Below, piece after piece: positions 1 through 64,000 of a stretch of DNA of 64,000 nt. The translations under genes were made by a program, and so were the position numbers. Every line of letters begins with the position of its first letter. Position 1 is the stretch's first letter. Source of the DNA: Somniosus microcephalus. Its lineage: Eukaryota. The DNA lies in contig CM126209.1 in the NCBI GenBank assembly GCA_052327205.1, forward strand, positions 148,490,001-148,554,000, in the 5' to 3' direction. A model generated the notes under the pieces. The model made no database searches. It was not told where the DNA came from and saw only the letters and a list, made by a program, of their open reading frames with translations.

Positions 1-1211
1 TGCCCGACTATCATAAGGCGCTAAGCTGGCGAGCCAGGGCACAACCACCGAGGGCGGGCGCAGCGCAGGTGCGGCGAGTTTCTGAATGAAGGCAGACACG
101 CTGGCGCCGGTCAGCTCTTAAAGGGGGAGGGTCGACTTGTTTGGCTGCCATGCCCTGCACACTGCAGGCCTGAAGCAAGGCCTGACCATTGCTGGTTCAT
201 CAGTTCTACGCCCTGGACCATGGGGAAGCCCACTATTCTTCCAAATCCCATTCCACGCTCTTGCTGCTTGTCCAGGGTCATGGGGAAGGAGATGTACTGA
301 CGTCTCCTTCTGAAAAGGGCATTGTTCACCTGGTGGATGCAGCAATGTACCGCGAACTGGGAGATGTTGGCAATGTCCCCAGTAGCGGATTGGAAGGAGT
401 CACCTTCACTGCCACCGACAGAGACGTCCTGCTCCTCAGCTGTGGCTGCAGATCTCTGCGAAGCAGAGTGGCAGATCTCATTGACCACCTCCCTTCTGAA
501 TTGCAGCCTCTGAACACACTGCTCCTCAGACATGTTCAGATATGAGAACTGCTGGCGGTATACCCTGGGTGGGTAAGGCCTCCTGTGCCGACGCCTGTTG
601 GCCCTTCTCCGTCTGGCCATGACTGGCACTCTATCATGGCGCCTCTGGTACCTTTGAATGCAATGCGGAAAGCCAACATTTCCACCCATTGCAGCCCCCA
701 TTATATGTGGCGACTCAAGGCTATGGCACTGAAAGTGAAATCCAAGTGCAAAGCTCTGGCCTGAAGCCAGAAGTACCTCTGCGAGCGCTTAGTCAAAGCA
801 GAAAGCTCTCTGCCTTTGTCTCTCTCCAAGTATCCGTCTCTCACACAGAAGGATTGGCACAAAATGGCTGCCACTTATAATGCAGGAGGAGTCCCCTTTA
901 AATAGCGCCCCCCCGCGCCCCGCAGTGAATGGGAACCGTTCCCCTCTACCAGTCGCTGGGGGCGCCAGGCGCAAAGAAGGGCGGCGCCACTGAAGTTCCG
1001 GTTCGGGGCGCACCAAGGGCGTTGCACCATGAAATGACATCACGATCTGCGCGCGCAGCTGAGCGGGCGCTGTGGTTTAGCGCCGCCGCTAAATCTTGAG
1101 TGAAGTTCGCGAGAGGCGCAGATCGTGCCGCGCATGGGCGCTAGCCGCTTAGCGCCCCACTTCTCCTCCTAAGGCGCTCGCGGCTGGCGCTAACAACTAA
1201 ATTTCTAGGCC
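1..1211 (-). mobile_element. Internally deleted non-autonomous Harbinger (relative of 52482-57315), running off the window start
   Basis: TIR CTAAATTTCTAGGCC ends at 1211 and is followed by ATT. The reverse complement of ~980-1211 aligns with 52482-52712, and 1-205 aligns with the Myb-promoter side (~56960-57170). Confidence 0.9.
209..701 (-). pseudogene. 5' fragment of Harbinger transposase
   Basis: MGAAMG...RPYPPRVYRQQFSYL...QCVQRLQFRREVV...GDIANISQFAVH...FPMVQG is collinear with the 52982 transposase and is truncated just before the first catalytic Asp. Confidence 0.85.
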
Positions 1212-2593
1212 ATTAAGTGTTTTACACGATAGTGATTAGCAAGTACTTTAAAGGAGTGCCTTGTATGCTGAATAGCATCATATTTTCTGCAGTTTTAGAT
1301 TAAATTCTTGGAAAAATGGTCTCATAAGAAATGAAAAATCAAAGTGTGGCGTAATTAACGGCTAGTTTAAAAAAAATATAATTTAGCCCAAGTCACTTTT
1401 TGAAGTAAAGCAGGTAATGGGAAACAAGGCGCATCCTTTCCTCTGTCTAAAAATTAGAAGACTTTGATACAGTAAAGACCATCCTAATTCTGGAAAAGTC
1501 CAAATAGTAACCCGATTCTGTCACTGCATTTTATACTTTCACAAAGCCAGATCTGAATTTGGTAGCTTGCATTGAAACTCACTGGTTTTTCTTGTCCTAC
1601 CAAGTGTTGCATTTTAAATTTTTAAATGGTATCTCAGTGATGTATCATCCAGCAAACTCAATGGAACTCCAAACATGAAGACATTAAGATGTTTCATTTG
1701 TTGATTAATGCAGTCTGGTTGTCAAAAAAGTAGAACGTGTGCATGTCCAGTCCACTCCAATCAGTTGAATTTTATTTGAAAAATTCACCTGTGATGTTGA
1801 ATCACATTTAAATATTTTAATATGAAATAAAACTAATTGTTTAGTTGCAGAATTATATTTCCAAGTAAATAGGGAAACTATTAAAGTAGAGATTCCTGAC
1901 CATCCTTGGATTTCTCTAGCTACCTTGACCTGGAGACAATCCAGTTAGTCCTTCATTGTTGCTGACTATGGTATGAAGTATGTTACGCAGGGGCTAGAAC
2001 AGGATTCATTCTTAAGTCAGGCCAAGCTCGGTGGAAAATGTTCCGTAATTGTGAACAAGCATACCTACTAGATGCAGTATTTCATATTTCAATGTCCAGA
2101 GCAAAAGCAGCTCAGGAAGGGTGTCTTAGAAATTAAGTTTTGAAATTTGGGCTGACTAAGTCTGTGCTGCGACACACACAGAGCTGACGAGTGGATTACG
2201 AGAGGAAACACAGAACGTGGAAGATTGATCTTCCGGAAACAAAAATTATTTCCAACTTTTACATTTGGTTTCAGAGTCCTTTTCTGAATGAATCAAGAAA
2301 TATATAAACCTGGTGATTGGCACGGGACTTATTTAAAAAAAATCATTTTCAGGATGAGAGCGTTGTTGGCAAGGCTACATATGTTGCTCATCCCTCATTG
2401 CCCTGAGCATGGTGGTGGTGGTGGATGGCCTTTTTGAACTGATTTGATACAACTGAGTAGCTTGCTAGGCCTCTTCAAAGGCAGTTAAGAGCCAATCACA
2501 TTGGTGTGGGACTGGAGTCACGTGTAGGCTAGACTCGCAAATGATGAAAGCTTCCTTCCCTAAAGGATATTTATAACAATCCAACAGATTTAT

Positions 2594-3379
2594 AAGGGGA
2601 ATTTTAACCCCCAAAAATGGGTGGTTTTGGGTTGGGTGGAAAGTAAAAATGTAAAAAATCTCAAACCCAAGCCCAGCCCACCTCAAACCTGCCCACTTCC
2701 AGTTTTAACAGAGGTGCAATTGGGCCAGGTGAGCAACCCGTTCCCAGGAGGCGGGTTGATCATTTAAATACTTTAATGAAGCTGTGTGCCTCAGATTTTT
2801 TGTCTGTTCCAGCTTCAACGCTTGCTGGCTGGGTTTCCTGGGCCTCGGGAAACCCGGCAGCTAAAATGAGGTTCAGGACTGCTGCATGGAACTGCTTGTG
2901 GGCCAGGAGGAGCAGGTGTATTTTCCCCAAGCCCTCCAAGAAAACCTGTTAACCTCTCCAGCGATCGGACACATCCCCACTTCGTGATTCAGTGTCCTCC
3001 TGATGTCATCCATAGCCTGCAATCTCCTCCCATGTCTACCCCCCCCCCCCATGTCCTCCATGGATCCCCTGCGATTTGCTCCCCTACCCCTCAGATCTCT
3101 CCGGCCCCTTCCATAATGTACTCTCCTCCTCTGATCTCTCCTGGCCTCACGACCAACCCCCCCCCCACCAACCCCCGATCCCTCCCTCTCTGCTCCCTGG
3201 CTGTGGCCTGGTGCTGAGGCCTACCCACCTGACAGCTCGCCAACCTCTCAGTCTGGCTGGCCACGACCGGGAAATGGTTTCCAAAAATGCTAATCAGGGC
3301 CTGCAGTTAAACCCATTCTTCCTAGGTTTCTCAACTGTTAAACTGCCACCCCTCCCCGCTCCCAATTAATATCGGGGCC
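2594..3379. mobile_element. Harbinger-type MITE
   Basis: Ends GGGGAATTTTAAC and ATTAATATCGGGGCC. Its body resembles 17387, 51526 (inverted) and 60804. Confidence 0.7.
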
Positions 3380-3604
3380 TTTAGTTACTTTTATATAATA
3401 GCATTTTATTTCCAGATTTTTAAACTGAATTCAAATCATCAACCTGCCATGGTGGGTTTTGAACGCTCAAACTCTTGATTACTAGTCCAGTAACAACCAC
3501 TACACTACCATATCTTTTATCACAGCAAAGGTAGTCTTAATACAGTCGTCACAGATGGAACATATGAAAAGAAACAACCATCAGGCCATTAAACTTGTTG
3601 CATT

Positions 3605-3988
3605 CATAGAAATATAGAAGATAGGAGCAGGAGTAGGCCATTCGGCCCCTCAAGCCTGCTCCGCCATTCAATGCTATCATGGCTGATCAACCAAATTCAG
3701 TACCCGGTCCCTGCTTTCCCCCCATACCCCTTGATCCCTTTAGCCCTAAGAAATATATCCAACTCCTTCTTGAATATATTTAATGTATTGGCCTCTACTG
3801 CCTTCCGTGGTAGAGAATTCCACAGGTTCACCACTCTCTGGGTGAAGAAATTCCTCCTCATTTCTGTCCTAAATGGCTTACCCCTTATCCTTAGACTGTG
3901 ACCCCTGGTTCTGGACTCTCCGACCATCGGGAACATCCTTCCTACATCTAGTCTGTCCAGTCCTGTCAGAATTTTATAAGTTTCAATA
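3605..3988 (-). mobile_element. Young CR1 LINE 3' end
   Basis: ORF IETYKILTGLDRL...RTRGHSLRI...RRNFFTQRVVNLWNSLP and a (TTCTATG)-type tail. Near-identical to 42521-42937 and 49576-49970. Confidence 0.92.
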
Positions 3989-3994
3989 GCAAAA

Positions 3995-4950
3995 CTTTGA
4001 TAAATGGGTGTCAAAGGAAAACCCACCAGTGGTTGAAGTCATTTTTGATGCACAGGAAGATGTTTCAGGTTGTCGGAGGTCAATCATCGCAGGCCCAGGA
4101 AATTGCTGGAGGAATTCCTCAAAGCAATGTTGCAGCCAAAGCATTTTCAGCTGCTTCATCAATAATATCCATCATAGCATCAGGAGTGGGGCTGTTTCCT
4201 GATGATTCCCCCAATAATGTAGCAGCCTACAGCAGAACTTCGATAATATCTAAGCTTAGGTTGACAAGTAGCATTCTTGCCACATAAGTGCAAGGTAATG
4301 ACCATCTCCAACAAGACCATCTCATTGTCAAGTTCCCACCATCAGCATCTTACAGATCACCACTGAACAAAAGCTTACCTGGAGTATCCATGTCAACATT
4401 GTGGCTACAAGAGCAGGGAAGATGCTAAATACTCTGTAATAAATGACCCCTCAAAGTCTCTTCTGTATCTACAACGCTCAAATCAGAAGTCTGATGGAAT
4501 AATGACTACTTGTCTGGATGGGCACAGCCACAACAATACTCTAGAAGCTTGACACCACCAAAGACAAAGCATTTTTCTTGATTGATACCCTTGTCTCTGA
4601 ACTCACTATCCACTCCCTCCACCACCAGTGCATTATAGTTGTTGTATGTACTATTTACAGGATGCACTGCAGCAACTCAACAAGCTTGCTTCAAAAGCAT
4701 CTCCCAAACCCATGACCTCTACTACAATGTAGGATTAGAGCAGCAAGATCATGGGAAAAATCAAGTACCCGTCCAAGTCTCTCACCATCTTAACATGAAC
4801 ATGCAAGGCTGCTTAGTCAAAATCCTAGAATTTCCCACCTAACATCATCATGGGAGCACTATCAACACACGCTGCAGCAGTTAAACCAGAAGGCCCACCA
4901 TCATCATCTCAGAGCAATTAGAGCTGGGCAATCAATGCAGTATTGCTCAT
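3995..4950 (+). mobile_element. Decayed CR1/L2-group LINE 3' part
   Basis: Degenerate RT sequence collinear with 32495-33520, with the same CAATTAG...GGGCAAT.AATGC tail. Confidence 0.7.
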
Positions 4951-5164
4951 ATCCATGAACAAGTAATAAAAAATAAAGTGTGTAACCTTGCACACAATCC
5001 TCCCACCCTCTAGTAAGGCAAAAAAGAGGGGGGAAAGGCTAATTCAGGAAAAACATATAAATGTAAAATAATCTTTGTATTCTTTCAAGGAGTGATGTTA
5101 TACATTGATATGTTGAAGTGCATTTTTGTACCACTAACTAACTTTCAGAAAACAGAGTGCTTGC

Positions 5165-5483
5165 ACTTGTGGGGAAGAGCAAAACTAGAGGCCATCAATA
5201 TAAGAGTCACCAAGAAATCAAATGGGGAATTCAGAAGAAACTTCTTTACCCAGAGAGTGGTGAGAATGTGGAACTCGCGAACACAAGGAGTGGTTGAGGT
5301 GAATAGTATAGATGCATTAAGGGAAGGCTAGATAAGCATATGAGGGAGAAGGGAATAGAGGGTTATGCTGATAGTTAGATGAGGAAGGATGTTAGGAGGC
5401 TCAAGTGGAGCATAAACAGCAGCATGGACTGGTTGGGCCGAATGGCTTCTTCCTGTGCTGTATATTCTGTGTAATTCTGTGTA
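5165..5483 (+). mobile_element. CR1 LINE 3' end
   Basis: RRNFFTQRVVRMWNS motif and a (ATTCTGTGT) tail. Same subfamily as 20905-21238. Confidence 0.85.
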
Positions 5484-6766
5484 AAATTGAATGATGGAGT
5501 TGCTTCCAAAAAGTGCTAATTACCCTAGTTACAGGCATGGCAAAATAGAATCAGGTCCTAATTATGCACAAAACGCTGTATTTATTCAAATGATGTCCAA
5601 CTTCTCTCTGATTTAGTCATATAATGTGATTTTCTTTTTAATATGGTAACAAGATATACCAACAGAATAAGCTGACTAATGATAATCCCATTGTATAATT
5701 GTATTGTGACTCCAGTGAACATTATAGCTGCACTTAGTACTTTAGGTATTACATACGTATGAGGGGCGAGTTTGGAAAAATAGCTTAAAAGGTATGGCGG
5801 TAGATAAGCAATGGCTAGCATTTAAAGAAATAGTTCATAATTCTCAACAAAAATACATTCCATTGAGAAACAAAAACTCCATGGGAAAAGTGATCCAACG
5901 GTGGCTAACTAAAGAAGTTAAGGATAGCATTAGATTGAAAGAAGAAGCTTATAAAGTTGCAAAGAATAGTTGTAAGCCTGAGGAGTGGGAAAGTTTCAGA
6001 AACCAGCAAAGGATGACCAAAAAATTGATAAAAAGGGAAAAAATAGAATACGAGACAAAACTAGCAAGAATTATAAAAGCAGATTGTAAGAGCTTCTACA
6101 AGTATGTAAAAAAGAACAGTAGCAAAAGTAAATGTTGGATCCTTAGAAGCAGAGACAGGAGAAATTATTATGGGGAATAAGGAAATGGCAAACATGTTAA
6201 ACAAATATTTTGTATCTGTCTTCACAGCAGAAGACACAAAAAGCAAACCAAAAATGGTAGGGAACCAAGACTCTAATGAGGGTGAGGGACTTAACGTAAT
6301 TAATGTAAGTAGAGAAAAAGTACTAGAGAAACTAATGGGACTAAAAGCCGACAAATCCCCATGACCTGATGGCCTACATCCTCGGGTTCTAAAAGAGGTA
6401 GCTGAAGAGATAGTGGATGCATTGGTTTTGATCTTCCAAAATTCCCTAGATTCTGGAACTGTCCCAGTGGATTGGAAGGTCACAAATGTAACCCCGCTAT
6501 TCAAGAAAGGAGGGAGAGAGAAAACAAGGAACTATAGGCCAGTTAGCCTGACATCAGTCGTCGGGAAAATGTTGGAATCCATTGTTAAGGAAGTGGTATC
6601 AGGGCACTTAGAAAATCATAACATGATTAGGCAGAATCAACATGGTTTTATGAAAGGGAAATCATGTTTGACAAATTTATTTGGAGTTTTTTGAGGATGT
6701 AAATATTAAGGTAGATAAAGGGGAACCAGTGGATGTAGTATATTTGGATTTCCAAAAGGCATTCGA

Positions 6767-7793
6767 ACCAGTGGTGTACCGCAGAGATCGGTGCTGGGTC
6801 CTTTGCTGTTTGTAGTGTACATTAATGATTTAGACATGAATATAGGAGGTATGATCAGTAAGTTCGCAGATGACACGAAAATTGGTGGAGTGGTAAATAG
6901 CGAGGAGGGAAGCCTCAGGCTACAGGACGATATAGATGGGTTGGTCAGATGGGCAGAACAGTGGCAAATGGAATTTAACCCTGAAAAGTGTGAGGTGATG
7001 CATTTTGGGAGGACTAACAAGGCAAGGGAATACACAATGAATGGTACGATCCTAGGAAGGACAGAGGATCAGAGGGACCTTGGTGTGCATGTACATAGAT
7101 CCCTGAAGGCAGCAGGACAGGTAGATAAGGTGGTTAAAAAGGCATATGGGATACTTGCCTTCATTAGCCGAGGCATAGAATATAAGAGCAGGGAGGTTAT
7201 GATGGAGCTGCACAAAACACTAGTTAGGCCACAGCTGGAATACTGTGTGCAGTTCTGGTCGCCACACTATAGGAGAGATGTGATTGCATTAGAGAGGGTG
7301 CAGAGGAGATTCACCAGGATGTTACCTGGGCTGGAGCGCTTCAGCTATGAAGAGAGACTGGACAGGCTGGGTTTGTTTTCCTTAGAGCAGAGAAGGCTGA
7401 GGGGGTCCTGATTGAGGTGTACAAAATTATGAGGGGCATAGATAGGGTAGATAGAAAGGAACTTTTCCCCTGAGTAGAGGGGTCAATAACCAGGGGGCAT
7501 AGTTTCAAGGTAAGGGGCAGGAGGTTTAGAGGGGTTTTGAGGAAAAACTTTTTCACCCAGAGGGTGGTTGGAATCTGGAACTCACTGCCTGAAAGTGTGG
7601 TAGAGGCAGGAACCCTCACAACATTCAAGAAGCATTTAGGTGAGCACTTAAAATGCAATAGCATACAAGGCTACGGACCAAGCGCTGGAAAATGGGATTA
7701 GAATAGACAGTGTTTGATGGCCGGCGCGGACACGATGGACCGAAGGGCTTCTTTCTGTGCTGTATAACTCTATGACTTTATGACTATGACTAT
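6767..7793 (+). mobile_element. Nested younger CR1 LINE (RT C-terminal half plus tail)
   Basis: Interrupts the host at GCATTCGA|...|GATAAGGTGCC. Carries LGPLLFVVYINDL...KFADDTK and a (CTATGA)n tail. Confidence 0.9.
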
Positions 7794-8093
7794 GATAAGG
7801 TGCCACTTAAAAGGTTATAGCACAAGATTAGGGCTCATGGGGTTGGGGGTAATATAATAGCATGGATAGAGGATTGGTTAATGGACAGAAAACAGAGAGT
7901 AGGGATAAACAGATCTTTTTCAGGTTGGCAGGCTGTAACTAGTGGGGTGCCATAAGGATCAATGTTGGGGCCTCAGCTATTTACAATCTATATTAATGAC
8001 CTAGATGAAGGGACCGAATGTAATGTATCCATGTATAATGTTTGCTGATGGTACAAAGCTAGGTCTGACAGTAAGCGGTGAGGAGAACACAAG

Positions 8094-8867
8094 GGGCGCG
8101 CTCTTGTCAGCCGTGGGGAGGCGGGTATGGAGGCGGGACTGCCGGGAAAACGGCAGAATTTGGGTCGGGTGCCCAACCCGCCTCCATGCCATCTTGCCAG
8201 GAGGCGGGTATACCGTCCCGCGCCGGGTCCCGTCTCCTTGGAGGCGGGAAGGGATTACAGCCACTTAACAGAAAATAGGCTTATCACCATTTTGCCCACA
8301 CAAGTGCGGGCTTCCTGAAGACGCCAAACCCCGCCAGGGTCACCGAGGCGAGTAGTGAGTCAAAAAGTGTGCTGTGGAGGTAAGGGATGGGTGCAAGTGT
8401 GGAGAGGTGAGTATCTGAGGTAAGTGCAAAGTGTTAGAAAAAGTGTACTTACCTTTGTTTCTTCCTGCAGGCTTCAGTCGGTGGGTATGCAGAGAGTCTT
8501 GCACCTCTGCGGCAAAGATGACAGATGGCCGTTGCATTCTCCAATGCAACAACCATCTCATTTCTGCAAAAGAAAGAGGTTTGATGAGGTCTTGAATTCA
8601 GGACTTCATCAAACTACAGAGAATGTCACCATTTGACAGCTTCACAGACCTGTCAAACGATGGCGATTCATCTGTCAAAAATTTTTGACAGATGAAACGT
8701 CATACGTTGACGTTCTCTGCAACCGGCTTTCCCTTAATTGACCTGCTGGGCAGGTTTAACAATGTCACGGAAATAGCGTGGGTTGGCCAGAAGTTGATGG
8801 AGGCGGGACTGAAACCCGACAAGTGAGAGTCCCGCCTCCAAAAGCCCCCTTTGGCAAAATCACCCCC
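8094..8867. mobile_element. Harbinger-type MITE inserted in CR1
   Basis: Imperfect 13-bp TIRs. The host reads AACAC-AAG[..]ATA-GAGTCT. Contains a perfect internal 30-bp palindrome at 8667-8696. Family mate at 47580. Confidence 0.8.
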
Positions 8868-10642
8868 ATAGAGTCTGCAAAGGGATAGACTAAGTGAGTG
8901 GGCAGTAAGGTGGCAGATAGAGTATAATGTGGGGAAATGTGAGGTTATTCACTTTGGTAGGAAGAATAGAAAAACAGAATTTTTTTTAAATGGTGAGAAA
9001 CTTTCAAATGTTGGTGTTCGGAGAGATTTGGGTGTCCTTGTGCAAGAAACACAGAAAGCTAGCATGCAGGTACAGCAAGCAATAAGGAAGGCAAATGGCA
9101 TGTTGGCCTTAATTGCAAGGAGATCAGAGTATAAGAGTAAGGAAGTCTTGCTACAATTGTATAGGGCCTTGGTGAGACCACACCTGGAGTACTATGCACA
9201 GTTTTGGTCTCCTTATCTAAGGAAGAATATACTTGCCTCGGAAGCGGTGCAACGAAGGTTCACTAGATTGATTCCTGGGGTGAGAGAGCTGTCCTATGAT
9301 GAGAGATTGTGTAGAATGGGCCTATACTCTCTGGAGTTTAGAAGAATGAGAAGTGATCTCATTGAAACATACAAGATTTTGAAGGGGATTGACAGGGTAA
9401 ATGCTGAGAGGTTGTTTCTCCTGGTTGGAGTGTCTAGAATTAGGGGGCATAGTCTCAGGATAAGGGGTAGGCCATTTAAGACCAAGATGAGGAGGAATTT
9501 CTTCACTCAGAGGGTTGTGAATCTTTGGAATTCTCTGCCCCAAAGGGCTGTGAATGTTGAGTCTTTGAGTATATTCAAGGCTGAGATAGATAGATTTTTG
9601 GACTCTAGAGGAATCAAGAGATATGGAGATTGGGCGGGAATGTGGACTGAGGCCAATGATCAGCCATGATTTTATTGAATGGCAGAGTAGGCTCGAGGGG
9701 CCGTATGGCTGACTCCTGCTCCTAATTCTTATGTTCTTTAGTAAAAGTGACATCCCCTTCCCCAGCATACATCATATTAGAACATTAATATAGCCAATGA
9801 TGAATCAATTTGTTCTGAATTTTGAAGTGTTTTAAACATTCTTATGATACTACATCTGTTCTTTGATGTTTGTTTTAAAAAGGCTTTAAACAATGTATTT
9901 TTAATGCCTGCTGTTCTAACGAATCAGATGGCTGTCATTAATCTGCATGCTAATCTCACTCCATTGAGTTTGTAGTGGCAGCATGTACAATATTAATTGT
10001 GCACTTGGGGGGCAGTTCATGTACTCGATAGCAGCTTTCCTGAACAGCGCAGTTCTTACTTTATTGGTGATGGTACAAACTTGTCAGTGTGTCGAGAGTT
10101 AAATGTGTATTGGTAGTTAAATCAACCTCCACCAGCCGACATGCTTTGATCGCCTTCATTTTGCCTCCACAAGATGAAATGCAGTGTTAATGGCTGTGTT
10201 TTAGTTGTAACAATTGCTGGGAAACATCTAATGTTGTTATTTTTTTCTAATGGTATTTAAATAGTGAAGGAACAGGAGGTCACCTTGTGAGGGAAGTCTA
10301 TCCTGCAGCTGTGATTTCAAAGGGGATGTATGAGTCATGGTGAACAGAGACCTTCATGTGATTAGAATGAAAGAGTGCTGTGATGGAAGGCAGTAGGCAG
10401 TGATGGAAAAGTATGCAGTGATACAAAAAATGTACCCTCATTAATACAAATTGTATCTCCTTCCAAATGAGTATCCAGATGTTTGTGGATAGGTTCAACC
10501 CAAGATTTTTTTTTACATGCAATATATTCTAACAATGCAGTCTAAATTAGAATTTTTACAAATTGCAAATAATAAAGAAACAATAACTGTTTGGCCAATT
10601 GGCTATGACATGGCAAAGTGAAATAGAAAGATAACTCTGCTT

Positions 10643-10862
10643 GTGTCTAGTTAATGATATGGCTATCAGAAACAGATGGAGTATTAATTTTGCATTATTT
10701 GGTTTTTTTACATCATGAAAGCTGTAAAAGTAAGCAGGCTTAAATGATTAATCTTGGTCAATGCAATGTAATGAAACTAACATTACAAACAACTAAAGTT
10801 AATTACTGTAAATGTCCTGGATTTCACAAAGTTAGAATTTATAACCAATGGAAAGCGTAATA
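10643..10862 (+). repeat. Left arm (part 1) of long-range inverted repeat
   Basis: Reverse complement of ~58658-58880. Perfect 40-nt match between 10715-10754 and 58764-58803. Confidence 0.92.
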
Positions 10863-10867
10863 CTAGA

Positions 10868-11727
10868 AAAAAAGAAAGACTTGCATTTCTATAGCGCCTT
10901 TCACAAACTCATGATGTCCCAAACTGCTTTACAGTCAATTAAGTACTTTTGAAGTGCAGTCGCTGTTGTAATGTAGGAAACAGCAGCCAATTTGCGCACA
11001 ACAAGCTTCCCCAAACAGCAATATGACAACGACCAGATAATTTTTTTTTGTGATGTTGATTGAGGGACAAATATTGGCCAGGAAACTGGGGATAACTCCC
11101 CTGCTCTTCTTTGAAATAGTGTCATGGAATCTTTTACGTCCACCTGAGAAAGCAGACAGGGCCTCAGTTTAACATCTGATCTAAAAGACAGCACCTCCGA
11201 CAGTGCAGCACTCCCTCAGTACTGCACTGGAGTGTCAGCCTAGATTTTTGTGCTCAAGTCTCTGGGGTGGGACTTGAACCCACAACCTTCTGACTCAGCG
11301 GCGAGAGTTTTTAAAAATTCATTCATGGGATATGGGCGTCATTGGCAAGGCCAACATTTATTGATCATCCCTAATTGCCCTTGAGAAGGTGGTGGCGAGC
11401 TGCCTTCTTCAACCGCTGCAGTTCGTGAGGTGAAGGTACTCCCACAGTGCTGTTAGAGAGGGAGTTCCAGGATTTTGACCCAGCGACGATAAAGGAACGG
11501 CAATATATTTCCAAGTCAGGATGGTGTGTGACTTGGAGGGGAACTTGCAGGTAGTGGTGCTCCCATGCGCCTACTGCCCCTGTCCTAGGCAGTAGAGGTC
11601 TCGAGTTTGGGAGGTGCTGTCAAAGAAGCCTTGATGAGTTGCTGCAGTGCATCTTGTAGATGGTACACACTGCAGCCACGGTACACCGGTAGTGGAGGGA
11701 GTGCCACTCACTGAGCCATGGCTGACA
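10868..11727 (-). mobile_element. tRNA-headed Deu-domain SINE (SacSINE1/AmnSINE-like), interrupted by a LINE fragment
   Basis: Deu core (CCCCTGCTCTTCTT...TCCACCTGAGA..GCAGAC..GGCCTC.GTTTAAC), B-box-like TTGAACCCAC and the tail GCATTT.TATAGCGCCTTT. The head resumes at 11701. Confidence 0.85.
11310..11700 (-). mobile_element. CR1/L2-group LINE 3' end inserted in the SINE
   Basis: Reverse complement of ~33125-33515. Confidence 0.85.
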
Positions 11728-11732
11728 CTCGA

Positions 11733-11888
11733 AAGAGAATAAGTCGTGTCATTTTTCAGTCATTAAACACAACTAGCTTTTCATAACGGAATGACTCAAA
11801 ATTGTTATCGATTCAAAGTGCTGCTTCTGGCCTTGTGCTTACATTTTTTTGGACTGTTTTAATTGCATAATTGTTACACTTGAAAAGC
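11733..11888 (+). repeat. Left arm (part 2) of long-range inverted repeat
   Basis: Reverse complement of 58496-58655. Perfect 30-nt match between 11859-11888 and 58496-58525. Confidence 0.92.
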
Positions 11889-14582
11889 GGCGACTGTAAC
11901 CACCCACCCACACCTAAACCCATCTGCTCTTCAATGTTAAAATTTCCCCCAAACTGTCCCTCCATATGTAAATGTTGTTGTAATAACAAATGTTGGGGGT
12001 CAACAGCTCTTATCTATTGTTTAGTTTACAGAAATAAATCTAATAGTCTGGAATGGCCTGTCCAATTCACCCTGGCACTGGTAGCATGTACATCTGATCC
12101 CCAGTAAAAAAAAAACTGTCATTTATATGATTCCTTAACATATCATCAGGACATCTCAAAGTGCTCTACAACCAGTGAGTTAACTTTGAATTGCAGTCAC
12201 TGTGGTATAAGCATATGTGTCAGCCAATTTGCACACAGCAAGGACCCACAAATAGCAAAGATAATTTTTTTCAGTGCTTTTGGTTTTGGTGGTCTAATAG
12301 GGGTGGGGGTAACCATTTTCTTGATAATTTTTATGTCCATTCCTAAATGTCTACTGGGAAAAGGATAAGGCCTCATGATATTAGTTGTCAATCTGATCAC
12401 TGGCAAGGTCATTTTGGTTCTGGGTTGTCTCCATCCAATTGCTGATAGAGCATTTGTGTAGGGTATAGGTGACCACCTGATAGTGATGTCTCTGATCCCT
12501 AATTCTGTATTTAAAGGCTAGAGCTAGCCTCGTAGTGTGACCATCTGCACCCTGCTTGTTTAGTGCTGTGAGAGATAGGCAGTGGTGTGTCAATCTGATC
12601 TGATTCCTTGTTGTGTAGCAGAGAAAGGGTAGGTGCCTTTAAAGGAATAATATTTCCATACTTGGCATCTACTTATGTAACGCAGAATGAGAACTATTAT
12701 TAACCCATGCTCTAACTTTATGAAGTGATATCACATACATTGAGGATCATGGGTTAAACACTGCTGCCATTTTTAGTTGATTCCTGAAGTTTTAGCATTT
12801 AGACTTTAGCTTTGTGTTCAACTTTAGAGGATCCATATTTTATTGCCTTCAAAACAAGATCTGAATATGCAATATGAATTGGCATAGGCATTATACAATT
12901 ATGGAGCCACACATGATATAGCAGCATACATCTGCTGAGAGACTATTTATTCCTTTGTGCTGCATGTCATTTTAATACGACATTCTCTAGCAATGAACAA
13001 GAAGAAGCATATAAGAGCAGTCAGTAATCTGGCAGGACAATTTCACATGCTCATTAACTATACACTGGTTATTACAAATACAGGATCATAATACTGTGTA
13101 GTCAAATAAAGTGTGTGTTTCTTGGAACAGGAAATGTATCTATATTTCTGCAGTATCCTAGTACAGCATTGTTCCTGTTGTCTCACACTACATTCACATT
13201 CCACAAGTTTAGTGTCAGTGTGATGTTGAAAATTAGGACTAAACTTGGAGTGTGGGTCAGGTGTTAAAAACTGACTCTAAAGTGTAGCAGAGAGAGATTA
13301 CTTTCTTCAAGGAGTCTAACTCTGCTTTACTCCAGTGCCAAGTCAGGCCCAGACACCGCATTCAAGCTGCATTATAGGAAGAAAATCTGGGTTTTTTTAT
13401 CCGCTGTCAAAGGACATTCGTCATGCTCAAGGAATTTTGTTTAAACCATCTGTAGTGCTCATTGTGACTTGTCAACAGGGGTTTAATTTCTCATCCATAC
13501 CTAACTAGCACAGTACTGTTAGGTATACTCCCAATGCTGAATTCTGGAGTTTCTTTGAATATATTTGCAAAGTAAGAGCTAAATTCTCCAGATTTTTTGC
13601 AGCTTCCACCCCAGCAAATACATCTTTTCTCACCTTTTAATCTGCATTTGTGGTATACGTTTGGGAGTATTCTGCAAACAGTTGCCAGAAACATTTTCAC
13701 ATTGTAACATTATTTGGAAGGCCATTTGAGGGAGGGGATCAACATAATTTGTCAGAATTGGCCAAAGTCCTATTCTAAAGCATGCGCAGCTTCAACTGGA
13801 TCATCACCAGCCTGTGACTGGATATGAAATTCAAGGAAGGAGTTGCCTGACCATATGACAGGTATATTTTTTCCTCAATCTTTTTCCCATCTCATGTAGA
13901 TACTGATTCATGTTGGGATACGGTTTCAGAAGAGCCCACCTCCCACTGGTACTTACCCACATGGGCCTTTTTTTCATGTATGAGCCTGGACAGTGTCTAC
14001 AGGCTGTTCAGTGGTGAACAATCTCACGGCTGAGTCTGATCCTGTCCTCATCTGACGTCCAGACACATGTTCTTGCACAGGTCAGTAAGGACAATTGGCA
14101 CCCTGTGATCTTCCATGTGAGATCTTGAGGCAGTTTTAAAGCATGTCTTCAAGTGGAGTACCTGGCAGAGGCACTCGAAGAAGGAGCATGGCATTGCAAG
14201 GAGGCAGGAAAGAAGACACAATTTTAATGAGACCTATAGACACTCCTGGATAACGTGCACCAGGACAAAGACTGCTGGTCTGGTGGGATATGATGTTTGA
14301 GAATGGTTACTGAGTTGAATAAGTTGGAATTTATGTGGGTGTGGTGGGGGTCGGGGGTGTGTGGAAGAAGTAATAACAGTGACGACAAAGGTAGACCATG
14401 TTAAACAGATGAGAAAACTTAATTGATAAGTTGAGCTCTGATGCCCCTTGTAGCTGTCACTGAGGGCTCCTTCCCAGAAAGCTCCATATCCAGGCCTTTT
14501 AGATGGCAGAGTTGCACAGAAGACATCAAATTACAGCTATGTAGGATACACTCATTGGAACATATTACAAAGCTCCTCGTAT

Positions 14583-15618
14583 CATAGAATCATAGAAATT
14601 TACAGCACAGAAGGAGGCCATTTGGCCCATTGTGTCTGTGCTGGCTAAAAAAGAGCTATCCAGCCTAATCCCACATTCCAGCTCTTGGTCCGTAGCCTCG
14701 TAGGTTACAGCACTTCAAGTGCATATCCAAGAACTTTATAAATGCGATGAGGGTTTCTGCCTCTACCACCCTTTCAGGCAGTGAGTTCCAGACACCCACC
14801 ACCCTCTGGGTGAAAACATTTCTCCTCAACTCCCCTCTAATCCTTCTACCAATTACTTTAAATCTATGCCCCTTGGTTATTGACCTCTCTGCTAAGGGAA
14901 ATAGGTCCTTCCTATCCACTCTATCTAGGCCCCTCATAATTTTATACACCTCAATTAAATCTCCCCTCGACCTCCTCTGCTCCAAAGAAAACAACCCCAG
15001 CCTATCCAATCTTTTCTCATAGCTAAAATTCTCCAGTTCTGGCAACATCCTCATAAATCTCCTCTGTACCTTTTCTAGTGTAATCACACCTTTCTTGTAA
15101 TGTGGTGACCAGAACTGTACGCAGTACTCTAGCTGTGGCCTAACTAGTGATTTATACAGGTCTAGCACAATGTCTCTCCTCTTATATTCTATGCCTCGGC
15201 TAATAAAGGAGTGTATCCCGTATGCCTCCTTAGCCGCCTTATCTACCTGCTACCTTCAGGGATCTGTGGACATGAAATCCAAGGTCCCTCTGTTTCTCTA
15301 TGCTTCTCAGTATCCTATCATTTATTGTGTATTCCCTCGCCTTGTTAGCCCTCCCCAAATGCATTACCTTATACTTCTTCGGATTGAATTCCATTTGCCA
15401 CTTTTCTGCCCACCTGACCAGTCCATTGATATCTTCCTGCAGTCTATAGCTTGCCTTCTCACAAAAATTGGCAGTGTGGCTGATAGTATCATCTGCAAAC
15501 TTCTTAATCATGCCCCCTACATTGAAGTCTAAATCATTGATATATACCACAAGAAGTAGAGGATCTAGTACTGAGCCCTGTGGAACCCCACTGGATATAG
15601 CATTCCAGTCACAAAACA
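14583..15618 (-). mobile_element. CR1 LINE 3' part
   Basis: SGVPQGSVL.PLLL..YINDL, KFADDT, LVRPQLEYCVQFWSP and a (TTCTATGA) tail. Confidence 0.9.
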
Positions 15619-15619
15619 T

Positions 15620-16921
15620 CCGTCGACCACTTGATCTATCAAGTAGCAAAAGCTCCCCTTTAAGTCGCCGATAGTTCTCTCTGTGACTACTCTGGAAGAG
15701 GTGTTTGACTCAGTTGCTGTTTTTGCAGATTTTAAAGGGGTCATTATCCATGGTGGCAAGGGGAACACCTTGTTACCCACAAGCCATCCATTCACTTGAC
15801 TATTTTCCTTGAAGAGCTCAGGAAGGGCAGAATTCCTGAGGATGAAGGCATCATAGCAACTTCCAGTAAACCTGGCCATCATGTGAAAGATTCTTTGAAT
15901 GTGGTCACATACAATCTGCGGTTCACCGAGTGGTACCTCCTTTCCATTAAGAAAACCGATGGTAGGAGCTTGCAGTGTTACTTGGGTGCCATCTGTTGCA
16001 CTCTGGAGAATCCAGCAATGTGATGAAACTGTAGGTTTGTATCATGCTGCTGTCTTGCTATCATCCCCAAAATGGATGAATTCCTGCACTTCCCCAAAAG
16101 GTGTGCCAGTTACCTGACAAATGCATTTCCAGACAAGTGATATGACACAGATCCCTGCTGGTTGCTTGAAATGAGCCACTGGCATAAAAATTGCGTGTGG
16201 TTGACACTTTCATAGCCATGGGCAGATGAGCTTGGCTGTAGTAGCTGGCAAAGAACCCCTGTTGCCTCCTTGATGAAGTCCAGTCTTCTCACACAGAGCA
16301 CTTCACTGAGATCTTTATAAGGTCTATGTGGCCTGTAAATTCTTTGGGGCGGGTAATATTTTATAGAATGCATCCTCCCCATATCCGATCTCACTCTCCT
16401 TTCCTCCTTCCTGTATTGTCCCTTGCCCTCCTCCATTAAAATTGCAAACAAAGAAATGCCCATCGGGAATCCCATATCTGGTACTCTGAACATCTCACTG
16501 TGGATGGGCACAAAAATGCCTTGGTGGTTACAAAAATATATTTGTGGTTTTATAGGCCTTCAGGCTGTCTGATGCAAACCCAGCTATATCAAGGTACAAG
16601 GCAGAAAACAGAACACTTTAAAAGCTATTTTGTAACTCCAGGAAACACTTCTCAAAGTTTCTTAAGGCTCCGAATTAAAGCACTTCCACCTGCTGATGCT
16701 GGCAACTGTTAAGCCTCTTTTAACTTTGTTAATTACCCTTGGTGCATTGGGCATACAAGTCATGGGTTGTTGGCCCCAAATCACAATAGAAACTGCCACA
16801 CTGCCATTATAGAGCTTAAACCTTGCGAAAATGGGTTCTGCCCCAGAATCCACCCACAAAATTACAGGTAAAAGTTCTTAAGCTATAACCTTGCTAGAAA
16901 TAGTGAGTAAATTTGGAGCCC
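15620..16921 (-). pseudogene. Decayed Harbinger transposase and left terminus
   Basis: ARFTGSCYDAFILRNS...GWLVGNKVFPLPPWIMTP...ERTIGDLKGSF and an N-terminal YPPQRIYRPH. TIR-like AAATTTGGAGCCC near 16921. Confidence 0.75.
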
Positions 16922-17386
16922 CAGAGTCGCAGAAATACCATATGCCATCATACCCGCCATACCTTTCTATCAATTTTTTCACCAGGTAATCATCCAACTT
17001 GCTCTTGAATTTGATGAAACAGTCAGCGGCTACTGCATCTCTTGGAAGTCCATTTCATACTTTGACTGTGCATTGCATAAATGTGTGCACGCTTCCAGTG
17101 CACCATATTGAGGCCTCAGTAGTCCAAGTAGCGCACGAAAATGAGTACTGCGTGGGCCAATTTCTTGGTCAGAATCTCAGAAGTTTGCTGATAACACAAA
17201 AGTAGGAGATTTGGCAAACAGTGAGGAGAAGTGTAAAAGACTTCAGCAAAACATATAGATAGAGGAATGAGAAGACGCGCGAGATAATACATTCTGGAAG
17301 GAAAAACTAGGAATGGGAGTATATGTTAACTGAGAATACGCGGAAGAGCGTAGAAAAACAGAGAGGCCTAGAGGTTCAAAAACATT

Positions 17387-18031
17387 GGAGGTAATTTTAA
17401 CCCCCATGATTGGGTGGGTGTGGGTCGTATGAGTAGTTAAAATTTAAAAAAATTAAAACCTGACCTCAACCCACTTTGAACCTGCCCGGTTTTAATAGAG
17501 GTGGGACGTGGAGGGGAGGGATGGATGGGTGACCAATCCGCTTTAAGGAGGCTGTGTGCCTCCATATTAACAAGCTTTTTATTTTTAACCCATTTCGGCC
17601 AGGTTTCCTGGGCCTCCGGAAACCTGGCAGGTAAAAGGAGGCGAGAAGGGCTGTATCCATAAGGGAAGTGCCTTTACAGCACTGCTTGTGGATCAGGAGA
17701 AGTAGGAGTGTTTCCCAACGGCCCAACAAGCTTACCCGCTTCCAACTCCGCGATTGCCGACTAACCCCCACCCTGGGATTTTCCCCCTTGACTACCATCT
17801 TGTTTCCCCCCACGCGATCTCTTCCCCCATGATCTCGCACTGCTTCCCTACCTGCTCTCTGCTTGGCTGCAGGCTTTCCTGTCCAGCACGCAGCCAACCT
17901 GTTGCTCAGGTTGCCTGTCCAGCGGGAATCTTGTAGAAAAAATTTAAAAGACGTCCTACAGTTAAAAACTCGTACTTCTGGGTTTCCCGTCCACAACTGC
18001 TCCCCCCGCCCCACTCTGAATGCGTGGCCCC
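17387..18031. mobile_element. Harbinger-type MITE
   Basis: ATT[GGAGGTAATTTTAA...GCGTGGCCCC]ATA within CR1. Similar to 2594-3379. Confidence 0.7.
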
Positions 18032-18238
18032 ATAAATATTGGGGCCATTATTTCCATAAGGTGTGTGTAGATAGATAAAATCACAAAAAAGGCCAACAGC
18101 ATATAAATAGGGGCAAATGTAAAGAAGTAATTATAAATTTGTAGAAAACATTGGTTAGGCCACAGTTAGAGTAATGTGTGTAGCTTTGGGTATCCCATTA
18201 AAGAGAAGACATTAAAGCCATTGAGAGCAGGCAGCATA

Positions 18239-18883
18239 GGGCCAATTTTAACTCTCGGCGGGAAGCTGGTGGGAGTGGACAGCAATCCTGTGCGGGAGTC
18301 TTTGTTGGAGGCATGACAGATTTTAACTGCTGGGCCTCATTGAATGTCACCAGCCAGCTGCTCGCCCATTTCAGGCGGAAAGCGGCAGCTGAATAGGGGA
18401 AGATGAAGATCACCGGCTCAGAGTCTGCCCACTGACACCATGAGAAGGCTGGCAGCAGCAAGTTAAGTCTGATAGAGGGGAGTTGTGAGGATCTCGCGGC
18501 TGGGGAAGGGCCTGGAAGAGCGGAGGCCCAGACTTTGCTAGTGGGGCCCGGCGTAGCACTCCTGCTCCTCCTGGCCCCACTAAAGAAAGTGTTTTTAACT
18601 TACCTTAAAGGGCCTCACTGGCTTCCCAGCAGCTTTACTTGGCGGGGTGGCTGCTCAGCAGTGAGTTAAAATGGCATCGGGATCCCATGCACATTGTGGG
18701 ACACCAATTTGCATTTCTTAATGAGGCTCCCGCCAGAGTCCAGCAGGAGCCTCATCTGCTGCCAAAACCAATGGCATTAAAATGGAGAGTCAGCGTGAAC
18801 GGAACGGGAAATGGAGACGATCAATTTAAACTGCACCTCTCTGCTCCTTTCCCACCGATGGGAGAAGAGTTAAAATTCCCCCA
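18239..18883. mobile_element. Harbinger-type MITE
   Basis: ATA[GGGCCAATTTTAACTCT...AGAGTTAAAATTCCCCCA]ATA. Confidence 0.75.
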
Positions 18884-20904
18884 ATAGTTTCCCCAGGATG
18901 ATGCCAGGGATAGAAAACTATAGTACTGACAAGAGACTTGAGATACTGTAATTATGGCCACTGAAGCAGCGAAGGCTTAGTGGAGATTTAATTACTTTCT
19001 TTTATAAATTATGAAGGGTTTTGATGGAATGAACAGGGGAAAGCTGTTTCCTTTTCGGGATGTGGGTGGTCATCAATTTAAATCTAAGAGAATGAGGTGT
19101 GAAGTTAGGAGGACTTTTTTTTATGCAGAGGGTTGTTGGAGCACAGGGCATTTTGCCACAGGGAATGGTTGAGGCAGTGACCATTGCATCTTTTGAAAGG
19201 AAAATTGGATAAATATTTGGGGGAAATTTTAACTCTCCCTGCGCGGCTCCATTCCTACCGATTTCCAATTCCTACAAGTCCATAAGGACCAGTATATTTA
19301 GTGTGTGCATTCTTCCTGCCTGCAGTTTGACTCTGTTTTGTAGACTGCAAGTGACCCAAGGGCATCCCCATTATAATTACTGTCAAATCTGTCATTATAC
19401 CTGACCAGGAAACAGCATGGTTGTGGGACAATCTAACCTTTTAAACAACTGATTTAAAAAGTACCCTCAGGAGGGTTTCAGATATATAATGCGGCTATTT
19501 ATTTATTAAAAAGAGGAATGTTACACCTTTAATGGTACACTGATATAATTGTGTCCTTCTAACTTGTTCCACATAAAATTGCTGAGCCTACAAATTCAAT
19601 ATTGCGGGCAGGTAGCGTGCACACATTTCCGGCTGGAATTGCACCACCCGCCATATTGGGTGAGGACAAAAAATATGCATACTTTACCCATGCCTGAAGC
19701 AGGCGTTAGGCCCTTTGCATGTGCAAATAAGGTTTAGACCAAGTAAGCAGATAAGCTTATTGTGGGTAAATGTAAGGTAATATATATAGGTATAGAAATC
19801 AGTAAAAATGTATAACATGAAAGTAGTTTAGTAGTTGGATAGAAAAGGAATTTTTGGGGGGTATGATCATTGATCATGTCATAAAAGTATCTAATTAAAA
19901 TGAGTCAGTTATTAAAAAGGAAAACAAGTTACTGAGATGCACCAGAACGGCGTTAGATCAGTGTGGGGGTGGGGGTTAGTCCTACATGTGGGTTCTTTTC
20001 TTGTTCCAAGCTTTCTTGTGAAAATAGCCAATTCATATGCATTTGCTGAACAATGTAATCATGGACAAGCAGCTGGAGTTTATTCTGTTTGATAATATTT
20101 TACTGAGGCACACAATGAATTCAAGTTCAACCCTTTGAGAAGCATTTTTCACCAACAGCAGAAATGCAACAAAATTGGAATTTATCTTGTTTATTCCAAT
20201 AATATTTTAAATTAGGAACTGCTTTTGAGCCATATTGTGTATAGATGTGCTGCACTGTGAAGTGACTGATTTCCAGCTGCGATTTCTTTGATGTAATGAA
20301 TCTTAGTTGTATTATCGGACAGAGCTGCTAAGTAAAATCATTGCACATCCCCAACTAAGAGAGCGAGAGGTGGTGGGTGAGTCAACCTAAGTGGCCCTTA
20401 GTACAACCAGTCGTTGGTTGCATAACAACATTAATGCTCGCAGATTACATACTCATTTTGTTGGGACCCAAGTGCATGGTTTACATTTCTATAAATCTTT
20501 TTCATAATATTGATTTTCAAAAACAAACAAAAAGAAAATCTGTTTTAAGAAAGGTATGAAAAAAGTGCATACTTAAGTGCAAATAAAAACAGTGGCCTGA
20601 CCCTTATGATATTTCATTGTATCTGAATATTAAATTAATTGTATAATAAAGCATTAAAACTATTACATTACATACACTAACATTTAGCAGAACCTGAAGA
20701 GATGTTTTATTTCAAACTAGCTAACTGCTTTTAACATTCTAACACATCCATATATTTCATTAAAGGCAAAAACCAAGTCTGAAATACTGATATGTTGTCA
20801 TAATAAATCATTCTTTCCGTGGCATTTTGAAATCCACCCATAGTTGAAATCATAGGGCATTTTATCCTAGTTTAATTAAAGTTAATTAAATGGTAAATAT
20901 ACCT

Positions 20905-21238
20905 CAGTATGCAAAATGTTTCCACTTGTGGAGAGACAAAAACTAGGGGCCATAAATATAAGATATAGTCACTAATAAATCCAATAGGGAATTCAGGAGA
21001 AACCTCTTTACCCAGAGAGTGATTAGAATGTGGTACTTGCTACCACAAGGAATAGTTGATGCAAATAGCATAGATGCAATTAAGGGGATGTTAGATAAAC
21101 ACATGAGGTAGAAAGGAATAGGATATGCTGATGGAGTTAGATGAAGAGGGGTGGGAGGAGGCTTGTGTGGCGCATAAACACCAGCATGGACCAGTTGGGC
21201 TGAATGACCTGTTTCAGTGCTGTACATTCTGTGTAATA
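20905..21238 (+). mobile_element. CR1 LINE 3' end
   Basis: Same family as 5165-5483. Confidence 0.8.
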
Positions 21239-21281
21239 CTATCTTTGACTAATTTCATTTATAGATACAACACAATTATTT

Positions 21282-22945
21282 ACATAGGATTACAGAGGAT
21301 ATACGGCACAGAAACAGGCCATTCGGCCCAACCAGCCCATGCTGGCATTTATGCTCCACTCAAGCCTCCTCCCGTCTTTCCTCATCTAAATCTATCAGCA
21401 TAACCCTCTATTCCCTTCTCCCTCATATGCTTGTCTAGCCTCCCCTTAAATGCATCTATACTATTTGCTTCAACACTCCCTGTGGTAGTGAGTTCCACAT
21501 TCTCACCACTCTTTGGGTAAAGAAGTTTCTCCTGAATTCCCTATTGGATTTCTTGGTGACTATCTTATATTGATGGCCTCTATTATGCTCTTCCCCACAA
21601 GTGGAAACATTCTCTCTGTATCCACTCTATCAAAACCCTTCATAATTTTAAACTCTATTAGGTCACCCCTCAGCCTTTTTTCAAGAGAAAAGAGACCCAG
21701 CCTGTTCATCCTTTCCTGATATGTAGACCCTCGCATTTCTGGTATCATCCTTGTAAATCTTCTCTGCACCCTCTCCAGTGCCTCTAAATCCTTTTTATAA
21801 TATGGCGACTAGAACTGTACGCAGTACTCTTAAGTGTGGTCTAACCAAGGTTCAATACATAACTTCCCTACTTTTCAATTCTATCCCTCTAGAAATAAAC
21901 CTTAGTGCTTGGTTTGCTTTTTTTATGGCCTTGCTAACCTGTGTCGCAACTTTTGGTGATTTGTGTATTTGTACTCCGAGATCCCTTTGTTCCTCTACCC
22001 CACCTAGACTCACACCCTCCAAGTGATAAGTGACCTCCCTATTCTTCCTACCAAAATGTAATACCTCACATTTATCTGTGTTGAACTTCATTTGCCAATT
22101 ATATGCCCATCCTGCAAGTTTATTAATGTCCTCCTGTAACCTGTTACAGTCCTCCTCAGTATTGACTATCCCCTCCAATTTGGTGTCATCCGCAAATTTA
22201 GAAATTTTGTTTTTGATTCCAAAGTCTAAATCATTAATATAAATTGTGAACAGTAGTGGTCCCAGCACTGATCCTTGTGGAACACTACTACCCATCTTCT
22301 GCCACTGTAAATAGCTACCTTTTACCCCTGCTCTCTGCTTTCTGTCTTGAAGCCAGCTAGCTATCCATTCTGCTACTTGTGCCCTGACTCTGCATTCTCT
22401 GACCATGTTCATCAGTCTATTATGGGGTACCTTATTGAAGGCCTTTTGAAAATCTAGATAAATTGCATCTACTGCATTACCATTGTCTACTCTCTCTGTT
22501 ACCTCTTCAAAAAATTCAATCAGGTTGGTCAAGCAAGACTTTCCATTTTGAAATCCATGCTGACTATTCCTTGTTATATTTTTGGTTTCTAGATGTTCTT
22601 CTATTTTCTCCTTTAGTAGGGATTCCATTACTTTTCCTCCCACCGATGTTAAGCTGACTGGTCTATAATTCCCTGGACATGTTCTATCCCCCTTCTTGAA
22701 TATAGGTATTACGTTAGCTCTCCACCAGTCTTCTGGCACTACACCTTTTCTCTAAAGAATTATTAAATATGTTTATCCCTTCCTTATATTCTTCCCTATA
22801 TTCTGTTAAAATGTGTGGATGCAATCCATCCGGACCAGACGTTTTATCCTCTTTGAGTTTGATTAGTTTATTTAATATATCCCCTCTTTTTATTTTAAAT
22901 GCACTTATCTTATTACTCATATCATCATCCAATGTCATGTCCACC
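21282..22945 (-). mobile_element. CR1 LINE ORF2 (RT) plus 3' end
   Basis: 295-aa ORF NYRPVSLTS...QHGF...LDFQKAF...PQGSVLGPLLF...FADDTK, and an upstream KTSGPDGLHP. Confidence 0.92.
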
Positions 22946-23308
22946 TGTTCTATTAATATTAATATTCCGAGATACAATATGCATAATTCGACTGCTGAGC
23001 ATATTTTTTTCATTTTAGAAATGAAAACTATAGTGCAACATGGTTTTTATGATTTTCACTAATGGCTATCCTGAACCAAGATCTTACTTACTGTAAGTGT
23101 ATTGGTTCTTCACAATATCAGCAGTTTATATATTATTTTATTGTACAATACCCTTAAATTTGTCGATTTAGTGATCTATTTGGGTGTTTATAACTGTGAT
23201 GATGTATAATATATATTTGTGCTTACCTTCACTCGTGAAGTATTGCAGTCTGGAAGTATACAATACTTGAAGTGTTTTGTCATCTTAGTTTCTCTTTTTC
23301 TGTTATAG

Positions 23309-23509
23309 CTGTTCCTTTCCCACTAAGCCATCGACTGACCATGAAGGAAGTATTTGATTGTGATGGCAAGCCACGTGTTGATCATTTGAAGGCTCATCTC
23401 ACCAAGGAGGGGAGGGTAGAAGAAACTGTAGCACTTCGAATTATTAATGAAGGAGCTTCCATTCTTCGCCAAGAAAAAACAATGTTGGATATAGAAGCTC
23501 CTGTGACAG
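23309..23509 (+). CDS. PPP3CA: Calcineurin A (PP2B catalytic subunit, alpha-like) coding exon 2
   Basis: (A)[66 protein letters not shown]. Polypyrimidine tract with a TAG acceptor ending at 23308 and a GT donor at 23510. 201 bp, phase 1/1. SHRLT, KAHL, GASIL and APVT favour the alpha paralogue over beta or gamma. Confidence 0.93.
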
Positions 23510-23657
23510 GTAGAATTGCATAGATTTATAATTATATTGAGTTATTCTACCAAATAAAAATGCAGATTTTACTTGCAAATATATTAAGTTAAGAAATGAA
23601 CTGTGACTATACATTGCTAGGTCTACTATACAAGCCACATTAGACATTAGCAGAAGA

Positions 23658-23813
23658 CATTGGGAATTTCCTCAGAGCTGCTCCCACTCCGCCACTGTAA
23701 CTTTGCAGAAAGTGCAGCAGAAACTCCAATTACCTGCGTAAACGGGGTTTCTCCTGCATATCCGGCAAAATTCTGACAGTGGAGCAGGAGGAGCTCTGAG
23801 GAAATTCCTGACA
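23658..23813. mobile_element. Short hairpin MITE
   Basis: Perfect 17-bp inverted repeat GGAATTTCCTCAGAGCT (23663-23679 / 23792-23808). Family mates at 25544 and 34240. Confidence 0.8.
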
Positions 23814-24374
23814 CTTGAAATTTAAACTGTAGAATGCATTCTGTTTTCAAAAATTTAAATAAGTTTCTAGAAAGCCATTTACCTCAGAAGAGTTGAGCTC
23901 AAAACTTGATCAAGGAGAATGGTTGGGAGTCATATATCACTGCCAAGTGTTTTCAGGTAATATATAACTATTTCAATGCAGGAGTTTACAAGAAAACTGC
24001 AATTGCACAAATTTAAAATCTGAGAGTTATGGATTGAATAATGCAATGTCTTGTAAAGTAAAAACGTTGGCCTGATGATGGGGCTAAGGCTGCTTCATTG
24101 AGTCAGTTGCAGGATTACCTTGTGATTCCATTTATCCACATTGTACCTCATCATTAGTTCATTTTGTAATTGATCTCGAGTACTGGCAAGTGTCTTGCAT
24201 TTTATTTATCAACTTTTTTTCTTTCATATCATTCTCAAATCAGACTTTTTTATTTGTTTCTAAGAGCAATGTAATTAACATAATTTAGAGAAATGTAAAC
24301 CATACTTTGTAGCCAGCCGAAGGAGTATGCAACTCTGGGTCTCCGAGAAAGGTTTAAGCAATGCGAGAGTGAGC

Positions 24375-24530
24375 AGATTATCTATTTTTAAGTGATGTTT
24401 GTTGAGGAATAAATATTGGCCAGAACACTGGGGAGAACGCCCCTGCTCTTCTTTGAATAGTGCCATGAGATCTTTTACGTCCACCTGAGAGGGCAGACGG
24501 GGCCTGGGTTTAACATCTCATCCGAAATAC
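24375..24530 (-). mobile_element. DeuSINE core fragment
   Basis: Matches 11035-11190. Confidence 0.8.
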
Positions 24531-25543
24531 GGAAATCGCCAGAGGAAGGGCAGAAGATCCTGGCTAGGGAGTTAAAATCTCAAATAAGCCTTGTGATGAT
24601 GCGATCGGTCAAATCTCCCTCAAGCCAAGAGAACTGAATTGTACCAACCACAGCAATGACAAAAACTCTGAGCACTGATGGAAACCATTAGTTGTGTCTT
24701 AATGCAAATGCAGACTCATGCAAGTATATAAACATAACACACATTGCAAATCTGAGAATAGGGCGAGGGGGAAGGAAGGGAAAAATGGGTTGGCGATTCC
24801 AATTCATCCATTTGTAAATTGGGAAAAATATTATGCTTCCAAGTATAAGGATCATTTACATGACTTCCACAAGTGAATGCATTAGATACCAATGTGTCTG
24901 TCAGCGCCACTTTTGTATTGAGATCTCCAAATGTCATTTTTTAAACAAATTGTATCAACCTGGAGGAAGAGACTACTAACAATTGCTGAATACATTGGCA
25001 TATGTTGATAAAACAACCAGAAATATCAGTGATGATATCAACAATTTAATATGCAGTTTATTTTAAATGACAGTGGTTAAAGAGTAAATAGTATTCCAGT
25101 CTTAGCCCATCTCCAAATAGTCCATCCCTCCTATTCCATGTCTTCGTTAGGAGGCTTTGCAGGTCCAACACCCTGATGTTTGCTGCTCATTTCTTCGATC
25201 TGGCTGCCATTCTTTTCACCCTGATTGCCAGCTTCATAAAGTGCTGACATAACCCCTTTAACAGCAGCAGGTTTGATCCTGAACTCTGCTTCTCCTTCTC
25301 CTCCTTTTCCATTGAGATTTCATTGTCAGAAAATGATGTGCAGTGTTCCCAGATTTAGAGCATGTGCTACAAATGGATGAGGCTATGCACCAGAAACAAC
25401 ATTGGAAAATTACCCCTTTTATCTACTCACTGTGACTTAGCTTTCTCTTGGACATCTTTACAAGCAATACATTTCTGGTTGTTTATTTATTTAGTTTGAT
25501 TACAAACAGCTGTTGTTAATTTTGTTCTACTTTTGAAAACAAT

Positions 25544-25700
25544 TGCCAGGAATTTCCTCAGAGCTGTTCCCACTCCGTCGCTGTGACTTCATTGGAATTG
25601 CGATGGAAACCATGGTTACACGCGTAAACGGGGACTTCCACCACACTTCCAACAAAGTTACGGCAGCAGAGCGGGAGCAGCTCCAAGGATATCCCATGGC
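25544..25700. mobile_element. Short hairpin MITE with AAT TSD
   Basis: AAT[TGCCAGGAATTTCCTCAGAGCT...GGATATCCCATGGC]AAT. Confidence 0.75.
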
Positions 25701-27788
25701 AATGACATTCCTTTTGCTGCCCAATAAAAGAATCACAGACTCGAGATAAATTCAATATGATAATTATATTTACTGAATTAATGCGTATGGTTTTTGCATG
25801 CATTTGGTTCTTAATGCATGTGATATAAGTCTTCAAGGAGATTTTCTGAGGTGTTTTTAAATTACTATTGTGATTCTTATACTTCTTACTTATATTGCTT
25901 GTACCTTACGCCAAGTACTTTTGTAACTGAAGGGTCGACTGTGGTGATTTACTATTAGGAAACTGGTAAGCTACCTCAGATTTAGTTAGATTTATGACCT
26001 ACTCTGATATATATGTATCAGTCCCAGGAGTGCCCTCTGCTGGAGATGCAATGCTGTCAGATATGGTGCCTGAAACCCATGGTACAGAGTTTCTTGGAAA
26101 ACAGTTATAGCAGCAGTGAGAGCATTCATGAGAGATGCTTTTATTGCTATGTCAACAGCATATAATACTGGGACCAAAACTACAGTTGCCACTGGTGTTC
26201 AATAACAGGCAGAAGTACAGACAACCAGTTGTCCACCCCTTGGACGGCTGTGGCTCTGAAGCCACTGTGTTCTCAACACAGTACATCCCATGTTGGAAAA
26301 CTGTACGAGGCAACTAACTTCAGCAGATGTGATCGCCACCCTCTCTACTTGCTAACTCATCAGCAGTCCCCACCTGTGCTAAATCTTCATTATGCTCTGC
26401 TCATCCAATTGATGTATCTGGACTGCTGCTTGATTAAAGAATGAGTAATGACAGTTTGTGCTTCTGATAAGCTTAGGTTCTCCATGCTCTGTGAAGATAA
26501 ACGATGGCCCATTATTTGCATAAAATGTACAATTAATATGGCACATAACAGAATGATCTGTCCAGCCTTCCAACCTTGTAAGAACCAACACCTCTCAGAG
26601 CTTCATTTCCTATGGTCTGCACCATATAGTGTTCAGGTTCTGTTGAAAGGTTCTCCTGGGATGATCTACCAACTGTTAAACTCCTTGTCCTACTGTTCAG
26701 TGCAAATTTGGTTTTTAAACAGGACCAGCATGAATTAACAATGGAGGTTGACGTGCCACCTGCTATAATGTTCACTCTTTGACTGTGTGAAGAATAATTT
26801 TTTAACAAAGCACACCGAAAAGAATCATACTCGTATGTCCTTTAACTGCATATTAGGGTTCATGTGTCTCCTGGCATTACACTCATTTATTTGATTGTGG
26901 GAAGATTGCACTTATTTCATGGGCCGGGATTTTGCGATAGAAATAACAGTGAGGCTATCAGCACTCACAGGTATTAATGATTAAATCGGGAAGCAACTTC
27001 GAGTGTCCACACATGCACAGTTATACACGGAACTCCGAAATTTGCTGTCCAATTTGCCCTGCTCCACCACAAGCTTTGCTACACCGGTACCTTGCCGAGA
27101 GATTTGGTATTTAAATACACGAAGGGTGTGAAGTTGCTGTACTTACTCACTAATAAGCCACTAAACATGCCAGAAAAAGTTAGGGCTGGTGCACTCAGGT
27201 GTAAGTGAATTTTTAACAGCGTGGTAAGTTAATTACTGAAAATTACATTTTACAAGTATGGAGTCTCATTCCTTCAGAATTAAATTACTGTTGGAGATTT
27301 TTTTAAATTAAAAATTAAAATAATTTTGTTTTTACTTTTTCTTTCTGTCTCTTTTATCTCTCTCTCTTAATCCCATATTTCTTTCCCTCTCTTTATTTCG
27401 CTTTCTGTATATGATTTTAAAATGAATTAAATATTCCAATTTATACTTCCTGGTTTAGACTCTGCGGGCTAAAAATTCGATTGCCCCTGAAAACGGGCGT
27501 GGGGATCGCGATACGTGATCAACCCACGCCCATTAGTACGCAAACTTTGTGCTGCCTGCTAATTATAATGATTGTGGCGTACAGCCCAGTGCTGAGTGGC
27601 TGCACACCTCAGCAGGGGGCCCAAGTTCATGTGAGGTCAGCATCACTTAAAGCTAGCCTGCACTACTTAAAGGCAGCCTGCACTAATTAAAGGCAGCCTG
27701 CACCTCTTAAAGGGGAGGTGCATTCTGGCTGCAGCAGGTGATTCAACTAGCTGGGGAAGAGAGTCTGAGCAGGAACAACACAGAGTAA

Positions 27789-29599
27789 ATGCAGAACTGG
27801 ACAAAGAGCAGGCTCCAAGATTCTCTGACTCAGTACTGGAGGCCTTGGTGCAGGAGGTGGACAGGAGGAGAGAGGTCCTGCATCCACAGGAGGCCCTCCA
27901 GGTGAACTCTGAGAAGGCAATGGGTGCAGATAGCCATCACCGTCAATGCCAGCAGTGTAGCCTTGAGGACCTAGATGCAGTGCCGCAAGAAGTTTAATTA
28001 CCTCACACGAGTGGCCACGGTGAGTAAATTCATCCTCAAATGCCATATCCTTATAACTGAACCACTAGGCTCATACACTGCTCAATTCACCACCCTCTTC
28101 ACTCACCTACCAACAATCTCTATCAATCATGACTCATACCTCACATAGCTTCACCTCACCCTCACACACTTAGCACTGCTGCAAGCCTCACACCCACATT
28201 TCACAGCTTGTACACACTGCCAGCTGTTCAACCATGAGAGGCACATCACTCAAACACTACATCACACCCACTGACACACTTCCCTCTCTCTTGCAGCATA
28301 AGGTGGCTCATAACAGGAGGCAGCAGGAGGTACCCGCAGGGAGACAGGCACACCTGCATGACCTAACCACTATGGAGGAGACGGTGCTGGAGATCATTGG
28401 AGTGACCATCACTGAGCCCATGGCCAGCGGCGGGTCTGAAACAATCCAAGGTGACTGTATCTTCATACCTAATCCTCCTTCTCACATTCCATTTCCTCCT
28501 CATCCCACAATCTCTTCTGATTTGCAAGCTGCAGATGTTTTAAGCATGCACCTCTTGCTTCCTGCCCCCCCTCACCGCAACCCTACCCTTATGCCTTTCT
28601 CCTTTCAAATAGCCAAGAACTGCCACCTGGCCAAGCAGTGGTGGAGAAGTAAGTAATGCAAGAGGAAGAAGGCAGTGAGGCTGAAGACGCAACGTCACTC
28701 GATTTCACACTTGGAGCCACCAGCTTGGATACTGACACTCCGCATAATAGAGCATAGGTTAGACACGGGATATGCACATGGTGAGACACCAGGCATGAGG
28801 GCCTGTAACCTGGGTAGAGTGAAAGGGTAACGCTCCCCGGAGGGCGAGATCGCACATGAGTTTTGCTGCACAGGACTCAGATGAGGACTTCAATGGGACA
28901 GCCTACAAAAGAAGGCTGATGGGTATGTTCAAAGAAATGCTTGGTACATTGACAGCTCTGCCAGAAAGCCTGAGTGCAGTGTTAAGGAGCATGGAGGAGT
29001 CTGGCACCAACCTTGCACAAGGCTTTGCACAGAGCTTGGAGCCCATCCTTTTCAGCATGGAAGTGATTGGCAACTCCATTAACGCACTTGTTGACTCAAC
29101 CATGATGCAGTGTCTGATGGCTGAAGTCTCAGCTTCCATTGCAGCACAAGCAGAAGCCACCCAACGTCTGGGTGCTGCAGTGGAAGCACAGATTTCTGTC
29201 ATGCAAGCTTAGCTTGCTGCCACACAAGCTCAGACTGCTGCCATCATGGCTGCAGTTACCAGTGTTGAAAGGTACTTGCAGGGTGTCACAGTAGTGCAGC
29301 AATCTGTCCTCCAACAGATTGCTAGGATTGCTGAGGCACCGCCCTAGGAGATTGGCAGTGGCTCCGTGGAGCATGCACCTGTTGTCCTCTCTCAGGATGA
29401 CAGCATTCGTGCTCCCACCACTGCCTCTTCGCCAGTGCTCTTGCTTTTGCCTGTCAGCCAGCCAGCCCAGACTGCTGCCGCCTATGCCGATCTGGTGCAG
29501 TCCGAAGCCGGGCCTGCTGTGGTAGCACTGCGTAGGAGCACTAGAACAGGCAAAGACACAAGGAAGACAGGCACTAAGGGAAAGCACAAGGGTAATTAG
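27789..29599 (+). pseudogene. Harbinger Myb/SANT partner gene relic (3 exons)
   Basis: APRFSDSVLEALVQEV...QCRKKFNYLTRVAT|GTGAGT, then ttgcag|HKVAHNRR..., and a C-terminal LRRSTR...KHK. Intron layout matches the intact copy. Frameshifted. Confidence 0.8.
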
Positions 29600-29751
29600 T
29601 TGACTTTGAAATGTAACATTGGATGGTCTGATTTATAAAGTTGGTCTGGAATGTTTGTTTTGTGGTGGTATTTATTGTAGCATTGTGACCAAGAGGACGA
29701 TAACAGAGGGAAGGGAAGGTGTGGGACTGTTGCTGAATGGGGAATTGGGTT

Positions 29752-30830
29752 TACATTCACTGGTACCGCAGTCAGATGAGGCGATCACGGACAGCTCGGC
29801 CAGAAAGGGGCTCCTCCCTTCGTCATCCTCCTCCTCCTCCTCTTCCTTCTCCTTCTCTTCTTCCTCCTCCTCCTCAGCTCTTCAGCATATATGTGCTGGT
29901 AAGGGCTGTGCCCTCATGACGACGAGGTTGTGCAGCATGCAGCACACAACAACAAATCTTGAGACACACTCTGATGAGTACTGCAGGACTCCTCCAGAGT
30001 GGCCCAGGCAGCAGAATAGTCTGCTCAATCACATTCAGTGTGGCAGCATGGCTTTCGTTTTATGCATGCTGCCCACGTGTGCTTGGGTTGTGCACCGGAG
30101 TCATGAGCCAGCAAGTCAGCAGATAGCCCTTGTTGCCCTGCAGCCACTCTCTGGTTTGTCGTGGTGGCTCAAATGCAGATGTGACAGCAGACTGCCGCAG
30201 AATGAAGGCATCATGGATGCTGCCAGGATACTGAGCAATCACCTGTATGAAGCACTGAGTATGGTCGCACACTAGCTGGACATTGAGGGAGTGGAATCCC
30301 TTCTGGTTGTGGTCCAATTTAAATTCACATGTGGCACCCACAAAACAACGTGTGCACAGTAAATGGCACCCTGCATCTTGGGGAAGCCTATTATCCTGGT
30401 GAAGCCGCGTGCTCACTCCACTTGCTTCTCTCTGGCAAGAGAGCATGAAATGCATTCACCTCTCTTTGTATACAGAGCCTCAGTGACCTCCCTTGTGCAA
30501 CAGTGCACGGCAAACTGGGTGATGTAACCTGGGCAGAGTGAAAGGGTAACGCTCCCCGGAGGGCGAGGCCGCACATGAGTTTTGCTGCACAGGACTCAGA
30601 TGAGGACTTCAGTGGGACATATTGCCTGCTCCAGCCTGGAAGGAGCCCGACGCATAAAGATTCATGGCCACGCTCGCCTTCACAGCCACTGGCAAAGCCT
30701 TCCTTAGTCTGCTCTGAGCCTGCAATTCTGCCTGCAGCAGGTGGAAGATTTCAGTGAGCACCTACTCAGTGAAGCGGAGATGTTACATACTGTTCTTCAC
30801 TGAGGGTGAGGTCCGCACCAGAAGCATTCA
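29752..30830 (-). pseudogene. Harbinger transposase relic
   Basis: KGFHSLNVQLVCDH...YPGSIHDAFILRQS...WLQGNKGY...WLMTP, VVCCMLHNL and an acidic tail. Confidence 0.85.
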
Positions 30831-31754
30831 CGCGGATGCCATTTTGGATCCGAATTGGCATTATAGCGCCGAAAAAACAGACGTTACGGAGCCGAATTTA
30901 GTGGCCTACGTGTCTCAGTGAGGAGTCTTCAGTCTGATTGGTTGAAGAGACATGCTGTTGTTTGCCCTGCTCTCACACGCCATAGATCCTCTGTAGAGGG
31001 CACCATGCTGAAAAGCATCACTAAATACCATAAGTTGCCACTCAGAAACTCACAAAAAGCTGTGGGCAGCTGTAAGTGTAATGAACGACGAGCACCGTTC
31101 CTTCGCCGCTGACCGCAAAATATGGACCATTATCTTTAACAAAGCCCATTATAACTAATCACCCATAGATGCCCTTCAACTCCCTGCCAGATCTTCTTCC
31201 AGACCTCCTCCCAGATCTCCAAGTGATGAACCCTGAGTTGACCTGGCTGGAAACATGCCATATTCCTCGACTCTGAACCTCTTCCCAAACTCTATTAATC
31301 AGGACATTAATCTCCATGTTTGTGAAATAGGCTTTCTGAATTTTTGTTTTCTTTTTACAAAGCTTTGTATGCTTTGCAGCTGAATGCACTCAATTCTCAT
31401 CATTTATATTGGCCAATTTTGATGCTTGCAAAGTGTGAAAGTAGCATTGTTACATGTGCATCAAGATTGGCTAGTTTTCTTTTATTCCCATTATTGAAAT
31501 TGAATTACATGGATATCGGAATTCAGATTGAATGCTCAAGAATAAAACAGCATGTACCAAAGCCATCTTGATTTGAGTTCTTTATTTTTTATAAAGTAAG
31601 GCCATTTAACTCTTTATTTGAAAAAGAGCAAAAACATAGCTCCAATATGATCATTTTGCAAAAGTCAAGGACCAGAATAAAAGGCTTAAACAGTAGCTGT
31701 TTCACTGAAGACTGATCTGTCAATCCTCATCTCCTCAGTACATTACAAGATATT

Positions 31755-32439
31755 GGGGGGAAAATTGGGTGAGTAGCGCCACCTGTTAGCGCCTAAAGAG
31801 GCAGTCAGTGGCTGTAGCGCCACTGGCTGCGCCTCCCGCGATATTCAGCAGGGGCGCTAATGGTGGCGTTAGCCATTTGCGCTGCACCGCCACTGATGAC
31901 GTCATTGGTGTGCGCAGTGCCCCATTCGCGCCCTGTTCGCGATATTTGGTAGCGAACGGCGCAGTTGCGCCGTTCGCTACCCGCGCCCGGTTCACGGGGC
32001 CTTGCTGTGCCAGCAGCAGCGCAAGTTAAGGTGGAGGTGCGGGGCGGCCGCCTGCCAGCACCTCCATCCCCGGCCTCCTGACCCCCTCCCTGCGGCATTG
32101 CCAGCTGTTTCCCGAGAGCCCGGCACTTCTCCTTGGTGCCGGGCTCGTTTGCTGGCACTCGCGAGCGGGGATTACGCTGTTGCAGGCCCCTCCCCTTTTA
32201 ACAATGGGAGGAAGGCCTGCAGTACTGCAGCGTGCCGTGCCGCAGCGCGGCACGTTGCGCTGCGATATTCAGTTTCAGCGCCCTAAGAGGGACGCGGAGC
32301 GCCTCGAGCATCGCCCCGTCTCCCTCTAGGGGCAATGAAACTGAATATCTGACGATCGCTAAAGCCTTGAACGCTGCGCTAAATCCTGCGCTCAGGTGAC
32401 TTTGGCGCCACTTTGGCACCCCAACCCAATTTCTAGGGC
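31755..32439. mobile_element. CpG-rich Harbinger MITE, ATT TSD
   Basis: AAGAT-ATT[GGGGGGAAAATTGGGT...ACCCAATTTCTAGGGC]ATT-GTCTT, with many TAGCGCC/GGCGCTA motifs. Confidence 0.85.
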
Positions 32440-32494
32440 ATTGTCTTTATTTTCTGGTTAATTTTAAACTGTCTTTGATAATATATTTGCAAAG

Positions 32495-33520
32495 ATCAAT
32501 GCAACACAGCCCCAGGACATCGCTGCAGGAGTTCCTCAGGACAGTGTCCTAGGCCCAACCATCTTCAGCTGCTTTATCAATGATCTTCCCTCCAACATAA
32601 GGTCAGAAATGGGGATGTTCACCGATGACTGCACAGTGTTCAGTGCCATTCGCAAATTCTCAGATAATGAAGCAGTCCATGCCCGCATGCAACAAGACCT
32701 GGATGACATACAGGCTTGGGCTGCTAAGTGGCAGGTAACATTCACGCCACAGAAGTGCCAGGCAATGACTATCTCCAACAAGCGAGAGTCTAAACACCAC
32801 CCCTTGACATTCAACAGCATTACCATCGCCGAATCCCCCACCATCAACATCCTGGGGGTCACCATTGACTAGAAACTTAACTGGACCAGCCACATAAATA
32901 CTATGGCAACAAGAGCAGGTCAGAGGCTCGGTATTCTGTGACGAGTGTCTCACCTCCTGACTCCCCAAAGCCTTTCCACCATCTACAAGGCACAAGTAAG
33001 GAGTGTGATGGAATACTCTTCACTTGCCTGGATGAGTGCAGCTCCAACAACACTCAAGAAGCTCGACATCATCCAGGACAAAGTAGCCCACTTGATTGGC
33101 ACCCCATCCACCACCTTAAAGATTCACTCCCTCCACCACTGGCATACCGTGGCTGCAGTGTGTACCATCTACAAGATGCACTGCAGCAACGCACCAAATC
33201 TTCTTCGGCAGCACCTCCCAAACCCGCGACCTCTACCATCTAGAAGGACAAGGGCAGTAGGCGCATGGGAACACCACTACCTCCAAGTTCCCCTCCAAGT
33301 CACACACCATCCTGACTTAGAAGTATATTGCCGATCCTTCATCGTCACTGGGTCAAAATCCTGGAACTCCCTCCCTAACAGCACTGTGTGAGTACCTTCA
33401 TCACACGGACTGCAGTGGTTCAAGAATGCGGCTCACCACCACCTGCTCAAGGGCAATTAGGGATGGGCAATAATTGCTGGCCTTGCCAGCGACGCCCACA
33501 TCTCATGAATGAATTAAAAA
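32495..33520 (+). mobile_element. CR1/L2-group LINE 3' part
   Basis: GVPQDSVLGPTIFSCFINDL, MFTDDCT, YKAQVRSVMEY, WNSLP and an (ATGA) tail. Confidence 0.88.
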
Positions 33521-33580
33521 AATCTATGTTGATGATGTCGAATATTTTATTTGTCTGGTTATAGTGCAAATGGATATATT

Positions 33581-34211
33581 GGCCTAGAAATTTTACTTCA
33601 CAGCACCCATTTTCAAGTGAAGGACGGGCGCTGAAGGACCCCAATATGGCATGCGGCATCTGCGCGTTCAGTCTCTGTTGGAAGGGCGCTTCATGCTATA
33701 TTGGTTAGGGCACCCTGCAGCCCACCTGAAACTGGAGCTGGGTGCATTGTTTATGCAAATCGGGGACCGTTTCTTTATAAAATTCATTTGCGACTGACTA
33801 CAGCATGTGCCATCCCTGCTGTGGTCAGTTTTCTGAGGTGCACAGGAACCACACTAGTGGACCTTAAAGGAATCGCTGGAGACTGCTAAACAAAAGGTAA
33901 GTTGAAAGTTTTTTTACTTACCCGAATATGGAGCCAGGAAGAGCAGGAGTGCCCCCCCCCACCCCCTTCAATCCTTGGATTCAGCTGAGGTTTTCGGCTG
34001 GTATCACAGCCAACCAAATTCACCCCCCCTGCCCACCACCACCGTGCAACTGGGAAGCTGGAGTTGCGACTGGTGCCCACAGCTCCCCGGTACTATCCAA
34101 TGAGGCTGGCCAACCAATTTGCCATGACACTGCTGCCAACCTCATTCGGCGCATTCAGCATCCACTGCACCGGAATCATGGCCCGATTCACGATGATCCA
34201 ATTTCTACACC
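33581..34211. mobile_element. Harbinger-type MITE
   Basis: ATT[GGCCTAGAAATT...AATTTCTACACC]ATC. The left 12 bp are identical to the TIR of the intact element. Confidence 0.75.
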
Positions 34212-34401
34212 ATCACTAACACTGGGGGAAAAAAACAGTTGCCCGGAATTTCCTCGGACCTGTTCCCTCTCTGCCACTATTAACTCCACTTCAAGTGCGG
34301 CTGAGTGACAGCAGTTCAGAGAATGTTGCGGGCCATTGTATCCTGGCACAATCCAGGGCCTTGAATTATGTTGCGTCAATATTACCCCACAAATACTGAA
34401 T

Positions 34402-35171
34402 GGCCCAGAAATTCGGGTCGGGGGCTTCCCGTGGGTGGAAGCCCCCGATCTGCACTTACCTTGCGCGCCGCCCGTTGAGCTGTGGGCTCCCATGGAATTC
34501 CGATCCGGGGCCTTGTCCAGCTGCCGGCGCGCAGTGCTTGCATATCCCAGGGGCGCAGTTAGTTCGATGTGTCCCCATGGATCACGTGAGCCATGGGCAG
34601 CCAATCAGAGCAGGGAATGCTCCATTCATAAGTCTGACAGGAAGTGCTGTCAAGACTTATAAATACTACGGCCCCAAAATAGCACTAAATCTTCAAATAA
34701 TTTTTTTTTTAAATCACATTTTTTAATAAACTATAAATTACATGAAATAACTATTTTAAACAATAATTTAAATTTTTGAAAAAAATAATTTTATTTTCTA
34801 ATGGGGCTAAAAATCAACTTACATTGCTTTAAAGTATTTAAAAATAATAAACCTGTGGAAAAATTGTTTTAATTTTAATTAATTCACCACTTACCTTGTA
34901 AAAAGCAGGCCTTACACCTGCTTTTTATATTTCTAAATTCTGCAGGCTTACCCTTCCGGGAAAACCTGTAAAAAAAAAAAAAAAAAAAAGTTCTATGTGC
35001 ACGCGCGGCCTCCCCAGCGCACGCGTTCGACCTCTGAACCTCTTTGTTCAGAGGAACGGAAGTGCTGGTTTCCCGCGCATGCGCAGTGCATGCAGGAAAT
35101 CGGCACTTCCATCGGGCCTACGGGTGAGTACCCCGTGCGTACTCACCCGTGGAGACCCGAATTTCTGGGCC
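34402..35171 (+). mobile_element. Young Harbinger MITE
   Basis: Perfect TIR GGCCCAGAAATTCGGGTC / GACCCGAATTTCTGGGCC. Inverted sister copy at 48655-49415. Confidence 0.9.
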
Positions 35172-35924
35172 ATTGTGTTTGCTTCAATTGCCTTTTCTGT
35201 TTTATTAATGAAGGTGTTAACATTAATATTCAGACAGAGTAATTTTTTCAGTGTGAACATTTTGTTCTCAATTTTGCCTGAATTTTTAGAGCCACTATTA
35301 GCTTTTATTGGAGGGAAGGGGACATATAAGTATAATTATGCTTAAAGGAACTATTTTTTGCATTTGTCACATGAGGGATTTTAACTCGACTTTTCTAAGA
35401 TCTCAAGAAATGTAGATCAAGGTTAAATCTGGATACACTTTTGAAATTGCGTTTTCCTTTTAAATCAGAAAACCTTAATCCCCAAAGAGACGAGCGATAA
35501 CTCTCAAGATTTTACATTTATTTTTCTCCAACTGAAATGCGGTCCTTAAATATTAAAAGTAAATGAAAATGATAGAGAAACAGCTCCCTCACATACTTTT
35601 CTGCCATTCCCTCAAAGTGGGCCCTTTGAAATGCTGCCTCAGTGTTAATTTGCACTAAAGACCACATTATAATTTTGATTATATGTTTGATTTGAGTTTG
35701 TGGATTGTTCCAGTCTACGTTGCTCTTTATAAAAGGTATGGCCATTTTTATGAGACTGTTGGTGCAGTGTAGCCTTGCTAAGGGTACTGCTGGCCAATGC
35801 AACAACAACAACTTATATTTACATTTATCACATAGTAAAACATCGCAAGGCACTTCACAGGAGTATTATAAGACAAAAAATTTGACACCGAGCCATGTAG
35901 GAGAAATTAGGGCAGATGACCAAA

Positions 35925-37807
35925 AGCATCCCCATACGTCCCCACCTCAATGAATTTCAAGCTCGACACGACACTGAGCTCTTTTTCCATCACCTTTGTC
36001 TCCATGCCCACTTCTTTGGCCAGGAGTCTTCCCCCCCGCACAGCGGACCCTTTCTCCCGTTTTCAGAATTCTCGTTCTACCTGGTCCCCTCCCTCTGGCA
36101 TCTTACCCTCTCTAGATCTTTTCATTGCGAACTGCCGGCGTGACACCGGCATGACATCAGCTGTCTCAATTTCTCTGCTCCCCTCTCTCACACCAACCCA
36201 CCTCCCTCTGAATTTGCAGCACTCCGCTTTCTCAAATCCAACCCCAACATTTTCATTAAACCTGCTGATAAGGGTGGTGGTGTTGTTGTTTGGCGAACCG
36301 ACCTCTACCTTGTGGAGGCTGACACCTCCTACCTCTCCCTGGACCATGAGCCTACTACCGAACATCAAGCCATCATTTCCAAGACTGTCACTGACCTCAT
36401 CTCCTCTGGAGATCTTCCTTCCACGACTGCCAACCTCATAGTTCCCTAACCCCGCACAGCCCGCTTCTACCTCCTTCCCAAGATCCATAAACAGGACTGC
36501 CCTGGCAGACCCATCATTTCAGCGTGTTCTTGCTCCATGGAACTGATTTCTTCCTATCTCAACTCCATTTTTTCTCCTCTTGTCCAGTCTCTTCCCACCT
36601 ACATTCGCGACTCTTCCAATGCCCGACGCCACTTTAACAGTTTCCAGTTTCCTGGCCCCAACCGTCTCCTTTTCACTATGGATGTCCAATCCCTCTACAC
36701 CTCCATCCCCCACCAGGACGGCCTGAGGGCGCACCGCTTCTTCCTTGAACAGAGGCCAAACCAGTCCCCATCCACCACTACCCTCCTCCGCCTGGCTGAA
36801 CGTGTTCTCACATTGAACAACTTCTCCTTTGACTCCACTCAATTCCTCCAAATTAAAGGTGTTGCTATGGGAACCCACATGGGTCCTAGCTATGCCTACC
36901 TTTTCATGGGATATGTGGAACATTCTTTGTTCCAGTCCTACTCCGGTTCCCTCCCTCGCCTCTTTTTTGCAGTACATTGATGACTGTATTGGTGCCGTTT
37001 CCTGCTCTCTGCCTGAACTAGAAAATTTCATTCACTTTGCTTCCAATTTCCACCCCTCCCTCACCTTCACATGGTCCATCTCCGACTCGACTCTTCCCTT
37101 CCCTTTCTCTGTCTCCATTTCTGGGGATAGGTTATTGACAAACATTTACTATAAGCCCACTGACTCCCACAGCTACCTGGACTACACTTCCTCCCACCCC
37201 GCTTCCTGTCAGGACTCTATTCCATTCTCCCAGTTTCTCCTTCTCCGTCGCATCTGCTTTGACGATGCCACCTTCCATACCAGTGCTTCCGACATGTCTT
37301 CCTTTTTCCTCAACCGAGGATCCACCTCTACCGTGGTTGACATGGCCCTTGACCGTGCCCGTTCTATTTCCCGCACTTCTGCTCTCACCCCTTCACCTCC
37401 CTCCCAGTAAGCATCCTTTGTGAAGTGAAGATAAGCTCGAGGAACTGCACCTCATCGTTCGATTAGGCACTTTACAACCTTCTGGACTCAACATTGAGTT
37501 CAACAATTTCAGACCATAACCTCTGGCCCTATTTTTTTTTCACATGGCAGCTGTTGATGATTCTGCCATTCCCATTTACACCTCATCTAGACTCATCTTT
37601 TGTTTCTTAATTTGTCCCATTACCATCTCCTTTTGTCTTGCACCATCATCCCTTTTGTCTTTTAATCTCTCCTGCCTTCCATCCTATCACAGACCTCCCC
37701 TCTTGTTCTTTCCTCCCCTCCCCCCCTTTCCCTGCCCCTGCACTTGCTTAAAAATCTGTTACATCTCTAACTTTTTCCAGTTCTGACGGAGGGTCATCTG
37801 AAACATT
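35925..37807 (+). mobile_element. Penelope-like retroelement (frameshifted RT; GIY-YIG region largely deleted)
   Basis: KPADKGG, LPKIHK..PGRPI, LFTMDVQSLYTSIP, GVAMGTHMGPSYA, YIDD and YYKPTD. The terminal repeat continues at 38553-38640. Confidence 0.88.
37779..37807 (+). ncRNA. Degenerate minimal type I hammerhead ribozyme motif of the Penelope terminus, split by a MITE
   Basis: AGTT-CTGACGG-stem II-GAAAC[insertion]GTT-AACT. The core is mutated relative to CUGANGA. Confidence 0.5.
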
Positions 37808-38552
37808 AGGGCAAATGTTCCGATTCCCTACGGGTGTGTACGGGCTGTGTACGCACCCGTAGCGACATCGGAAATGCCGGTTTCAAGCATGCACAGCACA
37901 TGAGCTGAAAACTGTTATTTCCGATCTGTCAAGAATGCTCTTGACAGATCGGACGCCTGCCCTGGAGAAGGGCCTCTGTGGGCAGATAGTTCCGCTTTCT
38001 GCAGAGCCTCCACCTGCAGAAAACCCTTAGAAATCTTACGCCTGGTGAAAGCAGGCGGCGTAAGGCCTGCTTTTACCAGGATAAGAGTTGAAAAAAGGTT
38101 TTAAAAAACATTTTTTTTCACTCATTTATCATTTAAAAATATTTTTTAAAAAAGGTAAGTTTATTTTTAGCCCTGTAAAAATTAATTATTTTTTTCAAAA
38201 AATTAAATTTTTGTTTAAAATATTTAATTGGTTGTAATTGCAACTAATTTTAAAAGGTGATTTAAAAAAAATATATTTAAAGTTTTATTACGTTTTTGGG
38301 GTGATCTCCATTCATATATTTGACAGGTCTATCTGTCAAGTGTATGAAGGGAGATTCCCTTCTTCTATTGGCTCCCCATGGCCCACGTGATCCCAGGGAC
38401 GCTTGCGAACTGCCTGCGCCTCTGGGATATGTAGGCCCTGCGCACTTGGAGTTTGGAGAGGCCCAGGAATGGAAGTATAGGCATCTCGGGAGCCCTCAGG
38501 TAAGTTCGTAGATTTTTCTAGATCGGAGGCCTCCGATCGGAAAATACAGCCC
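37808..38552. mobile_element. Harbinger-type MITE
   Basis: ATT[AGGGCAAATGTTCCGAT...ATCGGAAAATACAGCCC]GTT. Related to 34402, 48655 and 62526. 14-bp-stem palindrome at 37921-37952. Confidence 0.82.
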
Positions 38553-38639
38553 GTTAACTCTGTTTCTCTCTCCACATTACTGAGTATTTCCAGCATAAGC
38601 TGTTTTTATTTCAGATTTCTAACATCCGCAGTATTCAGA

Positions 38640-38957
38640 TATCTAACAGCCACCCCAGCCACAACCTCTTCGCCCTGCTCCCGTCCGGTAAGAGATACCG
38701 AAGCATACGGTCTCGTACCAGCAGGTTTCGAAACAGCTTCTACCCCCAGGCCATAAGACTCATGAACGTATAATTTATTATTATTTATTACTGTTGTTTT
38801 ATTTATTATTACTGTATTTCTATTAGTATTTTATCATTGTTATGCCATATTTATTCCAATGTTGGGAGGACTCGTAAAAATCAACATTTCATTGTGCAGT
38901 ACACACGTCTGCTGCATATATGACAAATAAAATTGAATTGAATTGAATTGAATTGAA
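38640..38957 (+). mobile_element. Rex1/Babar LINE 3' end with (AATTG)n tail
   Basis: HPSHNLFALLPSGKRYRSIRSRTSRFRNSFYPQAIRLMN, then AATAAA and a pentamer tail. Confidence 0.8.
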
Positions 38958-39847
38958 TTTTACCTTTTGTTTTGGCTTGGTCAAAGATGTGGGTTTTAAG
39001 GAGCATCTTAAAGGAGGGAATTCCAGCACTTCGGGCCCAGGCAACAGAAGGCATGGCCACCAATGCAAGCCTAGCTAAGGCTCGAAAAATTATTTAAATA
39101 GGTATTTTGCTGAATCTTATGACTTTCTTGCCACTTCCTCGCTTATGTAAAACAGGCACTGCAGTGTATGGATAACATGGCCAGTAGAAGTTGGTTTCTT
39201 AAAGGTTAATGTCGCTTTTAAATTGTATATTGTAAATTATTTTTTCTTTTGCTTATCATATTGAGTTATCTGCATTTGTATTGGTACATGCATTTTTTTG
39301 CTGTTCAGACCTGACTTTTTGCATTGTAAATGTTTTATTTCTATCTCTGTTTCTTACTATCATCTTGCTTCCAGCTGCTATTTCACTTGTGCAGCCAATG
39401 TAGGCAGGATAGAATTCCTTTGGGGGTTCCAGTACACTTTTAGATTTGGAGGAGGAAGAGCCATTCTTGAGGGAACAAGAAAGGCAAGTGTAACTGTATT
39501 TCACATGTTCTGTATGAATATTTACCTCAGGATCTGCATTTTCTGCCCCAATCAGTCCTTTCTGGGCATCTCAGAAGGGGCATGTCTTCGTTATCTCCAC
39601 TTCACAAAGGATGCTGCCACATAGCTATCTTGGAACCTAACCTATGGCTAAGTTGTACCAGTGGGTGTGCATTTTTTTATCCAGCTGGATCCTTCCATGC
39701 CACCACTTATGAGATATACTAAATCTATAAATGTATTTATCATATATAAATGTCTACAAAGACATCAAACATATGACTGAAACTTTGTTTTCAAGGAGCA
39801 ATGCACTCATCAATTTCTGCATGGAAAGTAGTCATCAGCTTAAGAGG

Positions 39848-40152
39848 ACAACAACAACTTCTATTTATATAGCACCTTTAATGTCGAGCTGTTTCAGTAC
39901 TGTGGCACGGGCGGAAACCTGACTGGAGGGATTCAAACATGGAGTTGCAGGAAAGAAGGGCACAGATTTGGGAGGCGACAACATGTTCAAGGACTCTGGA
40001 GAGGAAAGGGAGGTTGAACAGGGGGCGGTAGTTTGCAAGGTCGGCAGGGTCAAGGGTTGTTTTTTTTTAGGAGGGGGTGATGACGGCAGATTTGAGGGAG
40101 AGGGGACAGTACCTGAGGAGAGAGAACCGTTAACAGTGTCAGCTAACAAGGA
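39848..40152 (-). mobile_element. L2-type LINE fragment
   Basis: LADTVNGSLSSGTVP...DPADLANYRP-like RT remnant plus a TTTATATAGCACCTTT tail. Confidence 0.65.
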
Positions 40153-41451
40153 CGCACAATGTTTGATGTGTGGTAGGGTTCCTAAGAATATAAAACAGCA
40201 AAGATGGCACCTATGTACTCTACAGACCATTCAGCCTAACCTCCACCTCTTCCCAGCCTAGTTGCATTGGTGTCCTCTGTGGAGGGTCCTCTGCAATGTC
40301 AAACATAGCTGCTCTCTTTAAATATGCGCTCTTAGTTGGACGTTGCACATCTCCCGTTAGGCTGTTAGTTGTGTTGAAAGCTTATGCTAATTATTCAAAT
40401 AAGATTTATGCACAGCCATCTCTATGCGCTGTGGACTAGCTTGGCACAGGCAGCTAGCTATTCCTGGCACTGATTTTACTGGAATCTCAAAATCAGGACC
40501 ATGAAATAACTAATATTCAGCACCAGTACAGTTCTGAAGCAATGAACACAGGTTATTTCATCACAACTATAAAAGGTTCTGTTTGTGAGATGTTGCAGAG
40601 GGATGCCAGGGTGATACTGTAGATGATCAGTCACTAATCTGCTGGTGGCAAGAAGCCACTGACCTCGCCATCTCTCATGACAAAAGCTGAGTGCATATCC
40701 ATGAGCTGCATGGCCTTGTCCTCAAAGGGAATGAGTGGTTTAAAGGTGGCAATGCTCTCTCAGATGGTCTACCTTTGGCAGGCATTGTGTGCCATTTTAT
40801 CCTGCAAGAAGATAGAGTAAATGAGGGTACGGCTAGCAGTTGAAGAATGTGTGCCAAATCCTATGGGAGAGTGGAATTACAGTTGTTATGAGGCTGTTAA
40901 AATAGATGAAGCGGTTTTAGGGTCGTGTGTTTCAATAATTGCTGTGGGAGGAGCTGGGTCGCCATTCTGCAAGATGCCGAGTTAGCTACGCCCTTAACCA
41001 GAGTGCATTGTGATGGGTGAGTTGTGCAAGTGTTGCTTTAAGAAGATGAAGAGTGTGAAATCTTGACTTTTTTCCCCCAGGTGGAATTTTTTGTTTTATA
41101 AGGGGGAATAGTGGTATAACTCATTTTGCGGAAATTCTAGGCCAGTGCCTGCACGTTGTATTTGATGCTCCATAAACGGCTGTACGCTTGCATTTATATT
41201 GTGCCAACTCTGGTATTATGACGGGAGCCAACAGAATGAATGATAAATCAAATCTAGTTGACCTAGTTATCAATCCAACTTTGAAGTAATCCCACCTCCA
41301 GGCTGGTAGCCTTGCACCAATTAAACTGAATGCATATGCAGCTGGATGAAGCAACTTGCACACGTTAAAACTCAGAATACCAGGCAAGTATAACATTGTT
41401 GGTAAAGAACGAAAGAACCTGAATTTATATAGCACCTTTCATGACTCAGGA

Positions 41452-43707
41452 CGTTCTGGAGGGGGAGGGTGAACAACCAGTTGTCGTGGTGCATATAGGT
41501 ACCAACGATATAGGTAAAAAACAGGATGAGGTCCTAAAAGCTGAATATAGGGAGTTAGGAGGTAAATTAAAAAATAGAACCTCAAAGGCAGTAATCTCAG
41601 GATTGCTACTAGTGCCAAGTGCTAGTCAGAGTAGAAATAGAAGAATATTTCAGATGAATACGTGGCTAGACGATTGGTGCAAGGGGGAGGGATTCAAATT
41701 CCTGGGACATTGGAACCAGTTCTGGGGGAGGTGGGACCAGTAAAAACTGGATGGTTTGCACCTGGGCAGGACCGGGACCGATGTCCTAGGGGGAGTGTTT
41801 GCTAGTGCTGTTGGGGAGGGTTTAAACTAAAATGACAGGGGGCTGGGAACCTGTGCAGGGAGACAGAGGAAAGAGAAGCAAGGATAGACCCAAAAGACAG
41901 GAAGGAGAAAAGCAAACGTGGAAGTCACAGAACTCAAGGGTGTAAATCAAACATGGCCGCAGTAAACAATAATTCGAAAAGGTCTAAGAGTGTTAAATAA
42001 ACAAGCCTGAAGGTTCTGTGTCTTAATGCAAGGAGCATTCTTAATAAGGTGGATGAATTAGCTGCGCAAATAGATGTAAATGGATATGATATAATTGGGA
42101 TTATGGAGACATGGCTCCAGGGTAACCAAGGCTGGGAATTCAACATCCAGGGGTATTCAATATGCAGGAAGGATAGGCAAAAGGGAAAAGGCGGTGGGGT
42201 AACATTGCTGGTTAAAGAGGAGATTAACACAATAGTAAGGAAGGATATTAGCTCTGATGATGTGGAATCTGTATGGGTAGAGCTGAGAAATACCATGGGG
42301 CAGAAAACGTTAGTGGGAGTTGTATACAGACCCCCAAACAGTAATGCTGAGGTTGGGGATGGCATTAAAAGGGAAATTAGAGATGCGTGCAATAAGGGCA
42401 CAGCAGTTATCATGGGTGACTTTAATCTACATATAGATTGGCCTAACCAAGTTAGTAATAATACTGTGGAAGAGGAATTCCTAGAGTGTATACGGGATGG
42501 TTTCCTGGACCAATATGTCGAGGGGATCTCATTGAAACTTATAAAATTCTGACAGGACTGGACAGACTAGATGCAGGAAGGATGTTCCCGATGGTCGGGG
42601 AGTCCAGAACCAGGGGTCACCATCTAAGGATAAGGGGTAAGCCATTTAGGACAGAAATGAGGAGGAATTTCTTCACCCAGAGAGTGAAGAACCTGTGGAA
42701 TTCTCTACCACAGAAGGCAGTAGAGGCCTCTACCACAGAAGGCAGTAGAGGCCAATTCATTAAATATATTCAAGAAGGAGTTGGATATATTTCTTAAGGC
42801 TAAAGGGATCAAGGGGTATGGGGAGAAAGCAGGGACAGGGTACTGAATTCGGATGATCAGCCATGATCGCATTGAATGGCGGAGCAGGCTCAAGGGGCCA
42901 AATGGCCTACTCCTGCTCCTATCTTCTATGTTTCTATGAACCAACTAGAAATCAGGCCATCTTAGAATGGGTATTATGTAATGAGAAAGGATTAATTAGC
43001 AATCTTGTTGTGCGAGGCCCCTTGGGGAGGAGCGATCATAATATGATAGAATTCTTCATTAAGATGGAGGGTGAAGTAGTTGATTCAGAGACTTAGGTAC
43101 TGAATTTAAATAAAGGAAAGTACGATGGTATGAGGCGCAAGTTGGCTAGGATGGATTGGGGAATGTTACTTAAAGGGTTGATGGTGAATAGGCAATGGCA
43201 AACATTTAAAGATCACATGGATAAACTACAGAATTTGTTCATCCCTGTTTGGCATAAAAATAAAACAAAAAAGGCGACTCAACATTGGCTAACAAGGGAA
43301 ATTAGGGATAGCATAAGATCCAAGGAGAGGACATATAAATTGGCCAGAAAAAGCGCAAACCTGAGGATCGGGAGCAGTTTAGGATTCAGCAAAGGAGGAC
43401 AAAGGGATTAATTAAGAGGGGGGAAATAGAGTATGAGAGTAAGCTTGCAGGGAACATAAAAACTGACTGTAAAAGCTTCTATAGATATGTCAAGAGAAAA
43501 AGATTGGTAAAGTCAAGCGTAGGTGCCTTGCAGTCAGAATCAGGGGAACTTATAATGGGGAACAAAGACATGGCAGACCAATTAAACACATACTTTGGTT
43601 CTGTCTTCACAAAGGAGGACACAAATAAACTCCCAGAGATGTCGGGGAACATAGGGTCTAATGAGAGGGAGGAACTGAATGAAATCAGTATTTGTAGGGA
43701 AATGGTG
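41452..43707 (+). mobile_element. CR1 LINE 5' part: ORF1 SGNH-esterase and ORF2 AP-endonuclease
   Basis: VVVVHIGTNDIG...DGLHL in ORF1; IGIMETWL, RKDR..KGGGV, GVVYRPP, MGDFN and SDHN in ORF2. Confidence 0.9.
42521..42937 (+). mobile_element. Nested young CR1 3' end
   Basis: Interrupts the host at QYVE|EPTR. GDLIETYKILTGLDRL motif and an internal 25-bp tandem duplication at 42704-42752. Confidence 0.9.
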
Positions 43708-44768
43708 CTCTCAAGCCACTTGCAGGCACTGAGGGGGACCTGACCCATGAGAGGGAGGTTGGTGGCAGACCTCAAGGAAGTGGGGGCTCCTCTCCAAGCG
43801 CTCACACTTCCATGCCACTGCAGAGCCCTCGGTCAGAGCCCCGCCAGAGTCCACACCCAACTGCGATAAACGTCTGAACTCCTGCACAGCCACAGGAGCA
43901 GCAGACTGCTGACGAGCCCTCACAGGCTCGCCACCCCAGAGGACGCCCGCCAAAGTTGTCGAGACAGGAGCAGCAGGAAAGTGAGCAAGGGGCCTCCACA
44001 TCTGCTGAAGCCACAGGGGAACCACTATGTAGGAGCACGCATAAGAGGAAAATAAAGCACAAATAGTCACAAGGGTAGTCACTTGGGTGAAATGTTGTGT
44101 ATTTTGTAAAAATGCCATCAGTTGTTTGTTTTGCATAAAAATTCTGATGGCAACTGCTGCAGTTGTGGCCTGTGTCATTTCGCGAATGGGGCTGGAGGTC
44201 CTCTAATGCCAAGAAGGGAAGGAAAAAAAGGCCTCCCATGCTTCTGGTAGATGCCTCAGTTGAGGAAGCGCTGAGTGAGGGTGGCGAGAAGGGTTTCGCA
44301 GGAGGTCACACTGGAGAAGTGTGTGAGGCTCCAACCTTCCACAGGTGTGGTTAAGCCTGGTAAAAGTTGCCCCAGGCCTGAGACAACAAAGTCCTGCCAC
44401 CTGCAAATGATGACTGTTCAAATCTCCTGTTTAATGGTTGACCTGCAGCTGATAGTCAGCAAGCCAATAGTGCTCACACCAGGTTTCACAGGCGTGATCC
44501 CCACCAGGCGTGTTTTACGTGGGAAAAGGGTTAAACAGGCAAGGGCCTGTTAAAATGGGCTTTTAAAGGCCAATGAGTGCTGTTTAAGGGCCCTAAAGAC
44601 CAGTCCCGCCTGTTGCAGGTGGGATTCATATGGGACCATCAGACACACCTGGGTTAAAATGGCTAGGTGTTGGGAACCAGGCAGAGGGGGTCCCGACCCC
44701 CAGGTTTTGCAATTTTAACCCCCCACACGCCTCAAAGCCCACCTGACGGCTGAGTTAAAATTGAGCCC
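43708..44768. mobile_element. Deleted Harbinger derivative (Myb-gene 3' end plus one terminus)
   Basis: The + strand reads EPSQARHPRGRPPK...STSAEATGEPLCRSTHKRKIKHK*, resembling the C-terminus of the intact Myb protein. Ends TTAAAATTGAGCCC. Confidence 0.6.
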
Positions 44769-44942
44769 AGATTATCTGGTCATTATCACATTGCTGTTTG
44801 TAGGAACTTGCTGTGCGCAAATTGGCTGCCACATTTCCCACATTACAACAGTGACTACACTCCAAAAGTACTTCATTGGCTGTAAAGTGCTTTGAGATGT
44901 CCAGTGGTTGTGAAAGGCTATATAAATGCAAGTATTTCTTTT
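44769..44942 (+). mobile_element. DeuSINE 3' part
   Basis: Reverse complement of 10870-11040. Confidence 0.8.
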
Positions 44943-46000
44943 TACCTTGTCAACTATTTTCTATCTTTGGAAATGCCACTGGCAGTCTGAGGCCAGTGAG
45001 CAACGTTACGTGCATGTGTTTGCGTATGCATCTGTGGAGCTGTGCCTCACTTGAGTGACCCAACGCAGATTGTGTAACTGTGGCTACCTTCTCACACTGT
45101 TGTTTCATTGCTATATTGCTGGACTGCTGTTGTTTCTACAGTTGGTGTTATATGGCAAATAAAATTTCAGAAACATGAACAATCGTATTTGCCGTACACT
45201 AAATGAAAATTTGTTGATGTTTTCTTCAGTCCTAACCTGTGGAAGGAAGCTCATAGAGTGGGTGTTGTAGATCTGGCTTTCAGCTATAGAAGTATTTTAC
45301 TTGTCTTGTCACTAGCAGGAAGTGCAAAATATTTAAGACAAAAATGAAAAAGCACACTATTACAGACAAAGGCTGCATCACCACTCCAGTTTTGCAAAAG
45401 GAGCCACAAACAGACTTTAGGCCCCCTATTTGCAAATGCTAAGGGCCTAACTCCTGTTTCAGGCGCAGGCCTTGGACAGCTCTTTTTTTGCCTTTACCAA
45501 TATGGCGTGTGGCGCACTTCCTGCGTGAAATGCGCTCTGCGCCACCTGCCATATTAGGCAATTTGGCGTCCATTTCACACCTGTAAAACGGGCGTGACAT
45601 CAATCAAGTTCTAGGCCACTATCTCTTTTAATCTTCTTTAGTATGCATTCTCGTCCCCCCAACCCCATCTCAGATTCTCTTGATCTGATCGGATCTCCGT
45701 TGTCCTGATTAGGTCTACTCCAGCCACATTCTTTTTTATTTCAGAAGGCTTTTTTTCCTGTTAAATTCATGGCATAACAACATTGTGCAGCCAGAGACTA
45801 CTGTAATGAGGACATGTGCTCGCAAATTTCATACTCTTGATTGCTAATTAGCCTAGATAAATTGCACTTGGGTTCAAACAGGCTCGTCACCGATTTCCCA
45901 TGGCCACAATTCAGCAAGTGATGGTTAATGGTATTTGAACTTGTGTGTATAAAAGGCAGAATTCCAGGAAATTATACTGTTTATAAAGTTTCATCAGTGA

Positions 46001-48450
46001 ACATAAGAACATAAAAACATAAGAAATAGGAACAGAAGTAGGTCATTCGGCCCTTCGAGCCTGCTCCGCCATTCAATGAGATCATGGCTGATTTTCTGCC
46101 TCAATTCCATTCACCGGCCCTATTGCCATATCCCTTGATGCCTTTACTAGTCAGAAATCTATCGACTTCTGTTTTGAATATAACCAATGACTGAGCCTCC
46201 ACAGCCCTCTGGGGTAGAGAATTCCGGAGATTCACCACCCTCATTACAAGAGGATTTGAGTACAGGAGTAAAGAAGTCTTACTCCAATTATATAGGACCT
46301 TGGTGAGACCACACCTGGAGTACTATGTACAATTTTGGTCACCTTACTTTCATAGAATGTAAAGAAACATCTTCTCTACGTCTACCCTATCAAACCCTTT
46401 CATAATCTTAAAGACCTCTATCAGGTCACCCCTCAGCCTTCTCTTTTCTAGAGAAAAGAGCCCTAGCCTGTTCAATCTTTTCTGAACAGAGCTCCAAATG
46501 CTCATTGCCCATATGAAATGTGTGTCACAGAGGAAGCCTATTCCAATATGTTTGAGTTCTTTGAAGGGGTGACAGATATAGTGAATGGGGGAAATGCAGT
46601 GGATGTGGTATGCATTGACTTTCAGAAAGCCTTTAACAAGGTACTCAACAGGAAACAATTGAGAAGATTAAGGGGTATAGAATTAAGGGAACGTACCAAA
46701 TTGGATTAAAAACTGGTCAGATGGAAGAAAGGAAAGAGGGGGAGTTAAAGGCAGTTTCACAGTCTGATTGGAAGTGGGTCGCAGTGTCCTACAGCGTTCT
46801 ATTCTGGGACCACTTCTGTTCACTATCTACATCAATAATTTGGATGTAGGATTGTACTAAAATAGCAGGTGTAGTAAATAATTCTGAAGAGCAAAGGAAG
46901 CTGCAAGGGGGTATTGATAAGATGGTGGAATGGGCAAAAAAGTGGCAGATGGAGTTCAATGTTGGGACATTATGGTTAAAAAAAATAAAGTAATAATTAT
47001 ACTTTGAATGGAGGAATGCTGGATGATTTGGAAGAGCAGAAGGATTTGGGGGTTCAAGTTCACAAAACCTTAAAAGCAACATCTCAAGTGGATAAGACCA
47101 TAAAAAGCTAATGGAATACTGGGTTTTACAGTAGATATAGAATAAAAAAAAGTTGAGGTGTAATGGTGAATCTATATGAAAGACTATAGTTGGAGTATTG
47201 TGAGCAATTTGAGCTCGATACTATAGGAAGGATATTGAGGCAATAGACGGGGTACAGCATAGATTCACCAGGAAGCTGCCTGGTATACAAAATACAAAGA
47301 AAGACCTGAAAATTTGAGGCTGTTTTCATCAGAACCAAGGAGATTATGGGGTGATTTGATAGAGGCATTTAAAGTTATGAAAGGATAGGACAGAGTAGAT
47401 GGAAACAAACTGTTTCCATTGATTGTGGGGTCTGCAACCAGATATAAGAGTAAATGTGAGAGATTTAGGATAAATACATAAAGGGTTGTGGGACTGCGAA
47501 ATACACTACTGGAGTTAGGTTAGATAGGTAGTTGAAGGAACTGAAGTGATATGGGATTAGAGTGGGTGCAAGAGATTAAGGGCAGGATTTTCATTGGGCC
47601 ATGGAGGCGGGATTGGAGGCGTGTGGGGGGTTAAAATCGTGAAATCGGGGGGCACGAACCCATCCCGCCCCCAACCCGCCTCCATGCCAGTTTCAAAGGA
47701 GGCGGATTCCCGACCTGTGCTGGGAGCCACCTCCCTGGGGTGGGAAGGGGATTAGTGCCAATTAACTGCCTGTTAACAGGTAGTTAACAGGCAGTTTTTA
47801 GCCTAATCCCTATTTTTATTCATGAAGTGTGAGATTCCTGACGGCTCCAAACCATGCCAAGTTAGCGAGGCGGACCGTCAGGGTGAAGGGCTTGGAGAGT
47901 TCGAGATGTCCGGTGTTCAGGTGAGTGATGTGTGCATGTGTGCAGAGGTAAGTGTGTTTGGTATGTGTAAAGTGTTTAAAGAAGTTTAATTACCTTTACT
48001 TACCTTTACAGCCTCCCTTCCTTCAGGTCTCGGGAGTCCCTCATCTCACCGGCACAGAAAGCAGAATGGCCGCAAGCTGTCAAAAGTTGCAGCATTCAGC
48101 TTTCTGTTCTGGAGAGATCTCTAAACCAGCCTGAGAGGAAGGAATTAACTTAGTGTACAGATTGTCAGTGTTTGACAGCTTCAAAGAGCTGTCAAATGCT
48201 GATATTTCATCTGTCAAAAGCTCTTGACAGATGAAATGTCAATCTGTGATGTCACCTGTTGCTGGGTGGCCCTTAATTGGCCTGCTGAGCCCGCTGGTCA
48301 ATCAAGTGAAAAGTTGTAGTCCTGCCTCCTACATGCCTCCAGTATCAAAATCCAGCCCAAAGTCTACTGCTTGAATGGAGGATAAACACCATCATGGACT
48401 GGTTGGGCAAATGGCCTGTTGCTATGTTGTAATTTATTTGTAATTCTATG
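46001..48450. mobile_element. Cluster of CR1 fragments in both orientations
   Basis: Minus-strand tail at 46001-46240, and remnants of EFFEGVT..VDVVCIDFQKAF and LFSLEKRRLRGDL. Confidence 0.75.
47580..48358. mobile_element. Harbinger-type MITE
   Basis: GGGCAGGATTTT / AAAATCCAGCCC ends. Homologous to 8094-8867, including the TGACAG dyads. Confidence 0.82.
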
Positions 48451-48654
48451 TTAGGTTCTTAAGCTTTCACAGGAATAACTAGCTGCTTTTCTTCTGTGCA
48501 GATTTCTTTTCATTTGTGGTATCAAGACCACATTTATTGCCTATGCCTAGTTGCTTGAGTAGGTGGTGATGGGTCTTCCTTAGAACATGCCAGAAAAATT
48601 GGCTAAGGGACAGAAAACAGAGAGTAGTGGTGAATGGTTGTTTTTCATCACACT

Positions 48655-49415
48655 GGCCCAGATATTCGGGTCTCCACGGGTGAGTACGCACGGGATACTC
48701 ACCCGTAAGCCCAATGGAAGTGCCGGTTTCGTGCATGCACTGTGCATGCACGGGAAACCAGCACTTCCGTTCCCCTGAAAGAAGGGGTTCAGAAGTCGAA
48801 CGTGAGCGCGGGAGAGGCAGCGCGTGCGCATCAAATTTACGTTTTTTTTGCCGGTTTTCCCGGGAAGGTAAGTCTCCAGAAGTTAGACATGTAAAAAGCA
48901 GTCGCAAGGCCTGCTTTTTACAAGGTAAGTGGTGAATTAATTAAAATTAAAACATTTTTTCCACAGGTTTATTATTTTTAAATACTTTAAAGAACGGTAA
49001 GTTTATTTTTAAGCCCGTTAGAAAATGTAATTAATTTTTTCAAAAATTTAAATTATTGTTTAAAATAGTTATTTCATGTAATTTATAGTTTATTTTAAAA
49101 ATGTGATTTTTTTTATTTATTTGAAGATTTAGTGATGTTTTGGGGTTTATAGTATTTATAGGTTTGACAGTTCTTCCTGTCAAACTTATGAATGAAGCAT
49201 TCCCTGCTACCATTGCCTCTCCATGGCCAACATGATCCCAGGGGACGCTTCGAACTAACTGCGCCCCTGGGATACGCAAGCACTGCGCGCCGGCAGTTGG
49301 AGGAGGCCCAGGATCGCAATTTCACGGGGGCTCAGAGCACAACGGCCGGCGCACTAGCTAAGTGCAGGTCGGGGGCTTACACCCGCGGGAAGCCCCCGAC
49401 CCGAATTTCTGGGCC
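48655..49415 (-). mobile_element. Young Harbinger MITE (inverted sister of 34402-35171)
   Basis: ACT[GGCCCAGATATTCGGGTC...GACCCGAATTTCTGGGCC]ATT. Confidence 0.9.
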
Positions 49416-49575
49416 ATTGTCTGGTGAAATGGACAGACACATGGAAGATGAAATTTAATGCAGAGAAATGTGAAGTGATACACTTTGGTAGGAAGAATGA
49501 GAAGAGGCAGTATGAACAAAATAGCACAATTTTAAAGTGGGTGCAGGAACAGAGAAACCAGGAGGTGTATGTATA

Positions 49576-50742
49576 CATAGAAAACATAGAAAACATAGAA
49601 GATAGGAGCAGGAGTAGGCCATTCGGCCCCTCGAGCCTGCTCCGCCATTCAATAAGATCAGGGCTGATCATCCAAATTCAGTACCCTGTTCCTGCCTTCT
49701 CTCCATATCCCTTGATCCCTTTAGCCTTAAGAAATATATCCAACTCCTTCTTGAATATATTTAATGAATTGGCCTCTACTGCCTTCTTTGGCAGAGAATT
49801 CCACAGGTTCACCACTCTCTGGGTGAAGAAATTCCTCCTCATCTCTGTCCTAAATGGCTTACCCCTTATCCTTAGACTGTGACCCCTGGTTCTGGACTCC
49901 CTGACCATCGGGAACATCCTTTCAGCATTTAGTCTGTCTAGTCCTGTTAGAATTTTATAAGTTTCGATGAGATCCCCTCTCATTCTTCTAAACTCCAGCG
50001 AGTACAAGCCCAATCGACCCAATCTCTCCTCATACGTCATTCCTGCCATCCCAGGTATCAGCCTGGTGAATCTTCGCTGCACTCCTTCCATGGCAAGAAC
50101 ATCCTTTCTCAGATAAGGCAACCAAAACTGCACACAATACTCAAGATGTGGTCTCACCAAGGCCCTGTACAACTGCAGCAAGACATCCTTGTTCCTGTAC
50201 TCAAACCCTCTCGCTACGAAGGCCAACATACCATTTGCCTTCTTAACCGCCTGCTGCACCTGCATGCTTACTTTCAGCGACTGGTGCACAAGGATGCCCA
50301 GGTCTCGTTGCACTTCCCCTTCTCCCAATCTATTGCCATTCAGATAATAATCTGCCTTCCTGTTTTTGGCACCAAAGTGGATAACCTCGCATTTATCCAC
50401 GTTATATTGCATCTGCCATGCTTCCGCCCAATCACTCAACCTGTCCAAATCATACTGGAGTTTCTCGGCATCCTCCTCACAGCACACACGCCCACCCAGC
50501 TTTGTGTCGTCTGCAAACTTGGAGATTTTACATCTAGCTCCCTTGTCCAGATCATTAATATATGTTGTGAATAGCTGGGGTCCAAGGACCGATCCCTGCG
50601 GTACCCCACTAGTCACTGCCTGCCACTCGGAAAAGGAGCCATTTATTCCAACTCTTTGCTTTCTGTCTGCCAACCAGTTCTCTATCCAAGTCAATACCTT
50701 GCCCCCAGTCCCATGTGCCTTAATTTTACACGCTAATCTCTT
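49576..50742 (-). mobile_element. Young 5'-truncated CR1 LINE with an uninterrupted 338-aa RT C-terminus (49678-50694), nested in an older + strand CR1
   Basis: SGVPQGSVLGPQLF...KFADDTK...RNFFTQRVVNLWNSLP and a (TTTTCTATG)n tail. Confidence 0.93.
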
Positions 50743-51525
50743 GAAGGTGGCAAGACAAGTTGAGAAGGCTTTTAATAAAACATGGGATCCTTGGCTTTAT
50801 TAATAGAGGAATAGAGTACAAAAGCAATGGAGTTATGCAAAACCTTTACAAAACCCCGAATAGCCCTCAGCTGGATTATTGTGTTGAATTCTGGGCACCA
50901 CACTTTAGGAAGAATGTCAAGGCCTTGGAGAGGGTCTAGAAGAGATTTATTAGAATGGTACCAGGAATGAGGGACTTCAGTTAAGAGGAGATTTGATAGA
51001 GGTGTTCAAAATCATGAACGGTTTTACTCGAGTAAATAAGGAGAAACTGTTTCCAGTGGCAGAAGGGTCAGTAACCAGAGGACACAGATTTAAGGTGATT
51101 GGCAAAAAAACCAGAGGACATTTTGTTCTTCTGCATGCCCCTTCCAAAAGCCTTTCTGTATAATATACCTTCCCAGCTGAATGGACAAACTTGAAGTTTA
51201 TTTCTAGACCTCTGTCAATATTGTTGTGTCCAGGTTTGGCCGTTGGATTTCATTCCCTCCTTTTAATGAAGTATTTGGCTTGCCCAAGGAAAGATGCTTG
51301 AGAATAGAAAATCTGCATGTAAGGAATTACAGGGCAGTATACTAGACTTCTAACACGTTGCAGCAAAAGCTGCACTTCATCTACTCTGCCACTAAGTAAA
51401 CAGTAAATTCCAGTATAGCATTTTTTCAGTGGAACCAAGGTATTACGCATATACAAAAATGACAGAGGGACAAATTACTGCATACTTGACTGGAATAAAT
51501 AGAACTGGCAATAAACAGACTCATT

Positions 51526-52239
51526 GGCCCCGATATTTACCTGGGTGGGATTTCCAAATGGGGGGAGGAGTTCTGGTCCCCGAATGTGCATTTCTGTTTA
51601 ACAGGTTTCCCGCCCGGAAGCCAGCCTGATTGACAGGCTTGGCTCAATGTCAGGCAGGGAATGCTGCAGAAGAGGCTGCAACCCAGGAACAGGTAGGTTT
51701 CCTGCTACTCGGGAAGAGATTGAGAGATCACGGGGTGGGTACTGCGTGGTTTGGAGGGTCGGAGGGTGATTGCGGAGAGTCGGATAGAGATCGGGAGCAG
51801 AGATAGGGGTTCAAGGGCTGGCGATGGTGATCACGTGTGGGGCGTGGGGTCGGCGACCGTAGGGGGGGGGGGTCCAATCGGGGAAGCAGGTTAGCTCGGG
51901 GGGGCAGCACTCATGCTCCCTCTGGTTCACAAGCAGTACTGGTAAGCATTTACCTCTTCCACGCAGTTGTCCTCACCTCCCTTTAATCCTGGGTTTTCCG
52001 AGGCCTGGACAGCGTTAAAGCTGGAAGAGTGATAAAATATGAGGCACAAAGACTCATTAAAATATTTAAATGAGCGACCACCTCCTGTGAGCGGGTTGGT
52101 CGTCCGCTCTCTACCCCACCTCCGTTAAAACTGAAAGTGGATAGGTTCGAGGTGGGTTGGGTTCGGGTTTGAGATTTAAAAATGTTTTACATCCCACCTG
52201 ATCCAAACCCACCTGTTTCAGGGGGTTAAAATGACCCCC
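51526..52239. mobile_element. Harbinger-type MITE, ATT TSD
   Basis: AGACTC-ATT[GGCCCCGATATTTA...TTAAAATGACCCCC]ATT-ATATCT. Confidence 0.82.
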
Positions 52240-52267
52240 ATTATATCTCGTAGTGAAATAAGGATAT

Positions 52268-52397
52268 CCGACAAAAGGTCATTGACCTGAAACAATAACT
52301 GTTTCTCTCACCGCAGATGCTGTCTGACTTGCTGAGTATTTTCAGCATTTTCTGTTTTTATTTCAGATTTCCAGCATCTGCAGTATTTTGCTTTTGT
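52268..52397 (+). repeat. Solo Penelope terminal unit (decayed hammerhead plus GCAGATGCTG/CAGCATCTGC hairpin)
   Basis: CCGACAA-AAGGTC.ATT.GACCT-GAAAC. Homologous to 37783-37804 plus 38553-38640, and inverted at 57989-58070. Confidence 0.7.
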
Positions 52398-52653
52398 AAG
52401 AATATAATTCCTCTCATAAATACCTGATATCAAGTATTTAGAAATAATCATGATTTCAAAATATTGGACTAAGAACATATTGGCCTAGAAATTCAGTTGC
52501 GTTCGCCAGCCGTTAGCGCCATAAGAGGAGTAGATCTCGAGCGCTAGGCACTTAGTGGCCGGGTGCAGAACGATCTGCGCCTACGCCCAACTTCAGTAGA
52601 CATTTAGCGCCGGCGCAAAGTGTTTGCGCGCGCTCAGCTGCGCGCGCAACTTA

Positions 52654-52834
52654 TGACGTCATTTCGTCGTGCAACGCCGTTTGTGCGCCCCAAACCGGAA
52701 CTTCAGTGGCGCCCGCCCAATGTGGGCGTGGCGCTGTTAAGAACTGTGAAGTGGAACGCAGCAGAGGCCCTGCGGGCCTCGGGGTGCACTAATTAAAGGG
52801 CACTTAGACTGAACTATAAAGGGCAGCCATTTTG
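52654..52834 (+). promoter_or_regulatory. Putative transposase promoter
   Basis: CRE TGACGTCA at 52654-52661, ETS-like CCGGAA at ~52695, CCAAT at ~52717, TATAAA at 52815-52820 and YY1-like GCCATTTT at 52826-52833. Confidence 0.5.
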
Positions 52835-52981
52835 CTGCAATGACTTTAGTGCAACGGATTTCTGGACAGAGACCAAGGAAGAGACCTTACTGATTTGGGC
52901 CAACATAGGAGAGGTATTTTTGGCTTCTGGCCAGAGCTTGGAAATTTGACTCATTGTGATTTCACTGTTTGCAAGTATATT

Positions 52982-54124
52982 ATGGGGGCTGCATGGGGTT
53001 CCAACCCTCAGTTCCAGCATTATATGCGAAGGGCTCGCAGACGCTGTGTGAGAGGGGCAGCCATGCCTAGACGCAGAGGGGCCATCAGGCGTCGGCAACG
53101 TAGGCCTTACCCACTCAGGGTATACCGCCAGCAGGTGTCCTATCTCACCATGACTGCCGCGCAGTGTGTTAAGAGGCTGCGCTTCAGAAGGGAGGTGGTT
53201 GCAGAGATCTGCCAGCTGCTTCACAGAGATCTGCGTCCACAGCTGATGTGCAGGACGTCTCTGTCGGTGGAAGTGAAGGTCACGGTGGCTCTGAACTTTT
53301 ATGCAAGCGGCTCCTTCCAAGCCGCTGCTGGGGACATAGCTAACATCTCCCAGTTCGCCGTGCATCGCTGCATCCGGCAGGTCACCGATGCCCTTTTCAC
53401 AAGGAGACACCAATTCATCTCCTTCCCCATGACCCTAGAGAGGCAGGAGCAGCGTGCAGTCGGATTTGCAAGGATTGCCGACTTCCCCATGGTGCAGGGC
53501 GCCATTGACTGCACGCATGTGGCTTTGCGGGCACCTATCGACAATGCCGAGGATTACCGCAACCGGAAGGGCTACCATTCCCTCAATGTACAGCTGGTGT
53601 GTGACCACAGGCAGCGCATCCTAGCTGTCAATGCCCGCTTTCCAGGCAGCAGCCACGATGCATTTATCCTGCGCCAGACTACTGTGGCTGACATGTTCCA
53701 GGCACAGCCTCCCCCAAGAGGATGGCTTATCGGGGACAAAGGCTATCCTTTGTGTACATGGCTCATGACCCCGCTCCGCGCACCCAGGACCTCTGCTGAG
53801 GAGGCATACAACGAAAGCCATCAAGCCACAAGGAACATCATAGAGCAAACGATTGGCGTCCTCAAGCAACGGTTCCGCTGCCTGGATCGCTCCGGTGGAT
53901 CTCTGCAGTATTCGCCGGATAGAGTCTCCCAGTTCGTCGTCGTTTGCTGCATGCTGCACAACCTGGCTATCCGCAGGACTCAGGCACTGCTACCTCACGT
54001 TGGACCACCACCTCAGGAGGATGAGCAGGAGGACCATGAGGAGGAGGAGGAGGAGTACCAGCCCAGGAGGGAGCCACAAGGTCCAAGGGCCGTCCGTCGG
54101 CGGCTTATTGAACGACACTTCTAG
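52982..54124 (+). CDS. Harbinger DDE transposase (HARBI1-like), 380 aa
   Basis: GAIDCTH, NRKGYHSLNVQLVCD, PGSSHD, GDKGYP, YNESH..TRNIIEQTIGVLKQRF and CCMLHN. The ATG at 52982 is homologous to the ATG at 701 in the deleted copy. Confidence 0.95.
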   Translation: MGAAWGSNPQFQHYMRRARRRCVRGAAMPRRRGAIRRRQRRPYPLRVYRQQVSYLTMTAAQCVKRLRFRREVVAEICQLLHRDLRPQLMCRTSLSVEVKVTVALNFYASGSFQAAAGDIANISQFAVHRCIRQVTDALFTRRHQFISFPMTLERQEQRAVGFARIADFPMVQGAIDCTHVALRAPIDNAEDYRNRKGYHSLNVQLVCDHRQRILAVNARFPGSSHDAFILRQTTVADMFQAQPPPRGWLIGDKGYPLCTWLMTPLRAPRTSAEEAYNESHQATRNIIEQTIGVLKQRFRCLDRSGGSLQYSPDRVSQFVVVCCMLHNLAIRRTQALLPHVGPPPQEDEQEDHEEEEEEYQPRREPQGPRAVRRRLIERHF

Positions 54125-54237
54125 GCCACCTGTCAGGGAATGGCTCGTGGCAATGAAGGGACATGAATGCAGCCGCTCCGCAAGCCCTCAGCCGGTTAAC
54201 GCAACAACCACTTCAAACATCACACATGGACAAGCTG

Positions 54238-54257
54238 AATAAAGAAAAAGCTTTATT
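54238..54257. terminator. Paired poly(A) signals for the two convergent genes
   Basis: AATAAA on + at 54238-54243 and TTTATT (AATAAA on -) at 54252-54257. Confidence 0.65.
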
Positions 54258-54379
54258 GAACAAACTCAGGGCCCTTCCCACATGAAACCCAAAAACACAC
54301 AACACCCCCAAAAAACAGTCAAAAACATATCTCACTCCCACAACCTGGGGAGGAATAACAAAACTTGTCCATCCAAATG

Positions 54380-54599
54380 GCCTTCATCCTCGGCCTTACC
54401 AAAAGAACCCCCCCCATAGACAGCACAAGCACCCCCATATAAAAAACATTTGCCTTCATCCTCGGCCTTACCAAAAGAACCCCCCCCATAGACAGCACAA
54501 GCACCCCCATATAAAAAAACATTTGCCTTCATCCTCGGCCTTACCAAAAGAACCCCCCCATAGACAGCACAAGCACCCCCATATAAAAAAACATTTGCC
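54380..54599. repeat. ~72-bp tandem repeat x3 in the Myb-gene 3' UTR
   Basis: CCTTCATCCTCGGCCTTACC starts at 54381, 54453 and 54526. Confidence 0.92.
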
Positions 54600-54607
54600 A
54601 ACACACT

Positions 54608-56163
54608 CTACTTTGTGTGCCGAGAGGGCGAGTCCTTGTCCAGCCTTTTCCGGCCCCTGGCCGACCTGCTGCTCCGCCTCAACCTGGGCCCTGTGGGTGT
54701 TGCAAGGCTGGGGGAAGGCTCCTGAGGGGCACATTGCGTGACGGCAGATGCCCTTGGGGGTCGGCCTAGACGAGCTCTGGCCCTCGAGGGGCCGGCTGCT
54801 GACTGCTGCAGCTGTGGCTGGGCAGCATCAGTCTCTCCAGCAGCTCGTCGCAGCTTTGCTGGGGGAGTGGCAGTGGCGGCTGCAGCAATGGGGGCAAGCT
54901 GGCTGATGCCAGGCACTCGCTGGTCGCCAGAGACACTGGCACTCGGCCGGACTGGCACTGCAGCAAGCGCAGCAATCTGGTGAAGGCCAGACCGCTGTGC
55001 TGCAGCAGCGCGGCGGGTGCCCTGGCGATGCATGCGTGACACAGCGAGTGTGGCAGCAGTGAGTGCCCGTACTGCCCTGGTCTGTGCCCGCATCAGACCA
55101 GCCAGTGACTGCACGGCACCACTGATCAACTGTCCACTCGCTGCCTGTGCTGCCCTGAAGTCGTCCCGACTTGCGTCCTGTGCTGCCCTGAATTCGGCCC
55201 AACTCGCGTCCTGTGATGCCTCGAATTCGGCCCGACTCGCGTCCTGTGATGCCTCGAATTCGGCCCGACTCGCGTCCTGTGATGCCCCGAATTGTGCCCG
55301 ACTCGCGTCCTGTGATGCCCCGAATTGTTCGAGACCCCTGGCCTGTGCTGCCGCGAGTTGTTCAAAACCCCTGGCCTGTGAGGCCCCGAAATCGGACACA
55401 CTATGAGCCAGGGACTCAATGGCCTCAGGCAACCGTGCCACAACCACCATGAACTCGGTGTGCCGACGATCCGAGTCCGCGGACATTTGATCAAGGAGGC
55501 GCACCTCCTGGGCGACGACCGTCTCCGGACTGGAGGCCGGACTCTTCCTCTGGGGAGAAGGCCGCCGAGCTGCCCAACCCTTCCCGCGTGGCTGCATGCC
55601 ACTGGGCCCAGCAACTACACTCCCTTGCAACACTTCCCCCCTCTGGGGAGAAGGCCGCCGAGCTGCCCGACCCTTCCCGCGTGGCTGGACGCCACTGGGC
55701 ACAGGAGCTACACTCCCCTGCAACACTTCCCCCCTCTGGGGAGAAGGCAGCCAAGCTGCCCGACCCTTCCCGCGTGGCTGGACGCCACTGGGCACAGGAG
55801 CTACACTCCCCTGCAACACTTCCCCCCTCTGGGGAGAAGGCAGCCAAGCTGCCCGACCCTTCCCGCGTGGCTGGACGCCACTGGGCACAGGAGCTACGCT
55901 CCCCTGCAACACTTCCCCCCTCTGGGGAGAAGGCAGCCGAGCTGCCCGACCCTTCCCGCATGGCTGGACGCCACTGGGCACAGGGGCTACACCCCCCTGC
56001 AACACTTCCCCCTGCCTGTCCTCCAGGGAAGACGTGTCCCCTCCATTGCCATCCCCTGGCGCGGATGAGGGTTCCCCCGATGTGCCGCCTTCCTCTTGCT
56101 CCTCCTCGTCCTCCTCTTCCGAGGGACTGACACTCGCAGCTTCAGGGACCTCCTCCTCACCAG
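54608..56163 (-). CDS. Harbinger Myb/SANT-like partner protein, exon 3
   Basis: ttcctgctttcag acceptor, phase 1, in frame with the 465-aa ORF. Acidic tract, repeats and a basic C-terminus. Spliced CDS 237+163+1556 = 1956 nt (651 aa). Confidence 0.88.
55143..55390. repeat. 33-bp coding tandem repeat (~7 units, ASQDASRAEFE)
   Basis: CGACTCGCGTCCTGTGATGCC recurs every 33 bp. Confidence 0.9.
55547..56011. repeat. 93-bp coding tandem repeat x5 (31 aa)
   Basis: TGGGGAGAAG at 55551, 55644, 55737, 55830 and 55923. Confidence 0.95.
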
Positions 56164-56322
56164 CTGAAAGCAGGAAGGCACAAGAGTAGCTTTAGAGTGA
56201 GGACAGGGCGTCAGCGAGGGAGGCATGAGTGGTGGCATTCTGCGCATTGGTCGGACAGTGGCAAAGGATGTAGATCTGAAGCGCAAGGGGAACGAGAGAG
56301 GTCCAAACGGTCATGTCCTTAC

Positions 56323-56485
56323 CATTGGGGCCCAGCACAGGGTCGGCATCTCCAATTGCAACGGAGCCAATCACCCGGGCACCCATGACTCGACCCACGC
56401 GCTCCTCCAGGTCACTGAGCTGCTGGAACTGGGCACGGCCTCCCCCGGTGACAGTCCGGCTCTTCAGATTCTGGGCCAGCTTGGC
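56323..56485 (-). CDS. Harbinger Myb/SANT-like partner protein, exon 2
   Basis: tctttctcttgcag-type acceptor|AKLAQNLKSRTVTGGG...LSDLEERV...|GTAAGG. TGGG..L..EE is typical of these proteins. Confidence 0.88.
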
Positions 56486-56716
56486 CTGCAAGAGAAAGGA
56501 CGGCCTCTAAGTACAGTGTGGTGCCCTGTTGTTGTGTGCACTGCCTCCCATGGTCGAATAGCTTGGCCAGTGTGTAAAGTGCAGAAAGTGCAATTGATGT
56601 TCATGCCAGTGCCATAGCTGCTGGATGAAGGCTGGCCATTAGGCCTTTGAGGTCCCTTTGCCCATAATGTGAGGTGCACATGCAAGGATGAGGAGGACAC
56701 TGGAAAGGGTACTCAC

Positions 56717-56953
56717 CCTGACAATCCGAGTGAGGTCGTTAAACTTTTTCCGGCATTGGACACCAGTCCTGGGGACATCGCTGTTGGCTGTGACCCTCTG
56801 GGCGATTTCCCTCCAGGCTCTCCTGTACACCCTCTTGGGAGGCTTCTTGCCACTGTCCGGGAACAAGATATGGCTTCTCTTCTCCAAAGCCCTAACCAGC
56901 ACCTTTAAATCATGGGCAGAGAAGCGCTGCGCTCGCTCACGGGCCCTCTGCAT
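56717..56953 (-). CDS. Harbinger Myb/SANT-like (trihelix) partner protein, exon 1
   Basis: MQRARERAQRFSAHDLKVLV...LF...AWREIAQRV...RTGVQCRKKFNDL...|GTGAGT. Confidence 0.92.
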
Positions 56954-57360
56954 CCTTCCTGGCGCTATTTCTCTCCAGCAGCAGTGTTTAGGCCTAGCTG
57001 GAGGGCTGCAGTATCCAGGGCGTGGCAGCAGACCAAGTCGACCCTTCCCCCTTTAAGAGCTGGCCGGCACCAGGGTGTCTGCTGTCAATCAAAACATGAC
57101 CGCACCTGCGCTGCGCCCGGCCTCGGCGGTATCAGTCTGCACCGCCGGCTTAGCGCCTAAAGATAGCCGTGCAACGCCAGTTTTAGCGCTCGAGCAAACT
57201 CCTTGGCCAAAGCTACTGAATATCGGCGAAGTGGCCTCCACTTTCCGGCGGGCGCAAACATTAGCGGCCGCCCGACTTTACCGCCCCAAAAGTGGCTATA
57301 CTGAATTTCTAGGCCATTAGATATAATCCAGTAGCAATTAGAGGGTATTGCTGAAATACT

Positions 57361-58134
57361 GGGGTAGAAATTAATTTCTGCTGCTCAGCTGGTACGAACT
57401 GTTCCCTGCGCCGATCAGGTAGGCCTGAGGACTAATGGATATTGGGCCTCAGACCTCATTTTAATAAGTCTGGCAAGCTGCCAAAGCCTATCACTCATCC
57501 CCAGGCAGTTCACCGGTGGGGCGGAGGTCAATTTCGGGCCACTGCAACGCAAGCAGCGGCTCTCAGTTAAGTGCTGGGGGGGGAGGGGAAGAAGAGTAGG
57601 GGGCAATCACCAGACTCTTGCTTCTTCTGGCTCCACATGACCGTTTGGAAGAAAAAAAATGAAAAGCTTACCCTTTTAGTGGCAGCCGCTTTCTAAAACA
57701 CATCTACTCTTGGAAAAGCTGAGTGGCACACGATTGCGCCTGCTCCCCTCAGGGTAACCCAATTTCAGGAAAGGGGTCCTGATACAGGTGTTAGGTCCCT
57801 CATTAGCATATGCAAGTGGCCTAACGCCTGTTTGAGGCTGATACAGTCACGCCTCTGGAGTGCCCGAAGCAAAATGGCGGCAGACGTGTTTCTGGTGCTG
57901 TTCGAGCGCGGAAGGTTGTTCCCTTAATGTGGACCTCTGTGCCGCTGCTTTCCACCTGGAAAACGGGCCCAAGGTGATCCAATTTCTAAAAGAAAATACT
58001 GCAGATGCTGGAAATCTGAAATGAAAAACAGAAAATGCTGGAGAAACTCAGCAGGTCAGGCAGCATCTGTAACTTCTTCAAGGTGGGCATTCCTGGAAGA
58101 GAAGTGGCAATGATTTAAATCCAATTTCTACCCC
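57361..58134. mobile_element. Harbinger-type MITE
   Basis: Perfect TIR GGGGTAGAAATT / AATTTCTACCCC with flanks ACT / ATT. Confidence 0.82.
57989..58118 (-). mobile_element. 130-bp Penelope-terminus insertion with a 12-bp TSD
   Basis: ATCCAATTTCTA at 57977-57988 and 58119-58130. 57989-58070 is the reverse complement of ~52314-52395. Confidence 0.75.
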
Positions 58135-58495
58135 ATTGACTATTAAGCAGTTGCCTATCAATGTCATGTGCGTAGCCAAACTATATCTTTCATCAATATT
58201 AAAGAGCACATTACAGTTGGAACTCTAGGAGTCAGATTTTGGTTCTCTGAAGGAGAACCAGAATATTAAACCAGGATATTAGTTTAGGAGGGTGGTAATT
58301 TTTAACCTGCAGTCATTAACATAGGAAACTCCTCTTTAAGATGATAAAATAGTTTGAATTGTATACAGAGTTTGGATAGCTGCATCGCTACCACATAGCT
58401 TATGCCTGCAATTATATAAAGGGAGAGTTATACAAAACTCTTGCCAAAATGATCCCCCCACGTTTGTTGAGTCATCTGTGTAGGATGATGCTCCT

Positions 58496-58880
58496 GCTTT
58501 TCAAGTGTAACAATTATGCAATTAACACAGTCCAAAAAAAACAATGTAAGCATAAGACCAGAAGCAGCACTCTGAATCAATAACAATTTTGAGTCACTCC
58601 ATTATGAAGAGCTAGTTGTGTTTAATGATTGCAAAATGACACTAATTATTCTCTGGTCTTACTCTTTCCATTAGTTACAAAGCCTAACTTTGTAAAATCT
58701 AGGACATTTACAGTAATTAATTTTAGTTGTTGTAATACTATTTTCATTACATTGCAGTGACCGAGATTAATCATTTAAGCCTGCTTACTTTTACAGCTTT
58801 CATAATGTAAAAAAAATCAACAAATAATACATTAATATTCCATCTGTTTTTAAAAGCCACATCAAACATTAAATAGACAT
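58496..58880 (-). repeat. Right arm of long-range inverted repeat (uninterrupted)
   Basis: The reverse complement is collinear with 10643-10862 joined to 11733-11888. Confidence 0.92.
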
Positions 58881-60803
58881 TGTACCAAATTCCTCAGTGA
58901 TTGAATTTCCACAGCTCCCAGCAGTTCTCTAAGTCCTTTTTGACATTTCTCAAGGGTAGTTTGGAGTGAGGCTGATGACACTATCTTGTTTCTCATTCAG
59001 GATTGTGCCGCTTGCTCTTGTGCTCTTTGTTTATCTATTGGGACTGAGGTCAGATTGGTTCTGTTGGCTGCTTGCGGAGCACTTTGTGCTTTCTGGATGG
59101 AAATATTTGGGGTTGGGAGAGACTTCACTGTGGCTCATGTGTGCATCCTGGAGGAGCTGGAGGGTTATATCAAAGTGGACTCCGTGGCTGCTCTGTAGTT
59201 CTCCCGTATCTATGTTACTCTCTCCTTTTTCATCTGTATTCCTATCTCTCTTACTGTGTCTCTGTTACTCTTTTTCTTTGTTACTTTCCACCTTTGTCCA
59301 TATTTGTCTTTCTGTTACTCTCCTTATGTCTGCATTAATCTTTCCTTTTCTGTCTGTGTCTTTGACCAAGCTTTTGATCACCTGTCCTCATATCTCCTTA
59401 TGTGGCTCGGTGTCTGATAATACTCCTGTGAAGCACCTTGGGACATTTTACTACATTAAAGGTGCAAACATGCTATATAAATGCATGTTGTTAATGTGTT
59501 TCTGTTAATCTGTCTCTATATTCCATTTACTCTTTCTGTTTCTTTCTTACGTCTTTTACTCTCCCACTTCCTGTTTTTGTAAAGTTGTAAAAAAAAAGTC
59601 ACTGCCCTTCATACGCACAAACTTGAGGGGCAGAATAAGGTATCAATGAGTTGTGTCTAATGTGTGCAAAGCCAACTTTACCATTGCCTACTTGCAACTC
59701 ACTTGCAAATAACATGCTTATTGGATGAAGCACCATGTATGTGATTTGTACCCTGTTAATGGGAAGAATGGTCTCTCAAAGTTGTGGTAGTAGATATCAT
59801 TCTATTCTTTAGGAATAATTTATTATAATAATAATAATAATCAACTTTATTGTCATTGTTAGTGCACAAGTGCAGTACAACGAAATGTAGGCTTGCGGCT
59901 CCCGAGAGTGTACATTTAGATTAAGACATTTAAACATTCAACATTTTTAGTAATTTAGGATAAATTTCCAATTAAATTTCATCTAACATGATAATAGAAT
60001 TACTAACTTCAAAAGTAACCTAAATCTGCAACTTGTTATCAAACAAGATTTTTAGTTGAAATGTATTTTCTTTTACAAATCTTTAAACTGACCTTTTGCG
60101 GAGAGTGCTTTTTGACAGGAACCTTTTCATCACAGTTTTGGCATCAAACTTTCAGTCCTCCAAGTGCACAGTGTAACTACCTACATTGAATTATGAACTA
60201 CCTACATGCATGCACAATGTCACACTATAATTTAGGCCCATGCCTACTCCATTCCTATTACCTGCCGCATTATACGTCGCATGGAGGGGTAAAACCAGAA
60301 AATAGGTTAAAACTATCCAAATCGTGGCAAGCCAACTGCTTAATAAAAAAACAAAATTTCTATCATCATGGACGTTTGAAACACAGATAAGATAGACACC
60401 ACTGTTACCAGCTGTTGGAGAGGATCACTGTCGTATTGGCCCATTCTGAATATTTCTATTTACAATTACAACAATAAATATTTTACAGTTTTTTTTTACC
60501 ATTGATGGTAGAAGTGAGAACATTGTACTAGAGGAAGTTATGGAACAATTGTTAGAGAAAAGAAATCTGTTCTAAAAAAAAATTAGCAGATCTCAACGTG
60601 GATAAGTCAACAGGTCCTGAAGGCATCCATTGTAGGCTGATGAAAAATGTCAGGGAGGAGACACCAGATAGCTTTGGCCACAATTTTTCAATTCTCATTC
60701 AAATTGTGCTTTGAGACTGGAGAGTAGTCAATGTAATGTCTTTTTTCAAGATGGAAAAAATGATAAACTAGATAATTATAGATCAGCTGTGGGCAAACTC
60801 TTA

Positions 60804-61643
60804 GGGGGAATTTTAACCCCAAAAAACAGGGGGGAGGTTAAAGAGTTAAAAAACGGAATCCCGACCCCAACCCACCCATTTCCGGTTTTAACAGAGGCAG
60901 TACGAGGGGCGGGCAGCCAACCCACTCCGAGGTGGAGCGCCCATTTAAATGTTATACTGAGGCTGGCGTGCCTCATGGTGATCCACCATTTCAAATTTAA
61001 CAATGGCTGCTCGGCTTTCCCAGGCCTAGGGCACCCGTCAGCTAAAGGAAGGTGAGGACTGCTGGATCCAGCATCGCTGCCTCACCCACCCGATCATCCT
61101 CTGGCCCATCACCCCCCCCCCCCCCCCCACCTGCCTCCCCCGGATCATCCTCAGGCGATCGGGCACCTCCCTGAGGCTGCTGATCCACCCCACGAGGCCT
61201 CCGATTTCTCCCCGACCTCCCCTCCTCGAGGCCTCTGATTTCTGCCCCCCCCACCCCCCAGAGAGGCTTCTGATACCCCTTCTGTCCTCCAACCTCCCCC
61301 CTCCGGCACCCGATCGCCTTCCCGACCCCCCCCCCCCCCCCCCGGCCCTGACCAACCCCCACCCCCCCCCTCCCCGATCCTCCTCTGGCCCCGATTCAAC
61401 CACCTCCCTTGATTCCTCCCTCCCTCCTCTCTGTGGTCTAGTGCCACAGTCCTACCCACCCGCAGCCAGCCAGTCTCTCTATCAGGCTGGCTGCGGGTGG
61501 GAAACAGAGCTTCGGAATGCTAATCAGGCCCTGCCATTAAATTCGGCTGGGCCCCGCGGGAAACCCATTCTCCCTGGTTTCCTGACCGTTTTCTGGCCCC
61601 CCCCACCCCACTCCTGACCTGCCTCCAGATTAGAATTCCAGCT
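60804..61643. mobile_element. Harbinger-type MITE, TTA TSD, inside an old CR1 (~60530-63750)
   Basis: The host reads AAACTC-TTA[..]TTA-GAATCC. C-rich low-complexity centre. Confidence 0.75.
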
Positions 61644-62525
61644 TTAGAATCCATAATTCAAGATAAAATGAGCAAACATTTAGAACTGTATGGGCTAATC
61701 AAGGGCAGCCAGCACCAATTTTTTAAAGAAAGATTGTGCTTGATACTTTAATAGAGAGGTAATAATTGAAGTCAGATCAGGTGTTCAAACTTGCTGCCGT
61801 AGTGACAGTAGACGGTGCTACCTGTAAGTGGTTAACACTGAATGCCGGGCGGCAGTCAAGTAAAATGGCCACATCCAGAAAGTGCCAACAGCTTTGGGTG
61901 GATGGGTGGATGAGTGCCTGGAGGAGCGCAGTGAGACTCTTGATGGAGGAAATGCCATCAAAGACCGATTGAGCTAATCATTGAATTAGCCAAATACATC
62001 CACAACCTGCAAGCTGTGATGCAACTGCTGTACATAACAAGTCAATGAAAGCAACCATGGACATCAACAGCAGCAACAACAACAACAACCTGCATTTATC
62101 TAGCGCCTTTAACGTGGTAAAACTTCCCAAGGCGCTTCACAGGAACCTATCAAACATAAATTGACACTGAGCCACTTAAGGAGCATCTTACAGGAGGAGA
62201 GAGAGGTAGAGAGGCTTAAGGAGGAAACGCTACAGCTTAGGGCCTAGGCAGCTGAAAGCACAGACCGTCCAAAACACAACAACATGTTTCAGGTGTGTAG
62301 GACAGTCACAGGAGCGGCAATGATATTTGACTGATGATGATGAACTAATTGGATAGATAAAGGTACTGCCTTGTATTATATTACGATGTAGTGTATCCAA
62401 TCAACTACATTTGGATGCAGTGTATTTTCGATATTCAGAAGGCATTTGATAAGGTGTCTCACAAGAAGCTTATTAGAATAAATGAGGCACATGGGATAAG
62501 GTGAAGTGTAGCATGGATAAACAAT

Positions 62526-63595
62526 GGCCTGTAATTTGCGGCCTGTATGGGCGCATACATGTCCACAGTGGCCGCGCAAGTTCTGGGTTTTCGCGTGTGA
62601 AGCACATGCGTGAAAACCCAGAACTTGCGATCTGTCAAGAATCTTCTTGACAGATCCAATGCATCCCCATAAAAGAGCATCCACAGGCGGAGAATTGGGC
62701 TATTTGCCCAACTTCTGCCCAGCGAATGCCCATGAAATTCTTACGCCTGGCATAAGGCCTGCTTTTACCATCATAAGAGTTTTAAAAAAATGTAAAAATG
62801 TTTTTGAATCATTTAAACATTAAAAACCTGTGCAATAAGGTATGGCTACTTTAGCCCCTTTAAAACATTTAAATTTATTTTTCAAGAAATGAAAATTTTG
62901 TTTTAAATATTTAATTAAATGGCATTTTAATTAATTTTAAATATGTAATTTTTTAAAATTTGATGTGTACATGTATTTTTTGGAGTACAGGTAGACTACC
63001 CTTTATCCGAACTTCCGAAAACCGAAACCCTCTAAAAACCGAAGGTTTTTTCGTTCAGCGTAAGTCGTGCGCACGACCCCGACCCCCACCGCCGACCCCC
63101 CGCCGACCCCCCACCCTTTCGGATAAGGGATAGTGTATCCTTTATCCGCACTTCCGAAAACCGAAATCCTCTGAAAACCGAAAGGTTTTGTTCAGCGTAA
63201 GTCGTGCGCATGACCCCGACCGCCGACCCCCACCCCGACCCCCCGGCCAACCCCCGACCCCCTGCCGACCCCCAACCCCCACCCCCGACAAATTTCCCAG
63301 TCTTATAAAATACCTTCTGAAATCCGAAATTTTCCGAAAACCGAAACACGGCTGGTCCCGAGGTTTTCGGATAAAGGATAGTCTACCTGTATTGCCATTC
63401 ATGCTTATGGGGATTCCTTTCTGTCATTCGTTGGGCCGGCCCACGTGATCCCAGGGGTGCTTGGGACCCACGGGTACCTGGAGAGGCCTAAGATCGCGAA
63501 TCTCCGTACCTCCCAGACCACCAGGTACACGGGCATTTTATTTGTGGATCGGAGGCAATTTCCCGCGGGTAGCCTCCGACCACAATTTCAAGGCC
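62526..63595. mobile_element. Harbinger-type MITE inside CR1
   Basis: AAT[GGCCTGTAATTTGCGG...CCACAATTTCAAGGCC]ATT. Homologous to 37808. Confidence 0.82.
62988..63389. mobile_element. Tc1/mariner (Tigger/pogo-like) MITE, TA TSD
   Basis: TA[CAGGTAGACTACCCTTTATCCGAA...TTCGGATAAAGGATAGTCTACCTG]TA, with a 23/24 TIR match. Confidence 0.9.
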
Positions 63596-63750
63596 ATTTA
63601 GTTGATGGATAGAAACCAAGGAGTTCACAGACCAAGGGTGTTGCTTGGATTGGAGAAGGGTTGGAAGTGATGTTCCCGAAAGATCAGCGCTGGGTCCACT
63701 TGTGTTCTCAGTATATATAGATGATTCAGACTTGTGGTTAGGGAACACAA

Positions 63751-64000
63751 GGGGAAAAATTTGGTTGCTTTGCGTCTCCCGTTAGCGCAGCGGTAACCGT
63801 TAACGCCCCGCGACGCTGTGCCGCCGGTGATGACATCATCGGCGTGCACAGTGCCCTGCTGCGATCTTCGGTAGCACCTCCTGACTTACTGCCGGACGCT
63901 ATGTCCGACGGAGTCAGGGGGGGCCTACCTGCGGCCGGAGCAGCAGTATTTAAAGGTGAGGTGCCGGGCGGCCATTTTTGTTGCTGGCCACCTGCCTCCG
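63751..64000. mobile_element. Harbinger-type MITE running off the window end
   Basis: Starts GGGGAAAAATTTGG. GATGAC.TCAT.GG.GTGC.CAGTGCCC is shared with 31755-32439. Confidence 0.7.

Follow-up and report, generated by a model that had tools for sequence, protein, structure and literature searches.

Vertebrate introns are known to contain long inverted repeats as well as short paired duplications, and inverted repeats are likewise known from mouse Sry. In C. elegans, reverse complementary matches of non-transposon origin, kept across relatives, lie in both long introns of one exon; a circle and a skipped product were both observed there and disappeared upon deletion, and the match that is conserved measures 13 nt (10.1101/2021.02.28.433292). 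The conserved complementary regions termed PCCRs show non-repeat intronic complementarity within one gene (at least 10 nt complementary, at most −15 kcal/mol, outside repeats); their median length is 13 nt, the elements that contain them are conserved in a set of 100 vertebrates, and they are catalogued mainly at spreads of up to 10 kb, with spreads of up to 100 kb also explored (PMC8052449). At the level of DNA, class 2 templated sequence insertions are described as few-hundred-base patches of unique sequence, copied from another place, that lack both a target-site duplication and poly(A), measure 73–414 bases at induced breaks, and have microhomology, a small deletion or untemplated bases at their junctions; as polymorphisms they are young, with the empty site known and the donor often distant (PMC5110952).

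Here we describe a pair of inverted arms that bracket a coding exon in a 64,000-nucleotide stretch of DNA (the window). With the intronic inverted repeats and mouse Sry, the pair has in common that it is a two-copy, locus-specific, non-transposon inverted duplication; it is older, more widely spaced, split by nested insertions, and traced in three species. As in C. elegans, reverse complementary, non-transposon sequences kept across relatives lie in both introns around one exon; unlike the C. elegans matches, the arms are 385 nt long, are separated from the exon by 11 and 35 kb, and are known from DNA alone. As in PCCRs, the complementarity is intronic, lies within one gene and, being two-copy, outside repeats, with duplex energies of −251.9 and −213.0 kcal/mol for the two arm segments; unlike PCCRs, the arms are 30 times longer, are spread over 46,607 bases rather than at most 10 kb, and show no measurable excess of conservation over their flanks. 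The arms resemble class 2 templated insertions in size, uniqueness, and absence of a target-site duplication or poly(A), and differ in being fixed, ~10% diverged and local, with junctions that are unreadable without the ancestral state. Among the papers listed in literature searches on PPP3CA exon 2 skipping, circPPP3CA, and shark or elasmobranch circRNA or inverted repeats, none gives an account of this element, and among those listed on short paired duplications or conversion, none treats a comparable case; the main text of PMC8052449 makes no mention of PPP3CA.

Results

Inverted arms around a calcineurin A exon

Self-BLAST and local alignment reveal that the left arm, in the upstream intron on the forward strand, consists of an outer segment (10644–10863; 29% GC) and an inner segment (11734–11888), which are the reverse complements of 58655–58879 and 58496–58654, respectively. 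The right arm (58496–58879; reverse strand; 29% GC) is unbroken and lies in the downstream intron. Specifically, the outer segment aligns as 10644–10873 against 58879–58646 (200 identities, 26 mismatches, 12 gap columns, E 6e-67), and the inner segment as 11734–11888 against 58654–58496 (143 identities, 12 mismatches, 4 gap columns, E 1e-55); with the SINE tail trimmed, the arms differ by 36 mismatches in 372 aligned columns. The inner ends are 46,607 bases apart, and ~24 kb of this 46.6 kb is repeat-like. These results confirm the ~380-bp inverted arms ~47 kb apart reported by a first-pass annotation, and the perfect runs it listed, of 40 nt (10715–10754/58764–58803) and 30 nt (11859–11888/58496–58525), are exact. 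In 20,000 shuffles, the longest run was at least 40 nt with probability 0.23, and the second was also at least 30 nt with probability 0.10; runs of this length are the chance expectation for the mismatch load of the arms.

Beyond the arm ends, the flanks are unrelated to each other (shuffle p 0.32–0.86). As judged by eye from the flanks, neither arm has terminal repeats, a target-site duplication or a tail and, in particular, neither has a target-site duplication of at least 5 bases with a poly(A) tract, as in class 1 templated insertions; six-frame translation revealed stops throughout the arms and no coding remnant, in agreement with the earlier remark that the arms have no TIR, tail or ORF. 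A 3-base direct repeat is present just beyond the outer arm ends (10641–10643 and 58880–58882). The arm RNA shows no self-structure (z = −0.65) and no self-hairpin, and no Rfam family reaches its gathering score across the window, the one match over the arm being at chance level (E 0.058; 18.9 of 37.3 bits). BLAST and profile searches found no third arm copy in the window.

The exon between the arms, 11,420 bases past the left arm and 34,986 bases ahead of the right arm, is a coding exon of alpha-type calcineurin A, 201 nt long (23309–23509; forward strand; AG/GT splice sites). The best PDB matches of its translation are calcineurin A alpha (102.6–105.3 bits for full matches; 93.8 bits for beta), over residues 21–86. 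The PDB matches fit the earlier assignment to PPP3CA, and the exon number 2 is inferred from residue position and gene structure. The exon is stop-free and preserves the frame; its skipping would be in frame and would cost the catalytic domain ~67 residues at its beginning. By eye, the exon donor is off consensus at +4 to +6. A search of the window with motifs expected for the next exon found none of them.

Repeats are dense in the window (38% self-matching), and other transposon pairs in it likewise show 86–90% identity. Nearly half of its inverted self-matches (30 of 63) bracket the exon; 28 of these are other than the arms, and 4 of the 28 score above the arms. Competing duplexes include one made by the LINE inside the left arm (−674.8 kcal/mol) and one between 3603–3987 and 42531–42940 (−712.8 kcal/mol).

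Nested insertions and neighbouring elements

The left arm is split, as the first-pass annotation had described, by an insert, 870 bases long, that contains a nested 400-base piece; both have relatives in the window. The insert is SINE-like and on the reverse strand, with tail and body at 10864–11303 (in-window relatives at 82%, 44771–44943 and 24357–24530) and the remaining 5′ end at 11704–11733. The junction of this 5′ end with the arm is common to organisms A, C, and D, as judged from loose contig ends at 58654 in runs X1, X3, and X6 compared with the window. The insert is putatively DeuSINE/SacSINE1-like. DeuSINE/SacSINE1 is defined by a tRNA-derived head, a Deu domain, and an L2-derived tail (PMC5499810). 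The nested piece (11304–11703; reverse strand) is a LINE-like fragment with an 88% inverted match to 33125–33525 across the exon; the LINE label was given by eye from an RT-like frame adjoining that relative (32942–33388), for which Pfam returned no family. The left arm has tolerated the 870-base insertion.

Adjoining the inner end of the left arm is the cut-off end of a dispersed MITE-like element (11895–11953; forward strand), a weak match (E 0.045) to a profile of four in-window copies, the score of each of which was reached by 0 of 100 shuffles. A test for the direction of copying found no MITE split by the left arm. A second two-copy match, with a 37-base core at 59067–59103 (2 mismatches, 35/37; no strand assigned), is located 190 bases past the right arm in organisms A, C, and D (contigs of 2417, 2474, and 2715 bases); the core has no in-window match, its partner lying outside the window. 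Over 59067–59135, identity is 95% in the core and ~74% in the tail, against 90% in the arms. This match hints at a putative link to the arms. A protein-like frame at 58944–59195 was rejected as coding, having neither a Pfam family nor a relative; none of three flank reading frames matches Pfam, and the 84-residue flank frame has no match among 1.84 billion proteins. In metagenomes, a 25-base arm word has no match, and an 18-base SINE word occurs at 17 loci, none of which continues into the SINE.

Copy number and presence in other organisms

Copy number was assessed in public contigs at a likeness of at least 80%; contigs are a better guide to presence than to absence, and some records are dropped by a filter. 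The contigs of 4 of 16 listed runs, with organisms A, C, and D 3–4% apart, were aligned. From 28,509,649, 24,033,381, and 19,478,237 contigs of organisms A, C, and D, only 8, 7, and 5 records aligned, and over the arm every record but one traces to the two arms. The exception is an AT-rich match of 37 bases with 6 mismatches in run X1, a run that is possibly from the window's own species or source and so is not independent. No run contains a crowd of extra copies, which makes a high-copy repeat unlikely, and the hundreds of equal copies that had been named beforehand as a test did not appear. An uncharacterised ancient repeat, as proposed at first pass, is unlikely at 80% identity or more, both arms alone recurring in organisms A, C, and D. 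The arms show none of the three features sought for a dispersed transposon family: many similar copies (at a likeness of at least 80%); terminal repeats, duplication or tail; coding remnant.

Both arms and the common SINE junction are present in contigs of organisms A, C, and D, with support for both left-arm segments and with orthologous contigs over the right arm; the arm pair was fixed before these organisms split. In organisms C and D the left arm is in part not covered by contigs, holes that are not read as absence, and organism E (run X11) yields one 209-base contig over 58454–58658, covering part of the right arm, and no left-arm contig, which likewise is not read as absence. Over the arm, the summed depth is doubled, and shared words equal two contigs summed (65 versus 62–63; 14.7 versus 14.7); contig depth is not a measure of copy number, and it is the record list that carries the two-copy argument. 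Among the matches listed, the 15 holder runs, from 7 studies, include no RNA and have no bearing on expression.

Divergence and base-pairing of the arms

Divergence is ~5% per arm and ~10% between arms. Of 324 sites in the nested LINE, 12 carry private changes (3.7%), a load consistent with a neutral clock (p = 0.83). In the SINE, 15 of 148 sites do so (10%), double the divergence of each arm (p = 0.016), in a post hoc test that is based on three sequences and still includes subfamily differences; combined, the two clock tests give p = 0.30. Since the SINE sits in the left arm, it must be younger than the duplication, yet it looks about twice too old. The earlier statement that the arm predates both insertions yet still matches well is borne out in part: the LINE agrees with the neutral clock, and the SINE departs from it. 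PMC10587355 gives a rate per generation only, which was unused in dating.

Comparison of organism D with the window reveals 8 listed substitutions in 385 arm bases and 20 in 613 flank bases, with 4 of 32 unlisted; including these, the counts are 8–12/385 and 20–24/613 (Fisher p 0.14 to 1.0), a test of low power, with species 3–4% apart and 40 of 76 variant rows seen. Sense-strand transitions between the arms, which had been judged by eye to split roughly evenly, comprise 9 G-U-compatible and 16 A-C (p = 0.23), a split that leans against RNA pairing. The organism D right arm has ~12 extra bases at 58801–58803. Whichever species tree is assumed, conflict arises at five arm sites, which change toward the partner arm in organism D (58601, 58629, 58683) or in organism C (58682, 58737). 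At 58737, organism C has the same third base in both arms, and the adjacent sites 58682 and 58683 show opposite patterns. Under neutral simulation, five toward-partner sites have a probability of 0.0008–0.21 (24 settings), or 0.03–0.21 with organism D as the outgroup (9 settings).

Discussion

The arms are probably an old one-off inverted duplication of ~385 bases of unique intronic DNA that has decayed near neutrally. The two near-identical arms have unrelated flanks, and this arrangement suggests one single event, in which ~385 bases of intron DNA would have been copied, inverted, across the exon, giving donor and copy. The cause was probably a DNA break, repaired through template switching or templated insertion with a patch from nearby in this gene. 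Fixation preceded the split of organisms A, C, and D; the left copy would then have been struck by the SINE and the LINE-like piece, transposons would have widened the gap, and the arms would have drifted apart at about the flank rate. Pairing of the arms in pre-mRNA may add to editing, rare circles or exon skipping, and any such RNA effect would be a by-product, one among many transposon-made pairings. The points that speak against a neutral duplication are the SINE clock excess, the five toward-partner sites, and the nearby second two-copy match; overall, there is little evidence of selection. The interpretation given at first pass is partly supported, and this plainest option was missing from it. 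If neutral, the locus is a modest result: a dated example of unique intronic DNA gaining long inverted copies, which a slow-evolving lineage keeps for tens to hundreds of millions of years.

It is unlikely that the arms are instead a selected long-range RNA duplex, which would pair over 46.6 kb with the 201-nt exon looped out and stay complementary by selection, tuning back-splicing, in-frame skipping or A-to-I editing. Such a duplex would agree with a non-repetitive pair in two introns around one frame-preserving exon, the retention of both arms in organisms A, C, and D, the energies of −251.9 and −213.0 kcal/mol, the SINE clock discrepancy, the toward-partner sites (among them the one where both organism C arms carry an identical third base), and the off-consensus donor at +4 to +6, and has a precedent in C. 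elegans, where such matches drive circles and skipping (10.1101/2021.02.28.433292). However, G-U pairs are unenriched (9 versus 16), arm conservation is not measurably higher than that of the flanks, stronger duplexes compete (−674.8 and −712.8 kcal/mol), the arms are 11.4 and 35.0 kb from the exon, and skipping would strip ~67 residues from the beginning of the catalytic domain. In addition, conserved exon-looping pairings are depleted in human genes (PMC8052449), and the rat Ppp3ca circle in print comprises exons 7–10 (10.1101/2025.10.13.681804). With 28 rival inverted matches besides, the cis element looping out exon 2 that the first-pass annotation had suggested is unsupported. It is likewise unlikely that the duplication has been recruited in cartilaginous fish as a 385-base, 47-kb duplex, kept complementary by selection or conversion, that controls a stop-free 201-nt circle or an in-frame skipped calcineurin A, possibly with a second outer helix at 59067–59135. 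Ectopic gene conversion, occasionally keeping the inverted copies of a functionless duplication alike, is also an improbable account: it would explain the conflicting toward-partner sites in two lineages, the opposite patterns at 58682 and 58683, and arms less diverged than the SINE implies, and needs no G-U bias, consistent with the 9:16 split, but neutral homoplasy reaches 0.03–0.21 with organism D as the outgroup, no perfect tract is unusually long, the sites are single and scattered, and the site set does not include the left-arm states of organisms C and D at 58682 and 58683.

The remaining alternatives invoke a family or a larger rearrangement. That the arms belong, as a close pair, to an old family of low-copy repeats or conserved elements, with its other copies below ~75% identity, is less probable still: two same-gene copies are 90% alike with no other at 80% or more, so that a local copying event would be needed again, and terminal repeats, target-site duplication, and tail are absent by eye, even though the ends are sharp, the sequence is AT-rich, run X1 has one weak extra match, the second two-copy match is nearby, and distant copies would be missed at 80% (chance of an exact 20-mer per 385-base copy, 0.24 at 75% and 0.08 at 70%). 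It is very improbable that the arms are the terminal inverted repeats of a single giant element, or scars left by a staggered-break inversion; the 3-base direct repeat outside the outer ends would fit either, but arises by chance at ~1/64, and the host exon between the arms is intact and its splice sites are sound, unlike the expected outcome of a single insertion or inversion. We give hardly any credence to a pair of ordinary copies from a high-copy transposon family that escaped recognition by eye. The window's 38% self-matching and the 86–90% identity of its other transposon pairs make such a family conceivable, but 100 copies at 85% would yield ~90 seeded matches (assuming a 20-mer seed), against the 8, 7, and 5 records observed.

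If selected, the arms would be a non-transposon RNA pairing ~30 times the length of the typical conserved complementary region, with a 47-kb reach, in a core signalling gene. Each arm belongs to a single locus and occurs in several species, so that covariation, conversion, and editing are directly testable here, which is hard with transposon pairs. The size of the duplication lies within the 73–414 bases that PMC5110952 gives for templated insertions.

The arms form an old, locus-specific inverted duplication

Self-BLAST of the window, which is repeat-dense vertebrate intron sequence with a self-matching share of 38%, recovers both segments of the inverted repeat described in the first-pass annotation: a left arm (10644-10863 plus 11734-11888), split by a SINE-like element with a nested LINE-like piece, and a reverse-complementary right arm (58496-58879) located ~47 kb away. 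In local alignments, 10644-10873 matches 58879-58646 with 200 identities, 26 mismatches, and 12 gap columns, while 11734-11888 matches 58654-58496 with 143 identities, 12 mismatches, and 4 gap columns. After trimming of the SINE tail, 36 mismatches are present in 372 aligned columns; K2P distances for the two segments are 0.116 and 0.082. This similarity far exceeds chance expectation. The perfect runs of 40 and 30 bases reported earlier are exact in these alignments and are expected at the given mismatch load: when 44 differences were scattered across 381 columns, 23% of 20,000 trials contained a run of at least 40, and 10% contained both such a run and a second of at least 30. The flanks beyond the arms show no relatedness between the left and right sides. 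A 3-base direct repeat, probably due to chance, lies immediately outside the outer ends of the arms (10641-10643 and 58880-58882).

Contigs from 4 of the 16 listed public runs were compared with 58150-59150 at 80% likeness, with some records filtered out; the share of the run covered was the whole of X1 (organism A), ~95% of X3 (organism C), and ~97% of X6 (organism D). X1 yielded eight records: two of the right arm, three of the left arm, one of the 40-base word common to both arms, and two others (an AT-rich match of 37 bases, 6 of them mismatched, and a separate flank match). X3 yielded seven and X6 five, all of which trace to one of the two arms or to the flank match. Assuming a 20-base seed, 100 copies are expected to give ~90 matches at 85% identity and ~8 at 70%. 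A young or middle-aged repeat family is, by these sequence counts, an unlikely source of the arms.

Organisms A, C, and D show the same loose end where the SINE meets the arm at the split point, indicating that the duplication and the SINE insertion are both older than the split of these organisms. Orthologous contigs differ from the window at 21 of 578 and 13 of 361 bases in organism C, and at 18 of 651 and 14 of 377 bases in organism D. By two rates quoted in PMC5499810, the duplication dates back ~50 to 310 million years, with species splits ~16 to 116 million years old; these figures define only a range. At 58288 and 58655 the window is unlike X1 and organisms C and D, pointing to private variants or errors. 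Among the organism D substitutions listed here (17 of 18), none falls in 58336-58525, which has one 1-base deletion, and 10 fall in 58150-58335; the former stretch, reaching just inside the right arm, is possibly conserved.

The arms are a real, old, locus-specific inverted duplication. From the two arms, the unrelated flanks, the lack of a coding or structural family, the occurrence in three organisms, and the nested insertions, we infer a single copying event, which most simply would be break repair that used an inverted patch from nearby. Class 2 templated insertions occur without target-site duplication or tail and span 73-414 bases at induced breaks (PMC5110952); the features and size of the arms fit that description. 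The inner end of the left arm adjoins a truncated MITE-like end, and a search across the left arm did not recover the remainder of this element. Repeat-like sequence occupies ~24 kb of the 46.6-kb interval that separates the arms (three blocks assigned by eye), so the arms were probably closer together at formation. We consider it probable, if well short of certain, that the arms are a neutral relic of the inverted duplication.

The bracketed exon

The exon between the arms, exon 2 of calcineurin A alpha-type (PPP3CA) by position, lies at 23309-23509 on the + strand, is 201 nt long and AG/GT bounded, and encodes a peptide that matches calcineurin A alpha (residues 21-86) better than beta. It lies 11,420 bases downstream of the left arm and 34,986 bases upstream of the right arm. 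A search of the window for later-exon motifs gave nothing convincing, so within the window it is the only exon that the arms enclose. Because the exon sits 23 kb into a 64-kb window, two sequences separated by 47 kb necessarily fall on either side of it, and bracketing is therefore no signal in itself. Skipping is predicted to keep the frame at the cost of ~67 residues where the catalytic domain begins; a circle formed from the 201-nt exon is predicted to have a stop-free frame. By eye, positions +4 to +6 of the 5′ splice site (23510-23515) depart from the standard consensus. Two related palindromic elements follow (23660-23834 and 25545-25700), the first within a long hairpin (23640-23860, -88 kcal/mol) ~150 bases past the donor site.

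Tests for selection on pairing and for exchange between the arms

Judged by complementarity, the arms can pair in the transcript, with predicted energies of -251.9 and -213.0 kcal/mol for their segments. Within the left arm, the LINE-like piece (11304-11703) is predicted to pair with 33125-33525 at -674.8 kcal/mol; this 88% inverted match across the exon is closer, and predicted to be stronger, than the arms. Inverted self-matches bracketing the exon number 30 of 63, with 28 that are not the arms and 4 that outscore them. The arm lacks intrinsic structure (z = -0.65), and an Rfam search of the window and the arm gave no family for the arm. Sense-strand transitions between the arms comprise 9 G-U-compatible and 16 A-C (p = 0.23); a selected duplex should favour G-U instead. 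Conservation of arm versus flank was compared in organism D, for which 28 of 32 substitutions are listed, as against 10 of 21 differences in the main organism C record: 8 listed substitutions fall within the 385 bases of the arm and 20 within 613 bases of flank (Fisher p 0.14 to 1.0). The left arm tolerates an 870-base insertion, and the organism D right arm has ~12 inserted bases adjoining the best-matched core. Direct tests for selection were mostly flat or adverse; three weak hints, given below, share one direction. A selected RNA duplex between the arms is, on our weighing, rather unlikely.

Other results are at odds with neutral drift. The SINE in the left arm has 15 private changes at 148 sites versus two in-window relatives (p = 0.016), although it must be younger than the duplication and per-arm divergence is ~5%; since private changes contain subfamily differences, the SINE value is a maximum. 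For the nested LINE, the count is 12 at 324 sites (p = 0.83; pooled with the SINE, p = 0.30). With the opposite arm as outgroup, and among the 40 of 76 variant rows listed, the organism D right arm equals its partner, the opposite arm, and is unlike A and C at 58601, 58629, and 58683, and the organism C right arm equals its partner and is unlike A and D at 58682 and 58737; at 58737 one base is common to both organism C arms and absent from either window arm. Left-arm states of C and D are available at 3 of these 5 sites. Under either species tree, 2-3 changes in the direction of the partner are needed. Simulated neutral evolution yields the joint pattern with a probability of 0.03-0.21 when D is the outgroup (9 settings), 0.004-0.038 when C is (9 settings), and 0.0008-0.021 for a star tree or for A as outgroup (6 settings). 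Gene conversion between the arms, without function, could underlie these changes, and we regard it as unlikely. A low-copy old repeat family is decidedly improbable; in the comparison with X1, X3, and X6, copies of a very old family, at 70%, would mostly be missed. All remaining explanations together are very improbable.

Organisms A, C, and D each have a single partner contig (2.4-2.7 kb) for a second two-copy match, at 59067-59103 (2 mismatches in 37 bases), which has no partner within the window; a weaker tail (~30 bases at ~74%, by eye) follows its core to 59135. At 59075, a site outside the simulation, the organism C orthologue also equals the second-match partner. Should that partner prove to be located upstream within this gene, the block would originally have been larger, with uneven decay.

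Comparison with known systems

Reverse complementary matches drive circles and skipping (10.1101/2021.02.28.433292), and the arms could act likewise. They exceed the 10-kb limit of the PCCR catalogue of conserved complementary regions (PMC8052449), and arm and flank conservation do not differ significantly in the organism D comparison; in the sense of that catalogue, the arms are no PCCR. Conserved pairings that loop out exons are reported in the same source to be depleted. No published description of the arms was found in the literature searched, whose coverage excludes most subscription journals, and the only Ppp3ca circle found in print comprises exons 7-10 in rat (10.1101/2025.10.13.681804).

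Other elements in the window

A Harbinger-like transposon (52850-57052) contains a DDE_Tnp_4 nuclease frame on the + strand (E 3e-39), a Myb/SANT frame on the - strand (E 8e-15), and a 527-residue frame made up of tandem repeats (93 and 33 bases), for which a Pfam search gave no family; a decayed relative lies at 1-1218. Long open LINE frames for a reverse transcriptase (49681-50796, 372 residues, E 2e-14) and an endonuclease (42001-42549, 183 residues, E 2e-10) suggest young copies. A MITE-like family of ~370 bases with a sub-terminal hairpin is present at 2588-2934, 17380-17737, 51880-52246, and 60796-61071, with several shorter remnants elsewhere in the window.

Follow-up and report, generated by a model that had tools for sequence, protein, structure and literature searches.

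A structurally complete two-component Harbinger transposon of a shark/ray lineage with an apparent A-N-T target core

The window, meaning the whole 64-kb stretch of DNA that was analyzed, contains at 52482..57315 an element of 4,834 bp in which a transposase gene and a Myb gene are arranged tail-to-tail, both enclosed by a pair of TIRs. The original prediction described a structurally complete two-component Harbinger whose perfect TIRs are each flanked by ATT, and this description holds for the ends, both genes, and the Pfam domains of their products. The TIRs are complementary at 16/16 positions. By chance, a 64-kb window should contain ~0.28 perfect 16-bp inverted pairs whose arms lie within 10 kb, and by simple arithmetic, the figure drops to ~0.005 when a matching triplet is also required. 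The first 12 bases of the TIR are common to other termini in the window. The left subterminal region carries a TATA-like box at 52815 and three TAGCGS motifs, and blocks of its sequence are also kept in a broken relative at positions 1-1211. The observed/expected CpG ratio is 0.61 over the whole element, with higher values of 1.12 and 0.85 at the two ends, and an Rfam search gave no match. As judged from its sequence, the element is a structurally complete two-component PIF/Harbinger transposon of the ordinary autonomous type, with the following features.

52479..52481, no strand: left target triplet ATT, putative TSD (sequence)
52482..52497, + strand: left TIR, 16 bp, perfect (sequence)
52498..52981, + strand: left subterminal region, CpG-rich, putative transposase promoter/5' UTR (promoter function presumed)
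52982..54124, + strand: DDE transposase, 380 aa plus stop (open frame, Pfam, homologue alignment, AlphaFold model)
54238 on the + strand and 54252-54257 on the - strand: two opposed AATAAA poly(A)-like signals (use presumed)
54380..54599, no strand: tandem array of three near-identical 72/73-bp units within the Myb 3' UTR, with homopolymer length as the sole difference
54608..56163, - strand: Myb exon 3, with acidic patch, 31-aa repeats, helical 11-aa repeats, basic tail, and stop (predicted)
55136..55399, - strand: in-frame 33-bp (11-aa) tandem repeats, about 7-8 units (sequence)
55547..56012, - strand: in-frame 93-bp (31-aa) tandem repeats, 5 units (sequence)
56164..56322, - strand: Myb intron 2, 159 nt, GT-AG, phase 1 (predicted)
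56323..56485, - strand: Myb exon 2, 163 nt (predicted)
56486..56716, - strand: Myb intron 1, 231 nt, GT-AG, phase 0 (predicted; homology supports the junction)
56717..56953, - strand: Myb exon 1, Myb/SANT-like DNA-binding domain, PF13873 (Pfam)
56954..57299, - strand: right subterminal region, CpG-rich, four TAGCGS motifs, putative Myb promoter (sequence)
57300..57315, - strand: right TIR, 16 bp, perfect (sequence)
57316..57318, no strand: right target triplet ATT, putative TSD (sequence)

The chance of the 380-aa transposase frame staying open is about 1e-5. In-frame ATGs occur at 52982, 53024, and 53063, and the relative at 1-1211 keeps the first and third of these. The protein matches Pfam DDE_Tnp_4 at 2.5e-39 and has an acidic patch at its C-terminus, and the catalytic triad, D176, D252, and E288, sits in the GAIDCTH, GDKGY, and NIIEQ motifs where the DDE residues of an open transposase had been predicted. 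This triad, intact in the element, is retained by just 55/120 homologues among the matches listed, and 89/91 conserved columns are kept (the median deviation of the homologues is 12%). An AlphaFold model of the transposase reached a pLDDT of 85.9; a single-sequence fold reached 39 and was discarded. The top structural matches of the AlphaFold model are DDE transposases, with piggyBac at Z 9.5 (rmsd 5.4, 230 aligned) and Tn5 at Z 8.8 (rmsd 5.9, 245 aligned), and the modeled fold is RNase H-like DDE. Foldseek returned nothing at E 0.001 or better, a PDB sequence search gave no significant match, and no Harbinger structure emerged from the PDB searches.

The Myb gene, on the - strand, is predicted to comprise three exons and two GT-AG introns, and the proposed product of 651 aa was reproduced exactly with this predicted splicing. 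Exon 1 matches Pfam Myb_DNA-bind_5 at 9e-15, and the first predicted junction is supported by a gap-free alignment to shark proteins; the second junction and exon 3 give a weak pairwise match (E about 1e-6). No homologue of exon-3 residues 205-410 emerged from a database search among 8,000 scored candidates. With the repeats collapsed, the probability of the exon-3 frame being open by chance is 0.008, which is only moderately unlikely, and the comparison of synonymous and non-synonymous changes among the 93-bp units (3 and 13, respectively) gave no signal of purifying selection.

Among the matches listed, sharks or rays are the named source of 111/120 homologues, with the best at 64-68%. A tree of 36 database neighbours, a set without a named Nuwa, Pangu, or Harbinger3 protein, places the transposase among shark/ray proteins and in none of its starred clades. 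The element evidently represents an elasmobranch-type Harbinger lineage. A recent horizontal transfer from bony fish is unsupported, the best fish proteins reaching 46-51%. Previous work did not detect Harbingers in the elephant shark and stated that other cartilaginous fish needed testing (PMC9179366), a gap on which the present element bears, and a RepeatMasker-level report on a reef shark gives Tourist/Harbinger as the commonest DNA transposons.

Target preference was assessed with an unbiased scan for TIR-like matches outside the element, which yielded 22 termini in the window and replaced a PWM scan whose seeds had been partly picked by flank. ANT adjoins 13 of the 22 termini against a background of 7.6% (P 8e-10), and the shuffled-sequence control gave 7.4 matches, 0.7 of them with ANT. 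TWA, the TSD of narrow-sense PIF/Harbinger (Han 2015), adjoins 0/22 termini, as does TNA, from the NuwaII target C|TNA|G, and CWG, the NuwaI TSD, adjoins 1/22, that terminus being a weak match. When the outer six flank bases were scored against the Harbinger3_DR half-site, taken from the target consensus with AAA[C/G]AC arms (PMC3016246), they matched at 3.6/6, compared to 1.86 for all ANT sites, and 0/200,000 resamples scored as high. As read from these termini, the family target is A-N-T within Harbinger3-like arms, and both the triplet and the arms lend new support to the earlier suggestion of target-selective integration. The decayed element at 27466-30887 is flanked by TGC/TAC, not ANT. 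A 2-bp AT duplication of the ISL2EU-like type was rejected, as it is at odds with the flanks of the focal element and the second gene encodes a Myb protein. A search within the window for paralogous empty sites of 7 insertions gave no clean span across any junction. Our literature searches found no ANT or AWT Harbinger of a vertebrate, and an earlier description, for example in Repbase, is possible.

The element can be set beside zebrafish Harbinger3_DR (NuwaI group; Han et al. 2015, PMC4482050) by domains, ends, and target. Both have the DDE_Tnp_4 and Myb_DNA-bind_5 pair, a short TIR starting with GG, a length of 4-5 kb, and AAA[C/G]AC target arms, but the core triplet is CWG in Harbinger3_DR and ANT in the element's family, the TIR starts with GGG rather than GGC, and the Myb partner is listed at 221 aa, compared to 651 aa with two in-frame repeat arrays here. 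Harbinger3_DR is also a reconstruction, whereas the element is natively open. The ANT triplet and GG start are shared with Pangu / Harbinger2; however, none of the 34 families listed for that group is from a vertebrate, whereas the host lineage here is shark/ray, and the second ORFs of Pangu mostly have no recognized domain, with none listed as carrying Myb_DNA-bind_5. Pangu is a separate transposase clade, and the closest proteins to the element's transposase are vertebrate entries named 'putative nuclease HARBI1', which argues against the Pangu clade. In its apparent makeup, the element is a Harbinger3/NuwaI-like machine carrying a core triplet that one survey (PMC4482050) gives only for non-vertebrate Pangu. 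Harbinger-Snek of sea kraits (PMC8437027) is likewise a native, intact, two-ORF vertebrate Harbinger, possibly still transposing and accompanied by solo-ORF and non-autonomous derivatives, and non-autonomous relatives are also present here. That report describes horizontal acquisition and a high-copy burst, with 269 intact copies in one sea krait, whereas the element's relatives are shark/ray proteins. The rarity that the original prediction implied does not stand, since intact native vertebrate Harbingers are already published (PMC8437027 and PMC4482050), and the novelty lies instead in the target, with its ANT core and Harbinger3-like arms.

By analogy with zebrafish Harbinger3, the two genes would be transcribed toward each other from promoters near each end of the element. 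The Myb protein may bind the element ends, with the repeated TAGCGS motif as a candidate site, and would carry the transposase into the nucleus and onto the TIRs, and the transposase would excise the element and insert it with a 3-nt stagger at a ~15-bp palindromic ANT-core site, duplicating the triplet. The TAGCGS motif was picked by eye, and 21/26 of its occurrences in the window fall in Harbinger-type elements. The dependence on both proteins and the reconstruction of Harbinger3, both stated in the original prediction, agree with PMC2836001, in which both proteins are required for the transposition of Harbinger3_DR and Ping.

A true 3-bp duplication of the triplet is no more than likely from the flanks, because the middle base differs between the left and right sides in 4/7 related pairs; the last base differs in 1 more. 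It is conceivable, although we consider it improbable, that there is no duplication, that the TIR is 17 bp long and starts with T, that insertion is blunt and Spy-like at AN|NT, and that the ATT/ATT match is coincidental. The bases just outside both TIRs are indeed complementary, the middle base differs in 3/4 non-focal pairs with both ends from the unbiased scan while 15/16 outer bases are intact, and the middle bases, read facing inward, show a bias (A 7, C 4, T 1, G 1) in place of the symmetry expected from a duplication. However, 3/8 pairs match exactly, the focal element included, and the arms are positioned exactly as the Harbinger3 arms are around a 3-nt core. In addition, the mismatched pair at 48655-49415 lacks ~170-180 bp of host LINE at its junction and its outer A and T can be aligned to LINE bases, which points to an ordinary insertion followed by an adjacent deletion; the left anchor here is only 7 bp. 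The protein families raise a different question, as HARBI1, NAIF1, MSANTD, and shark-specific domesticated relatives belong to the same two families as the element, and sharks and rays carry both conserved Harbinger-derived transposase clades, with short branches and the catalytic E lost, and a Harbinger-derived Myb gene nearly identical across genera. A HARBI1/NAIF1-like domesticated pair with frames kept open by selection would nevertheless be a far-fetched account of this locus. The domesticated genes are separate host genes, whereas the element is a linked pair within TIRs, with TIRs, triplet, and triad all kept, and it is apparently an orthologue of none of those shark/ray genes (transposase <=68% among annotated sharks and rays, Myb domain 53%). 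The setting is TE-rich, and the 138 flanking frames of >=85 aa lead to TE domains, with no host gene family above the cutoff. An autonomous Harbinger, as opposed to a host gene, is very probable.

With respect to age, the element is to all appearances younger than the decayed relatives in the surrounding window, where three Harbinger relatives are broken and K2P divergence is 13.9% (two copies of one MITE family) and 27.9%. Codon-position mismatches relative to a broken relative are 22, 37, and 40 at positions 1, 2, and 3, a comparison blurred by decay. The further claim that the element was recently active is not borne out. In simulations of neutral decay (400 runs per setting), the share of runs with both genes and both ends still intact was 2.5-24% at 1% divergence and 0-5% at 2%, and intactness bounds the neutral decay of the element at about 1-2%. 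At the epaulette shark mutation rate of 7e-10 per site per generation (PMC10587355), 14-29 million generations are still allowed, with 1% corresponding to 14 million. There is also no sign of a burst, because the window holds no near-identical second copy (best <=79% identity), no protein matches the transposase at >68% in protein sets from which the host genome may be missing, and none of the three transposase start variants is present in the protein collection. CpG content and promoter and poly(A) motifs are retained, as had been pointed out, but CpG content and promoter motifs were rejected as evidence of age because old, broken relatives keep them too, with 2-kb bins of old Harbinger-type relics reaching CpG 0.64-0.83. 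The element may simply be a fossil of a family now extinct, intact but dead or silent, in which a fixed insertion dating back millions of generations looks pristine through slow shark mutation, and we give this an even chance. The number of generations allowed, the age of every relative in the window, the lack of a near-identical copy in the window and protein sets, and the motifs retained by broken relatives all fit such a fossil, whereas the element is clearly less decayed than all of these relatives, its internal tandem units are 92-100% identical, and copy number is beyond the reach of one 64-kb window. A fossil would agree with the identity assigned to the element and depart from it only on present activity. 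A currently active native element that moves itself and related MITEs is a doubtful prospect; no disabling change is visible, and two non-autonomous relatives, at 1-1211 and 31755-32439, have the TIR start and subterminal TAGCGS motif in common with it, but the window is without a young MITE or identical copy. The MITE mobilization originally proposed likewise finds little here, as the MITEs in the window are old (the 13.9% pair) and none of them arose from this exact element by deletion. The odds that both proteins are competent in their present form are roughly balanced, and it is rather unlikely that the element is still moving in its host today. Overall, the account that we prefer, and consider probable, is that of a full-length autonomous PIF/Harbinger cut-and-paste element of a long-resident shark/ray lineage, inserted later than its decayed neighbours and carrying no disabling mutation so far.

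Among cut-and-paste elements, Harbingers rank with the most sequence-selective, and the one assayed vertebrate Harbinger system that we found in the literature is a reconstruction (PMC2836001 and PMC3016246). An intact natural pair with the same arms and a different core can readily be compared with it to learn how the choice of target is encoded, and would be a candidate integration tool if active; an inactive element would be a well-preserved representative of a superfamily that is already well known. We suggest, as a speculative possibility, a shark Harbinger that is competent in its native form, without reconstruction, and targets a ~15-bp palindrome with Harbinger3-type arms and an ANT core. 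If this is true, the central triplet would have switched independently within a Nuwa-like lineage, possibly with an altered cut geometry lacking a true duplication, pairing the element with Harbinger3_DR would permit the mapping of core-reading versus arm-reading residues, and vertebrates would have a second sequence-selective integration system.

The original prediction had described a structurally complete, two-component Harbinger transposon, and every feature it listed (terminal inverted repeats (TIRs), ATT, both genes, GT-AG introns, and AATAAA signals) is present in the sequence. The element is 4,834 bp long, its TIRs (52482-52497 and 57300-57315) are complementary at 16/16 positions, ATT lies directly outside both, and AATAAA signals in opposite orientations sit where the transposase and Myb genes converge. 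By chance alone, 0.28 inverted pairs of 16 bp would be expected per window. Here, however, the flanking triplets agree, both genes lie between the repeats, and other termini begin in the same way, so chance does not explain this pair. It is clear that the element is real, intact, and of an ordinary kind. The region's longest inverted repeat (52314-52399 versus 57983-58069) consists of inverted copies, ~90% alike, of a short dispersed repeat with a third copy near 38580; these bracket the element by coincidence and are not its ends.

Features of the focal element and of the remainder of the window
52982-54124, plus strand: transposase frame, 380 aa, Pfam DDE_Tnp_4 (E 2.5e-39)
56953-56717, minus strand: Myb exon 1, Pfam Myb_DNA-bind_5 (E 9e-15)
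Ending at 54608, minus strand: predicted Myb gene, three exons, two GT-AG introns (231 and 159 nt), 651 aa
55136-55399 and 55547-56012, minus strand: in-frame repeat arrays in the Myb partner (11-aa and 31-aa units, respectively)
1-1211, minus strand: internally deleted relative, 73% DNA identity, K2P 0.28
27466-30887: decayed two-gene Harbinger, tail-to-tail as in the focal element
About 29830-30780: decayed transposase within the preceding element
About 15570-16350, minus strand: remnant of a third Harbinger transposase (Pfam DDE_Tnp_4), in a more advanced state of decay
31755-32439, 33581-34211, 34402-35171, 48655-49415, 51526-52239, 57361-58134, and about 62526-63595: MITE-like elements with related TIRs
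41143 and 45617: single MITE-like ends with related TIRs
6365-7408, 21855-22751, 41423-42549, and 49681-50796: examples of abundant broken LINE fragments (RVT_1, endonuclease, GDSL-lipase-like ORF1 piece)

The three-exon Myb gene is a likely prediction from sequence. The junction of exons 1 and 2 aligns without gaps to shark proteins, and a conserved shark Myb protein weakly resembles the C-terminal portion (pairwise E ~1e-6). In exon 3, the reading frame runs for 517 codons without a stop, whereas each of the five other frames contains 4-10 stops; the probability of such a frame by chance is 5e-4, or 0.008 with repeats collapsed. The exon 3 arrays repeat every 93 and 33 bp, lengths divisible by three, versus 72/73 for an array in the 3' UTR. 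Some doubt attaches to the model because a database search with exon 3 residues 205-410 returned no match and changes between the repeat units are 13 non-synonymous to 3 synonymous. The 11-aa and 31-aa expansions bring the protein to ~2x the size listed for vertebrate families, and we presume from its pattern that the 11-residue repeat may form a coiled coil. One shark gene model matching the exon 1-2 junction is a Myb gene fused to a transposase.

For the transposase, 8,000 database proteins were scored, 356 were above the cutoff, and the best 120 were listed; of these best 120, 111 name a shark or ray as source. The closest among those listed reach 64% identity with 93% of the length covered and 68% identity with 78% covered. 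A search of the whole library agreed, likewise yielding no close match, and three start variants were absent from the protein collection. Aligned with the best 120, the transposase deviates at 2 of 91 well-conserved columns (the matches' median is 12%), and it retains D176, D252, and E288, all kept in just 55/120 listed matches. In a tree of 37 proteins (the transposase and 36 matches picked for length and species spread), it falls among elasmobranch sequences beside Pristiophorus proteins, outside any strongly supported clade. Its AlphaFold model (pLDDT 85.9, 51-sequence alignment) best resembles DDE transposases (Z 8.4-9.5). Judging from the homologues, the host is most likely a shark or ray.

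In Harbinger3_DR, the reconstructed zebrafish element of the NuwaI group, both proteins are required, and the Myb protein binds the ends and the transposase and is needed for transposase nuclear entry (PMC2836001). By analogy, the focal Myb protein would bind both the ends and the transposase and enable nuclear entry, both proteins would be required, and excision, usually precise in the superfamily (PMC2836001), would usually be precise here. The motif TAGCGS, picked by eye, is a candidate Myb site: the focal ends contain seven copies, and of 26 copies across the whole window, 21 fall within Harbinger-type elements. It is present in two non-autonomous relatives and absent from three MITEs. The earlier proposal of MITE mobilisation is plausible for these two relatives, but no young MITE was seen in the window, where two members of a single MITE family have diverged by 13.9%.

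In a neutral-decay forward simulation (400 runs for each of three settings, CpG and indel rates assumed), with intactness covering both genes, splice sites, triad, TIRs, and triplet, the share of runs still intact was 15-48% at 0.5% divergence, falling to 2.5-24% at 1% and then to 0-5% at 2%. This survival and the decayed relatives in the window therefore indicate that the focal copy is younger than its Harbinger-type neighbours. At the epaulette shark mutation rate of 7e-10 per site per generation (PMC10587355), 1-2% divergence therefore equals 14-29 million generations; the "recently active" reading holds only as relative youth, and present activity is unproven. CpG and promoter motifs are retained as predicted, but CpG richness and promoter-like blocks persist in the window's old relatives as well. 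Intact native vertebrate Harbingers are already known and not new here: Laticauda colubrina has 269 (PMC8437027), and 11 NuwaI and 22 NuwaII families, several from fish and turtle, have two intact ORFs (PMC4482050).

The relative at 1-1211, which extends past the window start, joins the left end and a broken 5' transposase directly to the Myb promoter region and shares promoter-like blocks with the focal element. Inside the 27466-30887 element, 97 bp are duplicated (28804-28900 and 30523-30619, 96%); the element is flanked by TGC/TAC, which does not fit ANT. At least seven MITE-like elements (630-1,070 bp) have TIRs related to the focal ones, and nearly all adjoin ANT; two lie within 250 bp and 45 bp of the focal element. 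The LINEs are presumably CR1-like, and no host gene domain was found in long frames of the window.

It is unlikely that the focal element is a domesticated host gene pair. Conserved Harbinger-derived genes do occur in sharks and rays, where transposase clades have short branches, are conserved across genera, and have lost the catalytic triad or its E, and where a Myb gene is nearly identical across genera; however, the focal element matches none of these and retains its ends. Several such genes appear domesticated among the database matches (P0004/P0011/P0013-P0016, P0007/P0009, P0012/P0019, P0027/P0028, and P0121-P0128), and "shark" is absent from the main text of the MSANTD paper (PMC9392472). 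Pfam searches of 138 flanking frames of at least 85 aa returned retroelement and transposase domains and two sub-cutoff matches, a search that short host exons would escape.

Whether the triplet is duplicated was considered in eight paired elements, some with partners picked with the flank in view. Left and right triplets agree in three (the focal element, 31755-32439, and 51526-52239, the latter with weak TIRs), differ at the middle base in four (34402-35171, 48655-49415, 57361-58134, and 62526 or 62728 to 63595), and differ at the last base in one (33581-34211). At 48655-49415, a MITE lies inside a LINE fragment, ~170-180 bp of host LINE is gone at the junction, and the triplets differ between sides, which suggests a deletion beside the element following ordinary insertion; a deletion made by the transposase is possible. 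Blunt insertion of an element with a 17-bp TIR, for which the empty site would be one base longer, fits the flanks too, but by analogy we favour a 3-bp duplication because the target arms are spaced as in Harbinger3.

A whole-window scan with the first 12 TIR bases (≤2 mismatches, flank ignored) found 22 matches outside the focal element (shuffled-sequence mean, 7.4). ANT adjoins 13 of them (background 7.6%, P 8e-10), compared with none for TWA or TNA and one for CWG. These 13 carry A at -7 in 12 cases and a pyrimidine at -4 in 11. The Harbinger3_DR target consensus is AAACACCWGGTCTTT (PMC3016246), and the six bases outside ANT match its half-site at 3.6/6, against 1.86 across the window's full set of ANT sites, with perfect matches at 2/13. 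In domain types and target arms, the focal family thus agrees with Harbinger3/NuwaI, but its core is ANT, a triplet that a 2015 survey assigns solely to Pangu, with no vertebrate among its Pangu families (PMC4482050). Pangu and Nuwa are distinct transposase lineages (PMC12730594). Domain type, target arms, and match names suggest a Harbinger3/NuwaI-like placement, and it is the target signature, Harbinger3-type arms with an ANT core, that sets this otherwise ordinary element apart as new.
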